A stretch of 54,257 nt of DNA from a virus (lineage: Duplodnaviria > Caudoviricetes): the IMG/VR virus record IMGVR_UViG_3300031938_000005, positions 1 through 54,257 of that record; one strand, given 5' to 3'. The notes below the pieces were generated by a model. It saw nothing but the letters and a program-made list of their open reading frames with translations. It had not been told where the DNA came from and made no database searches. Numbering within the stretch: the first letter of the stretch is position 1; the number at the start of each line of letters is the position of its first letter. The position numbers and the translations under genes are program-made. Below are positions 1-54,257 of this stretch, piece by piece.

Positions 1-161
1 ATGCAGAGGGGGGGTCTGTTTTGCGAACCCCCTCCCCCTATTCACATCTTTCACTCCTGTAACACAAAAACTAAGATGCCTCGTGATCGGTGCGAAGTGG
101 TTTGCCATACTCATTGCTTGGCTAGCACTGTTGCGCCGATCACGAGGACTTATACTTCGTT

Positions 162-443
162 CTACTTCAGCATCTCTAGTGCTGAGTCGACAACGTCTGA
201 TGTTGCTGGCACTTCTACCTTTCGATAGATTCCGAGAACGTTCTCACGGACGATCTCATCAATTGCTAGCTCAATCGCAAGAGATTGATCTGCATCAGAC
301 AACTCACTCGACGACTTCGTTACTCTTGCCAGGAAGGCAGTAGTGTGGTAGCCGGCACGTTCATCGAAGGCGTACCACTCATCAAAGTCTGTGAATGGAT
401 CGTAAGGATTGTCGACAGTTGTAAGCATGTGCTCAGCCATCAA
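162..443 (-). CDS. conserved hypothetical phage protein downstream of the RNAP gene
   Basis: 93-aa ORF with AGGAGG RBS, MLTTVDNPYDPF motif; last gene of the transcription unit. Confidence 0.8.
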   Translation of the reverse strand: MMAEHMLTTVDNPYDPFTDFDEWYAFDERAGYHTTAFLARVTKSSSELSDADQSLAIELAIDEIVRENVLGIYRKVEVPATSDVVDSALEMLK

Positions 444-451
444 TCCTCCTT

Positions 452-3181
452 TTACAGACTCTTCTTGAGCGTGGTGAGCGAGACACCTAGCGCATCAGCG
501 ATCTCTGCCTGAGTGTAGCCAAGCTTGGCCATGGACTCAGCACGACGCGTCTTAGTAGACGTCATCAACAGATCCTGCTTAGGCGTAGCCAACTGCCTGA
601 CCCTATCGATGTCAGCATTGTCTAGGATGTCCTTGAGTTTTGCATTGGTGATTGCACCTGCTTGGATCGCATCCCACTCGTCATCAGTGATGTTGATGAG
701 GTTCTTCTTAGCACCCGTACGAATGCGGGCTGCCTCAAGAGCCTGAGACTTCACCTTCTTCAGCTCATCACTACTCATGTTCGGATCTGCTTGCTGCTTG
801 GCCCGGACAGTGGTGTTTGCTAGGAGCTGGGCTTGTCTTTCGAGGGGGCGGTTTGAAACAGCCAGGGCCAACTTACGATTCAGTTCCTTGACTTGGGGGT
901 CAAAGGCCTTCTTCGCAGAGGGAGAGTAAGGCGTCGACTTAGTGTTGACAGAAACCCTACGTGCCTCGTTAGCTAGCGCCTTCATGCGGTTCGAATGATC
1001 CGCATAGATCGACTCCATCTTGGTCCCTGAGGACAGGGTGTGCGCGTTGTCCGTTTCAGCCAACTTAGTGGAACGCGTTGTCTTGTAGACCGTCTTTCCA
1101 TTTTTGTCGACCCAATGGTTGCCGGTCTCTTCATAGACCAACTTGCCAGTAGCCTTATCTACCGGACCACCATTTTTTGCGCTACGGGCTTTGCGCTCCC
1201 TTATATCCTTGCGAGAACTAGCTCGAGAAATAAGAGTCGATGCACCACCGGCTGGCTTGCCTGGTTCATTTTTTGACTGATATTTCTGCTTGAGCTGCTT
1301 GATGTTGTTGTCGACCGCCGACTGTTTCCAGTTGAGCTCATGCTTCTCCGCATCAATAACAACCATGGAATGCTTGACCGCGCGAGCAAGCTCGTCTGGC
1401 GATGCACCCTTGATCGTCATATCCGTGATGAGGTTTGACACGTCTCCCATTTCGAAACCCTTGGTTCGGGCATCCATCGGCTTCATGCCTGGATATTTGG
1501 GATACTCGCGCTTGGGATCGAAGTTCTTCAACTTCTCCAGAGGCGGAGTGCTCTTTATGCGACCGTGGTTGTTCGGAATAACCAAGACGGTGTCTCCGTC
1601 GAAGTCTGCTCCGGACAGTCGCTCTGCGACCTTTGCGTTGATGCCAACTGCGTCGCGTGCTCTCTTACCTAGCAGCGCCTGGGCCGGCTTGTGATTGTTG
1701 TTGACGGTGAGCTCGGGAATTTCGAAGGTGCCGCCATGAGGAAATCGAACTAGCGCCACTCGGTCGCCGTTGTTGAAGTTCGGAGCATATATCTCCGTGT
1801 CCTTCAATGAATTGACCGGCAATATGACGTGAGTTGACTGCCGAGGAAGAGCCGCAGCCTTGAGATGTACCGCCGACGCATCTGCGCCTTCAGCATATGT
1901 CTCGAGAAGCTTTCGCTTCACAGCCGGGTTCGTCAGACGCATGATCTCTTCGAGTTCGTCGCGCTTCCGCTCGTGAGTCACAGCCAGTTGCTCTTGTGCG
2001 AGCTTAGGGCTCTGCTTAGATAGGAACTGAGAAGGTAGGTTGCGAGACCAGGTGTCCCACGCTCCTTCTTCACCAGAACCTTCCTTGTGACCGACAATGT
2101 TCATCACCGAGGTGACGTGTTCTTTGCCCTTGGCATCTACTTCGATCCGCTGTCGGATTGTCGCACCGAACGGGTTGTCGGGGTCATCCTTTAACGCCTT
2201 CATCGCATCCAGCTTGTTACCGGAATTTGACTTGTTGGTGTTGAACATGAGATCCACACCATCAGGGAGGTCATCCTTGTAGACGGCCATTCCCTTCAAG
2301 TAGTGAGTCCCATCGACAGCGATACGAACCTGAGCATAGCGCGCGTTGCCGATTGAAATATCATGAACGCCAGGACGAACGTAGATCACACCATCAGCGA
2401 GGTTGCCACCGTCTTCCGCGTACTTGACAGCGACTCGCTTGGAGTCGATGCTCAGTGGCGGATGGATGCCGAGGTACGTACGCCCGCCATCCTCAGAAAA
2501 TGACTTGACCTGCTGGATGTTTTCTTTGTTCGAGACGATGTCGCGATATGTAGTTCCCGGAGGAGCCAACACCTTGAGCGTCGTCTTATGGCTCGTGCCG
2601 AGCTGATCGACCTGAACCTTCTCGTATGAATATCCCTGCTCTCGCATGAGAGCAACAGCAGTGTCTAGCTTCTGACGACTGATGCCGAGGTGATGTTCCA
2701 CACCCGTGCCGACATCAATATATGCGCCAGAGTCGACACGGTCCTTCAGCTGCTGTGCTGTGTTCTGGAGAATATCCACCTTGTCCTTGACGCCGGCTGC
2801 ACGCAGTGCGCGAACCGAGGATTCCGGAATACCAAGGCGTTCACCGATAGCTACGTTGGAGTAGTTCTTGGCAGCCAAGCGCTCCACCATGGCAATATCC
2901 GCAGCCTTCTGCGCATTCTTAGCAATCGACTTTGCAGTACGAAGCTGAGTCGTGGTCATACCCATACCTTCCGCAATGGCTTGCTCAGAGAGCCCCTGTC
3001 GCTTCAGGTCGTTGACGTGACCAAGAAATGCCTTGTTGCGCTGGCTTCCATTCTCGTCTTCACCAGACCCCCAAGGATATCTTCCGGAGTGTCGAGGTGT
3101 TCCGTAGTGCATCAGGATTGTGTCCCGAACACCGATCGAGTCGAGATATTCCTCGACGTCAATGACGATGCGATCGTTCAT
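452..3181 (-). CDS. single-chain double-psi beta-barrel (two-barrel, YonO/QDE-1-like) DNA-dependent RNA polymerase with several HTH motifs
   Basis: Catalytic LSGADFDGDTV, preceding VRFPHGG (RxP), second-barrel motifs ADGVIYV, YAQVRI, YLKGMA; HTH-like segments GLSEQAIAEGMGM, YSNVAIGERLGIPESSVR, C-terminal GYTQAEIADALGVSLTTL. Confidence 0.85.
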   Translation of the reverse strand: MNDRIVIDVEEYLDSIGVRDTILMHYGTPRHSGRYPWGSGEDENGSQRNKAFLGHVNDLKRQGLSEQAIAEGMGMTTTQLRTAKSIAKNAQKAADIAMVERLAAKNYSNVAIGERLGIPESSVRALRAAGVKDKVDILQNTAQQLKDRVDSGAYIDVGTGVEHHLGISRQKLDTAVALMREQGYSYEKVQVDQLGTSHKTTLKVLAPPGTTYRDIVSNKENIQQVKSFSEDGGRTYLGIHPPLSIDSKRVAVKYAEDGGNLADGVIYVRPGVHDISIGNARYAQVRIAVDGTHYLKGMAVYKDDLPDGVDLMFNTNKSNSGNKLDAMKALKDDPDNPFGATIRQRIEVDAKGKEHVTSVMNIVGHKEGSGEEGAWDTWSRNLPSQFLSKQSPKLAQEQLAVTHERKRDELEEIMRLTNPAVKRKLLETYAEGADASAVHLKAAALPRQSTHVILPVNSLKDTEIYAPNFNNGDRVALVRFPHGGTFEIPELTVNNNHKPAQALLGKRARDAVGINAKVAERLSGADFDGDTVLVIPNNHGRIKSTPPLEKLKNFDPKREYPKYPGMKPMDARTKGFEMGDVSNLITDMTIKGASPDELARAVKHSMVVIDAEKHELNWKQSAVDNNIKQLKQKYQSKNEPGKPAGGASTLISRASSRKDIRERKARSAKNGGPVDKATGKLVYEETGNHWVDKNGKTVYKTTRSTKLAETDNAHTLSSGTKMESIYADHSNRMKALANEARRVSVNTKSTPYSPSAKKAFDPQVKELNRKLALAVSNRPLERQAQLLANTTVRAKQQADPNMSSDELKKVKSQALEAARIRTGAKKNLINITDDEWDAIQAGAITNAKLKDILDNADIDRVRQLATPKQDLLMTSTKTRRAESMAKLGYTQAEIADALGVSLTTLKKSL

Positions 3182-3759
3182 CAGTCGAGCTCCTCTCGGC
3201 TATTGATCCAGTTGTCGAACGAAATAACCTGACCCATGATGATCATGATCTCCTCAGGATCGGCCAGATATTCGCGACACTCATTTGCCTGGTAGATGCG
3301 AAGTTCCGTGGTGACATCGTTCGGCATGATGCCGAGACCGCCGCCATATTCCAAGAAGAAGAACGCAGCATAGACCAACAGCTGCTTCTCCGAGGTCGGA
3401 TTCTCACCAGTCTTGAGGTCGCTGATCCGAAGGAACCGTCCGCGCTTTCCGTCCTTGTAGGATATGGCGTCAGGAGTTCCGAAGGCGTTGGGCGAATAGA
3501 ACAACGTAAGCTCGGGAGTCATCTGAAACCCGATTGCGTCGTTCACGTACATGTTCAATGTACGCTTGCTGTTCGGAAGCTTCTCGCCTAGACGAATAAG
3601 CTGATGAGCCAGAGCGTGTAGTTCTGATCCGCGCTTTGCTGCCTGGGAGCGCTCAAACGCTGCCGCAAGCTTCTCCTCGTCGTAGTTCAGCCAGGAGTAC
3701 TTACTGGCGGACAAGAACGCGTGCTGCCCTGCGAGGGCGAAATGCGAGTTCCATTTCAT
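3181..3759 (-). CDS. PD-(D/E)XK (Cas4/RecB-like) nuclease
   Basis: HAFLSAS, RGSELH, FGTPDAI, ISDLKTG, QLLVYA motifs; start reassigned to MKWNSH. Confidence 0.75.
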   Translation of the reverse strand: MKWNSHFALAGQHAFLSASKYSWLNYDEEKLAAAFERSQAAKRGSELHALAHQLIRLGEKLPNSKRTLNMYVNDAIGFQMTPELTLFYSPNAFGTPDAISYKDGKRGRFLRISDLKTGENPTSEKQLLVYAAFFFLEYGGGLGIMPNDVTTELRIYQANECREYLADPEEIMIIMGQVISFDNWINSREELD

Positions 3760-4036
3760 GTAAGACGTCCTCTTCATTCTCAGGATAGATGCAAGCCGAA
3801 AACGACATCTGGTTGAGCTGCTCAATGTACCATTCCTGGTTTGGCTCAAAATCAGATGCTTTGGTTGGGCGCTTGCGCTTGACTTCCAAGATCGCCCAGT
3901 AAGGTCCGTGGAGAATGAGAAGATCAGGGATCCCTTGGCGGTACTGCGTGTCCAGCTTCTGGATCAAGCAACCGGGGAACCGACGCTCCATGCGATCGAT
4001 CAGTCCGGCTTGGTAATCCCGCTCTAGTTTTCCCAT
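3701..4036 (-). CDS. VRR-NUC-like nuclease
   Basis: E...GIPDLLIL...LEVKR...PNQEWY motif pattern. Confidence 0.8.
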   Translation of the reverse strand: MGKLERDYQAGLIDRMERRFPGCLIQKLDTQYRQGIPDLLILHGPYWAILEVKRKRPTKASDFEPNQEWYIEQLNQMSFSACIYPENEEDVLHEMELAFRPRRAARVLVRQ

Positions 4037-4083
4037 TCTTCACTCCTTTCACACGAAAAACAGAAGGCTTGCTTCCGTCCCTT

Positions 4084-4110
4084 CTATTATAATCCGCGAT
4101 CTACGTGCGA
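4084..4110 (-). promoter_or_regulatory. phage promoter motif copy (TCGCA-N14-TATAAT-AG)
   Basis: TCGCACGTAGATCGCGGATTATAATAG; same spacing as the 11 other copies. Confidence 0.7.
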
Positions 4111-4118
4111 CATAATAC

Positions 4119-4619
4119 CTAATTCTCGATCACCTCGAAAAATTGGTACGTCGGCCACACATAGGTTCGGGCATGGGATGCCGCCAATATCTCACTGAAC
4201 AGAAGTCCATAGAGCATCGACGCTTCTTGAATACGTGAGAACTCTTGACGGGTCTTCACCTCTCTGACTGGGATATGGGAAGTCTTGAATGCTTGAGTGT
4301 CAAACTGCAAGTGGTACTTGATGGCGAAGTATCGCGGTCGCCACAGCATGTTCTCCACGGAACAGTTCCAGCGGTTGCCGTCTCTGTGGATCAGAGATAT
4401 GAAGTCGTTCCTCTTAGGAGGCTCCATGAACGTCTTACCGACCAGCTGGTTAACACTCCTCGTATATGTCTCACCATCACGTAGCAGGTTTACCTTGAGC
4501 TGGCCTTGCTGGTTTGTGGACGGAACTAATATCCGTCTGCTCTTGAGTGACTCGATCCTTCCTTGATCGCTGATCCTATATTTCGGGAACTCGGCGATCT
4601 CTCGCCATTCCTCGTTCAT
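4119..4619 (-). CDS. NUMOD4/HNH endonuclease-like protein
   Basis: EEWREIAEFPKYRISDQGRI (NUMOD4-like) and IHRDGNRWNCSVENMLW (HNH-like). Confidence 0.75.
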   Translation of the reverse strand: MNEEWREIAEFPKYRISDQGRIESLKSRRILVPSTNQQGQLKVNLLRDGETYTRSVNQLVGKTFMEPPKRNDFISLIHRDGNRWNCSVENMLWRPRYFAIKYHLQFDTQAFKTSHIPVREVKTRQEFSRIQEASMLYGLLFSEILAASHARTYVWPTYQFFEVIEN

Positions 4620-4648
4620 CTTCCTCCTTGTTATCCCTGTGACGCCTG

Positions 4649-4937
4649 TTGTCAAAAATCCGTTTTTGCTCGATAAAACTTTTACTTTTCTAAGACTTAA
4701 TACCTAATACTATTCTCGCGCGTATATAGGGGATAGGTAATTAGGTATTAAGTGTCAAGAAAAAGAAAGTTTTCTCGACTTTTTTTGGGTTTTTGACAAG
4801 ATCAGCGATTCCTGCGATGTAATACCCAAGAACTGAGAGAATTTGAGCACAACGAGCCCTCGTCCGATCGCAACCCGGCTTGACAAATCCGTTTCAGATT
4901 TGACAAGATCTGTCAAATTTCTGACAAGATTTGACAG
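4649..4937. other. candidate replication origin: ~150-bp AT-rich imperfect palindrome plus TGACA boxes
   Basis: ACTTAATACCTAAT (4695-4708) / ATTAGGTATTAAGT (4740-4753), outer arms TTGTCAAAAA / TTTTTGACAA, five TGACA/TGTCA boxes at 4880-4937; non-coding, next to the helicase. Confidence 0.6.
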
Positions 4938-6470
4938 TTACCAGGTCATCTTGCGACCGAACGAGGACTCGTTGAAGGACTTTTTGGCACTCAGCGACTT
5001 GCGAATCGCTAGATCAATCCACGATTTCGACACCAACGCGTAGTAGTACAACGTCGAATATGGAGTGTTCAGTCGATCGATTCGTCCGAACGCCTGATGC
5101 CAGTTCTTGTACGAATACGTGAGTGAGTAGAATACCATCGCATCGGTTGTGATGCAGTTCCACCCTTCAGAGCCGGCTGCGTATTGAACTAGATATACCC
5201 AACGCTCACTCGTTGGTACTGAATCGTGCTTGTGGCCGTTCCACTCCGCAAGCACTACATCGCTCGATATCCCAGGTAAGGGTGACGAGCTCTGAGAAGA
5301 CTTTGCTACACAGGTGGACCCAACTGACTGGCTTAGTGTGGTCATGACTCCAGACTTGCCCGAGGACGCGAGGTTCGAGGAAAGATTCCGATCGCGCTGG
5401 ATCGAATCCTGGAGCCTCTGGATCTCGTTCGATCGCGTAATCGTTGAAGTCCCACTCCTTGTCTTGCTCATCGATCTTGATGAATCGGACGGCTCGACAT
5501 CCTGAGCAGCCACACCCTGGTCCAGACTTCTGAGGTTCAGGGTCTGGTCCGAACCATTCTCCCGTTGCTGTGCTGTGTCGGTTCTTCCTGAGGATGCTCC
5601 AAGAGAGATTTGATTCTCGCTCGTAAGAGTCCTCAGCTGCTCGAGCTCGTAGTCGAAGTTGTAGAACACAATCAGGCGTGGATGTTTCTCCATTAACGTT
5701 CGCACAGATAACAAACGCGTCGGGTCGGAATTCACAACCTTCCTGCTTACACGGAACAATTCCGCTACGTCCCTCAACGGCTTGTCCTCGAACACATTCC
5801 ACCGCTTCTTCACCACGGTGGTCAGGGCTTCCTGGTCGAACTCCACGTTCTTCCATGTTAGTTTCCTTGTCGTTGTGCGGGTGAACGGCATGTCCACCAG
5901 AATTTGGTTGCGTAGGCGAACTAGCTTGCCCGTACTTAGGTATCGCTGGACCTTCGGGAACTTGACTCGAGGCATCCAGACGACATGCTCGTCCACGAAA
6001 GCGGTCTTGTTCTTGTAGAACCCGTTTGCCACGAATACAGGAATGTAGTCCATCCATGTATCGCCAGGTGTCGCAGAGAGCAGAACCCATCGGTTAGCCC
6101 GGGCAATCTTGTAGAACGATTTGGTCCACGACCCACTTCCCACAAGACGTTGTTCGTCAAATACAAAGAACGCGTCTTTGACATCTACATACCGTCCGAT
6201 GTTGTTCCAGGAGTCCACAGTGAGGACTCCTCGAAGGGTGGCATCTCTTGATGTACCCACTCCAAAGGCCACGAATTCCGCGAGCCAGTCGAGAGAGTCT
6301 CGCTTCTTGGCTGTGGTGATAACGTAGACATCACGAGGAGATTCTTTCTCTGCGTAGTACGCAGCGACGGTACGAGACTTTCCGGTCCCGACATCCCCGA
6401 CGAGGATGTTTCCGTTCTGGAGTTCATCAACTGCCTTTCTCTGGTGGGGATATAGGGGTACCTCCTTCAT
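4938..6470 (-). CDS. SF2 (SNF2-like) DNA helicase with a ~120-aa insertion
   Basis: LYPHQ, GDVGTGKS, FDEQR, LSATPG, EGWN, QAFGRIDR motifs. Confidence 0.85.
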   Translation of the reverse strand: MKEVPLYPHQRKAVDELQNGNILVGDVGTGKSRTVAAYYAEKESPRDVYVITTAKKRDSLDWLAEFVAFGVGTSRDATLRGVLTVDSWNNIGRYVDVKDAFFVFDEQRLVGSGSWTKSFYKIARANRWVLLSATPGDTWMDYIPVFVANGFYKNKTAFVDEHVVWMPRVKFPKVQRYLSTGKLVRLRNQILVDMPFTRTTTRKLTWKNVEFDQEALTTVVKKRWNVFEDKPLRDVAELFRVSRKVVNSDPTRLLSVRTLMEKHPRLIVFYNFDYELEQLRTLTSENQISLGASSGRTDTAQQRENGSDQTLNLRSLDQGVAAQDVEPSDSSRSMSKTRSGTSTITRSNEIQRLQDSIQRDRNLSSNLASSGKSGVMTTLSQSVGSTCVAKSSQSSSPLPGISSDVVLAEWNGHKHDSVPTSERWVYLVQYAAGSEGWNCITTDAMVFYSLTYSYKNWHQAFGRIDRLNTPYSTLYYYALVSKSWIDLAIRKSLSAKKSFNESSFGRKMTW

Positions 6471-6651
6471 GCGCCTCCCTTCCGTCTAATGAATGATGAG
6501 TGGTCAACCAGCCGAACGATCCGTCCTTACCGGGCACCGGTTCGGTTTTCGGGCCACATATACAGTCGGGAACGTGATCGATCAGGTCATTGATCGGAAC
6601 TACGTGAACTGTGGAAAATGCGTCACGCTCACGTTTGCATTCCCAACTCAT
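6427..6651 (-). CDS. hypothetical protein (His/Cys motif)
   Basis: 74-aa ORF overlapping the helicase start; H..CxC..HHSLDGRE. Confidence 0.6.
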   Translation of the reverse strand: MSWECKRERDAFSTVHVVPINDLIDHVPDCICGPKTEPVPGKDGSFGWLTTHHSLDGREAHEGGTPISPPEKGS

Positions 6652-6654
6652 ATG

Positions 6655-6798
6655 CTATGACTTCTTCGGAGTACGAATAACGTGCTGCTTTTCACAGCGG
6701 TCATCGTTGCAGTTATAGAACATCCATGATGGATGCGTCTTGTCCAGCCGGCCGATAAATCTCAGCTCGCACTTGTGATGTTTCTTGAGTATTTTCAT
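6655..6798 (-). CDS. small Cys/His-rich hypothetical protein (47 aa)
   Basis: Manually read MKILKKHHKCELRF...; start overlaps the upstream stop (ATGA). Confidence 0.5.
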   Translation of the reverse strand: MKILKKHHKCELRFIGRLDKTHPSWMFYNCNDDRCEKQHVIRTPKKS

Positions 6799-7019
6799 CG
6801 GACCATTCCGAGTCGAGCCTGGCGCTGACGCTCAACCTCCATTGCGATTGCGGGGTTGTAGGTCTGACCATCGATCGACACGATTCCCGCTCCAGGGAAT
6901 ATGGACGGGCTGTGGTCGAGGCTGATCGCCATGATCTTGACCTTCTCGAAGAGCTTGATCGGGCGAACCTCATGACAGATACACCCTTCGCCGGCGCACT
7001 TGTCGATTGACTTCTTCAT
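6795..7019 (-). CDS. hypothetical protein
   Basis: MKKSIDKCAGEGCICH..., AAAGGAG RBS. Confidence 0.6.
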   Translation of the reverse strand: MKKSIDKCAGEGCICHEVRPIKLFEKVKIMAISLDHSPSIFPGAGIVSIDGQTYNPAIAMEVERQRQARLGMVR

Positions 7020-7159
7020 CCTCGAACTCCTTTCCAAAATAAGCCGCCGTTCATGTAGAACGGACGGTTGCACCCGTCGCAACGGAATGCATAGGTTTTG
7101 CCGTACTTCTCGAATATGTATCCGATCAAGTACAGCTTGTGTTTGTTACAACTGATCAT
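7016..7159 (-). CDS. small Zn-ribbon-like protein (47 aa)
   Basis: Manually read MISCNKHKL...RCDGCNRPF; ATGA coupling at both ends. Confidence 0.55.
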   Translation of the reverse strand: MISCNKHKLYLIGYIFEKYGKTYAFRCDGCNRPFYMNGGLFWKGVRG

Positions 7160-7426
7160 GGTGCTCCGAATGGGTTCCAGCGGTAGTTGATTGCCAGAAT
7201 CAATATGATCAGCAGAATCGGAATACCCGTAGCGATGAGAATCCGATCTGCCAGCTGCAGTAGGCGCTTCTGCCTGTCACTGAGTCGTCTGGTCAACGGC
7301 TCCACTCCTTTCCACAACTGCACTTGATCAACCACCCCTTCCTGTTGGCCTCCTTGGAGAGTTCGGTGACGAACTTCCGAACCTCCATTGAGTGGCCAAG
7401 GAACCAACCGTGGTAGAGATATAAGG

Positions 7427-7648
7427 TCACAAACCCTCCTTCAGCGTTGCGTGATATGCCTGAGCTTCTTCACACCATTCACCGACGTCATACTTCTGAC
7501 CAAGAAGTGATGTGTGCTTCTCCACAACTTCCTTGGCGACATGCATCTTCTCGTCTGTGTGATTCCACTCAATACCACCCATCCACTGAGTGACCGTAGC
7601 AGTACCATTAAATCCGCAGGAATATGTGTGAGGCGGCTGAGTTTTCAC
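7427..7648 (-). CDS. hypothetical protein
   Basis: 73-aa ORF in the tightly packed operon. Confidence 0.6.
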   Translation of the reverse strand: MKTQPPHTYSCGFNGTATVTQWMGGIEWNHTDEKMHVAKEVVEKHTSLLGQKYDVGEWCEEAQAYHATLKEGL

Positions 7649-8040
7649 AGCTCGATCCCCTCGGACTTGAGGATGACCTTCGGCGTCAGCTTCTGAGCCT
7701 CATCCATGAGCACCTTGTCGGCGGTAAGACCGTCGCGTCGCACCTCGGGAAGCACAACGTCGTACTCGACCGTGATCTTCTTGCCCTTGGTTATTCCGGT
7801 CTGACGCATGATCTCAAGCTCACGGATTGATCGGCCCGAGCGTCGAGCCACACGCCGCAGGTTCCGCTTCGACAGCGTTACCGTCTCCTTGATTCCTGAC
7901 TTCGGACGCGTGAAAGCGTGCTCTCGAGGACTGAGTCCGATCTGTGCGTGGACGATATGTCCCGCCGGCCGAGCACACACCCCATAGTCTGGGATGTTGA
8001 AAGTGCAGGGCGTAGAGCCGTTGGGGTTGGGGATGTTCAC
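7645..8040 (-). CDS. hypothetical protein
   Basis: GTG start (VNIPNPN...), coupled to the next gene. Confidence 0.55.
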   Translation of the reverse strand: MNIPNPNGSTPCTFNIPDYGVCARPAGHIVHAQIGLSPREHAFTRPKSGIKETVTLSKRNLRRVARRSGRSIRELEIMRQTGITKGKKITVEYDVVLPEVRRDGLTADKVLMDEAQKLTPKVILKSEGIEL

Positions 8041-8237
8041 TTCGACTTCCGATCTCGAGATATGAATGCGGCGAAACAGTAGGCAAGCAACCCCCACCAC
8101 ATGATGTAAACGAAAGGCTCTAGTGCTTCTCTCATCGGGTATGCGCCGCCCAGTCGAACACAATCCACAGCATGATCAGCACGGCGATGGTGAGAATGAT
8201 CTCCGCGACGATTCGCATCTGACGCATTATGGCTCTC

Positions 8238-8411
8238 CTAACGAGTGTGAATAACGACCATGGCGTCTCCGCTCATCGCCATTGGATCTGAGACAATATG
8301 AAGAAGATCAGCACCGCGGGGCTCAAGGTCTGGGTACTTTTCGACATGCTCCTCCCAAGTGAGACAACCGTCCTCACATTCGGGAACGAAGTACTTTTCG
8401 ATTCCGTCCAT
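8238..8411 (-). CDS. hypothetical protein
   Basis: MDGIEKYFVPECEDGC..., TAATG coupling. Confidence 0.55.
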   Translation of the reverse strand: MDGIEKYFVPECEDGCLTWEEHVEKYPDLEPRGADLLHIVSDPMAMSGDAMVVIHTR

Positions 8412-8731
8412 TACTCCCCGGCTCCTCTCATCAGCATTCCAGCGATCTTCATGCAGACGTTGCAGGCATCGAACTTCTCGGGGTTGTGCTTCGGGACCCA
8501 CCGATATCCACACAGAGACACGATCTCCAGCCCGAGGAATCGAGCAGTGTCGACGATCTCTTTGGCCCTCATATCGCGGCCGAGAGCGATGCTCTGGTTC
8601 ATCTCAGCGTTGACAATATGCGTGCGTCGGTTCGGGTCGTCGCTGTCTTCGTAGGGCATCAAGTCCTCGAGCATGATCTCCAGCTCGGACTGTTGCGTGT
8701 AGTCAATGGTATCCGATACGGCAGTGCTCAT
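8411..8731 (-). CDS. DUF3039-like actinobacterial Zn-binding protein
   Basis: TH...IVSLCGYRWVP...P..FDACNVC pattern. Confidence 0.65.
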   Translation of the reverse strand: MSTAVSDTIDYTQQSELEIMLEDLMPYEDSDDPNRRTHIVNAEMNQSIALGRDMRAKEIVDTARFLGLEIVSLCGYRWVPKHNPEKFDACNVCMKIAGMLMRGAGE

Positions 8732-8913
8732 TGCGGCTTACTCCTGAATGCGAAAGTAGAGCGAATAAGGTGGAGAGTATGGTTCACTGTGTTGAGGATT
8801 TGAACCTTCTCGTCAGCAGCGAGGTCGTCCCATGCGCGTGTGTTGCCCAGGAAACGACCCCGCTGCTCGTTGTACCAGCCCTTGGCGATTCCCTCGAGCT
8901 GTTCTTCGGTCAT
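8728..8913 (-). CDS. hypothetical protein
   Basis: 61 aa, ATGA coupling at both ends. Confidence 0.6.
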   Translation of the reverse strand: MTEEQLEGIAKGWYNEQRGRFLGNTRAWDDLAADEKVQILNTVNHTLHLIRSTFAFRSKPQ

Positions 8914-9206
8914 GGCTTGTTGTTGCCCTTACCATTATCATCCATCTCCCGATAGAGTCGCTGAAAAGCAGCGTTGGTGCGAACCAAGGGCCGGTTCTCG
9001 GAGTCGACGATCGCCCAGTCATTGACACTCATGGAAAATGATCCACCCTTCTCGCCGGAGACGGTGAATACAGCTCCAGTCTTCGCGTCATTGATGTCGA
9101 CCCGCGAAGCTCCGAACATCTGAGCGATCTCCCAGACCGACGGCATGTCCGTCATCTGGAGTGCCTGAACCGGCTGAGGGATGGTCTCGTACGTCTTGAT
9201 GGTCAC
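8910..9206 (-). CDS. hypothetical protein (paralogue of 10839..11258 and 12425..12715)
   Basis: GTG start with AGGAGA RBS; PVQALQ...DWAI...F..LY pattern. Confidence 0.65.
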   Translation of the reverse strand: MTIKTYETIPQPVQALQMTDMPSVWEIAQMFGASRVDINDAKTGAVFTVSGEKGGSFSMSVNDWAIVDSENRPLVRTNAAFQRLYREMDDNGKGNNKP

Positions 9207-9208
9207 TT

Positions 9209-9601
9209 TCAGTTCTCCTTCTCGAAGTCGTCGAGAAACCAGACGGCCTCGATGTGTTCGTGCTCCCACGGCTTTTCCGTGACGGCGTAGTCGATCTTGT
9301 TGACGATGTGGTAGCCCGGGATGGCGTACCAGCTCTCGTCCTCCGGGTCTCCGGTCTCCACGATGGTCCACACACGGTGCTTCGGGATCTCGGCAGCCTT
9401 GACTTCTTGGAAGGTCCACGTCGGCTCCCCAGAGGGGGCGTCGATCGGCTTGTAGTTGAGGTCGAAGTCACGCTCTGACACCTTTATGAACTCCGGAAGC
9501 GTGTCCAGCGACGCACAGTGGGTGTCCCCACAGGTGCAATATGCTGAGCCATCCGGGTTGGCCCGTTGCTCATGACTGTCCCACTCGGGGTTAATGCTCA
9601 T
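9209..9601 (-). CDS. hypothetical protein
   Basis: MSINPEWD..., VWTIVE...PGYHIVNKIDYAVTEKPW. Confidence 0.7.
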   Translation of the reverse strand: MSINPEWDSHEQRANPDGSAYCTCGDTHCASLDTLPEFIKVSERDFDLNYKPIDAPSGEPTWTFQEVKAAEIPKHRVWTIVETGDPEDESWYAIPGYHIVNKIDYAVTEKPWEHEHIEAVWFLDDFEKEN

Positions 9602-9632
9602 TGCGGGATCTCTCCTTCTACTTTGGCGTGTA

Positions 9633-9818
9633 TCAGTTGATCGGGTTGTGGATAATGATCTCGGTCTCACTCAAGATCTCCACGTTGGCTGGGTCAATAT
9701 CGTGATCTTCCACGTACTTGACCAGCTCTTCGTTCACACCGTCCGGCCAGAACCGAACTTGAATGACGATTTCAAGAGCTGGTTTCTTCTTTTGAGCCAT
9801 GCTTGCCTCCTTGGACAA
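9633..9818 (-). CDS. hypothetical protein
   Basis: Short ORF with AAGGAGG RBS near the internal ATG. Confidence 0.55.
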   Translation of the reverse strand: MSKEASMAQKKKPALEIVIQVRFWPDGVNEELVKYVEDHDIDPANVEILSETEIIIHNPIN

Positions 9819-9831
9819 GATTTACGATGGC

Positions 9832-9867
9832 AAAAACTGAAAGCCCGTGGTTGGGCTCTCAGCTTTT
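9832..9867 (-). terminator. intrinsic terminator, same family as those in the 25.8-26.6 kb array
   Basis: AGCTGAGAGCCC-AACCAC-GGGCTTTCAGTTTTT. Confidence 0.8.
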
Positions 9868-10128
9868 CTACTTCTCGTGAAGCGCGATGACCTCGAAGTC
9901 GAAGTCGTCCATGATGCTTACAACGCTCTTGTTGTCGTAGTAACCGGTCTGAAGACGTCGCTGAATCGTGTTCGCCGCGTCAGTCAATATCTTGATCTCG
10001 CGAGCGGTCTGCTCATCGATCTCCTTAATTGACTTACGGTAGCGAATACGGCTCATGACGTAGTTCGTTCCGGTTGCTCCGATGACAAAGCCTGCAGCAG
10101 CAAGGGCGGTTAGGGTCTTCTTGTTCAT
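9868..10128 (-). CDS. small protein with N-terminal hydrophobic helix (cassette gene)
   Basis: 86 aa, GAAAGGA RBS, bracketed by promoter motif and terminator. Confidence 0.8.
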   Translation of the reverse strand: MNKKTLTALAAAGFVIGATGTNYVMSRIRYRKSIKEIDEQTAREIKILTDAANTIQRRLQTGYYDNKSVVSIMDDFDFEVIALHEK

Positions 10129-10150
10129 TGGTTCTTCCTTTCGTAGGGTC

Positions 10151-10177
10151 TCATTATGTGCCTTGTGATTCCTACGA
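10151..10177 (-). promoter_or_regulatory. phage promoter motif copy
   Basis: TCGTAGGAATCACAAGGCACATAATGA. Confidence 0.8.
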
Positions 10178-10182
10178 ACACA

Positions 10183-10342
10183 CTAGTAGGGGCCTTCTTT
10201 GAGCCTGCTTAGCCCGGGCATCCGTTGACTTTGGGTACCCCTACTAGGGCGATCCTACGCCTCTCCGTACACTGCCCGTACAGAAAGGATAACGCGGCAT
10301 CTAGTGATTTCTCAGCCACAGTCCCGTGGCTCACCTGGTCAT
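10183..10342 (-). ncRNA. structured non-coding RNA region; 5' part has TPP-riboswitch-like signatures
   Basis: No sizeable ORF; hairpins AGCCAC/GTGGCT, 11-bp CCTTTCTGTAC/GTACGGAGAGG, 10-bp CTAGTAGGGG/CCCCTACTAG; GGCTGAGAAAT and GCGTAGG strings. Confidence 0.5.
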
Positions 10343-10369
10343 TACGCACCTCCTCATTCAAATAAAGCG

Positions 10370-10464
10370 TGCACACGCCCGGACTTGAACCGGGACACCC
10401 TTGCAGAACCCTAGATCAGGGATTTACAAGCGAAGGAGCTCTGCCGTTTAAGACTTACGTGTGC
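10370..10464 (-). tRNA. atypical tRNA-like gene (95 nt) without a canonical anticodon arm
   Basis: Perfect acceptor stem GCACACG/CGTGTGC + A, perfect T arm CCCGG-TTCAAGT-CCGGG, D-like ...GGCAGAGC; central part folds as a long stem. Confidence 0.65.
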
Positions 10465-10470
10465 GACCTT

Positions 10471-10839
10471 TCAGAGTTCGATCCTCTTCGCGATTGTCTC
10501 CACGAGATCACTCATCTCGACGACGCGAAGCCGCTGGCGCTGGATCTCCTCTACGATGATGCTTCGCTTCTCCGGCTTTCCTGCAAGTTCATTTGATTCG
10601 TTGGTCGTAGCGTACTCGGGACCAAGAGCCGACTGAACCTTGTGGATAAGCTGCATGATGGATGCGTCCAGCGAATTGATCGCCCGATCGAGACGGCCGA
10701 ACTCGACACCCACAGGAGTCTCGGTAAGATCGCGCTCCATCTCCATCCCGATGTGATCCTGGTTGGATATCCGCATCGTCGAATGTAGATCCACGTTTCG
10801 CATCATCTTTGGGCCGTCGCTGATTCCAGAGGCGTCCAT
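10471..10839 (-). CDS. hypothetical coiled-coil protein
   Basis: 122-aa ORF, TAATG coupling. Confidence 0.7.
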   Translation of the reverse strand: MDASGISDGPKMMRNVDLHSTMRISNQDHIGMEMERDLTETPVGVEFGRLDRAINSLDASIMQLIHKVQSALGPEYATTNESNELAGKPEKRSIIVEEIQRQRLRVVEMSDLVETIAKRIEL

Positions 10840-11258
10840 TACTTCAGCCCAAGCATCTCGCGGGTGGACTTGACCTCATCCTCGTCAACCGGAAGAGGCT
10901 CGTCCGTGACACGAAGCTCCTGGGTGTCGGTGAACACGTTCAGGCTCTTCGGGTTCTGCGCAGCAGCTTCGGCCTCGGTGTAGACCTTCTGCTTCTCGAA
11001 CGACTGCTGGAAGGCGCGGTTGCTGTACTTCTTGAAGCCGCTGTCCGACTTCAGGACCCAGTCGCCGACAAACGCCTGCGTCTGGTTCTCGTTCATCGCT
11101 CGCTTGACGTCGATCTTGATGAACTTCTTGGGGCGACCGTTCTCGGTGGTGTTCTGGATTTCTCCGCCACACCACTCAGCGATTTCGGCCATGTTCTGCG
11201 GAGTGACACGAACGGCCTCCACGGTGAAGGACTTTCGCCCATAGATCTGCGTCTTCAA
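10839..11258 (-). CDS. hypothetical protein (VEAVR...VGDWV family)
   Basis: 139 aa, strong codon bias. Confidence 0.75.
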   Translation of the reverse strand: MKTQIYGRKSFTVEAVRVTPQNMAEIAEWCGGEIQNTTENGRPKKFIKIDVKRAMNENQTQAFVGDWVLKSDSGFKKYSNRAFQQSFEKQKVYTEAEAAAQNPKSLNVFTDTQELRVTDEPLPVDEDEVKSTREMLGLK

Positions 11259-11419
11259 CTTTTCCTCTTCTCTGAATTTGAGTTGCTTGGGTGGTGATAC
11301 ATCGAAAAATCCGTCTTACAAGATTTACAGATGCGAACCCCACCGCAGTTTGTACGGGGCCCAATATGCGTAGTCATAGGACTACCAGCAATATAGTGAC
11401 CGTGTCTGGTGTGCGCCAC
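11255..11419 (-). CDS. small Cys/His protein (54 aa)
   Basis: Manually read MAHTRHGHYIAG...CGGVRICKSCK. Confidence 0.55.
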   Translation of the reverse strand: MAHTRHGHYIAGSPMTTHIGPRTNCGGVRICKSCKTDFSMYHHPSNSNSEKRKS

Positions 11420-11422
11420 GGA

Positions 11423-11545
11423 TTAGTACTCCAGTTCCTCCGGATGCAGGTTCTCGATATGAGAACGCAGCATAGCTCTGGAGTCGCCAATCGAATCATG
11501 GCTGTCGATCTCAGCACCGCAGTGCGGACAACGAACGGACCACAT
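11423..11545 (-). CDS. small zinc-finger protein (40 aa)
   Basis: MWSVRCPHCG...HIENLH (C2H2-like). Confidence 0.6.
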   Translation of the reverse strand: MWSVRCPHCGAEIDSHDSIGDSRAMLRSHIENLHPEELEY

Positions 11546-11874
11546 TAGCGACCACTTCCTCCGCGTCGAAGCACATTGAAGGGTCCTCGAGGACCGAGAT
11601 CCTTGGCTTCCCAAGGCATCCCTGAGCCGATGCCGTACCAGGTTTCCCCAGACTTCTGGTAAACCTCGTCGTGCCATTCAGGGCCGGCGATAACGGTTCG
11701 ATCCGGAAGAGCATTTAGGATCTGAGAAATGCCTTCTGGTGTTGCATCGCCAAACACGTCGTAATGGCCCTTGAACTTCTCGAGAGACTCAACCGCTAGA
11801 ACTAGCCGATTGAGAATGCGCTTGGTTTCGGTACTGAGTGTGACTTCGATCTTTGGTGTTCCGTTAGCCATCAC
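11545..11874 (-). CDS. hypothetical protein
   Basis: 109-aa ORF with AAGGAAGG RBS. Confidence 0.65.
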   Translation of the reverse strand: MMANGTPKIEVTLSTETKRILNRLVLAVESLEKFKGHYDVFGDATPEGISQILNALPDRTVIAGPEWHDEVYQKSGETWYGIGSGMPWEAKDLGPRGPFNVLRRGGSGR

Positions 11875-11956
11875 TTTCCTTCCTTGTGACAGGCGCAGTT
11901 CTCACTACCGCACCTTTCGCCAGGGTGGATGAGATATGCGCAAGAGCAAAGTGCCA

Positions 11957-12367
11957 TTAGTCCTTTGCCTCCTGCACCAATCTCAATCTCGCGTGAGAGC
12001 GAGAGACATGCATTCGAGCTTCTCCGGAACGGAACGAATCCTCATTACCATTCTCAGAAATGAGGTAGTAGGTCTTCCCGCCATCATGCGAGAAAGCCTC
12101 TCCGTTTCGAATGTTCTGCCAGACACCATCCGGCGGAGACATCTCCGATCCATGGAAAAACCATTCCGCTGGGTCATCGGTAAGCGGGGTCAGATTTTGA
12201 TGCTGCAGAAGCTCCGTGACGATTGCGGTCATCACAGATGCTGAACCTCCTGAGTGCCCGTAAGCCGAGAACGCTTCCACCATCTTGACGACGGTGTTGC
12301 TGAACTCAGCGTCGGACTCACCAATGGCGGCCAGCTCCCTGCGCGCGTGGTCAACCAGATTGCTCAA
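11957..12367 (-). CDS. conserved hypothetical phage protein
   Basis: HARREL...FSAYGHSGGSA...LTPLT...WQNIR motif. Confidence 0.75.
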   Translation of the reverse strand: MSNLVDHARRELAAIGESDAEFSNTVVKMVEAFSAYGHSGGSASVMTAIVTELLQHQNLTPLTDDPAEWFFHGSEMSPPDGVWQNIRNGEAFSHDGGKTYYLISENGNEDSFRSGEARMHVSRSHARLRLVQEAKD

Positions 12368-12424
12368 TTTAATTGTACCCTTCAGTGTTGGTGCGGAATA
12401 TGGGGGAAGTATTGAGCTACTTGA

Positions 12425-12715
12425 TTAAACCTGCTTGTACACCCGGCTCAGGCCATCATCGCTGAAGGTGACGAACCGGTTGTAGGACTCGACCTTGTCG
12501 TACCGATTCACGATCCAGAGACCGGCATTGATGACCCTGATGAGGTCACGATCGCTCGAATACGACAGGATACGAATCTGATCCGTTCCGGGATGGTACA
12601 GAGCGGTGACCCCGCAGTCGTCAAACCACGAAATCACCGCCTCTGCGGACTGCACGCCACCCTCGAACTTGATCGCGTCGAAAGTTGCAGGCTTCTCTTC
12701 GAGCAGGATCTCCAT
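12425..12715 (-). CDS. hypothetical protein (paralogue of 10839..11258)
   Basis: MEILLEEKPATFDAIKF..., TGATG coupling. Confidence 0.7.
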   Translation of the reverse strand: MEILLEEKPATFDAIKFEGGVQSAEAVISWFDDCGVTALYHPGTDQIRILSYSSDRDLIRVINAGLWIVNRYDKVESYNRFVTFSDDGLSRVYKQV

Positions 12716-13305
12716 CAGGCGAAGCTCCCGTCTTCCTGCTCCTCGAGGGCGATCTCGTCGTCCATCGTGTCGTCGTGAGGCGTGGCTGCGATCTCCATGA
12801 CCGGAGCACCCGAGATATCGATCTCTTCGATGTCGGCGTACTTCCGCTCGAGCTCGTCCTGGGTGATGGTGATGAACAGCGACTTGAGGTAGGCCTTGAT
12901 GCCGCTCTTGCCGTTCACGTTCCACTGGTAGGGATTGAGGATGAGGTCGCACACCGCGATATCGGCGTAGTCGACCATCTCCACGAGCTCCTCGGGAAGC
13001 GTGACGCGCTTGGGGGTGTCGCCGCGGTACGTGATCATGACGATCGTCGGAGGACGGTTGCCGCCGTAGTTCACAGAAACGGGGATCCACGGAGTGGGGG
13101 CATCGCCCTCCTCACGAGGACGGAGGTACTTGATGTTCCAGCCCTCCTTCTCCATCTTGGCCGCCTCGTGCTCCTCCAGGACGAGACCGAAGTTGCGGTC
13201 ACCCTTTCGGTTGTACTGGCCCTCCTCGCCGGCGAAGTTCCGGAAGATGATTCGGGCGTTCTCCTTCATGAAGTTGCCGGGACGGGTTGAGACTTCGTTA
13301 CTCAT
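12715..13305 (-). CDS. single-stranded DNA-binding protein (phage OB-fold type)
   Basis: IFRNFAG...GDRNF...NPYQW...GIKAYLK plus acidic tail ending in an aromatic residue. Confidence 0.75.
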   Translation of the reverse strand: MSNEVSTRPGNFMKENARIIFRNFAGEEGQYNRKGDRNFGLVLEEHEAAKMEKEGWNIKYLRPREEGDAPTPWIPVSVNYGGNRPPTIVMITYRGDTPKRVTLPEELVEMVDYADIAVCDLILNPYQWNVNGKSGIKAYLKSLFITITQDELERKYADIEEIDISGAPVMEIAATPHDDTMDDEIALEEQEDGSFA

Positions 13306-13592
13306 GATTTGTCCTTCTTGTTGATGACCGGAACAGCTTCCGGAACTGGGCTAGGTGCGATGGAGAGAGCGTCGACAAAACCCGTTAGGATTCCATCGAT
13401 GAGTTCTTGAGGGAACTGTCCTGAATCGAGCTCGACGTTTATTACTTCGCCGTCTCGACTGATGTTCGCCTTACCGATGACGACCCCACCAGGCTTGTTC
13501 TTGACTGGGATATCGACACCAACGAATTTGTCGAAGACGCCTGGGGCGAACACGGTGTACTCGTCATCGTTCGGAGTCATTTGGTCTCCCAA
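13302..13592 (-). CDS. hypothetical protein
   Basis: 96-aa ORF. Confidence 0.6.
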   Translation of the reverse strand: MGDQMTPNDDEYTVFAPGVFDKFVGVDIPVKNKPGGVVIGKANISRDGEVINVELDSGQFPQELIDGILTGFVDALSIAPSPVPEAVPVINKKDKS

Positions 13593-13641
13593 ACGGGAGC
13601 ACCCGCAAAAAAGTTCTCGAGAAATCGAATGATCAAGTCCT

Positions 13642-13854
13642 TCATGCCTTCACCATCGAACGCATATCACGCGCGTTTCCTTCGCGCTGGAGACGAAGGG
13701 TCTCTTCGGCCTTGGCAAGCTTCTCGGCGTCCTTCTTCTTCTGACGCCTAGCACGGTCACGAGCCAGTGCCTGGAGCCCAACGCGACGGCTCTCCTCACG
13801 ATTTGCCGCCTGCTTGAGCTCGCCTGCTTCACGCTTCTGCTTCTTGGTTGCCAT
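13642..13854 (-). CDS. basic hypothetical protein
   Basis: MATKKQKREAG..., K/R-rich. Confidence 0.6.
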   Translation of the reverse strand: MATKKQKREAGELKQAANREESRRVGLQALARDRARRQKKKDAEKLAKAEETLRLQREGNARDMRSMVKA

Positions 13855-14299
13855 TTTGTTGCCCCTCACTTTGGTTGTCCGGCCAGATGTAGGGAAGGTC
13901 ATCTGGTACTCCGGGGAAATGTTTGCTGTAGTACTGCGGATCTTTCTTGATCAGGTTCGACTGGTGCGACCGATGAAATGCTTGATCGCCCAGCCACGGT
14001 GGCGGGTCCATGTCTGGAGCACCGCGGTAGATCCGGAAATAAACCTTGACGGTCTTGTCCCAGCAGGTGTCCTTGAATCCCAGGTCGTGAACCCAGGCTT
14101 CACAGACGGCCTTCTGATATTTCAGGAGCTGCCACTCATGGCCCCGCCACATCTTGATGGCCGGGTGATTGACCCATCCGCGCCCTTCGAGGAGGGCTGT
14201 CATGATTTGGAGGGTCTCCACCCGCTGCTTACCTAGCCGCCGGGGGTCAAGAACATACGCCGACTCCTCGAAGTCGGGGTACGGCAGGAAGGTTTGCAT
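13829..14299 (-). CDS. pyrimidine-dimer DNA glycosylase/endonuclease V-like (MSMEG_6728 family) protein
   Basis: MQTFLPYPDF..SA.VLD.RRLGKQRVE..Q...NHPAIKMW...HRSHQSNL..KDP.YY. Confidence 0.8.
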   Translation of the reverse strand: MQTFLPYPDFEESAYVLDPRRLGKQRVETLQIMTALLEGRGWVNHPAIKMWRGHEWQLLKYQKAVCEAWVHDLGFKDTCWDKTVKVYFRIYRGAPDMDPPPWLGDQAFHRSHQSNLIKKDPQYYSKHFPGVPDDLPYIWPDNQSEGQQNGNQEAEA

Positions 14300-14322
14300 G
14301 TCACCACCTCAGATATATAGGT

Positions 14323-14646
14323 CTATGTATGCCAGAAGTGGATCTCCCGGTACTCGTAGACGCTTTTGCCCACCGCAAGTGCGAGGGCTTGTTCTGCAGT
14401 AGCCCCTGGGGAATTCTGCCAGCCATCAAGTAACACGACCGCATCTGCGTCGTGAATAATGAACTTGCAGTAATCCTCAAAAGCGTTCTTCAGATGGAAC
14501 TTGCCGTCTGGGCTGTAAAGCTCTTCCCAGTCAGCGGGGTTGTAGACCTCGTGTTTGAGTTCCCGAAGAGTCTTTGCCGCCTCGCGGAACGCGGGGTAGT
14601 TCAACTCAGGGAGACCCGTCATGGGACCTGACAGATATAGCTTCAT
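14323..14646 (-). CDS. DUF4406 / nucleoside deoxyribosyltransferase-like protein
   Basis: YLSGPMTG..N.PAF...NPA...DAVVLL.GW..S.GA..E. Confidence 0.8.
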   Translation of the reverse strand: MKLYLSGPMTGLPELNYPAFREAAKTLRELKHEVYNPADWEELYSPDGKFHLKNAFEDYCKFIIHDADAVVLLDGWQNSPGATAEQALALAVGKSVYEYREIHFWHT

Positions 14647-17600
14647 CAGGGCGCCACAAACTTGTCGAAGTCACCGTACTTGGTGATTGCCTTGTACGCA
14701 TCGTCTCGAAGTCCCTCGAAATATGACTCGTCGATCTCGATGTCGCTGATCATCGTCTTGGCCACGTTGGCGTCGAGCCAGAAGAACCCCTTCGTGCCTG
14801 AAACGGCATACTGCTTGCCGTCGTGAACACGATATAGGATCCCACCGCCCGACTCCGGAGTGACCGGGACAAAGCGACCGATGCGTCCGACGAACTGGAA
14901 CCCTCGAATTCCGCGATCGGCCCACATAGGCTTCTGCACAGAATCGAAGTCGATGTAGATCGTACCCTTTGAGACCTGCTTGGTCTCACAGAGGTCGTCC
15001 CACGTCACTTCCTCGCCGGAGAACATCTTCTTGAACACATATGGGTGCTGGAATTGCGCACCGGTTGCGTCCCACTTGCCTACCAACTCGGGCTCATCAG
15101 CGTGCCATCCATACCGTGAGATATAGACAGCATCGTTGACTAGACAGAAGCGGTCATAAGTCGCCTCGTGCTCGAAGTCGTAGTCGTACTTGGCCCCGAT
15201 CTCGTTGACGAAATCGATGTCCTCCTGAGAGGGGTTGACCAACTTGATGGAGTCCGTCTTGATGTGGACGACCTCCATACCTCGTTCCTCACACAGATTC
15301 TTCAGCTCGATCATGAACAGAGCACCACGCTTGGCGACGATGTTGTCGATATTGCGCGGGTCCCTGAACGGGTTGTCGAACTTCGCACTCGTCAGACCGT
15401 AGACGATGTTGATTACGATCTTCAGAGCATACGAGAGCTCCTTCGCCGAGGAGGGGTCCTCGAGATATGGAGCAAGCCGGCCATCGAGCATGTGACGGGC
15501 AGCCTCGTAGTCCTTGTGCTTGATCGCCAGTCGCGCGTTGAGCAGGTCCGCGAAATTCTCAGTGTACGGACCAAACGCATTCAAAGCGATGATGGACGAA
15601 GGATGCATCGATGCGACGTCCAGCACAACGACGTTTTCGTACATGCCGGGCTTGGCATATACGTAACCGCCCTCGCTGGGGTCCTCTCCGCGGTACTTGC
15701 TCTTGCTGGACCAGCCATCCGGATCCGGATTTGCCGGCGAACGGAACTCGTTGTACTCGTAGCCCGGGAAAATGGTGCTCAGATCGGTGTAGACGAACTT
15801 CGACTGCGGGTTGCGGTCGTTGCCGAAAATGATCTTTGCTGTCTGCTTCTGTGTGGTGTCATTGACTGACAGACCACTCAGTTCGGCAAGGATCTGCCGC
15901 GCCGTGAAGTCAGCCTTTCGGGCCTTGTGCGTTGCCTCAGTCGCCAAGACGTCATTCCGGCAGTACTCACATACCTTCGGGATGAGAACATCCGGAACAG
16001 GCTCATCCCATGGAATATCGAGCTCCATGTGACGCAGACCAAGCTCGATCTCGAACTTCTTGAGGCTCTGCTTCTTGGATGAGTAGTCGTAGATATCGGC
16101 GAAGGAGAGACCGTAGGCCTCCCCGAACATCGATCCCACAGAGCCTTCGATGATCTTCTGGCTCAGCTTGTACAGCTGCTCGTTGTCGTACCCGAGATAT
16201 CGTGCGTACAAGATGTGGTTGTCGTACCGTCGGTTGTTGAATCCGATCAGCTTCATGCTGAACAGTGGCTCAACGTCCTGCGGAGACGGGTTGATCATCG
16301 TGACGATGCTCTCTTCAGGAGCATCCTCGAACTTCCAGCAGACCACGAACAGGTTCGGGTACACCTCGAGGTCGAAGAATACGTGCCTCGCATCCCGAAC
16401 TGCTCCGGGCTTGAAGAACGCATCGCCAGGCTGAGGCTCCGGCTTTGGAACCACGGTCTGATCAGTCGGCTCGCTCTTCCACTTCATCTGCTGCACGATC
16501 TTGAGGCACTGGACCGGCTGATTGGTGGAGTTGTTCGCAAACGCCATGATCTTCGGACGCATGTCGGTCACGTCATAAGGCATTCCTGAGTTGTACGCGT
16601 CGTCGAGGATCTTCTTCATGAAGTCGATAGAGACCTTAGTCCCTGGCATGATCTCCTTTCGGAGATTCTTCATGAGGAGCTCTCTTAGCCCCCTCTCCGA
16701 CTTCAGTTGCTTGTCTCCGAGCACTTTTTTCTTCTCCTTCACGGGAAGCCCGCTGTTGATATCGGCTACCGGCACATTGTTGCATTTGCTGAGCCGGCGG
16801 CGGAGCGAGGCATCTCCGAGGAGAGTCTTGACCTCGATTCCATCGGCATAGTTCTGAGACAACTCAGATATGTCGTCCATCCCTGTCCAGTTGTAGTGAA
16901 GGTGAACCCCATTACCACCTTGGCTTAGTTCAGCATAGGTAGCCGGCCACTCACTAGCCGCTGCGAGGTTCAACTCAAGAGATTTGTTACCGGTCTCGTC
17001 ACGAATATCGAAGTCAATGACGATGTGCTGCTCCGGAACCTTCACGTAGTGGAGTTGGCTTGTGTCGATCTCCGCAAGGGTAGTCTTCACGTTGGCCCAA
17101 CGCTGAGATGGAACGATGTTGTTGAACTCGTTCTCCCGGCCATACTGCGCCGGCATCTCTGCGTACTCCAAGTCGAACAAGGAAATATCCTCCTCCATAA
17201 CGAGCGAGAAGGTTGCGACGTCGTTCTCGGTCACAGGGGCCTTGAACTTATCTGCTATGAATCCGTCGTAATAGCTACGGATTGTTTGTCCTTCCACCGT
17301 ATGACGATCCTTGAACTCGCGGAAGTAGTTGCGCAGTTCCTCACGAGCCTTGTACATCGGAAGTACGCGGTCAATGCCCGTTTCCGAGCAGTATTCCTTG
17401 TACATCGTGTAGGCCTGCTTCAGGGAAATGCCATCCTGAGCCTTAAATATGTCATAGTTTGCCTCGATGAAGTTGAAGAACACATCAGTTTGGAACATCA
17501 TCTCCAACGGTTGGTACGCGTTGTAGTAGTTCTTCCCCATCTTCCGATAGGCCTCGAGGCACTGATGCGCGATAGCACCAAGCTCGAAATCGATCTGACT

Positions 17601-18533
17601 CATCAAGGTGTGGTAGTGGTTGGGTGCCAGCTTGTCGCCAGTCGGATGAACATCGATCAGACGTCGGATGATACCCGACTTTGCGTCTGCAATCTTCACC
17701 GGCTGGTTAGTACCCATGAACAGAAAAGCATTCACCTTACCGCGGTAGGTAGGCTTGTACTTCTCGTTCATCTGAATCTCCTCATGGGAGATAATGGAGT
17801 TGAACTTGGAGTTGTCCTCCATCTTGGACAGGTCACCATCCTGTTGGATGGCAGCCAGTGGATTGTCTCGGAACGCCTCGGTCGCGAACGACGAGTTGTT
17901 GGAGACTAGCGCCTTGGCCTCGAAAACCGTCGTGTAGCCCGCGAAGAGCTTCTCGATGATATTCATGATGGTGGACTTGCCGGTGCCACCAGGACCATAG
18001 AACACTATGAACTTTTGAATGCGCTTTGCATCGCCGGCAACGATAGCGCCGATCGCCCACTCAATCTTGGCACGCTCTTCCGGAGAATATAGCGTCCCAA
18101 CAATCTCGTTCCAAGCGTCGCACTTTCCGGGGGCCAGTGGATATGGAAGTCGTCGGCTCACGTAGTCCGTCTTCTTCACTTCGGTGTTCGCGAAGGTCAA
18201 CTCAGAGTCCAGCTCGTGCGAGTTGTCGCTGATGTTCTGCAGGAACTTTCGAAATGCATACCAGCCGCCGTTAGTTGCGTTACGCAGGTACTTGACGCTG
18301 TAGTCCATTCCGTCTGCTCGCGCTTTTTCCGCGAACTTCTTCAGCTCAAGGTCGACCAAACGCTGGACGTCGTACTCGTCCTTCGACCACAAGCCTGCTT
18401 CTTCATCCCAGACTGCGTAGAAGTGCTTACCCCGAACCATCAGGTCCTGAGATCGCCCAACGACGAAGTCCGGAAATATCTCCGGAGGTTCTCCCTTCTT
18501 TCCATCGCGAATGCCCACTGTGAAGAAATCCAT
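14646..18533 (-). CDS. fused SF3/D5-like helicase - primase - 3'-5' exonuclease - family B DNA polymerase
   Basis: GPGGTGKST; IDFD and GVHLHY (AEP-like primase); FDLE, GFNN..YD, YCRND (Exo I-III); DVASMHPS, KIVINIVYG, IKTDS (Pol B A-C). Confidence 0.85.
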   Translation of the reverse strand: MDFFTVGIRDGKKGEPPEIFPDFVVGRSQDLMVRGKHFYAVWDEEAGLWSKDEYDVQRLVDLELKKFAEKARADGMDYSVKYLRNATNGGWYAFRKFLQNISDNSHELDSELTFANTEVKKTDYVSRRLPYPLAPGKCDAWNEIVGTLYSPEERAKIEWAIGAIVAGDAKRIQKFIVFYGPGGTGKSTIMNIIEKLFAGYTTVFEAKALVSNNSSFATEAFRDNPLAAIQQDGDLSKMEDNSKFNSIISHEEIQMNEKYKPTYRGKVNAFLFMGTNQPVKIADAKSGIIRRLIDVHPTGDKLAPNHYHTLMSQIDFELGAIAHQCLEAYRKMGKNYYNAYQPLEMMFQTDVFFNFIEANYDIFKAQDGISLKQAYTMYKEYCSETGIDRVLPMYKAREELRNYFREFKDRHTVEGQTIRSYYDGFIADKFKAPVTENDVATFSLVMEEDISLFDLEYAEMPAQYGRENEFNNIVPSQRWANVKTTLAEIDTSQLHYVKVPEQHIVIDFDIRDETGNKSLELNLAAASEWPATYAELSQGGNGVHLHYNWTGMDDISELSQNYADGIEVKTLLGDASLRRRLSKCNNVPVADINSGLPVKEKKKVLGDKQLKSERGLRELLMKNLRKEIMPGTKVSIDFMKKILDDAYNSGMPYDVTDMRPKIMAFANNSTNQPVQCLKIVQQMKWKSEPTDQTVVPKPEPQPGDAFFKPGAVRDARHVFFDLEVYPNLFVVCWKFEDAPEESIVTMINPSPQDVEPLFSMKLIGFNNRRYDNHILYARYLGYDNEQLYKLSQKIIEGSVGSMFGEAYGLSFADIYDYSSKKQSLKKFEIELGLRHMELDIPWDEPVPDVLIPKVCEYCRNDVLATEATHKARKADFTARQILAELSGLSVNDTTQKQTAKIIFGNDRNPQSKFVYTDLSTIFPGYEYNEFRSPANPDPDGWSSKSKYRGEDPSEGGYVYAKPGMYENVVVLDVASMHPSSIIALNAFGPYTENFADLLNARLAIKHKDYEAARHMLDGRLAPYLEDPSSAKELSYALKIVINIVYGLTSAKFDNPFRDPRNIDNIVAKRGALFMIELKNLCEERGMEVVHIKTDSIKLVNPSQEDIDFVNEIGAKYDYDFEHEATYDRFCLVNDAVYISRYGWHADEPELVGKWDATGAQFQHPYVFKKMFSGEEVTWDDLCETKQVSKGTIYIDFDSVQKPMWADRGIRGFQFVGRIGRFVPVTPESGGGILYRVHDGKQYAVSGTKGFFWLDANVAKTMISDIEIDESYFEGLRDDAYKAITKYGDFDKFVAP

Positions 18534-18546
18534 CTGCCCTCCTCTC

Positions 18547-19080
18547 TTACGTCTCGTTTTCGATCAGATATGCGTTCATCTGGTACCAGATCTCCACGTC
18601 CTTCTGGTCACGGCGAGAGTGCCGCAACGGGAAGAGACCGCCTGTACCGTCCCTGCGGTAGGTCCGGTAAATAACGGTATTGAGGATCTCCTCGACATCC
18701 TCATGGGGGATCTGCATATTGTCGGTGTAGATGGCCAGATCGAGCGTCTCCATAAAATGCCAGAACCATTCCTGCGTAGTGCCATCAGCCTCGAAGGCAC
18801 AGCGGGAAGAAAGCGCGATCAGCATTTCGAGGAAGGAGCAGCCTGTCTCCATCCAGTCTCTATCTACAGTGTCAAGACCGAGTTCGTGAAGGAAGGCGTA
18901 ACGAAGTGCCTTGCCGTCCTCCACTCGGTTGTCGTCATTAGCGATGATCCAAACGAACTCCGTCTTAAAGAGAAGTCGGAATATCGACCAATGACTACGA
19001 GAAGGAGCCTTCTCGCGCTCGTTGTCAACCTGCCCGTAGAGCCACTGAAGATATAGCTCATCCAAGGGCAGCGACAACAT
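18547..19080 (-). CDS. conserved hypothetical protein
   Basis: DDNRVEDG..LRY.F, CSFLEMLIALS.R, GGLFPL, EIWYQM motifs. Confidence 0.8.
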   Translation of the reverse strand: MLSLPLDELYLQWLYGQVDNEREKAPSRSHWSIFRLLFKTEFVWIIANDDNRVEDGKALRYAFLHELGLDTVDRDWMETGCSFLEMLIALSSRCAFEADGTTQEWFWHFMETLDLAIYTDNMQIPHEDVEEILNTVIYRTYRRDGTGGLFPLRHSRRDQKDVEIWYQMNAYLIENET

Positions 19081-19955
19081 CAGTCATCGCCACCCCGGAA
19101 CTTGCGAAGAGGCTCCTTCTCGTCCTCCTCATCGTCGTCGATGTCGAGAACGACCTTGGCGTACTTCCCCTCATGGAGAGCCACCTCGTAGTCGACCTGA
19201 CGACGGTTGTTGCGGATATAGACAATCTTCGGGTCGCCCGATCCATGACCGAACTGGTTCAGGTTCATCTGACCGACATTCGAGTCGATCGCGCTGATGA
19301 CCCCATCCGAGTCGTCCGCGAGCACATCGTCGCCGGCGTAGTACGTCACCTGCATCTGCTCGTGGTCGGGCTCGTTCTCGTTGAACTCCTCCACGCTGAT
19401 GACGAACGGGAACCGCTCGTTTCGCTTGGAGTTTTCGACGTCCTGGTCCCACTCGTCCTTGTCGATGGGCTTGCCATCCACGAAGATATTGTGGTGAGTG
19501 ATGGTGGTCTCCTCGAGATCCTCCGTGCCGGCAACCTGCTCCACCGTGGTGACTTCCAGGCCCTGCTCGGTCTCGACGATCGTGACCGGCTGCTTGTGGA
19601 AGGCGCCGTAGTTGGTGATGGCCTTGTTGGCGTCCTCGGTGACCTTCTCCAGACCGAGTGCCTCGGCGGCAGCCTCCACAGACGAGTAGTCCCCGTCCTT
19701 GGTAAGCCGCTGAGCCTTGGACTCGTAGTAGTGCTTGGCTTCGTCAATCTCAGCCTCAAGCTGAGCTTCGAAAACGGCCGTGAGGCGCTTCCGTGCGACG
19801 AAATATCCGATGACGCTTCCGACGGCGAGACCCACAACACCAACGCCGATGACAACGGCCGGGTTGTTGCGGAACTTCTCGACCTGCTCGAAGACCTCAG
19901 GAACGACCGCCTCAGCGACGTCCTCGATCTTGTCGATCACTGCCTGCTCTTCCAT
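19080..19955 (-). CDS. membrane-anchored acidic hypothetical protein
   Basis: N-terminal TM helix, PFVIS.EEF, YYAGD.VLAD. Confidence 0.75.
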   Translation of the reverse strand: MEEQAVIDKIEDVAEAVVPEVFEQVEKFRNNPAVVIGVGVVGLAVGSVIGYFVARKRLTAVFEAQLEAEIDEAKHYYESKAQRLTKDGDYSSVEAAAEALGLEKVTEDANKAITNYGAFHKQPVTIVETEQGLEVTTVEQVAGTEDLEETTITHHNIFVDGKPIDKDEWDQDVENSKRNERFPFVISVEEFNENEPDHEQMQVTYYAGDDVLADDSDGVISAIDSNVGQMNLNQFGHGSGDPKIVYIRNNRRQVDYEVALHEGKYAKVVLDIDDDEEDEKEPLRKFRGGDD

Positions 19956-20053
19956 TTCAGATTCCAATCTTGTCGAGGAGCTTCTTCGCCAAGAACGGCG
20001 AGAGGAAAACTCCAAATATCGCGCCTAGGATTAAGGCGACTTTGTTGGTTCGA

Positions 20054-20962
20054 TCAGATGAGGTCGTAGACGACGCCGTCGACATTGAAGTCCACCAGGA
20101 TGCCGGTCTCGTGCCCGTTCACGAAGTCGAGAAGACGGTCGACACGGCTGTCATCCCAGATCCCGAAATCGATGTGGTTGTCGCCGGTACCGCGCGGGTT
20201 GTCGAGAACCCAACCGACGATCTGGCCTTCCTTGGTGCGGGGCATTCCCAGCGCGTCGTACGCCTCGTTGAGGAAGACGTGTCCACGCGCATTGAGCTTG
20301 ATGTTCAGGAAGTCCTGGTGCATCTTGATGAAGTGGAGGCAGTGCTCGGGCGACTGATTCCAGTTCTCGTTGTCGATGTCGAAGAACTTCGCGTACATGG
20401 AAGTCCCCGAAGCGACCTTGATTCGCTCGACCTTCGGCTCACCCTTCTTGCCCTCGGAGTAGATCTCCTTCTCCTCGGTGGGGTAACGGTACTCACGCTC
20501 CTTGTCCTCGCCCACGTCGGCGATGACGCGCTGCCTGTACTCCTCCATGCCCTTGGCGAGCGTGGCGTAAGCAGCCATCAAAGCCCCGTTGCGACGGGTC
20601 AGAGTGACGTGAGAACCGGTGAGAGCACCGATCGATGCCGCACCGACGAGAAGTGCCGGTCCGTAGAGCTTCGTCATCTTGGCGACGGTTCGTGCGTAGA
20701 CCTTGAGCTTCTCAGCCGCCAGGTCCTTGTCGGAGTAGTCCTCGGGAGCGATCTCGCGAGCAGACTTAGCCCGAGACATGAGCACCTCGTGCTCCTCGAT
20801 GACTTCGTCGAACTTGAGGGTCGCACGGCTGGCGAGGAAGACGGTCGCGCCGAAACCGACAACGCCGCCGACGAACATGATGGTCGGGCTGTTCTTCTTG
20901 GTCTTCAGAACCTGACGACCCACCTTTGAGGTGACTGTGTTGGCAAGTGCCTTGATGTTCAC
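20054..20962 (-). CDS. DUF6353-like membrane-associated protein
   Basis: KNSPTIMF.GGVVG..., YRQRV, GHVFLNEAYD.LG, VDFNVDG. Confidence 0.75.
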   Translation of the reverse strand: MNIKALANTVTSKVGRQVLKTKKNSPTIMFVGGVVGFGATVFLASRATLKFDEVIEEHEVLMSRAKSAREIAPEDYSDKDLAAEKLKVYARTVAKMTKLYGPALLVGAASIGALTGSHVTLTRRNGALMAAYATLAKGMEEYRQRVIADVGEDKEREYRYPTEEKEIYSEGKKGEPKVERIKVASGTSMYAKFFDIDNENWNQSPEHCLHFIKMHQDFLNIKLNARGHVFLNEAYDALGMPRTKEGQIVGWVLDNPRGTGDNHIDFGIWDDSRVDRLLDFVNGHETGILVDFNVDGVVYDLI

Positions 20963-20963
20963 T

Positions 20964-21104
20964 TCAGGAAACCTTTCCTTGTTCCTTGAGCCGCAGATAT
21001 ACGGCGATGACCTGGCCTTCGGACATCTTGTTGACCTTGGCCGTCCACTTCGGTGAAGGGTAAACGCCCTTCAAGATTTCACGCTTGTGCTCTGTGTCGC
21101 TCAT
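20964..21104 (-). CDS. small hypothetical protein (46 aa)
   Basis: Manually read MSDTEHKRE...YPSPKW..KVNKMS..QVIAVY; AAAGGAG RBS. Confidence 0.65.
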   Translation of the reverse strand: MSDTEHKREILKGVYPSPKWTAKVNKMSEGQVIAVYLRLKEQGKVS

Positions 21105-21130
21105 CGGGCGTCACTCCTTTCGAATATGGG

Positions 21131-21814
21131 TTAGACGATGGGCTCTGTGGGAGGCAACACGAGCAGATATCCGTCACGAGTGCGACGAGCATCCGCTCCT
21201 GCCAGGGAATCCCAACCCCATTTCTCGTCAGTGAACTCCGGCGCGATATCAACCATCACGAGGAGATCCTTGACCGAGACGACACCGTACTTGTCGAGCA
21301 ACGCGAACATCTGATCGAGAACGTCGTTGGCCTGAGCCCGAGAGCCCAGAACGATCTCGCCGAAGTCGTGTGATCGACGTGCTTGACGGCTGAGTTGCGG
21401 TCGCGGGTCCTCGCGTCGTGCAGGACCGCTGCCGCGGGGGTCACCGCTGTAACCGCGGTAGTTCACGAAATTGGTGGAGGCACCACCGCCTGTCCTACGA
21501 CGGCTACCACCACCCACTCGGGCCTCGCCGAATATCATCCGCTCGACACCAGTTGTGACCGCGTCTGCGACCATGTCCTGGAATGCCGGACGAAGAACAT
21601 CGTTGCCCACGTAGCTGACAACGTGGTTGAGATCGGCGCCGAAGAAGGTCTTCTTGACCCGCCCCCACATACCGACCTTTCGCTTGACCGCCGATCCATC
21701 CGTGACGACCTTCATGACCTCCTTCTCGGGCTCCGCCTGAACGGGATTCACCCGAGTCGTACGCTCAGTTCGTTCGACGCGTACGGTCCTGCTGTTGCTC
21801 GGAAACTCTTCCAC
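21131..21814 (-). CDS. conserved hypothetical protein
   Basis: FPSNS...YGVVSV.DL...TD.KWGW. Confidence 0.75.
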   Translation of the reverse strand: MEEFPSNSRTVRVERTERTTRVNPVQAEPEKEVMKVVTDGSAVKRKVGMWGRVKKTFFGADLNHVVSYVGNDVLRPAFQDMVADAVTTGVERMIFGEARVGGGSRRRTGGGASTNFVNYRGYSGDPRGSGPARREDPRPQLSRQARRSHDFGEIVLGSRAQANDVLDQMFALLDKYGVVSVKDLLVMVDIAPEFTDEKWGWDSLAGADARRTRDGYLLVLPPTEPIV

Positions 21815-21832
21815 TTTGTTCCTCTTTCAAGA

Positions 21833-21857
21833 GAAAATGAGAACCCTAGAGGCTCTC
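21833..21857 (-). terminator. intrinsic terminator
   Basis: GAGAGCCT-CTA-GGGTTCTC followed by ATTTTCTC. Confidence 0.6.
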
Positions 21858-22121
21858 GGTTTGGTCGTCTGACGTGATCTGCTTGATCTTGCGAGCCTTG
21901 ATCTTCCCGACAAGATCGTCAACGAAGAGTTCCTTCTCGTCATCCACCATCCCGGTGAGTACGGAAGAAAGGCCGCCAGCCATCAGATGGGTGATCAACT
22001 TGTGATCTTCCAGCGATGGAATGGCCTTCTTCAAGGCTTTTGCTGCAACGATCTCGATGGCCGATCCGATCACGGCGTCGAGAGTGAAATTGAGAAGCCT
22101 CTTAGCGGCTTTCTCGTCCAT
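21846..22121 (-). CDS. cassette gene, hypothetical protein
   Basis: 91 aa directly downstream of a promoter motif. Confidence 0.75.
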   Translation of the reverse strand: MDEKAAKRLLNFTLDAVIGSAIEIVAAKALKKAIPSLEDHKLITHLMAGGLSSVLTGMVDDEKELFVDDLVGKIKARKIKQITSDDQTESL

Positions 22122-22148
22122 TGGACTTTCCTTCTTTCAGATAGGGTC

Positions 22149-22175
22149 TCATTAAGGGCTTTGTTTTTCGTGCGA
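22149..22175 (-). promoter_or_regulatory. phage promoter motif copy
   Basis: TCGCACGAAAAACAAAGCCCTTAATGA. Confidence 0.75.
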
Positions 22176-22194
22176 GGGTGGGCGCATGTTCTAT

Positions 22195-22292
22195 TGAGAC
22201 TCGGCTGTCGTTTAAAGATTCGTCCTTGAAAGGACTAGGCCTCCTGAATAGGGCGAGACCCCGCGAAGGACCCTGGCCATCTCCCAGTCGCA
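22195..22292 (-). ncRNA. candidate structured ncRNA
   Basis: ORF-free, nested stems GACTGGG/CCGAGTC, GGAGAT/ATCTTT, GGCC/GGCC, GTCCT/AGGAC. Confidence 0.4.
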
Positions 22293-22300
22293 GATATATG

Positions 22301-22867
22301 TCAGCCGAGGTCAGCCAGCTCGCGTTGGAGGCGCTCCCTCTTCTGCTCAGGAGTCTCCTCGTCCTCCGGCGTCACGTCCACGACACTCTTGCTTTCGCTG
22401 ACCGTGGGCGCGGACACCTGCTTGCTCTGGAAGTCCTGCGGCTGCTTCGGACCGTTCGCGGCCTCAGCCTTGCGTGCCTCCTCGATCAGGTTCGGCGGCA
22501 TGACGTCGTTGAGGAACGACATGGCACCCTCTGGGTCCTGGAAGAGCGCCCACAGGAAGGCGTCGTAGGCAGCGCTGTCTCGGAAATCCTCGAGGATCTC
22601 GGGACGCTGACGGAACTTGGCCTCACCATCGACGGTGACTCGCTTGCCGTAGGACAGGTTGATGAACATCTTGACAACGTCTAGGATCTCCTGCTTCTCC
22701 GACGTCAGGAGCTCACGCTCAGCGCCGCTGACCATGTCCTGCAGGGCCTCGAGTCGGTCACCCAGGTGGAGGTTGTCGGTGATGGTGTCGACCTTCAGGT
22801 GGAAATACAGGTCCTGACTGTGGGGCTTGCTGTCGAAGTCCTTGTAGTTGACAGTCTTCTTGATCAT
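22301..22867 (-). CDS. conserved hypothetical protein
   Basis: MIKKTVNYKDFD...LYFHL...SYGKR...F..SAAY. Confidence 0.8.
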   Translation of the reverse strand: MIKKTVNYKDFDSKPHSQDLYFHLKVDTITDNLHLGDRLEALQDMVSGAERELLTSEKQEILDVVKMFINLSYGKRVTVDGEAKFRQRPEILEDFRDSAAYDAFLWALFQDPEGAMSFLNDVMPPNLIEEARKAEAANGPKQPQDFQSKQVSAPTVSESKSVVDVTPEDEETPEQKRERLQRELADLG

Positions 22868-22880
22868 TTTTTCGCGGGTC

Positions 22881-23288
22881 TCACTTTCCGAATTCAGTGA
22901 CGAGCGCGAGCTGGCCAATCCAGTACTCACGCGAGTGTCGTTGGTAGTTGTTTGCTTCTTGCTCCGTCAGACGAACAACCTTGAGATCCCCGCAGTCCGC
23001 GAGAATATCGGCGTAGTCATCCTCGTATCGATCATCGATCTCGCTGCCTGGGAATGGGCCATAGAGAATGATGCCGTCCGTCTTGACGGCGTTCGAGTGC
23101 TCGAGGTAGTACTCACACCCATCGTTCGGGTGTGGATCTGGAAGAACGTGGATCATTCGAGCGAAATGAATCCATACCCCATGAGTATCGCAGAGCTTCC
23201 CTTCGGGAGCTTTGCAAGACTCTTCCGGACACTCAATGGTCAGGAAATCACCGAACGTCTTTAGTGCTTCTTCTCGGGTCAGGGGCAT
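22881..23288 (-). CDS. hypothetical Zn-finger protein
   Basis: ECPEESCKAPEGKLC...HFAR motif. Confidence 0.65.
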   Translation of the reverse strand: MPLTREEALKTFGDFLTIECPEESCKAPEGKLCDTHGVWIHFARMIHVLPDPHPNDGCEYYLEHSNAVKTDGIILYGPFPGSEIDDRYEDDYADILADCGDLKVVRLTEQEANNYQRHSREYWIGQLALVTEFGK

Positions 23289-23482
23289 TAGTTCTCCAGA
23301 TATGGGATCAGCGGATTCCTCCGCGCATGGTTTTTGATCCGAACAGTCACGGCTCCATTGATTTGGAAACCGAGCATCGACGGAACACGCTCCAGGTAGA
23401 GCCCAAGATCTGTCAGAGATCGACAAATATGGGGTGCCTGGACCGCGTTGTCGCCGAAGTCAAGAGTGACTTCGTATTCCAC
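23288..23482 (-). CDS. hypothetical protein (64 aa)
   Basis: GTG start after AAAGAGG; TAATG coupling. Confidence 0.55.
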   Translation of the reverse strand: MEYEVTLDFGDNAVQAPHICRSLTDLGLYLERVPSMLGFQINGAVTVRIKNHARRNPLIPYLEN

Positions 23483-23501
23483 TTTGGCCTCTTTCGAGGG
23501 A

Positions 23502-23903
23502 TCAGGGAGTCGGGGACTCCGGGAAGCTTGCCTCATCGACGATGCTCTTCTGAGCGGTGCGGAGAACCGAACGACGGTAGATCTGTCGACCGTTCTCGAG
23601 CAGGACCTTGTCGTAACCCGTGTCGTGAAGCACATAGGCGACGCCGGCGATGATGAGGGCGATGCGGGTCTTGCGGAACTTCTTGACGGTCTTCTCGCCG
23701 GTGAAGCCCTTCTTGACGAGGCGCTGACGAGCCTTCGCCAGGTACTTCGCTTCGCCGGAGATGTCGGCCAGGGAAATGGCCTTGGTGAACGCCTCGTGGT
23801 AACCCGAGATGTTCTCCGTCTTCCAAGCGATGTCGGCCTGCTTGATTCCGGTGATGGCCCACTCGTAGGCGTCGTTCTCAGCGAGCCTCTCAATTGCGTT
23901 CAT
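23502..23903 (-). CDS. hypothetical membrane protein
   Basis: MNAIERLAE..., GAAAGGA RBS, one TM segment. Confidence 0.7.
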   Translation of the reverse strand: MNAIERLAENDAYEWAITGIKQADIAWKTENISGYHEAFTKAISLADISGEAKYLAKARQRLVKKGFTGEKTVKKFRKTRIALIIAGVAYVLHDTGYDKVLLENGRQIYRRSVLRTAQKSIVDEASFPESPTP

Positions 23904-23936
23904 GCATCTTCCTTTCTCGGAAACATGGATAAAGCG

Positions 23937-23966
23937 AAAGAGAAAGCCCACGATTGATTCGCGGGC
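23937..23966 (-). terminator. intrinsic terminator
   Basis: GCCCGCGA-ATCAA-TCGTGGGC-TTTCTCTTT. Confidence 0.7.
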
Positions 23967-23995
23967 GATCCCTTTTCCTTCTTGCCGGTAGGCGA

Positions 23996-24181
23996 TCAGG
24001 CGGAGGTGTTGTCGGTGACGATCTCGACGTCCACCGAGTCCTTGAGGAACTTCGTCGCCGCGAAGGTGAGGCCAGCGGCCACCACGACGGTGGCAACGGC
24101 AGCAGCCTTGCGGTTTCGGAAGACCTTCTTGAGGATCTTCGGGGAGTCGACCTCGGTCACAACAGCAACGGTCTCGTTCAT
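23996..24181 (-). CDS. cassette gene, 61-aa single-TM protein
   Basis: GAAAGGA RBS, MNETVAVV..., hydrophobic AAAVATVVVAAGLTFAA. Confidence 0.8.
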   Translation of the reverse strand: MNETVAVVTEVDSPKILKKVFRNRKAAAVATVVVAAGLTFAATKFLKDSVDVEIVTDNTSA

Positions 24182-24210
24182 TTTCGTTTCCTTTCGGTGT
24201 TGAGGGGGTC

Positions 24211-24237
24211 TCATTATGACCCGTGTAAAACCTGCGA
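24211..24237 (-). promoter_or_regulatory. phage promoter motif copy
   Basis: TCGCAGGTTTTACACGGGTCATAATGA. Confidence 0.8.
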
Positions 24238-24330
24238 GGAGCCTGCCCCGATCATTCACAATCTTCGAGGCAGGCGTCCACGTCAGAATAACCGACCTTG
24301 TAGAACACCCACGGGCTAGGTGGCCAGGCC

Positions 24331-25125
24331 TTACCGAAAGGAGTAGTAGTCTCGAATCGGCTTCGTTCGGTACTTCACCGCCATCACAGTGGTCTGTCCG
24401 CTGTCATGGATGACCGCGTCATATCCCACCTCGAGGAGGTTGTCGCTCGTCCAGCCGACCTCGTCCGACTCCTGTGTCTTGGACAGACCCAGGTGCTCGT
24501 AGAAGTCGGTCAGAGACGAATATCCATGCACGTTGAGCTGGTGGTTCAGGTCGTTCACAGCCCGGTTGACGGCCTCCATGTTGCTACGGAAGTACCGACC
24601 ACTCCACGAGTCCTGGAAGATCTGGTCAGCGTCGTTCGTGACGATGACGATGTTCTCCTTGGTGGGCGGGTTACTGTCGACACGGTCCTGGGCAACTGCC
24701 ACATCGACCTTCTCTGCCTTGTTCTTCCCGATCTGCTCGACCACCTTCTCCCGATAGTCCACGAAGGCCTTCTCGGAAATAGTGAATGCCGCAGCCATAG
24801 CTGCAGAGCGGGAAGTGCTGATCTTGTTGGAACCGACCACCGAAGCGACGGTGATCAGGCCCACGCCACAGGCCGGGACATACGACTTCCAGGTCAGCGC
24901 CAGTTTCTCTTGGAACGTGGGCTCATATGAGCTCTGCGTCGCAGTTCGTCGGATGTTCTCCGAATAACGCTTGTCCGCGATGATCTCCGCCGACTTGTAG
25001 CCACCACGGGCTGCAAGATATGCGGTTCCGATGACGCCAACGGCGGCAACGACGGTCAACAGAACCGGACTGTTGTCGATGGTGAACTTCTGGGCCTTCT
25101 TGGCGACATCACTTGCTGAGGTCAT
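24331..25125 (-). CDS. DUF6353-like protein (paralogue of 20054..20962)
   Basis: NSPVLLT..AAVGV.GTAYLA, YREKV, D.WSGRYF, SL.DFY..LG, VGW. Confidence 0.75.
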   Translation of the reverse strand: MTSASDVAKKAQKFTIDNSPVLLTVVAAVGVIGTAYLAARGGYKSAEIIADKRYSENIRRTATQSSYEPTFQEKLALTWKSYVPACGVGLITVASVVGSNKISTSRSAAMAAAFTISEKAFVDYREKVVEQIGKNKAEKVDVAVAQDRVDSNPPTKENIVIVTNDADQIFQDSWSGRYFRSNMEAVNRAVNDLNHQLNVHGYSSLTDFYEHLGLSKTQESDEVGWTSDNLLEVGYDAVIHDSGQTTVMAVKYRTKPIRDYYSFR

Positions 25126-25462
25126 TGTGGTACTCCGTTGCACGGTCGATGGTGTCTTGGTCTCGCGCTTCGATCTCCTTCTGGAGACGCTTAGCGTCCT
25201 TCTGTTCCTCGATCATCTGGTCGTAGATCGAGAGGTTCTTCCTCTCCGGCTCACTCGGGAGAAGAACAATGTGATTCCGCAGGCTGTTGCGCTTGATCTT
25301 ACGCTTGAACAGCCGCTTGAGTGCCCATCGCTGGAAGTCATGGACAAGGTCTCGGAAGCCTTCCCACATGAGGTACATCCCGATGAGCGGGAACAACGAG
25401 AAGACCGCCAGAATGACGGCCATGATGATCCATTCAAAGACCATCAGAATGAAGTCGAGCAT
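25109..25462 (-). CDS. membrane protein
   Basis: Hydrophobic N-terminus, AAAGGAG RBS. Confidence 0.7.
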   Translation of the reverse strand: MLDFILMVFEWIIMAVILAVFSLFPLIGMYLMWEGFRDLVHDFQRWALKRLFKRKIKRNSLRNHIVLLPSEPERKNLSIYDQMIEEQKDAKRLQKEIEARDQDTIDRATEYHNDLSK

Positions 25463-25490
25463 TCTGCGCTCCTTTCAGATATGGGGTCCC

Positions 25491-25628
25491 TTAGGACCGG
25501 CGGCGCATTTCGCGCACGAATATGAAGATGAGCCAGAGCCCACCAGTGAGAAGCGTCATCGCACAATCCGCGATGAACTTCCAAAAGCCGTAGTTACGTC
25601 GCCGTTCAACGATGACATACTTCGACAC
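25491..25628 (-). CDS. small membrane protein (45 aa)
   Basis: Manually read MSKYVIVERRRNYGFWKFIADCAMTLLTGGLWLIFIFVREMRRRS; AAAGGAGG RBS. Confidence 0.7.
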   Translation of the reverse strand: MSKYVIVERRRNYGFWKFIADCAMTLLTGGLWLIFIFVREMRRRS

Positions 25629-25661
25629 GGGTCCTCCTTTCTGGGTTTGGGTATTAGGCAG

Positions 25662-25724
25662 AAAAAAAAAGGAAGAGTTGTATTACACTCATGTGTAGTA
25701 CGCTCGCTTAGCGCGAATCTCTTC
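25662..25724 (-). ncRNA. small three-way-junction RNA (cassette sRNA B)
   Basis: Promoter motif, then GAAGAG..CTCTTC closing stem (53 nt), two internal hairpins, T9 tract. Confidence 0.7.
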
Positions 25725-25749
25725 ATTATGAGCCATGTTTTTTCTGCGA
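25723..25749 (-). promoter_or_regulatory. phage promoter motif copy
   Basis: TCGCAGAAAAAACATGGCTCATAATGA. Confidence 0.8.
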
Positions 25750-25751
25750 GG

Positions 25752-25812
25752 AAAAATAAGAAGAGGTGTAGCGACTCGAACGCATGGCTCCCTAAAATGA
25801 GCTAATCTCTTC
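25752..25812 (-). ncRNA. small tRNA-elbow-like RNA (cassette sRNA A)
   Basis: GAAGAG/CTCTTC stem, GCTC-ATTTTAGG-GAGC (D-arm-like), GCG-TTCGAGT-CGC (T-arm-like), TTATTTTT tail. Confidence 0.7.
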
Positions 25813-25868
25813 ATTATGTACCCTGTGATTCCTGCGAAACTGAAAGCCCTTGTGGGGCTTTGCAGCTT
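25811..25868 (-). repeat. terminator+promoter repeat unit
   Basis: AAGCTGCAAAGCCCCACAAGGGCTTTCAGTT-TCGCAGGAATCACAGGGTACATAATGA. Confidence 0.9.
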
Positions 25869-25871
25869 GGA

Positions 25872-26030
25872 TCAGTCGTTCTGGTTCTTCTTCTGGATGG
25901 CGTCGTACGCGTGAACAGCGAGGGAGGCCGCGACCAGGGCGGTGAAGGCGTAGCGCTTGATTTTGGTGTTGCGCCGGCTCTTCTTCGCCTGGGTCTCGAT
26001 CTCCGAGGTGTTGTCGGTGACGATGTGCAT
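25872..26030 (-). CDS. cassette gene, 52-aa single-TM protein
   Basis: Manually read MHIVTDNTSEIETQAKKSRRNTKIKRYAFTALVAASLAVHAYDAIQKKNQND; GAAAGGA RBS. Confidence 0.75.
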   Translation of the reverse strand: MHIVTDNTSEIETQAKKSRRNTKIKRYAFTALVAASLAVHAYDAIQKKNQND

Positions 26031-26060
26031 TTCAGGGTCCTTTCAGAGGGGTGAATGGTC

Positions 26061-26118
26061 TCATTATATGGCCCGTAATTCCTGCGAAACTGAAAGCCCT
26101 TGTGGGGCTTTGCAGCTT
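26061..26118 (-). repeat. terminator+promoter repeat unit
   Basis: Near-identical to 25811-25868; promoter TCGCAGGAATTACGGGCCATATAATGA. Confidence 0.9.
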
Positions 26119-26123
26119 GCTGC

Positions 26124-26315
26124 TCAGGCAGCGGGTTCGACGTCCCAACTCATGTCGTAGTACTCATCGAAGAGGTTGTGCTCCTTGAGGAATTCGTTCC
26201 ACTCACGAGCGTTGCGCATCTGCAGAGCGATGCCTACCGAGGCGGTGGCAACTACTGCAATGGCGACGCGGTGGTCGGAAACGAACTTCCTCGTACGGGC
26301 GATCTTGTTCTTCAT
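26124..26315 (-). CDS. cassette gene, 63-aa single-TM protein
   Basis: MKNKIARTRKFVSDHRVAIAVVATASVGIAL...FLKEHNLFDEYY. Confidence 0.8.
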   Translation of the reverse strand: MKNKIARTRKFVSDHRVAIAVVATASVGIALQMRNAREWNEFLKEHNLFDEYYDMSWDVEPAA

Positions 26316-26344
26316 TGTATGTCCTTTCATAAGGGGTTTGGGTC

Positions 26345-26402
26345 TCATTATATGGCCCGTAATTTCTGCGAAACTGAAAGCCCTTGTGGGGCTTTACAGC
26401 TT
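26345..26402 (-). repeat. terminator+promoter repeat unit
   Basis: Near-identical unit; promoter TCGCAGAAATTACGGGCCATATAATGA. Confidence 0.9.
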
Positions 26403-26405
26403 GGA

Positions 26406-26558
26406 TCAGTTCTCGTTGGTCTCGGTCAGCTTCTCGACGAGCTTGTCGTCCGCAGCCTTGGCGAGGTCCGTGACGAACTGGTAAAGGCCGTAAGCGGCCA
26501 TACCAAGTGCGACAAGTACCAGGCCGTCATTAGCGGTCTTAGCAGTTTTCTTAAGCAT
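26406..26558 (-). CDS. cassette gene, 50-aa single-TM protein
   Basis: MLKKTAKTANDGLVLVALGMAAYGLYQF... Confidence 0.75.
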   Translation of the reverse strand: MLKKTAKTANDGLVLVALGMAAYGLYQFVTDLAKAADDKLVEKLTETNEN

Positions 26559-26587
26559 GATGGGTCCTTTCAGAGGGGTGAATGGTC

Positions 26588-26645
26588 TCATTATATGACC
26601 CGTAAATTTTGCGAAACTGAAAGCCCGTGTGGGCTCTCAGCTTTA
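26588..26645 (-). repeat. terminator+promoter repeat unit
   Basis: AAAGCTGAGAGCCCACACGGGCTTTCAGTT-TCGCAAAATTTACGGGTCATATAATGA. Confidence 0.9.
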
Positions 26646-26647
26646 AC

Positions 26648-26806
26648 TCAGTACATCTCCGTGCGGGGTGCAGCGTGGTATGAATTGGTGGCGAAGGCGT
26701 ACTCCGGCTTCCGTTCCTCGATAACGGTCTCGACGACCTGCTTGGGGTCTTCGTTCCGCATCTTGGCTTGGGCCAGGGCAATCGCTTCGGTCAGGTTCTT
26801 CGGCAT
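26648..26806 (-). CDS. cassette gene, 52-aa protein
   Basis: MPKNLTEAIALAQAK..., GAAAGGAAG RBS. Confidence 0.75.
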   Translation of the reverse strand: MPKNLTEAIALAQAKMRNEDPKQVVETVIEERKPEYAFATNSYHAAPRTEMY

Positions 26807-26835
26807 GTTGCTTCCTTTCAAAGTGGTTAATGGGT

Positions 26836-26862
26836 TCATTATATGGCTCGTAAATTCTGCGA
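26836..26862 (-). promoter_or_regulatory. phage promoter motif copy
   Basis: TCGCAGAATTTACGAGCCATATAATGA. Confidence 0.85.
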
Positions 26863-26917
26863 CATTAATCCGGTTTATCCCCCCGGGCAAATTTTTAGAG
26901 TCCAGGATTGAACTCGG

Positions 26918-26978
26918 GAAAGGAACCATACCTTTGCAACTTGTGCATTGGCGCCTCTAATGAAGCGGGATTCCTTTC
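26918..26978 (-). ncRNA. small three-way-junction RNA (cassette sRNA C)
   Basis: GAAAGGAA/TTCCTTTC closing stem, GCTTC-ATTA-GAGGC and TGCA-CAAGT-TGCA hairpins, no ORF. Confidence 0.6.
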
Positions 26979-27003
26979 ATTATGATCCGTGATTATCGTG
27001 CGA
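26977..27003 (-). promoter_or_regulatory. phage promoter motif copy
   Basis: TCGCACGATAATCACGGATCATAATGA. Confidence 0.8.
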
Positions 27004-27006
27004 ACC

Positions 27007-27050
27007 AAAACTAAGAGGCCCTGTAAGGTGTTTAGTCTCACAGGGCCTCT
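27007..27050 (-). terminator. intrinsic terminator
   Basis: AGAGGCCCTGT...ACAGGGCCTCT-TAGTTTT. Confidence 0.8.
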
Positions 27051-27083
27051 CGGCTTTGATGTCTGTTCAGTTGGCTTGGCGGT

Positions 27084-27377
27084 TCAGCCGAGCTTCTTGA
27101 CGAATCCGAGGGCCTTGGTGGAAATCACGTTCACGTCTTCATGACGGATGATCAACGCGATACCGATCAGATTTGCCGCAACGGTCAGAACAACATCAGG
27201 GCTCGGTCGCCACTTGGGAGCACGGTCGTGCTCGCGCAGCTTGTAGAGCTTGATGAGGTTGTCTGCCATCTTGGTGTACTTATCAGTATCGGGGTCGACC
27301 GTCTGCATGTCGTCGTGCAAACGTTCGATTGCCTTCTCAAGGTCCGTCGTCTCGACGGGGGGCTTCGGGGTGAACAT
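27084..27377 (-). CDS. cassette gene, conserved hypothetical protein
   Basis: SPDVVL.VAANLIGI.LII.HE..NVI.TKA.GFV motif. Confidence 0.8.
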   Translation of the reverse strand: MFTPKPPVETTDLEKAIERLHDDMQTVDPDTDKYTKMADNLIKLYKLREHDRAPKWRPSPDVVLTVAANLIGIALIIRHEDVNVISTKALGFVKKLG

Positions 27378-27401
27378 AGCGTTCTCCTTCTGTATAGGGT
27401 C

Positions 27402-27428
27402 TCATTATAAGAGATGTTATTCTCGCGA
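27402..27428 (-). promoter_or_regulatory. phage promoter motif copy
   Basis: TCGCGAGAATAACATCTCTTATAATGA. Confidence 0.75.
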
Positions 27429-27447
27429 GGCCCTCATTGAGGAAGGA

Positions 27448-27867
27448 TCAGTGCTTGAGCACCTTGAAGGTGATCTCCTTCTTGGTCGCCAGGTCATCCG
27501 GGTGGGAATTCAGCTCCAGCGACATCGTCTTCGAGTTCTCGTCCTTCTGCATCATGTGCATGAAGCCGTCGAACTTGACATCGGACTTGTTGTAGGAGCG
27601 TCGAGCCACTCGGACCACAAGGCCGAGGAAGACGGTGAATGCGGTGATGGTCGCAGAGACCTTCTCGCCCCCGCCAAGACCCCAGATCGTCGCTACCGCG
27701 AGATACAGGGTGGCCATGCCGGGAAGGATGACCTCGACGAGTGCACGAAGCGCCTCGTAGGTCCCGCTACTGAAGACCAGGGCCGGAGGCGTCTGCTCCT
27801 CGATCGGGGTGATCTCCGGGTCCTCCGTCAGCGGGGTCTCGGGAATGTTCATCGGGGTGTTCGTCAT
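27448..27867 (-). CDS. holin (Dp-1-like)
   Basis: YEAL...ILPG.ATLY...IWGL...V.ATI...FLG, two TM segments. Confidence 0.7.
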   Translation of the reverse strand: MTNTPMNIPETPLTEDPEITPIEEQTPPALVFSSGTYEALRALVEVILPGMATLYLAVATIWGLGGGEKVSATITAFTVFLGLVVRVARRSYNKSDVKFDGFMHMMQKDENSKTMSLELNSHPDDLATKKEITFKVLKH

Positions 27868-28246
27868 CTTCGAAGCCTTCCTTGTAGTTAATGATGACTG
27901 GGCCTACGCCACGTTCCAGCAGGAATATGCGGGTAGTGAGGTCTCTATTCCTGGCCCTGAGATCCATGATCTCCTGATCATTTTGCTCGCGGAGCTGTCG
28001 TATCTGCTTGTCCTGTTCGAGGACCCGCGCACGAAGCTCGTCAAGCTCTCGATCCTGTCTTGAAATGGTTTCCGTGTCGTAGGAGCGTGCCCGCTCGTAT
28101 GCCTCCCGCTCGAGTTCAAGCCTCGAGGTTGAGAGATTCGCCTTGGAGGAAGACCTCTGAGCTGCCCATCCAGCAAGTCCGGCTACGACCGCCACGATTA
28201 TGCTGGATAGGGCCGTGGCGAGTGCAGTGTCAATCTTCATTAGCAA
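27767..28246 (-). CDS. membrane-anchored coiled-coil protein (lysis module)
   Basis: N-terminal TM followed by coiled coil. Confidence 0.65.
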   Translation of the reverse strand: MLMKIDTALATALSSIIVAVVAGLAGWAAQRSSSKANLSTSRLELEREAYERARSYDTETISRQDRELDELRARVLEQDKQIRQLREQNDQEIMDLRARNRDLTTRIFLLERGVGPVIINYKEGFEDDEHPDEHSRDPADGGPGDHPDRGADASGPGLQ

Positions 28247-28727
28247 CCCTCCCCTGAGCTCTGATGGCGCGAACCATCTCCTCGAGGATCTGCTCCTCTC
28301 CAGGATTGCGTAGTCCGCTGATCGCCCACCACATGAATGCCACGAGGCCCCAGATAAGGGTGCCGCTGACGTTCGCCCATGGGGAATGGAAGAACAGAAT
28401 GCCTACTAGGTAAAACATGGACCATCCGGCGGTGAGCCCTGTCAGAACCATGTAACCCCAGGTCTTCGAGATTGGTGGCCATCGCGAGGAAATGATGGCC
28501 AAGAATCCCGCAAACATGAAGACGCCGCCCCAACCCCGAATGCTCCACCACTTCAAGGCCACCACAAGGGCGATAGATCTTGACGGGGTTGGTTCCGTTA
28601 GGATATAGGACATGCCGATGCCGACGTAAACGAGCCCTGCGACCAGAAGGACCAAGCCATGACGTTTCCAGGGCCGTAGCCCGCGCCAATTGGCCGGAGC
28701 CAAAAATACGATAGCGTTTTGAATCAT
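28230..28727 (-). CDS. 4-TM membrane protein (possible holin accessory)
   Basis: Four hydrophobic segments, adjacent to the holin. Confidence 0.7.
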   Translation of the reverse strand: MIQNAIVFLAPANWRGLRPWKRHGLVLLVAGLVYVGIGMSYILTEPTPSRSIALVVALKWWSIRGWGGVFMFAGFLAIISSRWPPISKTWGYMVLTGLTAGWSMFYLVGILFFHSPWANVSGTLIWGLVAFMWWAISGLRNPGEEQILEEMVRAIRAQGRVANED

Positions 28728-28739
28728 GGATCTCCTTCC

Positions 28740-29738
28740 TTACTCAGTCGGTTTCCAGAGGCCGGCGATCTTCACATATGGCTGTGCGATGCGCCAAACT
28801 CCGTTGTACATGACGTAGGGGACTGCTCGCTTTTTGATTCCGTTGACGTCAACAAAGGAACCTGCGGATGTGCGAAATGCAGCACTGGGCTTTGACCAAG
28901 GGCCCCATCCATATGCATTCCGAGCTCGTGAGAAAAAGTAGTAACTAATTCCCGGAGTCAGATTGCTGGCAGTTGCCTTAGCGGGATCCGGAATCGAAAC
29001 CGTCAGAGAGGGAGCTGTGGGGGAGCTCCCATAACCGAGTTGGTATTCGAGGATTGCCGAACCACCAGTACCTGTGGATGAGAACGGAGCTTTGACCGAG
29101 GTCTTGGATATGGCTGAAATGACTGGGATTGTTGGTGCGGGCGGAACACTGTTGGTTTTTGCGGATGCGCGAGTAGACCAAGCGCCCCACCCAAGAGCGT
29201 TTCGACCACGAGCCCAGAAATAGTACGTGACACCAGAAGCCAGTCCAGTTACCGTGCCGATTCCATCGCTTAGCGATAGATCCTTATACGATGTAGGACT
29301 TGTGGACGAGGTGCCATATCCAAGCTGCCACTGCAGAACTGTTGAACCGCCGGTACCGTTCGAGTTCGAGTTGACCGAAACCGAGCTATTGGTCCAACCG
29401 GTGATCAACAGAGTAGGTGCTGGTGGCTTTGTAGCGCGATTGATATTTACGCTGAGCGTCGTGGGGCCACCGAGACCGCTTGTGCCGGTCGATCCGAGGT
29501 AGAAGCTGACCGTCTGAGAGGTGGTGACTGACCACGCGCCAAGCTTTTGCCAAGCGCCACCTGGCTGGAAGCTAAAAGACTTCCATGCGCTTGTCACGCC
29601 GTTGACGTAGTAACGCCAAGGCAACTGGTAGTTGTACGTCTGTGATCCAGCCTTGAGCCAGAATTCGACAGTTGTTCCGGTATCCCGGATCATCATGGTT
29701 CCCGAAGAACCAGTAGCCTTCGTGTAGTCGGTCATCAC
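28740..29738 (-). CDS. minor tail protein with two fibronectin type III-like repeats
   Basis: Duplicated NGTGGS..L.Y/WQLGYG...L..G..YYF.AR.RNA.GWG.WS. Confidence 0.75.
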   Translation of the reverse strand: MMTDYTKATGSSGTMMIRDTGTTVEFWLKAGSQTYNYQLPWRYYVNGVTSAWKSFSFQPGGAWQKLGAWSVTTSQTVSFYLGSTGTSGLGGPTTLSVNINRATKPPAPTLLITGWTNSSVSVNSNSNGTGGSTVLQWQLGYGTSSTSPTSYKDLSLSDGIGTVTGLASGVTYYFWARGRNALGWGAWSTRASAKTNSVPPAPTIPVISAISKTSVKAPFSSTGTGGSAILEYQLGYGSSPTAPSLTVSIPDPAKATASNLTPGISYYFFSRARNAYGWGPWSKPSAAFRTSAGSFVDVNGIKKRAVPYVMYNGVWRIAQPYVKIAGLWKPTE

Positions 29739-29744
29739 ACCTCC

Positions 29745-29984
29745 TTACAAGAGGATCTTGAAGTAGATGTCACCGTCATTGCCGCCCGTGGGGTCGGCGG
29801 TCCCAGAGGAAATACCCGCCGCAGTGCGGTAAGCAGCCTTGCTGCCGGGAATAAGAGCCTTGAGCTGCGCGATGAAGTCGCGAGTTCGGTTGAGCTCTCG
29901 AGCGCCCCAGCGGACGCGACCCTCCTCCCCGGTATCGGGGACTGTGGGATAACCCGCATCGCGGGCCTGATCTCCAACTGCCAT
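29745..29984 (-). CDS. small tail-associated protein
   Basis: 79 aa, GTADPTGG.DGDIYFK motif. Confidence 0.7.
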   Translation of the reverse strand: MAVGDQARDAGYPTVPDTGEEGRVRWGARELNRTRDFIAQLKALIPGSKAAYRTAAGISSGTADPTGGNDGDIYFKILL

Positions 29985-29995
29985 GCCAAACCTCC

Positions 29996-31174
29996 TTACG
30001 GCTTCTCGCTCCAGGTGATGGGATCTGCGTCGTAGTCGAGCCAGGTCTTCGTGCCCTCAGAGAGCCAAGATCCGGTGTTCACGAACGTGTTCTTAGCAAG
30101 CGTCGGATATGTTCGCTCACCCTCTTTGTCCGAGACAAAGATCTGCTCTGTGACGCGCATCAGATTGGCATAGCCATCATCATTTCGCTGCTCGACAATG
30201 TCGCCCAAGTAGTAGTCGCGTTGGTACTTGTACTGACTACGCGGGTTGATCTCACCATCAAAGGCCTGGAAAGCCTGGTTTTTGGCGAGCTCGGCCTGAC
30301 CGCGCTGAAGCACGGCGAGGTTGAACTTTTCGGTGTCCCCACTGACGGACTCCAACGTAATGTCATTGGCGTCTACGATGAGAACTCGACGGTCGAATCC
30401 GCCAGTGTCCGCAGGAACGTCGCGAGGATATACCTGCTGAGTTCCGTCCGGAGTTACGACGTATGCAACGTTCTTCGAAGTCTCGATTGACGTCAACTCG
30501 GTCGTGTTAGTGAGGTTGTCCAACTCGGGTGAGAAAATGACAGGTGAACGAAGAGTCTGTCCACTCGATCGGTCACTCCCAGCGTAGACGTCCCAATAGA
30601 TTTGCGATGCGTCGAAGTTTCGAAGCAACCTGAAACCGAGATTCCAGATGTTGCAAATATCCTTGATAGTCTCTCCGACAGTCTTGATCGGAAGCTTCCA
30701 ATCGATTGGGTCGATCGGCTCAGATATGGTGCTCGGAGGCATCAACTCACCGCTTTCGACGATGAATGGAATACGATCGAGCGGGTCCAGCACCCCTGCG
30801 ACACAGATGTCGTGAAACACCTTGCGTGCAGCCGCTGCGGGGAGTGCTGTGAAGTCCCAGGTGCCCAGGTTCGCGAACGAATCCTGAGCCATCCGGTCCT
30901 CGAGCAGGGCTTCGAGAGAGTTACCTCTGACCTTGAGTACACGCTTGCCATCTTCGTCGAAGGTGTCCTCGATGGTCTCAGCCGTCATGACGCGATAAGA
31001 TTCGTTCATGGCCCAGCGAGTCCCGGTCTGGATGAAAGCCCGGGTCTGCGGCGTAGAGCGGATGATCAGTTCGAAATCGCCGTACTCTTTGAACCTTTCG
31101 GTCCAAATAAGCGACTCAAAACGGTCGATGACTCGCTCCCGCCGGAGGAGACTGTCGAGAAGATACACCTCCAT
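29996..31174 (-). CDS. minor tail/baseplate hub protein (Gp37-like)
   Basis: FESLIWTERF..YGDFEL, Y.RDY.LGDIV; second gene after the TMP. Confidence 0.8.
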   Translation of the reverse strand: MEVYLLDSLLRRERVIDRFESLIWTERFKEYGDFELIIRSTPQTRAFIQTGTRWAMNESYRVMTAETIEDTFDEDGKRVLKVRGNSLEALLEDRMAQDSFANLGTWDFTALPAAAARKVFHDICVAGVLDPLDRIPFIVESGELMPPSTISEPIDPIDWKLPIKTVGETIKDICNIWNLGFRLLRNFDASQIYWDVYAGSDRSSGQTLRSPVIFSPELDNLTNTTELTSIETSKNVAYVVTPDGTQQVYPRDVPADTGGFDRRVLIVDANDITLESVSGDTEKFNLAVLQRGQAELAKNQAFQAFDGEINPRSQYKYQRDYYLGDIVEQRNDDGYANLMRVTEQIFVSDKEGERTYPTLAKNTFVNTGSWLSEGTKTWLDYDADPITWSEKP

Positions 31175-32010
31175 TACAAACCTCCGAACTTCTCCGTGTA
31201 CTCGATTTGGAACGGCACGGGAGCACCGTTCGCATAGACCCTCAAGTGATTAATGCCCGGCTGCATCTGAATCCAGTCCGATGTGGGAGATACCGCATAG
31301 AGCGGAGATCTTTCCGTGCCAAGCAAGTCGAGGGTCGAGACCCCCTTAGCGCCGGGTTGGGTGGTGATGGTCAACACCGTTCCAGCACTAAGGGGGTCTG
31401 ACTCCGACAGTGCGAACTCGAGAGTCCGCAAGGAGTTGTCCGGTCGACGATGGTAGATCTCAAAGGCGTCCACGTCCCTGTCGGGAAATAGCTGGAACCG
31501 AATTCCAGTCTCGATAGAACCTCCGTAGTTGACCTCCAGTTCATCATCCGAACTAGTTGTGGTGCCCTCCACTATGCGCGCAATCGGATTGAAGAAGTTC
31601 GGATCGTTGCAAATGATGGAGGCGTTCCCCTCAGGGTCATCGGTGAAGAGTGGGAAAGGAAAGTCCTCCACCACACCTTCAATCCAATACGCCACATCAT
31701 TGTCGTAGAACCTAAGCTTCACAACCGACTTTGGCATGAAGAACCGGTAGAGACGGCTTCGAATATCGCGCACCGATCCGGTGTCGATGTCAGGCTCGAC
31801 GCCCAACTTGATTTTGATATTCCGCTCCTCGCGCTTAATCGACTGAAGCATAGTCCCGTCGAGTTGCGCGAAGCTGGTCGAGACGACCGTTGCGTGAACC
31901 GGATCTAGTCCCTCGATCTCCTTTACGACGATTCCCTCAGTGGGCTCGTCGAGCTGGAGAAGCAGCAGGTCGCCCTGAGGCGACTGTACGTCGAATGACC
32001 TGAGTGTCAT
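31174..32010 (-). CDS. distal tail protein (Dit)
   Basis: Directly follows the TMP; IEGLDPV.A, ERNI, W.Q..PG.N. Confidence 0.75.
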   Translation of the reverse strand: MTLRSFDVQSPQGDLLLLQLDEPTEGIVVKEIEGLDPVHATVVSTSFAQLDGTMLQSIKREERNIKIKLGVEPDIDTGSVRDIRSRLYRFFMPKSVVKLRFYDNDVAYWIEGVVEDFPFPLFTDDPEGNASIICNDPNFFNPIARIVEGTTTSSDDELEVNYGGSIETGIRFQLFPDRDVDAFEIYHRRPDNSLRTLEFALSESDPLSAGTVLTITTQPGAKGVSTLDLLGTERSPLYAVSPTSDWIQMQPGINHLRVYANGAPVPFQIEYTEKFGGL

Positions 32011-35000
32011 CGCTTATTCAGAGCTCCCTTCGCTGTCGAGATGACGTTCTTGGTGTTGCGATACGACTCCGCCGCAGATATGGCCTTCGGCGAATAGTTG
32101 TTCTGTGTGAAGTTGATCGGCGCCGGCGGTTGGTCGGGCTTGTCGCCCGGAACGTTGGCCTTACGAACAGCAGCGACCTCATCGGCCAGACTGCGCGCAA
32201 GAGAATATGCACCACCCACCGCGATGGGCTTGGTGGCAAGCATCCCTCCGATGTCCCCCGAGCCCTTACGGATATCCGTAAGGTCCAGAACGGGCTTAAT
32301 AGTGGGGTTGGTGTCGATATGCGTCGTCATGACATCGGAAAGCCCAGTAAGGGTCTTCCGCATCGCATCGATAGCATTGTGACCGACTTCCTCGGCAGCC
32401 TGGATAGGCATTCGAGAATCTGCCAGACCCTGGGCGAGGCCCTCGTTGGACCACTTGCCCACCTTCATGAACTCGCGAGACGGCGACTTGATCCCGAGCT
32501 TCTTCTTGATGGCCTTGACCATCGCATCGGCAATCTTGTCCATCTGCTTCTGAATATTCGCCTGCTGAGATTCCAATCCCTTGACGAGACCGGCGGCAGA
32601 GTCGACGGCGGCCTGGTAGAGCGCCTTTGAGGCGGAGTCTGCCAGTCCGGTTGCGGCCTTGTTCAGCGATGAATCCAGAGTGTTGATCTGGTCCACAGCA
32701 GTCTTGCCGCCGTCTAGAATTTGAGTGACGAACGGAATTGCGTCCGGACCCTTTGCGAGCAACTCCTTGTACATCTCATCGTTCAGACCCAGGTCGCGTA
32801 GCTTGTTGAGCTGAGCGGTGAATATCTGAGTGTCGGCCACCCTCTTCTCGAGATTGGTGATGTAGTCCGTGAGCTTGGTGTCGTTCTGGAAATCCGGAAG
32901 GTTCGCGTACTGGTCTTTGACGGACTTGTTGTAGTCGTCACGTACCTTCTTGGCGTCAGCCAACTTGTCGTTCGCAGCCTTGAGCTTGTCACCCACGGTC
33001 TGCAGCTGAGACGACAGACTGCTCAGCTTCTTAGTCTCATCACCCCAGCTGTTAACCAGCTTGGATGCGGCGGTAGTCTTCTTCAGCTCAGCCCGAGCCT
33101 GCGCCAATGCTGTGCTCGTTGCCCGGATCGCGTCGCGGTCCTTCTTACGTGCCTTGTTCAGCGTAGCGAGGCGAGCCTCAAGCTTCGAAATATCCTCCCG
33201 CTCCGCGGCCATGGCCGAGGCAACGAGATCACGCATGGTCTTGTAGGCCGCGTTGATCTGATCCTTGCTGCCCGTGAGACCCTTGGCGAAGCCCTCTGCC
33301 GAGTACTTACCAACCTTGGCGAACTCTCGCGAGGGAGAATGAATACCAAGAAGGTTCTTAGCCGCGTCTAGAGCTGATTTGGCCATTCCCTTTGCTGCGT
33401 TAACTACTGCGTTGACTCCATCACGGAGGCCGCCAGTCATACCATCGACGATAGCTCCAGCAAGGTTCTTACCTGCGTCACTCATCTCCTTCTGGTGTTG
33501 ACGAATGGAATTCGCCATACCATTCACGAAGGAAATGATCAACTCAATACCTGCGTCGATGATCCTCTTAAGGTTCTTAGAGATCCCATTGAGGAATGCG
33601 ACAATGACGTTCGTTGCCGCAGTGACGACCTGACCGATCTTGGCTGCGATTCCGTTGAGAATACCAATGACTAGCTGCATACCTGCACGCACAATCATCG
33701 GAATACCCTGCACCAGAACTCGGAGCAGTGTTGCCAACAGAGTCAGCATAAGCTGACCAACCTTGGGAATAACCCGGATGATTGCGTCCATCAGAGCCAC
33801 TAGAACGACCGTGATTGCCTGAGTAATTGCCGGTCCTGCTGTGGCAATAACCTTCGCAAACGCAACAAGACCGAGTCCGATCTGTTCCATCACAGTTGGG
33901 ATAAGGCCGATCAGGCCAGATACGATTGCCACGATTGCGGCAGTCGCACCAGCACCCGCTGCGGCAAGGGTCGTAAGACCCAGAGAAAATGCGAGAACGC
34001 CCGCGCCAGCCAGAGCGACACCGACTCCGAGGAGACCGATGGCGATCCCCAACCCAAGAAGGGATGGAATAACCGGCGTGAGTAGAGCGGCGGCGACGCC
34101 AATAACTGCAAGCGAAGCAGCGAGGACAAGGAGACCCTTCCCGATCTGTTCCCAGGACAGATTGCCCAGGGTGACGATGATCGGAGCCAGGATTGCCAGA
34201 GCACTTGCAACCACAATGAGTGCTGCCGCACCCGGAAGTGCAGCAGACATGCCCACCATGGCTAGAGCGATGATGCCTAGAGCCCCCGCAAGTGTGCCAA
34301 GGCCCTTCCCGATTTCCTCCATGGACATTCCGCCCATGGTGCTAAGCGCATCAGTGATCATCGACAGGGATGCGGCCACTGTGAATATCGCAGCTGCTGA
34401 CAGCAACGACGTCGGAGGAAGTAGCGCTAGAGCACCCGCGATTAGCGCCAGAGCGCCCGCTATAGTACCCAGCCCCTTACCGATGGTTTCCCCGTCTAGG
34501 GCTCCCATTTTGATGACAGCGTCACCAATTGCACTGAGAGCCGTCGCGACGACCAGGACGGCCGCAGCAGACAGTACGGATGACGGAGGAATGAGCGCCA
34601 GCGCCACTGCGATGGACCCGAGAGCCCCTGCCAGCGTTGCAACACCCTTCCCGATCTCTTCCCAAGACATCTTGGAGAAGTCGATGATCGCATCGGACAG
34701 AATCCGAATGCCCGTCGCGAGTAGAACGATGCCGACGCCTTGCGCGACACCACCCTTGTTCGCTGCAGCGAGCCTTGTGAATAGTGCAAGAGAACCAAGA
34801 ATGGCTCCAACTGCACCAAGACCCTTACCTAGCTCTTCCCAGCTCAGACCCGACAGATCTGTAACGGCCCCTACAAGGATCCGAACAGCACCCGCCATGA
34901 TCACGAGACCGGCACTGGCTGAGGCCATCTTCTTGCCATCAGGCATAGCCCTGGCTGCGCCTGCTAGAACTGCGAGGAGGGCGGAGGTACCACTAAGGCC

Positions 35001-37313
35001 CTTGCCTAGCTCTTCCCAGCTAAGCTGGGAGAGGTCGCTGACCGCACTGGTCAGTATCTTAAGGGCTACGGCAACGAGAATGAGCTTACCCATCCCCTTG
35101 CCCATGTCGATGTGCTCGAAGACCTTCATGCCGGCGGAAAGCTGGACAAACATGATTGTCATCGCAGTCAGGGCTCGCTTGAGACCCTCAGCGTCGACTC
35201 GCGAAAGCTGAACCACAGACAGGGCCATGATCCCAATTGCTGCCGCAAGCTGGAGAAGCTGAGTCGCCTTTAGCGTCTTCTGCATCTGGTCGAGGGTTCC
35301 GGTGAGGGACTCGAACGGACTGGTGAGCCTGTCAAGAGTGTCGATGAAGCTCATGACACCCTTGTCGGCTGACCCAGTGAACTTCTTGACGAGAAGCACA
35401 AGGCCTGCGAACAGACCTGTGTTGATGATGTCCAGAACCCGTCCGAAATCGACACCCTGGAACGCACTGGCGATCTTGTCGCCCATGCCGCCGAAGAAAT
35501 CGGCAAACTTTGGAGCCAACGAAGCGAACATCTTTCCGACGTCGCCAAGATGAGACATGACCGTCTGCCATATCTTGCTCAGACCATCACCGAGGCTCTT
35601 GAAGCCCTCAAACTTTGCTGCGACCGTGTCGAGAGAACCAGCATCGAGCCCATCGAAGAGCCCGAAGAAGGCGTCCTTCAGCTTGCTAAGCGCAACCAAG
35701 GGGACGAAAATGATGTCGCTAAGACCATCGAAGAACTTCGTAAGCCCTTCGCCACTCTTGAGCGCCTTGTCAATCGCGACGAAGAAATCGCCGATTCGCG
35801 CAGCCAGGTCCAAGAACTTGCTGTCGCCACCAGACATGGCGGCGAAGAGGTTCGAGAAGATTCGAGCGACCTGCTTGATGATCGTCCAACCGATATCGAA
35901 GATCGCGAACACACCAGCAAAGGCGCGCTTGATCTTGTCAGCTGTCGAGCCGCCTATTTTAAGACCCGCAGTGAAGTCTCTGATGGCCTTTGTAATATCA
36001 GCAAGCTGCTTGCCGGTAGCTGGCGGGAAGATCTGGTGGAACGCATCTCTGATCGGCTTGATTACGGCCATGAGCGCGTTGAACGCGTTCTTCACCGAGT
36101 CGATCATAGCGGTGCGACCGCCGGCGTCGGCCCAGTCCTTCAGGAGCTTGTTGCGAGCCTTGGCCGAGTTGCTAACCAGGGCACCGAGTCGGTTGTTGAC
36201 GTCGGTCCACATTTTCTTGGCCTGCTCGAAGTCGCCAAGGACAGTCTGGAACGACTGAGCCCAGCCAGATCCAGCAGATTCCTTGAGTGTTCCAACAAGC
36301 TGACTAAAGGTCTTAACCTTCGTAGCTGCATCCTGAGCAGTTGCCGCCTGAGCCTGGATGGACTTGATTTGAGCGTCGCTGAAGCCCTGAGCCTTGAGCT
36401 GGGCCTTAGACATGTCACCGGTGAACTGCTGAAGAGTCTTAGTCAGAACATCGGAGGTAAGCCAGGATTCCTCACCCGGCTTCGCCGTGATCGACTCACG
36501 GAACGACTTGCCGTTGATCGTGGCGTTCTTCATCTTGCCAGAGAGCTTGACGGCACCCTTGTCGAGCGTCCCCATTTTCTCAGCAGTCTGAGCCAACGCA
36601 CGCTGGAAGACTGTGCCACCCATACCGGCGTTGACGACCGAGTTCCAGTCCTGGAGAGACACACGTCCGGAGGAAATGGCCTGGGAGAGCTGGTACATGG
36701 CCGTGGAGGCCTGCTGGGAGTTTGAGCCCGAGAGTGCCGCAAGGTTTGCGATACCCTTGATCGAGCCCGTGGCCGTCTTCAAGTCGACACCAGCAGCCGT
36801 GAAGGTACCGATGTTTCGAGCCATCTCCGAGAAGTTGTAGATCGTCTTGTCGGAATATGTGTTGAGCTCGTTAAGGGCGCCGTTGACGTCCTTCAGCGTT
36901 GCGCCAGAAGCCTGCGTGTTAGCAAGAATCGTCTGGATCGCATTGAGGTTCGTCTCGTACTCGCCGAGACCATCCTTCATCGGCTGGAATATGCCTCGAG
37001 CGATGCGCATTCCATAGTTCGTGGCTTGACTGGAAAGTGTAGCCAACGCAGATATGCCGATGACCGACATAGCCTTGAACTTGTTGGCGATCCCATCGAC
37101 TGCCGAACTAATTCCGCCAAGGTTGAACCGCTTTCCGTTCTCGGAAATGTCGTTCATGCCCTTAGAGGCCGCGGCCAATCCCTTGGCTGCGTTGTCAAGC
37201 TTCATACCCTTTTCAAGGGCCTGAAGGGAAGACAGCGTCTGTCGGACGCCGTTCTCGAACTGCGTGTTGTCAAGCTTGAGTTGAACAATACGCTCGTCGA
37301 TCGATGCGCTCAT
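32007..37313 (-). CDS. tape measure protein
   Basis: 1768 aa, Ala/Gly-rich helical repeats (LSWEELGKGL), LGIHSPSR / LGIKSPSR motifs. Confidence 0.95.
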   Translation of the reverse strand: MSASIDERIVQLKLDNTQFENGVRQTLSSLQALEKGMKLDNAAKGLAAASKGMNDISENGKRFNLGGISSAVDGIANKFKAMSVIGISALATLSSQATNYGMRIARGIFQPMKDGLGEYETNLNAIQTILANTQASGATLKDVNGALNELNTYSDKTIYNFSEMARNIGTFTAAGVDLKTATGSIKGIANLAALSGSNSQQASTAMYQLSQAISSGRVSLQDWNSVVNAGMGGTVFQRALAQTAEKMGTLDKGAVKLSGKMKNATINGKSFRESITAKPGEESWLTSDVLTKTLQQFTGDMSKAQLKAQGFSDAQIKSIQAQAATAQDAATKVKTFSQLVGTLKESAGSGWAQSFQTVLGDFEQAKKMWTDVNNRLGALVSNSAKARNKLLKDWADAGGRTAMIDSVKNAFNALMAVIKPIRDAFHQIFPPATGKQLADITKAIRDFTAGLKIGGSTADKIKRAFAGVFAIFDIGWTIIKQVARIFSNLFAAMSGGDSKFLDLAARIGDFFVAIDKALKSGEGLTKFFDGLSDIIFVPLVALSKLKDAFFGLFDGLDAGSLDTVAAKFEGFKSLGDGLSKIWQTVMSHLGDVGKMFASLAPKFADFFGGMGDKIASAFQGVDFGRVLDIINTGLFAGLVLLVKKFTGSADKGVMSFIDTLDRLTSPFESLTGTLDQMQKTLKATQLLQLAAAIGIMALSVVQLSRVDAEGLKRALTAMTIMFVQLSAGMKVFEHIDMGKGMGKLILVAVALKILTSAVSDLSQLSWEELGKGLSGTSALLAVLAGAARAMPDGKKMASASAGLVIMAGAVRILVGAVTDLSGLSWEELGKGLGAVGAILGSLALFTRLAAANKGGVAQGVGIVLLATGIRILSDAIIDFSKMSWEEIGKGVATLAGALGSIAVALALIPPSSVLSAAAVLVVATALSAIGDAVIKMGALDGETIGKGLGTIAGALALIAGALALLPPTSLLSAAAIFTVAASLSMITDALSTMGGMSMEEIGKGLGTLAGALGIIALAMVGMSAALPGAAALIVVASALAILAPIIVTLGNLSWEQIGKGLLVLAASLAVIGVAAALLTPVIPSLLGLGIAIGLLGVGVALAGAGVLAFSLGLTTLAAAGAGATAAIVAIVSGLIGLIPTVMEQIGLGLVAFAKVIATAGPAITQAITVVLVALMDAIIRVIPKVGQLMLTLLATLLRVLVQGIPMIVRAGMQLVIGILNGIAAKIGQVVTAATNVIVAFLNGISKNLKRIIDAGIELIISFVNGMANSIRQHQKEMSDAGKNLAGAIVDGMTGGLRDGVNAVVNAAKGMAKSALDAAKNLLGIHSPSREFAKVGKYSAEGFAKGLTGSKDQINAAYKTMRDLVASAMAAEREDISKLEARLATLNKARKKDRDAIRATSTALAQARAELKKTTAASKLVNSWGDETKKLSSLSSQLQTVGDKLKAANDKLADAKKVRDDYNKSVKDQYANLPDFQNDTKLTDYITNLEKRVADTQIFTAQLNKLRDLGLNDEMYKELLAKGPDAIPFVTQILDGGKTAVDQINTLDSSLNKAATGLADSASKALYQAAVDSAAGLVKGLESQQANIQKQMDKIADAMVKAIKKKLGIKSPSREFMKVGKWSNEGLAQGLADSRMPIQAAEEVGHNAIDAMRKTLTGLSDVMTTHIDTNPTIKPVLDLTDIRKGSGDIGGMLATKPIAVGGAYSLARSLADEVAAVRKANVPGDKPDQPPAPINFTQNNYSPKAISAAESYRNTKNVISTAKGALNKR

Positions 37314-37687
37314 ACAGAAATCACCGCCTTCCAGACTGCTTCAGAGATCTTGTCAAAAATGGGCTTCAGAGCCGGGTTGATGTAGTCACGTCCTCTGACG
37401 TAACCACCAGTTCCGGTTCCGTGGCCGTACTGGAGCATGATTGCGACAGGAAAACCACTCTCGATGTCGTTGTTGTTCCAGCTGATGGAGAGCTTTCCTC
37501 CAGATTCTTCAATCGTGTAACTCCATGAGTTCGCAGCCAAACCCGAATCAGACGGGGTTGCGGTCTCGAGAGCATTCACGCCCATTTGAGCATATGGTTC
37601 TACGATCGATCGAAGATTGAGCTTTACGCTCTTCTGGAGGAAAGCCTCCAAGTTCTTAAAGGAGCCAGACGACTCTACCGAGATCAA
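37310..37687 (-). CDS. tail completion / HK97 gp10-like protein
   Basis: ATP.DSG..A.SW.Y, LQYGHGT..GGYV.G.DYINPA. Confidence 0.75.
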   Translation of the reverse strand: MISVESSGSFKNLEAFLQKSVKLNLRSIVEPYAQMGVNALETATPSDSGLAANSWSYTIEESGGKLSISWNNNDIESGFPVAIMLQYGHGTGTGGYVRGRDYINPALKPIFDKISEAVWKAVISV

Positions 37688-37706
37688 ATAAGGCTCCTTT
37701 CGGGAA

Positions 37707-38318
37707 CTATCCCAGCTTGGCGAAGTAGAGGTTTACGAACGCTCGATCAGCAACCGCATCAGTCGACCAGTAAATGAACGTCTTGTTCACCATGTTCCCG
37801 GTGACCGCAGCCGCCTCCTGGTAGAAGGGATATGACGTCACTCGTGCTTGGGCCCCATACGCCATCCGACCATTACCGGTATCGGAGTCAAGAGCCGTAC
37901 ACGGAATGTCGTGAATGATCGCGCCGTCCCTGGCGTTGTACTCCAGGTGTTCGAGTCGAACGTGATCTGGAAGATTGCCAGAGAACTCGATGAAGACCGA
38001 TGTGGTCAGCTGGTACCAACCGGCTTCCTCGAAAGAGATCCCGCCAAATGCAGTCGACGGACTGTCAATGAGACCGGGTCCAGGTTGACCAGCTAGATAT
38101 GGAGTGAACGTGAAGTCCGCCAACCACAGCTTCTTTCCGGTACCAGCACCACTTTCCTGCTTGAGACTCGGAGTCGCCACAGTAACGCCCCCGAACCCTC
38201 CGCCAGAAGAAGGCGCGGGAATATCGGTCTTGAGGGCGTACTTTCCATCCGAATCCGAACGGAGCTGGGAAAGCATGGCGTCGATCTTTGACTTGCCGTA
38301 TGAGAGAATCTCTCCCAT
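37707..38318 (-). CDS. putative virion protein
   Basis: 203-aa ORF in the tail module. Confidence 0.65.
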   Translation of the reverse strand: MGEILSYGKSKIDAMLSQLRSDSDGKYALKTDIPAPSSGGGFGGVTVATPSLKQESGAGTGKKLWLADFTFTPYLAGQPGPGLIDSPSTAFGGISFEEAGWYQLTTSVFIEFSGNLPDHVRLEHLEYNARDGAIIHDIPCTALDSDTGNGRMAYGAQARVTSYPFYQEAAAVTGNMVNKTFIYWSTDAVADRAFVNLYFAKLG

Positions 38319-38332
38319 TTTGAAGCTCCTTT

Positions 38333-38989
38333 CTACGGAATGAAGTGGATGCTGGTGTCAGCAGGATCGGGCGACCAAGTTCCGGGATCCTCCAGGCTCA
38401 ACGTTGTGAACGAGAGGCAGAACTGAGAGTTGCCGAGACTCGATGCGTCCATCGCTCCGTTGTCGCCACCTACAGACTGAGCCTGCAGTTGGATCTCATC
38501 ACCGGCATTCAGATGAATCGGATTGTAGGTCCACGACTGCTGGTAGGTACGTCCGGTTAGCGGACCCTCGATGTTGAATGACGGGTAGTTACCGTAGTCC
38601 TGTCCAGGGTACGTGAAGTTCACATTCCAGAGCTTCGGCGGGTTGTTGTAGAAGCTGAGCTGGTACCACAGGGTTGGGGTAAACCATCCGGAATCTCCAA
38701 CAATCAGAGATGCGGGGTCACCCTGCGTCCAACCATAGGTTGGGTCCTCGGCCGTCGTGGGGAGGGACCCAAGCTTGAACCCCATCCGAGGGCCGCCGCC
38801 ATTGAGCTTACGGAAGTCGAAACCCCCGGACGGATGGGCAATAAGGTAAGCCCCGTTGAACTGCTTGGTCAGGTTCCACATGTCACAGACTGTGGTGCCT
38901 CCGACGGAGGCTCCGCCACTGGCCGCAGCCACAGCGTCCGCGATCTCCTTGCGAATCTGAGTTGCGGTTAGACTCTCTACTGTTGACAC
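38333..38989 (-). CDS. putative virion protein
   Basis: 218-aa ORF in the tail module. Confidence 0.65.
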   Translation of the reverse strand: MSTVESLTATQIRKEIADAVAAASGGASVGGTTVCDMWNLTKQFNGAYLIAHPSGGFDFRKLNGGGPRMGFKLGSLPTTAEDPTYGWTQGDPASLIVGDSGWFTPTLWYQLSFYNNPPKLWNVNFTYPGQDYGNYPSFNIEGPLTGRTYQQSWTYNPIHLNAGDEIQLQAQSVGGDNGAMDASSLGNSQFCLSFTTLSLEDPGTWSPDPADTSIHFIP

Positions 38990-38998
38990 TTTGCCTCC

Positions 38999-39922
38999 TT
39001 AGAGGTACGTGTAGGTTCCGTCACCGTTATCGATGACGTATTCGTGGTTGATCTTGAAGGTTCCGTCGTTGTACTCAACTACTGCAGAACCCACAGCTGA
39101 GTATTCATCAGGTGGGAGTTCGGTAACGTCGAGACCGTCGTAGGTGAGGATCAAGAACGAACCATCACCCATGTCATGAACACGATCGTGCGAGATCTCA
39201 AAGTTACCTTGATCGCCAAGCGTAACCGCGGTTCCATCAACCGTGTATCGACCACCGATGAACTTCTCGACGACTAGGCCATCGTTGTATGCGAAGAGCG
39301 TCAGAAGTTGAGTGGTGGTAGGCATTTGAGCGTCGGTAGTTTCATCTCCATAGAGAATATCCTCGAGCGCTTGAACCAGCTCTGGCGGAGCGAAGCGAGT
39401 ATCGATGTAGAAATGCGCAGTCGGAAGGGCGCGATCGACAAGGCTGGCCTTGGTGGTGATTTCCCAACTGAACGCATCGAGATTTGCATCGTTACTCGTC
39501 GTACCATGCTTGTGCTGCGTTGGTGCAGCGAGAGCGTTGTATACAAGATGGATGCGATACCCATGCGCTTCACCTTCAAGATCGTTTCCGACCTTTGAGC
39601 GATATGTCAAACCGAAGGAACGACGGCGCTGTTGGGTCGCGAACAACCCCTGAGAGAGTTGAACCGTCCCATCGCACAGGTCGAATTCCGGCGGGCTGAA
39701 GTATGCACTGAGCGTTGCTGCGAATTCTTCACGAGAAGCAAGGTTGAGGTACTTGATCCCGTCAATGTAATACGGCTTTGCTTCGCCGCCGCTTGGTGCT
39801 TCCTCGACGGCAGTGATTCCATCCCACGGGACGCCGGGTCGATCGTTTAGATATAGGACTCCACGGTCGATGCCGGTCTCATAGAAACGTTGACCGACTG
39901 TACCCCAGTTAATTCTCGACAT
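38999..39922 (-). CDS. second major-tail-like protein with C-terminal repeat
   Basis: Paralogous to 40526..41191 (YETG.D/E.GVLY, SREEF..T, Y..HLVY.ALA.P, FSWE). Confidence 0.75.
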   Translation of the reverse strand: MSRINWGTVGQRFYETGIDRGVLYLNDRPGVPWDGITAVEEAPSGGEAKPYYIDGIKYLNLASREEFAATLSAYFSPPEFDLCDGTVQLSQGLFATQQRRRSFGLTYRSKVGNDLEGEAHGYRIHLVYNALAAPTQHKHGTTSNDANLDAFSWEITTKASLVDRALPTAHFYIDTRFAPPELVQALEDILYGDETTDAQMPTTTQLLTLFAYNDGLVVEKFIGGRYTVDGTAVTLGDQGNFEISHDRVHDMGDGSFLILTYDGLDVTELPPDEYSAVGSAVVEYNDGTFKINHEYVIDNGDGTYTYL

Positions 39923-39935
39923 TCAGTACCTCCTC

Positions 39936-40502
39936 TCACTTCTGCTGTGCGGCTGCTACTTGCGCACGACGCTTCGCCATGGCGTCTCTTCTACTACTTA
40001 TTGCTTCGCGCTGGTTCATTTTCTTCGGCGGCGCATTCTTCTCGTTAGTCACTCGTATAAGAGTGATCAGTCGATTCAGATGCCAGTTCTCTGCCGAAAT
40101 GTCAATACTCAGGGTGAGCATGTAGTAGTAAAAGACCTCATTGGTGAAGACTTCGTGGCTCCGAGGCCTGTTCGGATCTTCCCGAAACCACGTAGCTGTG
40201 TGATTCCCGTTAATGTACTCAGAAATCTTGCTGATGTGTTCGTTCGTTAGCTTGGAGAAAACCTCGGGGGGAACCTCCGGGTTCAAGCTCATAGCCTTGA
40301 CGTACCAGAGGGTCTCCTCTGGGGTTTTCTCATCGTTCGAGAGGAACGGTTTCTCGAACTTCTGCTCCCATTTTGAAAGGGAGACCAGAGAGTGCTCAAG
40401 CTCCAGCTTGTATGCGGACGTGGTCACGAATTCCATCTTGGATTCGTCAAACGCCTCTGTCATGGGAACTTCGATTACGAGCACTCTCTGGCCTCCTTTC
40501 AT
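39936..40502 (-). CDS. tail assembly chaperone
   Basis: LEHSLVSLSKWE.K..KPFL, WHLNRL.TLI; follows the major tail gene. Confidence 0.7.
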   Translation of the reverse strand: MKGGQRVLVIEVPMTEAFDESKMEFVTTSAYKLELEHSLVSLSKWEQKFEKPFLSNDEKTPEETLWYVKAMSLNPEVPPEVFSKLTNEHISKISEYINGNHTATWFREDPNRPRSHEVFTNEVFYYYMLTLSIDISAENWHLNRLITLIRVTNEKNAPPKKMNQREAISSRRDAMAKRRAQVAAAQQK

Positions 40503-40525
40503 GTGCGATCTAGAGGGGAACTAGA

Positions 40526-41191
40526 TCAGGGGGTGACGGGCGTGTCGAACAGCGCGAACACGTCGGCCGGCAGCGGCAGCTCGGGCTCGGTGGCCGCGTC
40601 ACCGTAGAGCAGAAGCTCCAGGGCAGCGAGGTCAGCCTCCGCAACCTCCGTCGAGTTGATCGTGATGATCGACGACGGACGGAAGCCGGGAACGTCGACC
40701 GGCGTGGTCGAGAACTCCCAGCTGAAGGTGATTGGCTCCGGCGAGTCGTTCACGGTGCTGTACTGCTTCTCCGACGGCGACGCCAGAGCGCCGTAGACGA
40801 GGTGGAGCTTGTAGCCGAAGCTGTTGCCCTCCGCGTCGTTGCCGAGGATGGTGCGGTAGCACAAACCGAAGGACTTCCGGTTCTGCTGGCCGACCCGGAC
40901 ACCGGGCTTCGCCTCGGCGGTGCCGTCGCAGGCGTCGAACTCGGGCGGCGACATGAAGGCCTCGAGGGTGCCGCCGAACTCCTCGGCAGACAGGAGGTTC
41001 ACGTACACCCTGTTGTCGGCGTACTGCTTGTTGGACTCGGCACCCGAAGGCGATTCCGTGACGGAGACGAGGCCGTTCCAGGCCACGCCGGTGTTGTATG
41101 CGCCAGTGCCGTCCGGGAGGTAGAGGACGCCCTTCTCGACGCCAGTCTCGTACTCCTTCTCACCGACCTGGTCCCACTTGAGAGCAACCAT
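40526..41191 (-). CDS. major tail protein
   Basis: MVALKWDQ.GE..YETGV..GVLY, strong high-expression codon bias. Confidence 0.85.
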   Translation of the reverse strand: MVALKWDQVGEKEYETGVEKGVLYLPDGTGAYNTGVAWNGLVSVTESPSGAESNKQYADNRVYVNLLSAEEFGGTLEAFMSPPEFDACDGTAEAKPGVRVGQQNRKSFGLCYRTILGNDAEGNSFGYKLHLVYGALASPSEKQYSTVNDSPEPITFSWEFSTTPVDVPGFRPSSIITINSTEVAEADLAALELLLYGDAATEPELPLPADVFALFDTPVTP

Positions 41192-41204
41192 GGCTCTATT
41201 CCTT

Positions 41205-41516
41205 TCAGATGAAGATGTCGAAGACGTTGTGATGGAGGTTTTCCGCCACAAAGTAGGCAGAGTGCCTACACATGGGGAGGTGGGCGACCTTCTTAGGGAT
41301 CTCAGAATCGGGATCTCTGTCGATGACCGTCACCGTGAATCTCTCATGCAAGAGATATGGCTGATTTCCCGCGAACCGTGGATCCAACTTCGCTGAAGCG
41401 TAGAGGATGCACGGATACTTCATGCCCGTGTTAGGAGGCTCTTGGAAATACACATTGTCCGCGATCTCATGGAGCTGTTCGCTCAGTTGGAGTCGGTCCA
41501 CTGTATACACCTCCAA
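41205..41516 (-). CDS. tail terminator / head-tail joining protein
   Basis: NVYFQ.P....KYPCI.Y, VID.DPDS. Confidence 0.7.
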   Translation of the reverse strand: MEVYTVDRLQLSEQLHEIADNVYFQEPPNTGMKYPCILYASAKLDPRFAGNQPYLLHERFTVTVIDRDPDSEIPKKVAHLPMCRHSAYFVAENLHHNVFDIFI

Positions 41517-41811
41517 GCCTCAACACGAGGCGGGGGCTCTGCACTTCGACGTCAGTGACATCCCACAGAACCCCCGCCCACCGCGTGTAACGGATGGCAT
41601 GGAAATTTTCGTTCGCGTAAGCATCAGCCATGATGCTGATGGAATTGCCGACGGATAGGTCAGGATTGACCTTGTTTCCGACCTGCAACTGCCTCGTGTC
41701 CCGAATAACATCGCCGTAGTACTCGCGTTCTACGATCTGCTCTTCGAAGACGTCCGGCTTTGTCTCCACCGCCCCTTGGCTGTAGCCAACAACCCCGCAG
41801 AACCTTGCCAT
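41467..41811 (-). CDS. head-to-tail stopper
   Basis: MARF.G.VGY, YYGDV, N.ISI.AD.YA, PRL.L.LGG.Y. Confidence 0.7.
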   Translation of the reverse strand: MARFCGVVGYSQGAVETKPDVFEEQIVEREYYGDVIRDTRQLQVGNKVNPDLSVGNSISIMADAYANENFHAIRYTRWAGVLWDVTDVEVQSPRLVLRLGGVYSGPTPTERTAP

Positions 41812-41832
41812 CCGGACTATCGCCTAGTGCCG

Positions 41833-43929
41833 TCAGGCGGTGTAGGCGAAGGTCCAGTCGTTGTCGGTGTTGTGCGGGAAGTTGTAACCCGTCAGCGGCC
41901 GAGCCTCGACATCCGTGGTCCGGGTGATGACCGTGTTGCCAGCGGTCAGCTTGGACTCGGCGGTCACGTCGGTGACGTCCCAGTACTCCACGCCGGCGGT
42001 GTTGGGCACCGTCAGGGTGTTGGTGTCAGGGTCGAAGGTCGGAACGGCCGGGGTCACCGTGGTGCCCGAGTCACGCTTGACCACGACGGCCGACTTCGGC
42101 TTCGTCAGAGCACCGGAGATGCGGGTCTCCATGAGGTACTTCATCTGGTTGTAGTCGATGTCGAAGTCGTCGAACATGGCGAGCTGGCCGCCACGGTCCG
42201 CACCGATGGTGTAGTCAGCGATGTTGACCATGATGCCCAGCAGGTCGGGAGCGGCCTCGAAGACCTCGACCACGACGACGTCCTTGACGCGGAGCGTCGC
42301 CGACAGCTCGGTGACCGTCGGGTAGACGCGCCGGCCGACCTTGTCCTTGATCAGGAGCATGTCGGTCAGGATGTCATCCGTGGTGTAGAACGTCGGGGTG
42401 CCGGTGCCCTTGTAGTACTTCCGAGCGCGGATGATGCTCTCGACGAGAGCGTCACCAACGACGTTGGTGGGCAGGTTGACCTTGTGGGAGTACATGTCGT
42501 CGTCCCACGCGATCGGACGGAGGCTGTCCTCGTCGATCTTGTCGTCGTCGTCGGGCTCGCGACCGTCGCCGATGAGAATCGCACGCGCGATCTCCTCCTC
42601 GAGCATGAACTTCATCTCCCACTTGAGCCACGCCACGACGTCGAGGTCGGTGATGTCCACGATGTCGTCACGGTCCAGCTTCTGCTTCTTGTAGACCGTG
42701 GTGGGGAGGGTGGTGCGCTTCAGGAGCTTGATGACCTCGTCCTTCTTGAGGTTGCCCTTCACGTAACCCTTGGCGCGAGCCTCGTCCGCGGTCAGGTCAG
42801 CCGCAAGCGACTTGATCCGCGAGAACGGGGAGTGCTTGGCGCCATCGAGGACGCCCGCGACCCACTCCGTCCGACGAGCGATGAGCTCCGGCTGCGACGT
42901 GACGCTCTTGGCGTCCGGGAACAGGAACTCGATGTCGTCGATACCGTAGCCGAGCGACTCACCTTCAGCGTGCTCGAGGAAGGCGTCCTTGAGGGAGCCG
43001 GTCTTCTGAGCGGTGGCGAAGATGGTGCCGAGGGCATCGTGGGAGAGGGACGGACGGCTCTGCTCGGTGCGGAGCTCGCCGTTCTGCTCGAAGATGTTGC
43101 GACGCATGGTGTTGCCTTCCTGGTGGGTGAGGTCGCCCTCGTTGGTGATGCCCGAATGGGCTGCGGAGGAGCCGGAGGCGCTGTCCATCGCGACCCCGAT
43201 CATGTAGTAGACCAGCTTCTTCTGGTCCTCGGTGAACGAATCGAACACGTCCTGAAGAGTGGTGTCCGCGTGGACGAGCACCTCGGCCGAGCCGGCCTCG
43301 TTGGAGAGGGTGAGAGCGTCCTCGAGCATCGAGTGAAGCAGCTCCTGCTGCTCCTCCGACATCGAGTCGTACACCGTCTGGTTGTCGGTCTCCACCTGCT
43401 CCTCTTCCTTCTGCTCCGGTTCCTTCTGCTGCTCGACGGCGGCGCCGTCAGCGGAGTGGATGAGGGTCTCGCCGGTGAAGATGACTGCCTCACCGTCCAG
43501 CTCCTCGTCCTCAAAGCCGGCACCGTGAGAAACGGCGACCTGCATGATCTTGGCGCCCGGGTTTGCGCCCGAGAGCACGAGACTGACCTCGCGGATGATG
43601 CCGTGGAGGACCGTCTTGGTGTTCGAAACCACGCGCTCGACCAGGTCGTTGGCGTAGATCGACATCGAGTCGACGTCCTTGTGCTGGACGAAGATCTTGG
43701 CCTGCTTGCCGGCGTCGGTGTCGTTGAAGAAACCATCCGCCCACATTCCCTCCGGCTTGGCCGTGAGAATGGCGTGACCCAGAACGTTGGCCGGGTCGTT
43801 GTGCGAGTGCTGCCAGACGAGCGGGACCTGCATACCGTCCTGCTTGAGGAACGCCTCTGCTGAGATCGTCCGTCCGTCGGCGCACCTGAGATTGGCCTTG
43901 GTTGCCCATCCGCTGAAGTCAGGCTCCAT
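41833..43929 (-). CDS. prohead protease - scaffold - major capsid protein fusion
   Basis: DFSGWAT, VPLVWQH.H, EVSLVLSGANPGA (HK97-type protease); HSPFSRIKS, LEEEIARAILIGDGR, FDDFDIDYNQ (capsid). Confidence 0.9.
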   Translation of the reverse strand: MEPDFSGWATKANLRCADGRTISAEAFLKQDGMQVPLVWQHSHNDPANVLGHAILTAKPEGMWADGFFNDTDAGKQAKIFVQHKDVDSMSIYANDLVERVVSNTKTVLHGIIREVSLVLSGANPGAKIMQVAVSHGAGFEDEELDGEAVIFTGETLIHSADGAAVEQQKEPEQKEEEQVETDNQTVYDSMSEEQQELLHSMLEDALTLSNEAGSAEVLVHADTTLQDVFDSFTEDQKKLVYYMIGVAMDSASGSSAAHSGITNEGDLTHQEGNTMRRNIFEQNGELRTEQSRPSLSHDALGTIFATAQKTGSLKDAFLEHAEGESLGYGIDDIEFLFPDAKSVTSQPELIARRTEWVAGVLDGAKHSPFSRIKSLAADLTADEARAKGYVKGNLKKDEVIKLLKRTTLPTTVYKKQKLDRDDIVDITDLDVVAWLKWEMKFMLEEEIARAILIGDGREPDDDDKIDEDSLRPIAWDDDMYSHKVNLPTNVVGDALVESIIRARKYYKGTGTPTFYTTDDILTDMLLIKDKVGRRVYPTVTELSATLRVKDVVVVEVFEAAPDLLGIMVNIADYTIGADRGGQLAMFDDFDIDYNQMKYLMETRISGALTKPKSAVVVKRDSGTTVTPAVPTFDPDTNTLTVPNTAGVEYWDVTDVTAESKLTAGNTVITRTTDVEARPLTGYNFPHNTDNDWTFAYTA

Positions 43930-45166
43930 TTTGGCTATCTCCTTCCTGTGTTGGTGTTTCTGGTTGTGCCGCGTCCGACGGACTTGGCATGTTGCTGTTT
44001 TGCAGCTTGTCGGCCTTTGGATCGGTCGACGGCTTGTACCCGATTGCTTGTCTGATCTCGTTGGAGGTCATGATCTCGTTACGGGCGAACTTGTCGGCGA
44101 TCTCCGCGATGTTGGCGATCGGCACGAGCTTGAATGGGTCACGGAAGTACTCGACGGACTGGCCCTGAGTACGAGCAGTCTTGGTCAAGAACGTGCGAAC
44201 CATTGCCTGCTTAGTTGCGTCAAGCAGAGGCTCGATTGTCCGAGTGAGGTAGTTCAGCATGGTCTTCTCGTCAGCCGTACCGTTCATGATCTCAGGAGTG
44301 AGACCCAGCTGGCCATAGAGCATCTGAACAAGGTACTCGATCTGACCCATGAGATTGTTCTCGGCGGGTCGGTTAAGCTGAGTGATCTTCTCAGTTCCAT
44401 CGGTGTAGGCGATGCCATACTTGTTCTGCCGAAGCTGAACTTCGATGTCCTGAGCTCTCTGCTCAGCTTGCTTCCGACGTGCATCAGACTTGATGACGTA
44501 TGGAAGCTGAATAATCAGATCAAGCTTGCCTGAACTGGACGCCTCATCGACTGAGTCGAGGAGGTTGAGCTTCCGAATAAGGCGTTGCAGTGTCGAACTC
44601 GGCTCATTCATCACTGAATAGAACGGATTTTCGATCACGGCCACGTACTTCTTCTCGAGCCAGAGCTCTTGCCGCTTTCCTGTCTGGTCGTTATACACGC
44701 TCACACGAACGTGACGAGGCTTCCATCGAGTGATGGTGCCGACACGCATCGTCTGAATGTCATATCCGCCAGTCACATTCGGATTGAGTGTGGTATCAAC
44801 CGGAACGAGAGCTACGACGCCCGTGTCGAACAACGAAAGAGCGAGGTCTTGGAAGAAAGCTCGAGACGCTTGGTCGATGTTTGCTTCGATCTTCAGACAG
44901 TTGTTCAGGCCGCTGCGAATCTCGTTCAGATAACGATCATCATCGTCAAGCATGACGTGACGAAAGATCACCGACGAATAATCGATGGCCAAACGCGTGT
45001 AGATCGCAGTTACGATTGACCGCTCGTTTGATACCTTGACACGCATCTTGTCTGGGCGAAGACCCGCATAGCTCACTGGCGCCATAAATGACGAAGAACG
45101 ATCCGTGTCGTCTGGCGTATCAGTGAATGCGTTCCAAGCGTGTTTGAGCTGGTTTCCGAGGCCCAT
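43919..45166 (-). CDS. portal protein
   Basis: 415 aa between terminase and capsid; ANIDQ, KLDLIIQLPY, NEIMTSNEIR. Confidence 0.85.
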   Translation of the reverse strand: MGLGNQLKHAWNAFTDTPDDTDRSSSFMAPVSYAGLRPDKMRVKVSNERSIVTAIYTRLAIDYSSVIFRHVMLDDDDRYLNEIRSGLNNCLKIEANIDQASRAFFQDLALSLFDTGVVALVPVDTTLNPNVTGGYDIQTMRVGTITRWKPRHVRVSVYNDQTGKRQELWLEKKYVAVIENPFYSVMNEPSSTLQRLIRKLNLLDSVDEASSSGKLDLIIQLPYVIKSDARRKQAEQRAQDIEVQLRQNKYGIAYTDGTEKITQLNRPAENNLMGQIEYLVQMLYGQLGLTPEIMNGTADEKTMLNYLTRTIEPLLDATKQAMVRTFLTKTARTQGQSVEYFRDPFKLVPIANIAEIADKFARNEIMTSNEIRQAIGYKPSTDPKADKLQNSNMPSPSDAAQPETPTQEGDSQNGA

Positions 45167-45202
45167 AAGTCACCTCCTTTCTTGATCAGATATGGAGGTG
45201 GA

Positions 45203-45625
45203 TCACTTGTACTTGTTGTTCTTCTGCTTGTACTCGACGCGGTTCGCGTATGCGTTCTGCACACCGACGGTAGCGACGGCAGCGAGCGGCGACATGGTGA
45301 GCGAAGTCAGGATGATCGTGGCTCGCTTCTCGCCTCGGGTCATCGTCGCTGCAGTGACGCGATCCGGGTTTCGGAGGTAGTCGAGTCGCTGCTTGTGCGC
45401 AGCCTCCTTTACCGCCTTCCGGTTCTTCCCGACGGTGAGAGCGGCCTTGGTCGAAGCGACATTCGATCGAAGCTGCTGAGCATTCACCTGATCGCGAAGA
45501 GCGGAACGCTCTCCATACGTCTTTCCGCCCTGACGACCGCTCGGGGCGCTCTTTCGATGACCCCATCGCATTCCCTTCACACCGAAGTGCGCGAGGAACT
45601 CTTCTGTTTCCATGACCTGGTTCAC
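45203..45625 (-). CDS. HYGVKGMxWG-motif protein (putative internal virion protein)
   Basis: EEFLAHFGVKGMRWGHRK. Confidence 0.75.
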   Translation of the reverse strand: MNQVMETEEFLAHFGVKGMRWGHRKSAPSGRQGGKTYGERSALRDQVNAQQLRSNVASTKAALTVGKNRKAVKEAAHKQRLDYLRNPDRVTAATMTRGEKRATIILTSLTMSPLAAVATVGVQNAYANRVEYKQKNNKYK

Positions 45626-46182
45626 TTGAATCCTGCCTTCCTAAGCATGTCTTCTGCTGTTCGCATGTTGCTTCGAGCTGAAGGGCTCGAAAGGTTGGAA
45701 ACCGTTCCCTTGAGCGCATTGAGTACTGCGCGGTCGATCCCGGTCTTGTGGGCGTACATCACGCCACCAACAGCGAGAGCCGCGGTCGCGTTGGCATACT
45801 GGTTGTTGCCGTTGAGGATGTGTCCGACACCACGAGCAGTCTTCCGAGTGCTGTTGGCCGTATTCTTCCTTCGGCGTTCACCACGAGCCTGAGAAGCTCG
45901 CTTACTCATGTCCGTGTTGTTGACATGATGATCGAACGCCTTCTTGTATGAGGCGTCCTTGGCCGACTTTGCCTCGACGGTTGCTTTGATAAGCTTTCGT
46001 CGTGTACCGGCCCCCTCGCCATAAAACATCTTGGCGCGGGTGAACTCGTTCGCGTCCTTCTTCGCTTCACGACTGGTTCGAGCCGAAACTCCGTCCGGTC
46101 GGTCAGCTTTTCGATGCCCCCAGCGCATACCCTTGACCCCGTAGTGGGCAAGGAATGTGTCGGTGGCCATGACCTGCGTCAT
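45622..46182 (-). CDS. HYGVKGMxWG-motif protein
   Basis: DTFLAHYGVKGMRWGHRK. Confidence 0.75.
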   Translation of the reverse strand: MTQVMATDTFLAHYGVKGMRWGHRKADRPDGVSARTSREAKKDANEFTRAKMFYGEGAGTRRKLIKATVEAKSAKDASYKKAFDHHVNNTDMSKRASQARGERRRKNTANSTRKTARGVGHILNGNNQYANATAALAVGGVMYAHKTGIDRAVLNALKGTVSNLSSPSARSNMRTAEDMLRKAGFK

Positions 46183-47936
46183 TCGAATGCCTCCTTGTTG
46201 GCCTTGTATGCGACGTAGGCATCCATCAAGGCTGCCACGTTATCGATCTTTTCCTCATTGCGACGCTTGGAGAGTTTCCGGTTGCCGTTGGTGTCCTGAA
46301 GCGTGACGGCGTTACCCATCGTGTAGGACATCAGTTCCTCGTGGAAGATGAGCATTCGTTCTTCGCTGAGCTTCTTCAGCTCACCAAGTGGAACCGACTC
46401 GGTCTTAGCACCCTGAATGACCTTGACGACACCGAATGGTCCATTCTCGTTCTCCCAACGCTCGACAAATTCTTTGGCGTTGTACGGGTCGAAACCCATA
46501 GCTCGAACGTCGTACTCGTTCGCTTCGATATGAGCATCGAGGTCGTCGTAGACCTCCATCATGTCGAGAACGGTTCCTTCGAGAACGTTGAGCGTTCCCT
46601 CCTTGATGAATTCCTCGTATTTGTAACGAAGAGCACCAGGAAGCTTCGCTAAGGTGAGTGAAGTTATGTAACTTCGAGTTCTGATTCCGAAATCGCCACG
46701 AGGAAGTGGGAAGAGGAATGTGAAAGCGCAGAAGTCATCGCCTTGCGATAGGTCCGCGCCCATGGCGCACGGCATCCCGTGGAATGCTCTACGCCGAATC
46801 GGCTGATGAATGAGAGTCTCTTCATAGCTGAAGAAGTAGGTGTGCCCCTCCATGGGGATACCAAAACGCTTGGCGAGAATGTCATTCCTTGTAGCCGGCG
46901 CCTTTTCAGCTCGATCCACATCCATGTGATAGGTCTCATAGGTAACCGTCTTCCCGAGATTCGGCTGAGCCTTCAACCACATCTCTGGATAGGCAACCTC
47001 TTCAAGGTCGTCCAACTTGTAGTGCCAGATCGAGACGTGCTGAGCCTCGTACTGCCCTGTGAGGATGTCCTGGAGTTCCATTTTGATGGTGTCACCGGCA
47101 CCGGCACGGACGGTTCCTTCGGAACTGACGGCGACGATCAGATACTCCTGGCCATCCTTGGAGGCGCCCTGTTCGATGGCGCCGATGACATCCTCACGGA
47201 GATCCCCGGACAACCACTCATCCACGGTAGCCACCTTGCATCGGAGACCCTGGAGTTTGTTGATCGTCATTGGTCGAATCTCGAGAAGTGAGTTCGTGTG
47301 AAAGTTCTCGACACCCTTCTTGGTCGCCGCAAGCAACGCTCGGTTAGCGATCGAGCCTGTTGTGTTGCGGACAGAGCCGAGAGTGAGCAGTTTGAACAGT
47401 GGACCACGAGAACGGGCAAGGGCAGTCCGGATCGGTGACAGAACTTCTTCAGCCTGCTTCATGGTCGGAGCAGTCGTGATCTGATGAGTCGTCGAAGTGT
47501 CGATGTTCAGGAAGTACGCCTGAAGACATGATTCGTAGAGTGACTTCGCTGCGCCTCGAGCCACGATCAGGTATTGCTTCTTTGTTAGCCGCTGCTTGAT
47601 TGTTCGCTTGACCCACTTGCCGGGCGTGAATGCGTTGCCTGGCTCGAACACAGATCGGGTTTCGAAGTAATACCAGCAGAAGATCTGTTCGGCCCAAAGC
47701 TTGAACGTGTCAAGCAAGTGCAGATCACTACCATCCGTGAGCGTGAGTTCATTCTCACAGAAGAGGATGAACCCCTCAAGTGGATCCGGATCGTAGTAGA
47801 TAGCAGGATCGGCGATGAGCTTGTCAATGCGGTTCATCTCCAGGGACACTTCCCGATTCACAGGAACTTCTCCGCGCATTACTTTCTCGCGGAATTGTCC
47901 GTAGTAGAACGGAACCGCAGTGTTAGACAAACCCAT
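46179..47936 (-). CDS. terL: terminase large subunit
   Basis: VARGAAKS Walker A, VDEW Walker B, GADLSQGDDF and KIDNVAALMDA nuclease motifs. Confidence 0.9.
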   Translation of the reverse strand: MGLSNTAVPFYYGQFREKVMRGEVPVNREVSLEMNRIDKLIADPAIYYDPDPLEGFILFCENELTLTDGSDLHLLDTFKLWAEQIFCWYYFETRSVFEPGNAFTPGKWVKRTIKQRLTKKQYLIVARGAAKSLYESCLQAYFLNIDTSTTHQITTAPTMKQAEEVLSPIRTALARSRGPLFKLLTLGSVRNTTGSIANRALLAATKKGVENFHTNSLLEIRPMTINKLQGLRCKVATVDEWLSGDLREDVIGAIEQGASKDGQEYLIVAVSSEGTVRAGAGDTIKMELQDILTGQYEAQHVSIWHYKLDDLEEVAYPEMWLKAQPNLGKTVTYETYHMDVDRAEKAPATRNDILAKRFGIPMEGHTYFFSYEETLIHQPIRRRAFHGMPCAMGADLSQGDDFCAFTFLFPLPRGDFGIRTRSYITSLTLAKLPGALRYKYEEFIKEGTLNVLEGTVLDMMEVYDDLDAHIEANEYDVRAMGFDPYNAKEFVERWENENGPFGVVKVIQGAKTESVPLGELKKLSEERMLIFHEELMSYTMGNAVTLQDTNGNRKLSKRRNEEKIDNVAALMDAYVAYKANKEAFE

Positions 47937-47960
47937 CGCCGATCCTCCTCTCGTGTGTTG

Positions 47961-48431
47961 TTACCGCTTCTTCTTCTTACCGCCTCCGCCACCGCCGGCC
48001 ATGCTCTTTGCGCCGGAAACGACAACCTTGGCGAGATCTCCGGCTGCCGGATTGTTGGTCTGTTTTGACACGAAGTCGCCGACCTGTTGCTCTCCAGCCA
48101 TGCCGAGGAGCATCTTGGCAAACTGCTTTCCCGCTCCGCCGCTGGTGCGGTTCAGGTTGTTGAACTGCTGCTCAAGGTTCATTCGAGTCACGACGTCCTG
48201 AAGCTCTCGATTGGAGAGCGAGTCGGTCGTGCTCATCTTGGCCTTTTGTCGAGCAGAGGCAACGCGAACCGCGTCTTCGGACGGCATGTGATGCTGACCG
48301 CCAGAAGTCTTGACCCGCTTACCCGCTCGGGTGTTCGCGGTTACTTCGACGGCGGCTCTCTCCTTACGGTGACCCCACCGCATTCCCTTCACACCATAGT
48401 GCGCGAGGAAAGGATCTACAGCTCTGTCCAT
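47961..48431 (-). CDS. HYGVKGMxWG-motif protein
   Basis: DPFLAHYGVKGMRWGHRK, LSN.ELQ....RMNLEQQF. Confidence 0.75.
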   Translation of the reverse strand: MDRAVDPFLAHYGVKGMRWGHRKERAAVEVTANTRAGKRVKTSGGQHHMPSEDAVRVASARQKAKMSTTDSLSNRELQDVVTRMNLEQQFNNLNRTSGGAGKQFAKMLLGMAGEQQVGDFVSKQTNNPAAGDLAKVVVSGAKSMAGGGGGGKKKKR

Positions 48432-48583
48432 TACTGACCTCCTTTCAAGAGCTCATTGGGTTGGAGAAATCAAGAATCCCCAGAAGCCCTGAATGGATGC
48501 TGGGTCGGTTGACGGCGCTGGAAGCCAGACGGCAGCGACTGCGTGATTTTCGGATCCGCCAATCCACAGGTCCAGCGGCGGCA

Positions 48584-49525
48584 TTACGATGTCCGAACTG
48601 CGATCAAGGGGGAACTCATGTATGTACTACCGTTGTTTCCGATAGTCACTCCGAAACTTCCACCTTGATACGTGCTGGATTCACTCTTGTATGGAGCAAG
48701 AATCTTGTAGGACTTCCCGCCATATGAAACCGTGTCACCCTGCGTGAAGCCGCGAACCGTGTCACTACTGTTGTTGACTACGTTCGAATACCAACCCGCA
48801 AAGAAAACATCAGTCAGACGACCGCGCATTCCTGCCACATCTTCGAATACCACGTAGGGACTCAGGTAGTCACTACCATCCAAAGCTGTGGAAGGGTTGT
48901 GCCAGTTGTAAGAGTTGATCATCGACGGGAAAGTAAGCGCACCGAGATGACCCTGAACCCATGAGGTTTGGTTTCCTGCATCACGACTGACATTCACAAC
49001 CGTCGCCGGCTGCGACGCCGAGCTGTTTACAACACCCTGGTATGACGTAGAACCTCCCAGAACGACTGCTGGGACGGGATCGATTGCACCAGAGAAATAC
49101 GGCGTCATCTCCGATAGACAAACGCATTGGCGAATCGACCCATAGTTGCCGCTGTCGGCGTTCGCTTCGTACTGACGAGGCCCTTCGATGTCGATGTAGA
49201 GAAGAGTACTTCCTGCAGCGACTCGAACGTGAAGGATGTTCGAAGTACTACCTGTAGCGTTTCTCTTGTACATGATGAGGCGCCCAGAGAGAGGGTCGAC
49301 ACCCGTTCCGGCTCCGCCCGTCCAGTTTCGATAGACCGTAGGCTGAAAAGTCGTCGTTGATGGTGCAACAGTGTTGAGATCCATTGCGATTACCGCGCCG
49401 AGAGGTGTAGTAGCCTTGACGATGTTCGCTGTTGGGTTGCTGTAGTCCGAACTGGTAAGGATCTTCGCCTTCAGATCTGCAACCAGGTTGGCTGGGGTGG
49501 TATCGAACTCTGAGTAGATGAACAC
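48584..49525 (-). CDS. putative virion/fibre-associated protein
   Basis: 313 aa, S/T/G/N-rich, in the collagen fibre operon. Confidence 0.65.
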   Translation of the reverse strand: MFIYSEFDTTPANLVADLKAKILTSSDYSNPTANIVKATTPLGAVIAMDLNTVAPSTTTFQPTVYRNWTGGAGTGVDPLSGRLIMYKRNATGSTSNILHVRVAAGSTLLYIDIEGPRQYEANADSGNYGSIRQCVCLSEMTPYFSGAIDPVPAVVLGGSTSYQGVVNSSASQPATVVNVSRDAGNQTSWVQGHLGALTFPSMINSYNWHNPSTALDGSDYLSPYVVFEDVAGMRGRLTDVFFAGWYSNVVNNSSDTVRGFTQGDTVSYGGKSYKILAPYKSESSTYQGGSFGVTIGNNGSTYMSSPLIAVRTS

Positions 49526-49529
49526 TTTC

Positions 49530-50273
49530 TCAGCCTCCTGTTTGTAGATCCAGTGTTTTGGTAGGACGTCCCTTTATGAGAAGCCCGGTCTTTGTTGTGT
49601 TTCGACTACTTGTCAACTTGATCTGTCCGTCAGTAATGAGACCACCTGACGATGCTGGTGGAGCAGTATCCAATCCGGAATAAATTCCTGAAACCGCGAA
49701 CCAACCAGAGGCTGCTCCCGACCAGGACCCAATCGCAATCCGACATGTTCCTCGATAAGACCAGGTTGTGTGTAACCAACCTACGGAAACGCCATTGCGA
49801 AAAGCACGAATAATCAGATCACTTGCGTTCAACCAAATGAACTGAACTCGAATTCTCACATAGGTTGGGAATCCGCTTGAGTCTATCGACGTTGCCGGCA
49901 AAGGTGCTTGTTGAGGAACAGACACCTTAAGCACATTGTTGACATAAAACCCGTAGTACTTGCTATAGGAGTTAAGACTGACACCAATGAAATTGGTGAG
50001 AGTCCTAAGATTTCCCAAGGTGTTTGCTGCAACAGAGCTTGGAAGCAAACCAAGCACCAATTCATCTCCACCAACCGCAGCAACATCTGCTTCGATCGTG
50101 TGACCATAAGCAGATGTGTTGTCGATTGTGTAAGACGAAGACGCCGTCTCAATCACACTCGGGTTTGAACTATTCTGACCGTTGTTCAGAATAACCTGAC
50201 CTGGCGTGGTTGAGTTAACCGCGTTTCTGGTCCAGAACACCGTATCGACTTCTGGAAGTCTAGTTGTTGCCAT
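49530..50273 (-). CDS. putative beta-sandwich fibre-associated protein
   Basis: 247 aa, TAATG-coupled to the collagen gene. Confidence 0.6.
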   Translation of the reverse strand: MATTRLPEVDTVFWTRNAVNSTTPGQVILNNGQNSSNPSVIETASSSYTIDNTSAYGHTIEADVAAVGGDELVLGLLPSSVAANTLGNLRTLTNFIGVSLNSYSKYYGFYVNNVLKVSVPQQAPLPATSIDSSGFPTYVRIRVQFIWLNASDLIIRAFRNGVSVGWLHTTWSYRGTCRIAIGSWSGAASGWFAVSGIYSGLDTAPPASSGGLITDGQIKLTSSRNTTKTGLLIKGRPTKTLDLQTGG

Positions 50274-51787
50274 TAGCCCTCCAGCACGATTGTGACAACC
50301 AGGTCAGAACCCGGTGTCGTTGTTCCAACAGAATCGATGTCGACAGTCAGATAGTCATTAGCGGCCAATGCAGAAACATCAACCGTTGAAGCAAGAGCCG
50401 TTGTTGCACCATCAGCGATGGTTGGACGGTTTGCCTGATTGGTGAAAATCGTGGTTCCGTTCTTGTTGACATCCACCATGAGTGAATTGCCGACAGGCGC
50501 AGTTCCGACCGAAGCTCGAACCGAGACAATTTTGAGAGATCGACCTGTGTCATTCGTGAATCGAAGAGTTCCGTTCATTACCGCGAGATTTCCGGGCTTG
50601 GAGAACGGAACAGAAGAGCGAGCCACGATGACGTTCTGAGACCAGCCAGATCCTACATCACTTGGGGTAGCGGAGTTGTTATCTACCGTTGACACGTAGA
50701 GCGCGCCGTTGTAGTACACGGTGTCTCCGATCATGTAAGGAGAAGCCGCACCCAGGAATTGAAGGCCTGCCACGAAGATAGAGCCGTTCGCCATTCCATA
50801 GAGACCGCCATATTGAGCTACAGTCTCGATCTTGGTGATGTCGCCGGGAATCAGGTCGTAGGTGTACTGCGCCCAAGCAGAAGCACCGCCTGAGAACTTG
50901 ACAACGCCGGCGACAGAAACTCGCTCGTTGCCGTAACCACTGTACTGGTCGTACTTGTGGTAGAAACGAATCTTCGATGCTCCCGCTGGTGCAAGGATCG
51001 TCATGAGACCAGGCGTTCCGCCACTGTTATCGGAGTTCTGCCCCAAACGAAGAGCTAATGAATCCGCCGGGGCACCGGCTCCTCCAGGATTAGCGACGAC
51101 AGCAGCACCAGTGGTGGTTGCGTCAGACGGAACACCAGCAGAGAGATCGTAGGACTTGATCACTTGAAGTGTGGTCCAAACACCACGATAACGAGGGCCA
51201 GTAGCGCCAGTTCCGGCCGGCCCCTGAGGGCCCTGCGCGCCGGTGTCACCCTTGTCGCCCTTAAGCCCCTGAGGGCCCTGCGCGCCGGTGTCACCCTTGG
51301 GTCCTTGAGGACCTTGCGCACCTTGTGCTCCGTCTGCACCGGGGAGACCCTGAGGTCCTTGAGCTCCGACGTCACCCTTGAGGCCCTGAGGTCCTTGAAC
51401 GCCGGGGTCGCCCTGGAGGCCTTGATCACCCTTAGGACCCTGAGCGCCATCGGTTCCAGGAAGTCCGGGATCACCCTTGTCGCCCTTGTCGCCCTTGTCG
51501 CCCTTGAGTCCTTGAGGACCTTGAAGTCCCTGAGGCCCTTGAAGTCCCTGAGGCCCTTGAACTCCTTCAGGACCTCGAGCTCCAGTAAGACCCTGAGCTC
51601 CCGTATCTCCGGCGTCACCCTTCGGGCCGACGGCGCCGGAGTCGCCCTTAGGCCCCTGAGGACCGACATCGCCTCGAGGACCACGAAGGCCCTGAGCGCC
51701 TGGCTGTCCCGGTTCTCCTTGCGGACCCGGCTCGCCCTGAGGTCCACGAATGGACCCGATCTGAACTTGGCGAGGAGTCTCGCTCAT
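50273..51787 (-). CDS. collagen-like fibre protein
   Basis: Long Gly-X-Y run (GPQGEP...GPAGTG), Y.IGD.VYYNG.LY carbohydrate-binding-like motif; start MSETPRQ. Confidence 0.85.
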
Positions 51788-52260
51788 ACCTTCCTCCAAA
51801 CGTCTCCGGTTTCGGCAACGATGCCCACGTCGCCTTCTGCGGCGTCGGCAGGGAGCTGCGGCGTGTCTAGGATCCAGACCAAAGGCTGAGGGCCTTCGAC
51901 CAGAGCCTTGTCGTTTTCGACAACGACACTGATTCGCCACTCCATCTCTCTGATCTGTTCCTTCATCGCTTCCTGCGTGAACGAAGTAGCCGGAGGGTCG
52001 AAGATAAGGCGAACGCGTAGATACACGTACGACTTCACGAGATTCAACCTGGCATCGCTACCAAGGAGGTCTCCCCAAAGGGCGGCTTTGTCTTCGATGA
52101 AGAAACCGCCAACAGGCCCTACACCCAGCTGCTCGAGAGTCGAAAACACCGAGTTGATGTGAGTCGCGATGTCCTGGTCAAACGCCGTGTAGTCAGGCGA
52201 AAGGCCCAGGATCTTCTTCGTGCTGTCGAGAATGCTTTGGTCTAGTGCCAATGGGGACAC
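51784..52260 (-). CDS. head-to-tail adaptor-like protein
   Basis: [41 protein letters not shown]. Confidence 0.7.
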
Positions 52261-52293
52261 CTCCTTGGTAGCTATCCATTATGAACTGATGGG

Positions 52294-53151
52294 TCAGAGA
52301 AGGCGGTTGACTTCGTTCTGAACCGTGGTGGGGTTGTAGCCGGCCTTGGCCAGATTCGAACGACGCGCGGGACCGTTACCCCACTTGCCGGCGATGACCT
52401 CGCGTGCGACCTCGGTGACGGACTTCCGGTTGGAAACCCTCGGAGCTGCCGCAGTCTTTCCGACACCTCGATTGACGAGGTTCTGAATAAGCTTCGGGTC
52501 GTAACCAGAAGCCTTCAGTCGACGAGCTCGATCGTCGCCGCTGCCCCACTTGCCTGCCCAGACCTCCGCAGCGATCTGCGTGTTGCTCTTGTGCGGAGCA
52601 CGGTTGGGCTGAGCGGGACGAGGCGGAGTCGAAGCACCCTTGAAGTACTCGTAGGCCTTGACGACCTCTGCGAGCAGCTGCTCGTAAACCGAGTCCATGT
52701 AGGGTCCCGCGCACGCCGTGCTCGACCACTTGTGGTGGTAGAAGACGTTGCTCCGAGAAGGTCGAACGCCGATGACCTTGGCGAAGAGCCAGCCAGCGAG
52801 ACGTGCTGCGGACTTCCAGGTCACCTCGGCGACGGGCCATTCTCCACCAGTGGCCGAGTTGGCCATCTCGATGGAGATGGTCTCCTTGTTGCCCTGAGTG
52901 TTGCCGACAGCCCAGGCGTACTCATTGACCTTGACGTACTGGCAGATGGCGCCAGATGCATCAGAGTCGAAGTGCGCGGAGGCAGGGCGCTTCATCCAAA
53001 CAGCAAGGACGCCCTCGTGTGAGAGCTTGCCGCCGTTGTGGTGGAACGTGACCGAGGTCTTCTTGTACGCCGTGTGGGTGACGTGCTCCGTCTTGCTGAG
53101 CGCGTCGATGTAGTTCTTGACCGGACGGTCATAGGCGACGACGGCGGTCAC
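52294..53151 (-). CDS. endolysin: N-acetylmuramoyl-L-alanine amidase with two Cpl-7 (CW_7) repeats
   Basis: FHHNG, SAHF, AWAVGN..GN..TISIE, H..WSSTACAG; A.EV.AGKWG.G..R...L..AGY repeats. Confidence 0.85.
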   Translation of the reverse strand: MTAVVAYDRPVKNYIDALSKTEHVTHTAYKKTSVTFHHNGGKLSHEGVLAVWMKRPASAHFDSDASGAICQYVKVNEYAWAVGNTQGNKETISIEMANSATGGEWPVAEVTWKSAARLAGWLFAKVIGVRPSRSNVFYHHKWSSTACAGPYMDSVYEQLLAEVVKAYEYFKGASTPPRPAQPNRAPHKSNTQIAAEVWAGKWGSGDDRARRLKASGYDPKLIQNLVNRGVGKTAAAPRVSNRKSVTEVAREVIAGKWGNGPARRSNLAKAGYNPTTVQNEVNRLL

Positions 53152-53369
53152 TCCTCCACCTCCACATCATCCGTGGCGAAGCCCTGGAAATCGGACTCAG
53201 GAAGAGACGACGGGTTGTCGTTCTCCAGACCGGAGCCGTCCTGCGTCTCGCGCGAGAGAGCCGCGTTGACCTCTTCGATCTCTTCGGCGGAAAGCGAGAC
53301 GCCGCCGTCGACGGGCTCGGACTGCTCGAGAGGCTCGACCGGAGTCGGCTCGACAGGCTGATCGCTCAT
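53148..53369 (-). CDS. small acidic protein
   Basis: AAGGAG RBS, coupled to the endolysin gene. Confidence 0.6.
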   Translation of the reverse strand: MSDQPVEPTPVEPLEQSEPVDGGVSLSAEEIEEVNAALSRETQDGSGLENDNPSSLPESDFQGFATDDVEVEE

Positions 53370-53803
53370 GCTGTTCTCCTTCGTGATGGCCACAACGTCG
53401 TGTCTCCTGGTCTACGTTCGACGAGCTGCCGGGGAAGTAGCCTCTCGTCGCCGTAGTGGATGGCGTTGTGTGTTCTCAGTGATGTGGTGATCAGGAACTC
53501 GGGATCGAGGATCTCAGCGTCACCATGGACGATGTTGTCGACGGTCATCGGGTTCATGTGGTGAATTACAATCTCGCGAGCTGAGTAGATCTCGTGACCC
53601 TCAACTCCGAGGTCGCATCCAAGATCTCGAGCGATGACGTCTCTTCGAGCGAGGCGCCATTGCCGAGAGGTATAGAACTTCTGGTTGATGTGACGATCGA
53701 AACCGAATGTCGATGCGCCGACTGCTCCTCGAAGACGAAGGTAGTTGTACCTCTCCTCGAAGTCTTGGATCTGTTGGAGCTCACTCCATGTACGGATCCT
53801 CAT
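53366..53803 (-). CDS. HNH endonuclease (packaging-associated)
   Basis: RD.GCDLG, IHHMNP, THNAIHYG; adjacent to the putative terS. Confidence 0.8.
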   Translation of the reverse strand: MRIRTWSELQQIQDFEERYNYLRLRGAVGASTFGFDRHINQKFYTSRQWRLARRDVIARDLGCDLGVEGHEIYSAREIVIHHMNPMTVDNIVHGDAEILDPEFLITTSLRTHNAIHYGDERLLPRQLVERRPGDTTLWPSRRRTA

Positions 53804-54161
53804 CACCACCTCCTCTGAGGTCTGGCATGGGTCCTTGTCCCGAGTAAGCCTTGAAGGCCTCGAGCGCTTGACCCATGAGCTCTTCGGTTCGCTTGGTTGA
53901 AGCCATCGTCTCGGCGCGGATCTGCAGAAGCTTGATCTCTTCGGTCTTGTACTTCTGCGCCAGCTTCTCCGAGGTGGAGCCAAGCTTCAGATAGTGTGTG
54001 ATGACCTGCGCGGACGCCGTGCCTTCAGTGATCTGCTTCTCAGCGAGGTCGAAAGCGAGTGCGATCAGCTGGTTCTCACGATCTTCGAGGGATCGAGCCG
54101 GTGGTCTTCGGCTTGCCTTCGAGCTGCCCTCGTTGGGGCCGTTCACGCGCCGAGTTGCCAC
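53781..54161 (-). CDS. putative terminase small subunit
   Basis: First gene of the genome; RENQLI.LA.DLAEKQ..EGTAS.QVITHYLKLGS; called from position only. Confidence 0.55.
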   Translation of the reverse strand: MATRRVNGPNEGSSKASRRPPARSLEDRENQLIALAFDLAEKQITEGTASAQVITHYLKLGSTSEKLAQKYKTEEIKLLQIRAETMASTKRTEELMGQALEAFKAYSGQGPMPDLRGGGDEDPYME

Positions 54162-54228
54162 TGGCTTTCAACTCCTTTCCGACTAGTTCTAGGGCACTTA
54201 CGCGGGGTTCAAAAGTGGATTGCTTCAT

Positions 54229-54256
54229 CCAAAAATGCCTCCGGGGCTATTTTTGG
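54229..54256. other. terminal inverted repeat, candidate packaging/cos signal
   Basis: CCAAAAAT-GCCTCCGGGGCT-ATTTTTGG at the window end; a G/C-run hairpin at positions 6-38 lies on the other side of the junction. Confidence 0.45.
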
Positions 54257-54257
54257 G

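What the first reader, a model, noticed from the sequence alone, without database searches (positions are those of the whole stretch)
4084..27428. Twelve copies of a fixed-spacing 27-bp motif TCGCA-N14-YATAAT-GA: candidate cognate promoter of the phage RNAP
Seen on the minus strand at 4084, 10151, 22149, 24211, 25723, 25811, 26061, 26345, 26588, 26836, 26977 and 27402 (each 27 bp). All are intergenic and co-oriented with the genes, and each is followed by RBS+ORF or by a structured RNA. The TCGCA-to-TAAT distance never varies, and none was seen in the structural module. Inference: together with the encoded RNAP this forms a self-contained early transcription system, potentially usable as an orthogonal expression tool.
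Basis: partly seen in the sequence, partly recalled or inferred. Interest (0 to 1): 0.88.

Follow-up and report, generated by a model that had tools for sequence, protein, structure and literature searches.

The report
Conserved promoter of a phage RNA polymerase
A soil phage carries twelve copies of a rigidly spaced promoter-like motif that travels with an unusual phage-encoded RNA polymerase across phages of two bacterial phyla, and is most likely that polymerase's own, so far undescribed, promoter.

Summary
All 12 sites exist on the minus strand: 8 match exactly and 4 have 1-2 mismatches, against 0 exact matches in shuffles. All lie between 4084 and 27428, in front of small genes or structured RNAs, and none lies in the structural module.

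The motif is larger than reported: TCGCA-N5-TACA-N5-TATAAT-GAGACC. Its three blocks sit about one helical turn apart, and the spacing never varies.

ORF 452-3181 encodes a 909-aa two-barrel RNA polymerase. It has a DFDGD motif, a QDE-1/P23-45 gp64-like fold, and HTH domains at both ends.

Motif and polymerase co-occur in both directions: 43 of 46 motif-bearing records hold the polymerase, and 18 of 18 polymerase-bearing records hold the motif. Lactococcus relatives keep the spacing with different letters.

No site fits sigma-70 geometry. Terminator-closed small RNAs, and ribosome-binding sites in the Lactococcus phages, begin right after the hexamer. That puts the start site about 6-8 nt upstream of where a sigma-A promoter would place it.

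Verdict: most likely the polymerase's cognate promoter (about 0.7), and possibly the polymerase is delivered in the virion. No RNA or biochemical data were available.

The parts
27402..27428 (-). Promoter site 1 (TCGCG variant, 1 mismatch). It lies directly after the holin gene and drives a 97-aa ORF at 27084-27377.
   Evidence: (37.5 bits)
26977..27003 (-). Promoter site 2 (exact match). It drives a structured non-coding RNA.
26898..26978 (-). Structured RNA downstream of site 2. A 10-bp closing helix starts at the base right after the hexamer and encloses two hairpins (26978 to about 26918). A further hairpin follows. There is no Rfam match.
26836..26862 (-). Promoter site 3 (exact match). 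It drives a 52-aa ORF at 26648-26806.
26588..26614 (-). Promoter site 4 (exact match). It is preceded by a repeated terminator hairpin and drives a 50-aa ORF at 26406-26558.
26345..26371 (-). Promoter site 5 (exact match). It is preceded by the same terminator hairpin and drives a 63-aa ORF at 26124-26315.
26061..26087 (-). Promoter site 6 (exact match). It is preceded by the same terminator hairpin and drives a 52-aa ORF at 25872-26030.
25811..25837 (-). Promoter site 7 (exact match). It drives small RNA 1.
25752..25812 (-). Small RNA 1. The 6-bp closing helix GAAGAG/CUCUUC starts right after the hexamer and is followed by a U-rich tail. There is no Rfam match.
25723..25749 (-). Promoter site 8 (exact match). 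It drives small RNA 2.
25661..25724 (-). Small RNA 2. The 6-bp closing helix GAAGAG/CUCUUC starts right after the hexamer and is followed by a run of nine T. The next ORFs (25627 down to 24331) have no motif of their own.
24211..24237 (-). Promoter site 9 (exact match). It drives a 61-aa ORF at 23996-24181.
22149..22175 (-). Promoter site 10 (CTTAAT hexamer, 1 mismatch). It drives a 91-aa ORF at 21846-22121 and the genes downstream, including the DNA primase/polymerase at 14646-18533.
10151..10177 (-). Promoter site 11 (TCGTA variant, 1 mismatch). It drives an 86-aa ORF at 9868-10128.
4084..4110 (-). Promoter site 12, the weakest copy (2 mismatches, 23.9 bits against 35-45 for the others). It stands in front of the nuclease-exonuclease-polymerase operon.
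4056..4085 (-). Leader hairpin AGAAGG...CCUUCU plus a T-run, starting right after the hexamer of site 12. It looks like an attenuator or terminator ahead of ORF 3701-4036.
452..3181 (-). The 909-aa single-chain two-barrel RNA polymerase (phrog_4291). DFDGD lies at residues 526-530. It has N-terminal HTH domains and a C-terminal HTH resembling sigma-70 region 4 (about residues 886-907).
3181..4036 (-). Two nuclease genes co-transcribed with the polymerase: an endonuclease-like ORF at 3701-4036 and a Cas4-type exonuclease at 3181-3849.
   Evidence: the same gene order in relatives

Best explanation
The 12 sites are promoters read by the phage's own 909-aa single-chain two-barrel RNA polymerase, not by host sigma-A holoenzyme.

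In the numbering used here, the T of TCGCA is index 0. The promoter then has three blocks about one helical turn apart: TCGCA (0-4), TACA (10-13) and TATAAT (19-24). A conserved initially transcribed stretch, GAGACC, follows from index 25.

Transcription most likely starts at index 23-25, inside or directly after the hexamer. The AT-rich hexamer would then act as the melting and initiation region, as the TATA does in a T7 promoter, and not as a -10 box placed 7 nt upstream of the start.

The promoters drive the whole non-structural arm: a battery of small membrane-protein genes and small RNAs, each with its own terminator, then the replication genes. A weak, attenuated copy drives the polymerase operon itself.

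Three further steps are inferred and not shown. The upstream blocks may be read by the polymerase's own HTH domains. The enzyme may be packed in the virion and injected, which would let it start the programme. The structural genes, which lack the motif, would be expressed by read-through across the joined genome ends or by another enzyme.
For: 1. The motif is real, strand-specific and rigid. There are 8 exact sites against 0 in shuffles, and 12 of 12 have a 14-nt spacer. In 40 loci, 47 matches have spacer 14 and 0 have any other spacer from 10 to 18; the window is one of the 40, and the others were not chosen by motif.

2. It behaves as a promoter. Terminator hairpins directly precede sites 4-7. 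By heuristic, 10 of 12 sites are followed by an SD-like word and a start codon, one of them only a 17-codon frame inside a folded RNA.

3. The polymerase is real.
- It matches phrog_4291 at E=0 over residues 20-909.
- DFDGD is invariant across 35 and 9 aligned homologs.
- Its AlphaFold2 model (pLDDT 75.7) best matches QDE-1 (E 1e-7) and P23-45-type gp64/gp62 polymerases (E 2e-6 to 4e-6).
- The C-terminal HTH passes the Sigma70_r4_2 cut-off, 27 bits against 25.7.

4. Motif and polymerase co-occur in both directions.
- Of 46 IMG/VR records of at least 35 kb picked only for holding the motif, 43 encode the polymerase. That includes 22 of 22 that are at least 90% complete; the 3 misses are 60-66% complete.
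- Of 18 records picked only for encoding the polymerase, 18 hold the motif within 1 mismatch. In each record all matches lie on one strand, and the reversed-pattern control gives 0.

5. The motif occurs in phages of Gordonia, Arthrobacter and Streptomyces: 12, 7, 12 and 12 matrix hits on the plus strand and 0 on the minus strand. It also occurs in oral phages.

6. Lactococcus phages, whose polymerase is about 39% identical by tblastn, keep the exact spacing with other letters.
- CHPC971 has YCACA-N5-TACA-N5-TATAGT at 9 sites.
- P162 has WTTYA-N5-TACA-N5-TATAAT at 12 sites.

7. The geometry is not sigma-A.
- 0 of 12 sites are called by a TTGACA/16-18/TATAAT scan. The whole window has fewer such calls (9) than shuffles predict, about 20.
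- In Streptomyces phage Kardashian the hexamer degenerates (TTAGAT, TGTAAT, TTTAAT and others) while TCGCA, TACA and ATGAGACCCC stay fixed.

8. The start site is bounded from downstream.
- In the window's three RNA genes the closing helix begins exactly at the base after the hexamer.
- Among 74 sites without an SD and start, the first paired base peaks at that position: 23 of 74, against 2 at the next position.
- Of the 37 sites whose first paired base is at index 23-26, 16 have a closing helix of at least 5 bp followed by at least 5 T.
- A strict 7-nt complement plus T-run test gives 9 of 74 sites, against a permuted mean of 2.43 and a maximum of 6.
- The same pattern appears in Lactococcus P162 and CHPC971.
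- In CHPC971 the SD core begins 3-6 nt after the hexamer, so a start 7 nt downstream would remove it.

9. Virion lead. The GenBank record of Lactococcus phage 1706 labels the homolog orf75 (97% identical to the CHPC971 enzyme) 'structural protein'. It uses that label selectively, and neighbouring ORFs are 'unknown'. On a circular map the gene lies just upstream of the terminase region.
Against: - The hexamer is a perfect sigma-A -10 box in most sites: 204 of 288 sites defined by flanks alone are TATAAT and 247 of 288 fit TANNNT. From general knowledge, not tested here, actinobacterial sigma-A promoters often lack a recognisable -35. Host holoenzyme may therefore bind these sites.
- The polymerase operon stands behind a weak copy of the same motif. 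The enzyme cannot make itself from nothing, so the model needs virion delivery or some host firing.
- The best-studied relative, YonO, transcribes late structural genes (PMC5467207, passages read). Here the structural genes are the ones without the motif.
- All motif-bearing genomes are syntenic relatives, so co-occurrence may reflect shared descent and not recognition.
- Start-site evidence rests on predicted RNA folds and a heuristic SD search, not on mapped 5' ends. Loci L009-L111 were found through the motif itself, which biases some site statistics.
- The 'structural protein' label is a database annotation. The paper behind it was not held.
Confidence: 0.7

Rival explanations
1. The sites are strong early promoters for host sigma-A holoenzyme that use only the TATAAT -10 box, as many actinobacterial promoters do. 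The extra conserved blocks would be binding sites for a phage or host regulator. The phage polymerase would instead transcribe the structural genes from an unrecognised promoter, as YonO does in SPbeta.
For: - The hexamer is near-perfect TATAAT.
- The arrangement of many small genes, each with a strong promoter and a terminator, is typical of host-transcribed early regions (my general knowledge).
- The polymerase operon is itself behind a copy of the motif.
- The structural module has no motif.
- YonO sets a precedent for late genes.
Against: - No -35 element at 16-18 bp and no TG extension at any site.
- Terminator-closing helices and Lactococcus SD sequences begin 0-6 nt after the hexamer. 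A start 7 nt downstream would cut them off.
- In Kardashian 5 of 12 hexamers lack the A at position 2, yet the flanks stay invariant.
- The spacing of all three blocks is invariant across two phyla while the upstream letters change with the polymerase lineage.
- The homolog in phage 1706 is labelled a virion protein.
Confidence: 0.17
2. The 909-aa protein acts mainly as a DNA-binding specificity factor. Its HTH domains would recruit or redirect host core polymerase to the motif, like a sigma or an activator, and its own catalytic centre would do some other job.
For: HTH domains at both ends, with the C-terminal one matching sigma-70 region 4. Most database records name the protein only 'helix-turn-helix DNA-binding protein'.
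Against: DFDGD and many core residues are invariant across homologs of two phyla. The fold matches active two-barrel polymerases. No sigma region 2 or other core-binding region was detected.
Confidence: 0.06
3. The repeats are recombination 'boundary sequences' that shuffle small gene cassettes, as a preprint proposed for a 32-bp intergenic repeat in Arthrobacter cluster AU phages. On this view they have no transcriptional role.
For: The Giantsbane preprint (10.1101/2020.01.10.891226, passages read) reports such a repeat flanking rearranged genes. I did not check that it is the same sequence. In the window four cassettes share nearly identical terminator-plus-motif units.
Against: - The motif is strictly one-stranded: 0 hits on the opposite strand in five genomes.
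- It keeps a fixed distance to SD and start codons, with a mode of 13 nt.
- It also occurs singly in front of replication genes far from the cassette region.
- Its geometry is conserved between phyla while its letters diverge.

Recombination at the repeats may well happen, but as a by-product.
Confidence: 0.04
4. The motif is an RNA-level element, such as a processing or stability signal inside longer transcripts that start elsewhere.
For: 5' ends inferred at index 23-25 could in principle be processing sites.
Against: Intrinsic-terminator-like hairpins with T-runs sit immediately upstream of several sites, so little read-through RNA would reach them. The motif has no internal complementarity on reading the sites. 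No other promoter candidates exist in the window.
Confidence: 0.03

Closest known systems
Thermus phage P23-45 virion (gp96) and non-virion (gp64) two-barrel RNA polymerases with their AT-rich and GC-rich promoter motifs (PMC10770324, passages read)
   Same: - A siphophage with single-chain two-barrel polymerases.
- Promoters were defined as conserved motifs upstream of early genes.
- Motif presence tracks presence of the polymerase among relatives.
- The model here has gp64-type structures among its best fold matches (8f72, 8f5m).
   Different: - No sequence similarity was detectable.
- The enzyme here is a free 909-aa protein with HTH domains at both ends, not a tape-measure fusion.
- The motif is tripartite with a TATAAT-like block.
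- Nothing has been mapped experimentally here.
YonO of Bacillus prophage SPbeta (PMC5467207, passages read)
   Same: A single-chain polymerase distantly related to multisubunit enzymes and to cellular RdRPs. A preprint placed the family of the window's protein with YonO-like and crAss-like homologs (10.1101/842583, passages read).
   Different: YonO transcribes one late operon, and according to that paper its promoter sequence is undetermined. Here the motif drives early and replication genes, and it has 12 copies.
T7-type phage promoters (recalled knowledge, no call)
   Same: A rigid, one-stranded, about 30-bp motif. It has an upstream recognition part, an AT-rich TATA-like part abutting the start, and a conserved initially transcribed sequence. 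Many copies sit in one genome beside the polymerase gene.
   Different: The T7 polymerase is a Pol I-like enzyme unrelated to two-barrel polymerases. The T7 motif is contiguous, not three blocks a helical turn apart. T7 polymerase is made from host-transcribed early genes and serves middle and late genes.
Virion RNA polymerases of N4 and of crAss-like phage phi14:2 (gp66)
   Same: An injected polymerase transcribing early genes would solve the bootstrapping problem seen here. phi14:2 gp66 appears as a weak fold match (6vr4_A, E 0.03).
   Different: Virion location is not shown for this phage. It rests only on a 'structural protein' label in the phage 1706 record. N4 promoters are hairpins (recalled knowledge), and these are not.
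Bacterial sigma-70/sigma-A promoters
   Same: A TATAAT hexamer. The polymerase also carries an HTH resembling sigma region 4.
   Different: - No -35 element at 16-18 bp.
- The spacing is absolutely fixed.
- The inferred start is 0-2 nt, not about 7 nt, from the hexamer end.

Membership tests
Sigma-70/sigma-A type promoter | -10 hexamer close to TATAAT | tested here: met
   6 of 12 window sites have CATAAT, 5 have TATAAT and 1 has CTTAAT. 204 of 288 sites defined by flanks alone are TATAAT.
Sigma-70/sigma-A type promoter | -35 hexamer close to TTGACA, 16-18 bp upstream, or a TG extension | tested here: not met
   0 of 12 sites are called by the consensus scan. The conserved upstream block sits 14 bp away, and the spacer never varies.
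Sigma-70/sigma-A type promoter | Transcription start about 7 nt downstream of the -10 hexamer | tested here: inconclusive
   There are no mapped 5' ends. Indirect evidence points the other way: closing helices with T-runs start at the base after the hexamer, and SD cores lie 3-6 nt after the hexamer in CHPC971.
Cognate promoter of a phage-encoded single-chain RNA polymerase | Conserved, strand-specific motif upstream of genes, with fixed geometry | tested here: met
Cognate promoter of a phage-encoded single-chain RNA polymerase | Motif co-occurs with the polymerase gene among genomes and co-diverges with it | tested here: met
   43 of 46 and 18 of 18. Lineage-specific letters at the same spacing in Lactococcus phages. 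Caveat: all these genomes are syntenic relatives.
Cognate promoter of a phage-encoded single-chain RNA polymerase | The purified polymerase initiates specifically at the motif, and transcription is resistant to host-polymerase inhibitors | not testable with these tools
   No RNA run holds the window, and no paper was found on this enzyme's activity.
Two-barrel (double-psi beta-barrel) RNA polymerases, YonO/QDE-1-like clade | Catalytic DxDGD loop | tested here: met
   DFDGD at residues 526-530, invariant in alignments A1 (35 sequences) and A2 (9 sequences, two phyla).
Two-barrel (double-psi beta-barrel) RNA polymerases, YonO/QDE-1-like clade | Fold similarity to solved two-barrel polymerases | tested here: met
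   Foldseek matches: QDE-1 at E 1e-7, 8f72/8f5m at E 2e-6 to 4e-6, and RDR2 at E 2e-5. TM-scores are only 0.26-0.40. The Pfam RdRP match is weak, 16.2 bits against a cut-off of 23.8.
Virion-packaged RNA polymerases | Protein present in purified virions | not testable with these tools
   The only lead is that orf75 of phage 1706 is labelled 'structural protein' in EU081845.1. The source paper is not held.
Recombination boundary sequences | Repeats flank exchangeable cassettes regardless of transcription signals | tested here: not met
   The repeats are strictly one-stranded, at a fixed distance to SD and start, and also occur singly outside the cassette region.

The most novel reading that the evidence does not exclude
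This may be a single polypeptide that unites a minimal two-barrel RNA polymerase with its own sigma-like promoter-reading HTH modules.

- It would ride in the virion and start the infection programme unaided.
- It would read a tripartite promoter whose three blocks lie on one face of the DNA, one helical turn apart.
- It would begin RNA synthesis inside or at the end of a TATAAT-like block.

That would be the first defined promoter for the YonO/RdRP-like polymerase clade. It would be a living example of polymerase and sigma function in one chain. The family has at least 8000 protein clusters, in phages of Actinobacteria and Firmicutes.
Probability: 0.35. Interest if true: 0.85.

Novelty: new variant of a known kind. 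Interest (0 to 1): 0.72.

Why it matters
How minimal two-barrel RNA polymerases find promoters is an open question. The YonO paper states that its promoter and any need for factors are undetermined.

This family offers a sharply defined candidate promoter of about 30 bp. It has hundreds of natural variants, lineage-specific versions in two phyla, and built-in HTH domains as candidate readers. Promoter recognition by this clade therefore becomes directly testable.

The family is large. At least 8000 protein clusters and 250 isolated phage genomes carry the enzyme, and most annotate it only as a DNA-binding protein.

If the enzyme works alone on this promoter, it would be a compact orthogonal expression system for Actinobacteria and lactic acid bacteria.

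The result also re-reads a repeat that a preprint took for a recombination signal, assuming it is the same sequence, which I did not check. And it gives annotators a way to mark early transcription units and small RNA genes in these phages.

Tried and rejected
**Expression data.** Two of those may be the source of the window. I did not lay reads, because contigs of DNA runs cannot show starts.

**Rfam.** No family matched 22000-28000 at E up to 1, and ARAGORN found no tRNA, so the small RNAs remain unnamed.

**PDB by sequence.** No hit at E up to 1. The fold search was needed instead.

**Literature.**
- Searches for the printed motif words found nothing relevant.
- Searches for work on this polymerase family or its promoters found three items. 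One is the Koert/Erill preprint, which calls the protein a putative polymerase and does not mention promoters. One is the Giantsbane repeat. One is a single annotation mention.
- The Arthrobacter and Rhodococcus phage papers have nothing on it.
- Garneau 2008 (phage 1706) and Summer 2011 (ReqiPoco6) are not held. Reviews citing 1706 say nothing on virion proteins.
- Supplements were not consulted. Figure S1 of the preprint and the virion proteomics of these two papers may bear on the claims.

**Sigma-70 reading.** The consensus scans reject it for all 12 sites. In AT-rich CHPC971 the same scan is uninformative, with 27 calls against 21 expected.

**A second promoter motif for the structural genes.** I saw none at the genome ends or by matrix scan. 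How the late genes are transcribed is unresolved.

**HTH versus upstream block.** I tried to link the C-terminal HTH recognition helix to the upstream block by eye on 9 sequences. No clear pattern emerged.

**Other rejected items.**
- The site at 8224-8250 and a half-motif at 4817 were rejected as promoters.

Full report
**The window.** The window is a complete or nearly complete virus record: 54,257 bp, 91% complete by CheckV, held in IMG/VR. All plausible genes lie on the minus strand. Read in gene direction, the order is as follows.
- First come endolysin, tail fibre, terminase large subunit, portal, capsid/protease fusion, major tail, tape measure, minor tail proteins and holin, at window 53151 down to 27448.
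- Then comes a stretch of very small genes.
- Then come replication genes, including a 1295-aa primase/polymerase at 14646-18533 and a helicase at 4938-6470.
- An HNH endonuclease, two nuclease genes and a 909-aa ORF at 452-3181 follow.
- A last 93-aa ORF lies 160 bp from the end.

**Observation.** The exact pattern TCGCA-N14-YATAAT-GA occurs 8 times, always on the minus strand, against 0.00 in 100 shuffles. With up to 2 mismatches, 13 matches appear against a shuffle mean of 1.28 and a maximum of 6. The thirteenth, at 8224-8250, shares nothing beyond the pattern.

A matrix built from the 12 sites gives 12 minus-strand hits above 12 bits and no plus-strand hit above 8 bits. There are no hits in 27429-54257. 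The spacer is 14 nt in 12 of 12 sites, and no site has a spacer of 10-13 or 15-18.

By a script heuristic, 10 of 12 sites are followed by a Shine-Dalgarno-like word and a start codon 12-37 nt after the hexamer. They open ORFs of 50-111 aa, except at 27003, where the frame has only 17 codons and lies inside a stable RNA fold. Sites 25837 and 25749 are followed by about 55-nt structured RNAs that end in T-runs. Sites 26614, 26371, 26087 and 25837 are each preceded by the same hairpin plus T-run, so these units have the order terminator, motif, leader, small ORF.

**The polymerase.**
- The 909-aa protein matches PHROG 4291 ('RNA-dependent RNA polymerase') at E=0 over residues 20-909.
- Pfam sees HTH domains near both ends. 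The C-terminal one passes the Sigma70_r4_2 threshold (27 bits against 25.7). There is also a sub-threshold RdRP match.
- The protein contains DFDGD at residues 526-530. This motif is invariant in 35 close homologs and in 9 homologs from phages of Gordonia, Streptomyces, Arthrobacter, the human mouth and Lactococcus.
- No PDB chain matches by sequence.
- An AlphaFold2 model (mean pLDDT 75.7) has as its best fold matches the two-barrel polymerase QDE-1 (E 1e-7), the P23-45-type phage polymerases 8f72 and 8f5m (E 2e-6 to 4e-6) and plant RDR2. The crAss-like phi14:2 virion polymerase and cellular beta-prime subunits follow far behind. TM-scores are low, 0.26-0.40.
- A preprint already called this family a putative polymerase with HTH domains at both ends and a DxDGD loop. 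It does not discuss promoters (10.1101/842583, passages read).
- The family is large. 8000 of the 8000 candidates scored (a capped set) pass E 1e-10. 250 isolate phage records carry a homolog, 249 of them at full length, and the gene lies at the right genome end in nearly all of the 40 rows listed.

**Co-occurrence.** Many records had several copies.
- From these I took all 46 records of at least 35 kb, chosen by length alone. 43 encode a homolog of the polymerase (E 1e-197 or better), including 22 of the 22 that are at least 90% complete. The three without it are 60-66% complete.
In each record every match lies on one strand, and the reversed-pattern control gives 0 in all 18.
- Some lineages carry their own variants, such as TCGCG with CAT in place of ACA, or ACGCA/GCGCA.

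**Named relatives.** The window-derived matrix finds 12, 7, 12 and 12 plus-strand hits above 12 bits in Gordonia phage Tanis, Arthrobacter phages Cheesy and Salk (7 and 12) and Streptomyces phage Kardashian (12). It finds 0 on the minus strand of any. The hits lie mostly right after the tail and lysis genes, in front of small genes.

In Kardashian the hexamer is often degenerate (TATGAT, TACTAT, TTAGAT, TGTAAT, TTATAT, TTTAAT), while TCGCA, TACA and ATGAGACCCC stay fixed. Two oral phage records have 6 and 4 copies.

The matrix finds nothing in Lactococcus phage CHPC971, but that genome has its own repeated motif. Nine plus-strand sites read TTTTACA-N5-CTATAGT-AG, with YCACA ten bases upstream of the TACA in 6 of the 9. 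Lactococcus phage P162 has 12 sites reading WTTYA-N5-TACA-YRCCC-TATAAT-G. In both, the three blocks sit at exactly the positions of the actinophage blocks. The window's polymerase is 39% identical by tblastn to those of CHPC971 and P162, and those two are about 49% identical to each other. So the geometry is conserved across two phyla, and the letters of the upstream block change with the polymerase lineage.

**Which polymerase reads the motif?** A consensus scan for TTGACA, 16-18 nt, TATAAT calls none of the 12 sites. Over the 50,001 bases scanned it makes 9 weak calls, where shuffles give about 20. The conserved upstream block is 14 bp from the hexamer with no tolerance at all. 47 matches have spacer 14 and 0 have any other spacer from 10 to 18, in 40 loci; the window is one of the 40, and the others were not selected by motif.

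Taking the T of TCGCA as index 0, the blocks occupy 0-4, 10-13 and 19-24. That is about one helical turn apart, so they would face one side of the DNA.

In 288 unique sites defined by the flanks alone, every hexamer position is 90-98% conserved, and G15 and C17 are conserved too. This set includes loci that were found through the motif, so some bias remains.

**The start site.** The strongest argument concerns where transcription starts.
- In the window's three RNA genes, the minimum-free-energy fold has a closing helix of 10, 6 and 6 bp. Its first base is exactly the base after the hexamer. In two of them the 3' arm is followed by a U-run.
- I collected 378 unique actinophage sites from all held loci. 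304 have an SD-like word and a start within 60 nt, with the SD most often 13 nt after the hexamer. 74 have none.
- In those 74, the first paired base peaks at the base after the hexamer: 23 of 74, against 2 at the next position.
- Of the 37 whose first paired base is at index 23-26, 16 have a closing helix of at least 5 bp followed by at least 5 T in 10 nt. They come from many different contigs.
- A strict test asked for 7 fully complementary bases starting at index 25, with a T-run after the 3' arm. It finds 9 of 74 sites. When 5' arms are permuted among sites, the mean is 2.43 and the maximum 6 in 200 permutations.
- Helices reach back to index 23 in 6 sites and hardly further.
- The same holds for RNA genes behind the Lactococcus motifs.

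An intrinsic-terminator stem works only if both arms are transcribed, so the start must lie at or before index 23-25. A sigma-A start would lie near index 31.

In CHPC971 the Shine-Dalgarno core begins 3-6 nt after the hexamer, for example TATAGT-AGAAGGAGG. A start 7 nt downstream would delete it.

All of this is indirect. No RNA run holds the window.

**Bootstrapping.** Site 12 (4084-4110) is the weakest copy, at 23.9 bits against 35-45 for the others. It is followed at once by a hairpin and a T-run, and it heads the operon of two nucleases and the polymerase. Weak variants stand at the same place in Tanis, Cheesy and Salk (13.6-16.9 bits), with less in Kardashian. Nothing is recognisable there in the two oral phages.

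If the polymerase reads these promoters, it must already be present when the DNA enters, or the host must fire them a little. The evidence for prior presence is a single lead.
- The GenBank record of Lactococcus phage 1706 labels the homolog orf75 'structural protein'. orf75 is 97% identical to the CHPC971 enzyme.
- The label is used selectively in that record. In the morphogenesis region, orf6, 7, 11, 12, 13, 17, 20 and 21 carry it while their neighbours are 'unknown'. In the last 6.5 kb only orf71 and orf75 carry it.
- This pattern suggests detection in virions, but the paper is not held. My memory of virion mass spectrometry in it is only a recollection.
- On the circular map of phage D_HF4_2, the gene lies just upstream of the terminase region. 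That fits a gene expressed with the structural genes.

How the structural genes are transcribed remains open. I found neither the motif nor another repeat there.

**What is in print.**
- Searches for the printed motif and for work on this enzyme or its promoters found no description of the promoter.
- A preprint on Arthrobacter cluster AU phages reports a 32-bp intergenic repeat at 28.5-30 kb and reads it as a recombination boundary sequence (10.1101/2020.01.10.891226, passages read). It is probably the same element, but I did not see its logo.
- The YonO paper says that its promoter is undetermined.
- The P23-45 paper shows the same logic of motif-polymerase co-occurrence, backed by mapped starts and ChIP.

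**Verdict.**
- That the element is a promoter is very likely (about 0.9).
- That it is read by the phage's own two-barrel polymerase and not by host sigma-A holoenzyme is likely (about 0.7).
- That the enzyme is injected with the DNA and reads the upstream blocks with its own HTH domains is an attractive but unproven extension (about 0.35 for the whole package).

I file it as a new variant of a known kind: a phage polymerase with cognate promoters, but for a polymerase clade whose promoters have not been described.

Noticed in passing
window 25661-25812 (minus strand): Two tandem small RNAs of about 55 nt each. Both have their own promoter copy, the same GAAGAG/CUCUUC closing helix and a U-run. 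The first contains a GUUCGAGUC stretch that resembles a tRNA T-loop (a resemblance I recall, not a test). There is no Rfam or ARAGORN match. The three ORFs after the second RNA have no promoter of their own, so this RNA may double as an attenuating leader.
   Followed up: partly
window 26898-26978 (minus strand): A third promoter-driven structured RNA (MFE -38.9 kcal/mol over 140 nt). It has a 10-bp closing helix and two inner hairpins, and a 17-codon frame lies inside it.
   Followed up: partly
window 25838-25861, 26088-26111, 26372-26395, 26615-26638 (minus strand): Four nearly identical hairpin-plus-T-run terminators are fused directly to promoter copies. The terminator-promoter unit seems to spread as one cassette between small membrane-protein genes, which fits the cassette shuffling reported for cluster AU phages.
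   Followed up: partly
motif index 23-25 in many phages, for example window 24211-24237: If transcription starts at the A of ATGAGACC, every such mRNA would begin with AUG. In several Tanis sites the frame AUG AGA CCC CUA UGA stops exactly on the Shine-Dalgarno sequence of the real gene. This could be a leaderless mini-ORF, or it could be coincidence.
   Followed up: no
residues 25-40 of the protein encoded at window 452-3181: The N-terminal stretch H-Y-G-x-x-R-x-S-G-R-Y-P-W-G-S-G is invariant from actinophages to Lactococcus phages, yet it is predicted disordered (pLDDT under 50). It could be a packaging, ejection or partner-binding signal.
   Followed up: no
window 4119-4655 (minus strand): An HNH/NUMOD4 homing-endonuclease-like gene sits between the helicase and the promoter of the polymerase operon. 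Relatives have HNH genes at the same spot.
   Followed up: no
window 4791-4817 (minus strand): A half-motif, TCGCAGGAATCGC, with no hexamer (11.7 bits). It may be a decayed promoter copy.
   Followed up: no
L145 (Lactococcus phage CHPC971) 46040-46460: The 449-bp gap in front of the polymerase gene holds at least three near-copies of a unit beginning CTATCACGAAAAAAC and partial copies of AACTTCGGGA. It might be an origin or a packaging site.
   Followed up: no
L145 26326-26445 and L151 (P162) around 6261-6350: In the Lactococcus phages some promoter copies drive RNAs that enclose tRNA-like sequences (a TAGCTCAG D-loop-like and a GGTTCGA T-loop-like stretch) inside a long closing helix that ends in a T-run.
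   Followed up: no
window 54200-54257 and 1-60 (minus strand): Both genome ends carry imperfect hairpins: CCAAAAATAGCC...AGGCATTTTTGG at the left end and GGGGGAGGGGG...CCCCCCCTC at the right end. Their role in packaging or late transcription is unknown.
   Followed up: no
whole window: Sigma-70-type promoter-like matches are fewer than in shuffles: 9 found against about 20 expected over the three scans.
   Followed up: partly

Follow-up and report, generated by a model that had tools for sequence, protein, structure and literature searches.

The window considered here is the whole of a viral record (IMG/VR IMGVR_UViG_3300031938_000005; Duplodnaviria, Caudoviricetes), a contig from soil, 54,257 nucleotides in length. 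On its minus strand lie two real tandem units of 88 nt, unit A (25837-25750) and unit B (25749-25662), with no credible open reading frame (ORF) in either; the only frames, of 41 and 56 amino acids, have their ATG within the ATAATG of the promoter and lack a ribosome-binding site. A 19-codon frame in unit A, placed 2 nt after a GGGAG, was considered as a small peptide; it crosses the T tract into the next promoter and was rejected as implausible. Both units are built in the same way, with a 25-nt promoter followed by a 53-nt stretch, the first six bases of which pair with the last six, and then by a T tract. The initial annotation had described the pair as cassettes of the same frame and length with unrelated interiors, and each part of that description holds: the distance from the first G to the last C is 53 nt in both and, with the units in register, 19 of 25 bases are identical in the promoter block, nine of nine in GAAGAGATT and six of six in CTCTTC, with T-rich tails in both, while the interiors agree at 10 of 38 positions and have a global alignment score no better than that of 241 of 2000 shuffles. 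The features of the region are collected in Table 1.

Table 1. Features of the locus and candidate polymerase gene in the window (RNAs are predicted).
Feature	Position	Strand	Remarks
Candidate single-chain RNA polymerase, 909 aa (YonO/crAss-like two-barrel type)	452..3181	-	phrog_4291, E = 0, full length
Leader with ribosome-binding site and 45-aa membrane-type gene, first in operon	25491..25661	-	next genes 25462-25109, then DUF6353 gene 25143-24331
Unit B T tract (C, then nine T)	25662..25671	-	read from sequence
Unit B RNA, 53 nt	25672..25724	-	5' arm 25724-25719, hairpin 1 (loop GCTAA) 25717-25703, hairpin 2 25701-25680, 3' arm 25677-25672
Promoter of unit B	25725..25749	-	19/25 bases match unit A promoter
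Unit A T-rich tail TTATTTTTCC	25750..25759	-	read from sequence
Unit A RNA, 53 nt	25760..25812	-	5' arm 25812-25807, hairpin 25802-25787, hairpin with T-loop-like 7-nt loop 25783-25771, 3' arm 25765-25760
Promoter of unit A (TCGCAG, 14 nt, ATAAT)	25813..25837	-	one of 11 same-strand copies; motif conserved in phage Rima and ~100 viral contigs
Terminator hairpin and short T run, end of preceding 52-aa gene cassette	25838..25861	-	directly upstream of unit A promoter
Third ORF-less unit	26918..27003	-	promoter 27003-26979, 61-nt RNA 26978-26918, closing stem and two hairpins, no T tract

In this region, near-identical modules of terminator plus promoter follow one another at a spacing of 243-284 nt, and an identical 19-nt hairpin occurs in three copies (25843-25861, 26093-26111 and 26377-26395), each of which precedes a promoter. 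Four soil DNA runs yielded only fragments over the locus, broken at the repeats and without usable variants; one contig of the soil run X3 matches the unit B side as far as 25749 and then diverges, and is not counted as evidence. Such modules, together with the unrelated interiors of A and B, would be expected if the units were empty or decaying cassettes, in which a gene had been lost from shuffled promoter-gene-terminator modules, the promoter and terminator being the parts under selection (possibly as insulators) and the interior having no function. We regard this as unlikely, for reasons that begin with the folds.

Each unit is folded by ViennaRNA into a closing stem and two hairpins, the latter as the initial annotation had proposed from the letters, and both of the hairpins that it named in unit B are present. 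The predicted fold of unit B (-16.7 kcal/mol, z = -3.0; 3 of 200 shuffles as stable) and that of the 61-nt third unit (z = -3.8; 0 of 200) lie well beyond those of shuffled sequences, which speaks against a functionless interior. Unit A (-12.2 kcal/mol, z = -0.8; 32 of 200) has stems of only 3-4 bp and a fold that, taken alone, is not above chance, as expected of a decaying cassette. In both A and B the closing stem comprises 6 bp, two of them G-C, and encloses a branched insert of 41 nt; the U tract abuts the stem. Intrinsic terminators likewise have a stem immediately before the U tract; in units A and B, by contrast, the 'loop' is a 41-nt insert of two hairpins, and it is the predicted transcript's own first six bases that supply the 5' strand of the stem, so that the whole RNA would be the terminator hairpin. 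Textbook terminators do not consist of a closing stem around a multi-branch loop of 41 nt, and a scan for intrinsic terminators that allows loops of 3-8 made no call on the closing stem of either unit. When the 5' arm is removed, no hairpin adjoins the T tract in either. We suggest that, as the RNA emerges, the 3' arm CUCUUC would pair with the GAAGAG of the 5' end, closing a three-way junction in front of the U tract, at which point the transcript would end; the product would be a closed RNA of ~55-65 nt with both ends tucked in.

Much depends on where transcription starts, and hence on the promoter. A search of the window for TCGCAG-N14-ATAATGA, allowing up to two mismatches, finds 11 copies on the minus strand, none on the plus strand and none with a reversed-pattern control; the promoter is not a chance match. 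Behind eight of the 11 copies, a ribosome-binding site with a small ORF follows at once; behind the other three it does not. The same motif recurs in Streptomyces and Arthrobacter phages and in ~100 viral contigs, and in the Streptomyces phage Rima it stands upstream of small genes. Among 231 motif matches in the collected loci, TATAAT is followed by G in 95% and the next base is A in 90%, with purines thereafter. The promoter holds a perfect TATAAT or CATAAT, which host sigma-A could read. Conservation extends from -25 to +4, AT-rich relatives included, and so covers the part where a -35 element would be expected. A scan of 24500-27000 for sigma-70-type promoters returned no sites, there being a -10-like hexamer only, without a -35 at a usable distance. 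The layout thus differs from that of the usual sigma-70 promoter, a point that the initial annotation overlooked.

A possible reader for such a promoter is at hand in the candidate polymerase gene of Table 1, the product of which has matches to helix-turn-helix and sigma region 4 domains at both ends and a DFDGD motif at residue 526; a PDB sequence search with it gave no match. In ten promoter-bearing records tested, the gene is full-length in all five that are at least 77% complete; the remainder are one fragment with the polymerase end and four records that are 12-60% complete. The YonO/crAss-like two-barrel family to which the candidate is assigned has been described (bioRxiv 10.1101/842583), and YonO of SPbeta is reported to start upstream of an unannotated non-coding RNA, with its promoter still to be defined (PMC5467207). 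Four features expected of the promoters of a phage polymerase are found together: a long conserved motif, many copies on one strand, a conserved start sequence and a candidate gene for the cognate polymerase. The promoters of the T7/SP6 type are similar in their long conserved block up to a purine-rich start and in their many same-strand copies, but the candidate polymerase belongs to the two-barrel YonO/crAss kind, with helix-turn-helix domains at its ends, and the putative promoter motif contains a TATAAT hexamer. The candidate polymerase is, on this evidence, the most likely reader of the motif, and transcription would start at the G that follows ATAAT, or 1-2 nt earlier.

The alternative, that the promoters are read by host sigma-A, would place the start ~7 nt after TATAAT and leave the GAAGAG arm out of the RNA, so that the inverted repeat and the tandem promoters would act as DNA, for example in a transcription-activated replication origin. 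Tandem phage promoters occur at the primary origin of T7. The hexamer is indeed a perfect -10 element, and the units lie in mid-genome, ~3.5 kb from the minimum of the cumulative GC skew near 22 kb, as might suit an origin. In addition, the promoter class is restricted, in complete relatives, to the non-structural (early) half of the genome, and in the relative G008 one copy lies ~1 kb upstream of the polymerase gene itself, an arrangement consistent with early promoters that the host reads, unless the phage delivers the polymerase together with its DNA. Nevertheless, we consider this alternative very improbable. The absence of a usable -35 and the conservation from -25 to +4 count against it, as does the finding that neither T tract has an abutting hairpin without the 5' arm, and comparison across relatives adds two further points. 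In 43 of 213 promoter contexts, a 6-bp arm with a complement before a T-rich tail has the G that follows TATAAT as its first base, the loci having been collected by a pattern that requires GAAGAG, so that the share of closed units is inflated; at shifted positions the count falls to 5 of 213 (+9 or +12) and 1 of 213 (-9). Matches to the Rfam tRNA model in five relatives (L093, L038, L101, L029 and L077) start 1-6 nt after the same G and extend into the T tracts, and a sigma-70 start, 6-8 nt past TATAAT, would cut their acceptor stems.

The arms also appear to belong to their own units. In ORF-less units, the 7-nt arm finds a complement in 37 of 104 cases, as against 261 of 2080 (12.5%) when arms are swapped between units; in units without GAAGAG the signal is weaker, at 12 of 54 against 10% for swapped arms. 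The initial annotation would have been undermined had relatives kept the promoter and lost the pairing; in relatives, the pairing arm begins directly behind TATAAT much more commonly than it does when the position is shifted. Its view of a family of small RNAs with conserved shape and size survives in so far as promoter, pairing of the 5' and 3' ends and T tract form a recurring class in many related phages; size, by contrast, is not fixed, and the equal length of 53 nt is not a family rule, since the orthologs of unit B measure 60-61 nt and small units in relatives ~51-64 nt. In some RNA classes of the relatives, covariation is strong (14 of 22 pairs).

The two units appear to differ in descent. 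Against the tRNA mimics of L038 and L077, the interior of unit A gives an alignment that beats 1000 of 1000 shuffles and in which the whole anticodon arm is absent. It has a 3-bp stem bearing a 7-nt loop that is the same as the T loop in the mimic of L038 (the T arm of a tRNA has a 5-bp stem), and unit B has no such hairpin. The tRNA-model matches of the relatives themselves carry a tetraloop or an odd loop where the anticodon loop should be; in L093, the tRNA-like unit stands directly before three ordinary tRNA genes. Judged by these alignments, unit A looks like a truncated tRNA mimic, which the initial annotation did not notice. We propose that it may derive, by shortening, from the tRNA-shaped RNAs without an anticodon that follow this promoter in related phages, and that it is either a minimal mimic of the tRNA elbow and acceptor or in decay. 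The ~22 nt missing relative to the mimics would suit a decaying cassette, as would the outcome of frame-pattern and sequence searches for an ortholog of unit A, which found none; with its first 16 bases and arm as query, the only matches were L093 and one chance match within a coding region.

Unit A is not itself a tRNA. ARAGORN reports no tRNA or tmRNA in the window, and RF00005 has no match in 24500-27500 even at E-values up to 10 (the family threshold being 29 bits). Both units have only two internal hairpins and no anticodon arm with a 7-nt loop, and their closing stem runs into a T tract rather than CCA. A search with the L029 mimic against cultured phages (blastn) gave two marginal matches only. 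The idea that unit A is a deleted form of a type termed 'RNA2' in relatives was rejected: the covariance model R1 of that type (83 positions, 22 pairs) matches the window at best with E = 0.33, on the wrong strand and over a fragment of the model only. tRNA mimics without a decoding function include the tRNA-like domain of tmRNA and bacterial Y RNAs such as YrlA (see PMC4201824). Features in common with these would be an acceptor-like closing stem, a D-like hairpin, a hairpin resembling a T arm and the lack of a usable anticodon; A and B differ in that they reach no tRNA-model score, end in a U tract rather than CCA, are 53 nt in length and carry a promoter of their own directly against the first base. 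No gene for Ro, SmpB or a similar partner was seen. Another comparison is offered by phage tRNA clusters and by the stable RNAs C and D of phage T4, which are small, related to tRNAs, without an assigned function and encoded within or next to groups of tRNA genes. Those RNAs are cut from a long precursor, whereas each RNA here is predicted to have its own promoter and its own closing-stem terminator.

As to function, the initial annotation had put forward RNA anti-CRISPRs that mimic repeats, antitoxin RNA mimics or guides. Only general traits favour these roles, namely that the units would give short, structured phage RNAs under strong promoters, with interiors that change quickly. A and B lack the near-identity of the tandem repeats in ToxI-type arrays, their interiors agreeing at shuffle level, and no Cas-like or guide-using gene lies nearby. 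Rfam offers no match to support such a role: in the region it finds no riboswitch or cis-regulatory family, the sole match being to a microRNA model (E = 2.8) elsewhere in the region. We think all of these roles scarcely probable.

Unit B, in contrast to unit A, has positional orthologs, found in three contigs (L033, L037 and L058), in which the RNA is followed by one or more promoter-less genes for small lipoproteins or membrane proteins and then by a DUF6353 gene, the product of which is only 42% identical to that of the window. The members have in common a GAGA-rich 5' arm abutting the promoter, a 5-bp hairpin with the loop GCTAA, a variable second hairpin, then AA with the 3' arm and, after these, a T tract; all precede an operon that lacks a promoter and has DUF6353 at its end. 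Unit B of the window shows every one of these traits. When the homologs were collected and covariation counted, as the initial annotation had advised, hairpin 1 proved to be paired in 15 of 15 cells, with four of five pairs changed on both sides (matched by 4 of 500 shuffles), in a family of three distinct sequences plus the window and over the gapless 5' 24 nt only, MAFFT having misplaced a gap in four unit B RNAs; the loop GCTAA is invariant. A role for unit B as a riboswitch was rejected, hairpin 2 not being conserved. Further members were sought with a metagenome scan for the unit B frame, which returned two contigs already known and nine chance matches without a promoter, with the exact unit-frame pattern, which had no match in viral contigs, and by blastn of 25400-26200 against cultured phages, again without a match. 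Conservation of the unit B interior with compensatory changes, where the neighbouring protein has diverged so far, is difficult to reconcile with an empty cassette.

No copy of the promoter motif lies between 25725 and 24237. The next operon, which encodes small membrane proteins and the DUF6353 protein, therefore has no promoter of its own and would be expressed by read-through of the unit B terminator; a search for relatives of its 117-aa protein found none. As far as the sequence indicates, unit B is the leader of this operon and the only route of transcription into it, a further point that had been overlooked. In phage lambda, the late promoter gives rise to the 6S RNA, which ends at a terminator, and the operon beyond depends on read-through; hairpins of the boxB type are also found there. 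By analogy, the units here may be compared with lambda in promoter, short terminated RNA and read-through operon, and hairpin 1 of unit B, which lies close to the 5' end and has 5 bp in its stem and 5 nt in its loop, with boxB; the polymerase, however, is probably not that of the host, the units occur in arrays of two or three, and the terminator stem uses the RNA's own 5' end.

The same arrangement exists in cultured phages. Five Arthrobacter phages each have two or three such units at the same genome position, in unannotated gaps of 342-442 nt upstream of the same gene; these gaps contain 13 promoters, 12 of which are followed by an RNA closed from its first base. In all, nine phage genomes or contigs have ORF-less units in this position, a recurrence which, with the strong covariation in some classes, again tells against decay. 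The last unit varies in kind among the phages, being of the unit B type, the 'RNA2' type or a third type. The first gene past it has a ribosome-binding site and no promoter in all nine (the window, L033, L037, L058 and the five Arthrobacter phages).

This last observation lends some weight to an explanation in cis that we consider rather unlikely, in which the units act mainly as a gate: unit B would be a promoter-proximal, terminated leader and unit A a spare or decayed copy, and the operon beyond would be held back until a phage factor, perhaps by binding hairpin 1, permits read-through, the short RNA being a by-product. An invariant loop on a covarying stem is what protein-binding hairpins display, and in the phage Egad the unit is followed by a second, canonical hairpin with a T run. 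However, the last unit differs in kind between phages, which leaves no common binding site; units other than the last, unit A included, feed no gene; no candidate antiterminator has been identified, unlike in lambda; and a leaky terminator alone would account for expression of the operon.

The explanation that we prefer, to which we give somewhat better than an even chance, is that A and B are transcribed separately, each from a phage-specific promoter and each into a small, self-closing non-coding RNA. The promoter, with its conserved 25-nt block and purine-rich start, would most likely be read by the phage's own YonO-like RNA polymerase. Unit B would be a conserved member of a small family, with read-through into the operon beyond, and unit A a cut-down tRNA-like RNA. 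In this explanation the anatomy, recurrence, covariation and synteny are observed, and the start site, the termination, the identity of the polymerase and any activity in trans are inferred. The earlier interpretation is retained here in its small-RNA-gene build, in the recurring class, now found to be syntenic in cultured relatives, and in the compensatory changes of unit B hairpin 1, and is abandoned as regards a fixed size. A broader proposal, which we offer as speculation and think unlikely as a whole, is that A and B belong to a large and so far undescribed class of self-closing phage small RNAs, among them tRNA look-alikes in which the anticodon loop has been replaced or the anticodon arm deleted; that these are made by the YonO-like single-chain polymerases of an actinophage and Lactococcus-1706-like supergroup, from promoters extending to the start site, so that the motif would be the long-sought promoter of the polymerase family; and that they act in trans as decoys for host proteins that bind the tRNA acceptor end and elbow, such as toxins of defence systems that alter the 3' ends of tRNAs, or enzymes of tRNA processing.

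A search of openly accessible article texts turned up no account of the motif or of the cassettes. The motif provides a concrete candidate promoter for YonO-like polymerases, one that had still to be defined in the 2017 YonO paper (PMC5467207). If the RNAs are real, a well-sampled phage group carries an unannotated layer of genes, arranged in arrays and specifying small closed RNAs, of which some have the shape of a tRNA yet could not decode. This group spans Streptomyces BI, Arthrobacter AM/AU/AW, Gordonia DJ, Rhodococcus CC, Microbacterium EL and Lactococcus 1706-like phages, together with many soil and gut contigs. GenBank records of the cultured phages, which students isolated, show nothing in the gaps concerned, and the presence of similar units in these relatives makes the idea testable at the bench.

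The two cassettes proved to be tandem 88-nt units, as the initial annotation had described them, and they read on the minus strand. Placed in register, units A and B are identical at 19 of 25 nt of the promoter block, at all nine bases after it and at all six bases before the T tract, the last being complementary to the first six bases after the promoter block. The 38-nt interiors agree at only 10 positions, and their gapped alignment was matched or beaten by 241 of 2000 shuffles; the claim that the interiors are unrelated is thus borne out, and those of 53 nt from first G to last C and of two hairpins per unit also hold, A and B each folding as a closing stem with two internal hairpins. The fold of unit B is far beyond shuffles (z = -3.0); that of unit A is not (z = -0.8). 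The frames listed within the two units all open inside the promoter, with no ribosome-binding site ahead of them. Just upstream, at 25838-26403 (minus strand), an 83-nt module of terminator plus promoter is present in three near-identical copies (77-89% identity), at intervals of 250 and 284 nt and with unrelated small genes between them, which suggests cassette shuffling via recombination at these modules.

The record, a viral contig from soil, is estimated to be 91% complete and has all its long ORFs on the minus strand. Its large terminase shares 77-78% identity with the enzymes of Streptomyces cluster BI phages, Rima and DrGrey among them. In the order of transcription, structural genes are followed by tape measure and minor tail genes, the holin, a run of very small genes, the DUF6353 membrane protein, the polymerase-primase, helicase and exonuclease, and finally a gene for a 909-aa protein. 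The promoter pattern TCGCAG-N14-ATAATGA, with up to two mismatches, has 11 matches on the minus strand and none on the plus strand or for a reversed-pattern control. In eight of the 11 the motif leads, via GAGACC or GAACCC, into a ribosome-binding site and a small ORF, the exceptions being units A and B and a third ORF-less unit; a terminator hairpin stands just before most copies. Rima has the same kind of module (terminator, promoter and small gene), built on the same motif. An A/T-rich stretch followed by CCCGGGGGGA or a near variant occurs at 26863-26917 (minus strand), at L009:11029-11162 and L134:2465-2730 (L-numbers denote loci from other viral contigs and phages), and upstream of promoters in L058, L033 and L037; in the window, in Rima, in Moozy and in three contigs, a single promoter per genome has this element immediately ahead of it.

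In IMG/VR the motif with GAAGAG directly behind it occurs in at least 99 stretches, from AT-rich and GC-rich contigs alike. Among 231 motif matches in the collected loci, in which TCGCA, CA and ATA[AG]T are fixed by the search pattern itself, further positions are also conserved, with A at -14 in 85% and T at -6 in 94%; the hexamer is followed by G in 95% and then by A in 90%, with purines beyond. Searches of the openly accessible literature, main texts only, turned up no account of either the motif or the cassettes.

Transcripts probably begin at, or very near, this G. In 213 distinct promoter contexts, a 6-nt arm was sought whose complement (G-U allowed) stands just before a T-rich tail. Success peaked at the G (43 contexts) and fell to 13, 5 and 5 at +6, +9 and +12 and to 7 and 1 at -6 and -9; stems taking in the two bases before the G were also frequent (27 at -1, 20 at -2). 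Amongst 104 units with no ORF and ribosome-binding site in roughly the next 80 nt, the unit's own 7-nt arm found its complement in 37, a count inflated by the gathering of loci with a GAAGAG-requiring pattern, against 261 of 2080 (12.5%) for arms borrowed from other units; for units not beginning GAAGAG, the figures are 12 of 54 against 10.2%. The arms covary, as in GAGATG/CATCTC, GAAAGGTAAGG/CCTTGCCTTTC, GAGAAGG/CCTTCTC and GATAGGAG/CTCCTATC. A start 6-8 nt after TATAAT would cut off the 5' strands of the closing stems and of the tRNA-like elements described below, and we therefore place the probable start at the G or one or two bases ahead of it. In promoters of single-polypeptide phage polymerases a conserved block runs up to the start site; the units, with a start right after the block, would share this geometry, which is unlike that of sigma-70 promoters. 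No -35 hexamer lies at a workable distance and a sigma-70 scan of 24500-27000 gave no sites, so a sigma-70 start with a role at the DNA level, for all the resemblance of the hexamer to TATAAT, finds little support and is very improbable.

Unit B has relatives. A pattern built on its frame matched three viral contigs (L033, L037 and L058), and a metagenome scan returned two of these again plus nine chance matches without promoters. The three RNAs lie behind the same promoter and share their first seven bases with unit B. A 5-bp hairpin whose loop reads GCTAA stands as far from the start as it does in unit B; next come a second hairpin, unrelated in sequence, then AA, the 3' arm and a T tract. 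Over the gapless first 24 nt, all 15 cells of hairpin 1 are paired and both sides have changed in four of five pairs, a result that rests on three distinct sequences of a small family and was reached by 4 of 500 shuffles; slid controls pair 13-47% of cells. In all three contigs the RNA precedes one or two small lipoprotein or membrane genes, with a ribosome-binding site and without a promoter, and then the DUF6353 gene. The DUF6353 proteins of the window and L033 are only 42% identical, and the retention of about 22 of the 53 RNA positions is therefore not neutral. In the AT-rich contig L097 (minus strand, near locus position 4031 of the reverse complement), a GCTAA-loop hairpin lies behind a variant of the promoter at unit B's distance from the start, and a T-arm-like hairpin follows later in the same RNA. 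Since no promoter copy occurs between 25725 and 24237, the genes at 25628-24331 would have to be transcribed through unit B's T tract. This arrangement invites the proposal of a purely cis-acting gate, which we regard as possible but unlikely.

A similar order is found in cultured Arthrobacter phages. Egad, Gordon, Niktson, Phaby and Sporto each have an annotation-free stretch of 342-442 nt directly upstream of a DUF6353-like gene; the five gaps hold 13 promoter copies, with two or three tandem units per phage, and behind 12 of these copies stands an RNA whose closing stem, of 6-11 bp, begins at the first base. After the last unit, in every case, comes the next gene's ribosome-binding site with no further promoter. 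The gaps include a cloverleaf-like RNA, RNA2, which also occurs behind the same promoter in AT-rich viral contigs (81-96 nt overall). Six sequences give 22 consensus pairs, with compensatory changes at 14, and two invariant single-stranded motifs; longer versions with a T-arm-like hairpin are found in L058, L033/L129, L037/L122 and Sporto. RNA2 has no Rfam match and no counterpart in the window. A 267-nt unannotated gap in Gordonia phage Gill (L133:5217-5483) contains a long inverted repeat (arms of about 25 nt) closing a structured interior, and the promoter motif is absent from it; this may be a further non-coding RNA, unlike those above.

Defined by an arm of at least 5 bp from the first base and a T-rich tail, 64 closed units of 18 to 133 nt were collected, the shortest being simple hairpins in mRNA leaders. 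The architecture of A and B recurs in a group of 51-64 nt, whose folds are beyond shuffles for most of those tested (z -2.3 to -3.4); in L025 a canonical-looking T arm is stacked on the closing stem. The Rfam tRNA model matches six elements just behind such promoters, L020 only in part (model positions 8-63), and the other five run into T tracts. L029, L101 and L038 have a four-base loop on the anticodon stem, and an oversized or aberrant loop takes the anticodon's place in L093 and L077; ARAGORN reports the last two as 'tRNA-???' and calls none in L029. Judged by their predicted structure, these are tRNA-shaped RNAs unable to decode.

Table. Coordinates and properties of the units, genes and related RNAs
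Feature	Location	Strand	Remarks
Unit A	25837-25750	minus	
Unit B	25749-25662	minus	
Third ORF-less unit	27003-26918	minus	shape of A and B; 61 nt; z = -3.8; without T tract
Holin	27867-27448	minus	
DUF6353 membrane protein	25143-24331	minus	
Polymerase-primase	18533-14646	minus	
909-aa protein	3181-452	minus	last gene; phrog_4291 match
tRNA-model match	L093:11416-11491		57.8 bits; starts one base after promoter G
tRNA-model match	L038:2610-2681		55.8 bits; starts one base after promoter G
tRNA-model match	L077:7650-7733	minus	41.1 bits; starts four bases after promoter G
tRNA-model match	L101:4525-4605	minus	51.4 bits; starts six bases after promoter G, within outer GAAGAG stem
tRNA-model match	L029:3279-3359	minus	47.9 bits; starts six bases after promoter G, within outer GAAGAG stem
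RNA2	L135:1527-1611; L137:1528-1612; L132:3307-3389; L020:6956-7036; L062:1009-1091		
RNA2	L077:5683-5778	minus	
RNA2, cloverleaf-like	Arthrobacter phage gaps		83-91 nt
Gap unit	Egad		52 nt
Gap unit	Gordon, Niktson		60 nt; T-arm-like hairpin
51-64-nt group	L015 (53 nt), L042, L020 (56), L025 (55), L033 and L037 (60), L058 (61), L012 (64)		

Unit A, for which no ortholog was found, shares its first 15 bases with the L093 mimic. When the interior alone was aligned, leaving out the first nine and last six bases, it scored better than 1000 of 1000 shuffles against each of the L038 and L077 mimics and was reached by 32 of 1000 against L093; against L101 (334/1000) and L029 (190/1000) it did no better than shuffles. 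Unit B and the third unit, as controls, mostly failed, the exception being unit B against L038 (26/1000). The alignment retains D-stem bases and a 7-nt T loop identical to that of L038, and about 22 nt are missing, namely the anticodon arm together with the T stem's 5' strand; the best reading of unit A is therefore a shortened tRNA mimic, minimal or decaying. That the cassettes are simply empty is plausible chiefly for unit A, given its shuffle-level fold, and is on the whole distinctly unlikely.

A candidate for the enzyme that reads the promoter is the 909-aa protein, which matches phrog_4291 at full length (E = 0) and has helix-turn-helix and sigma region 4 matches at both ends and a DFDGD motif at residue 526. 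Amongst ten promoter-bearing records, a full-length phrog_4291 copy is present in all five that are at least 77% complete, a 66%-complete fragment has the end of the gene at its edge, and completeness is 12-60% in the four records that gave no match. The phages being related, common descent alone would lead one to expect such co-occurrence, which on its own establishes no tie between enzyme and motif. Three relatives that are complete or nearly so (G008, G009 and G002, the records behind L037, L042 and L029) have the motif only in the non-structural half of the genome, with 9-11 copies per complete genome, nearly always on the same strand; one of the copies in G008 is situated about 1 kb upstream of the polymerase gene itself. 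This layout counts against the phage polymerase, for which the enzyme would have to enter with the DNA or another polymerase act first. In crAss-like phages and N4, the polymerase does enter with the DNA. We infer, with that reservation, that the phage polymerase reads the promoter. The family is described as a putative YonO/crAss-like RNA polymerase and as a signature of a supergroup comprising Streptomyces BI, Arthrobacter AM/AU/AW, Gordonia DJ, Rhodococcus CC, Microbacterium EL, Lactococcus 1706-like and Faecalibacterium phages (bioRxiv 10.1101/842583); the word 'promoter' is absent from that preprint.

The initial annotation proposed a family of phage small RNAs of conserved shape and size; the roles that it offered as RNA anti-CRISPR, antitoxin mimic or guide have little in their favour, and we consider them the most improbable of the readings. 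We lean, with modest confidence, towards reading units A and B as genes for small RNAs, of a class that this phage supergroup typically carries. The transcript's own 5' end would close the terminator stem, to give a compact RNA with both ends paired; we infer that termination takes place at the units, and unit B would also double as a leaky or regulated entry into the downstream operon.
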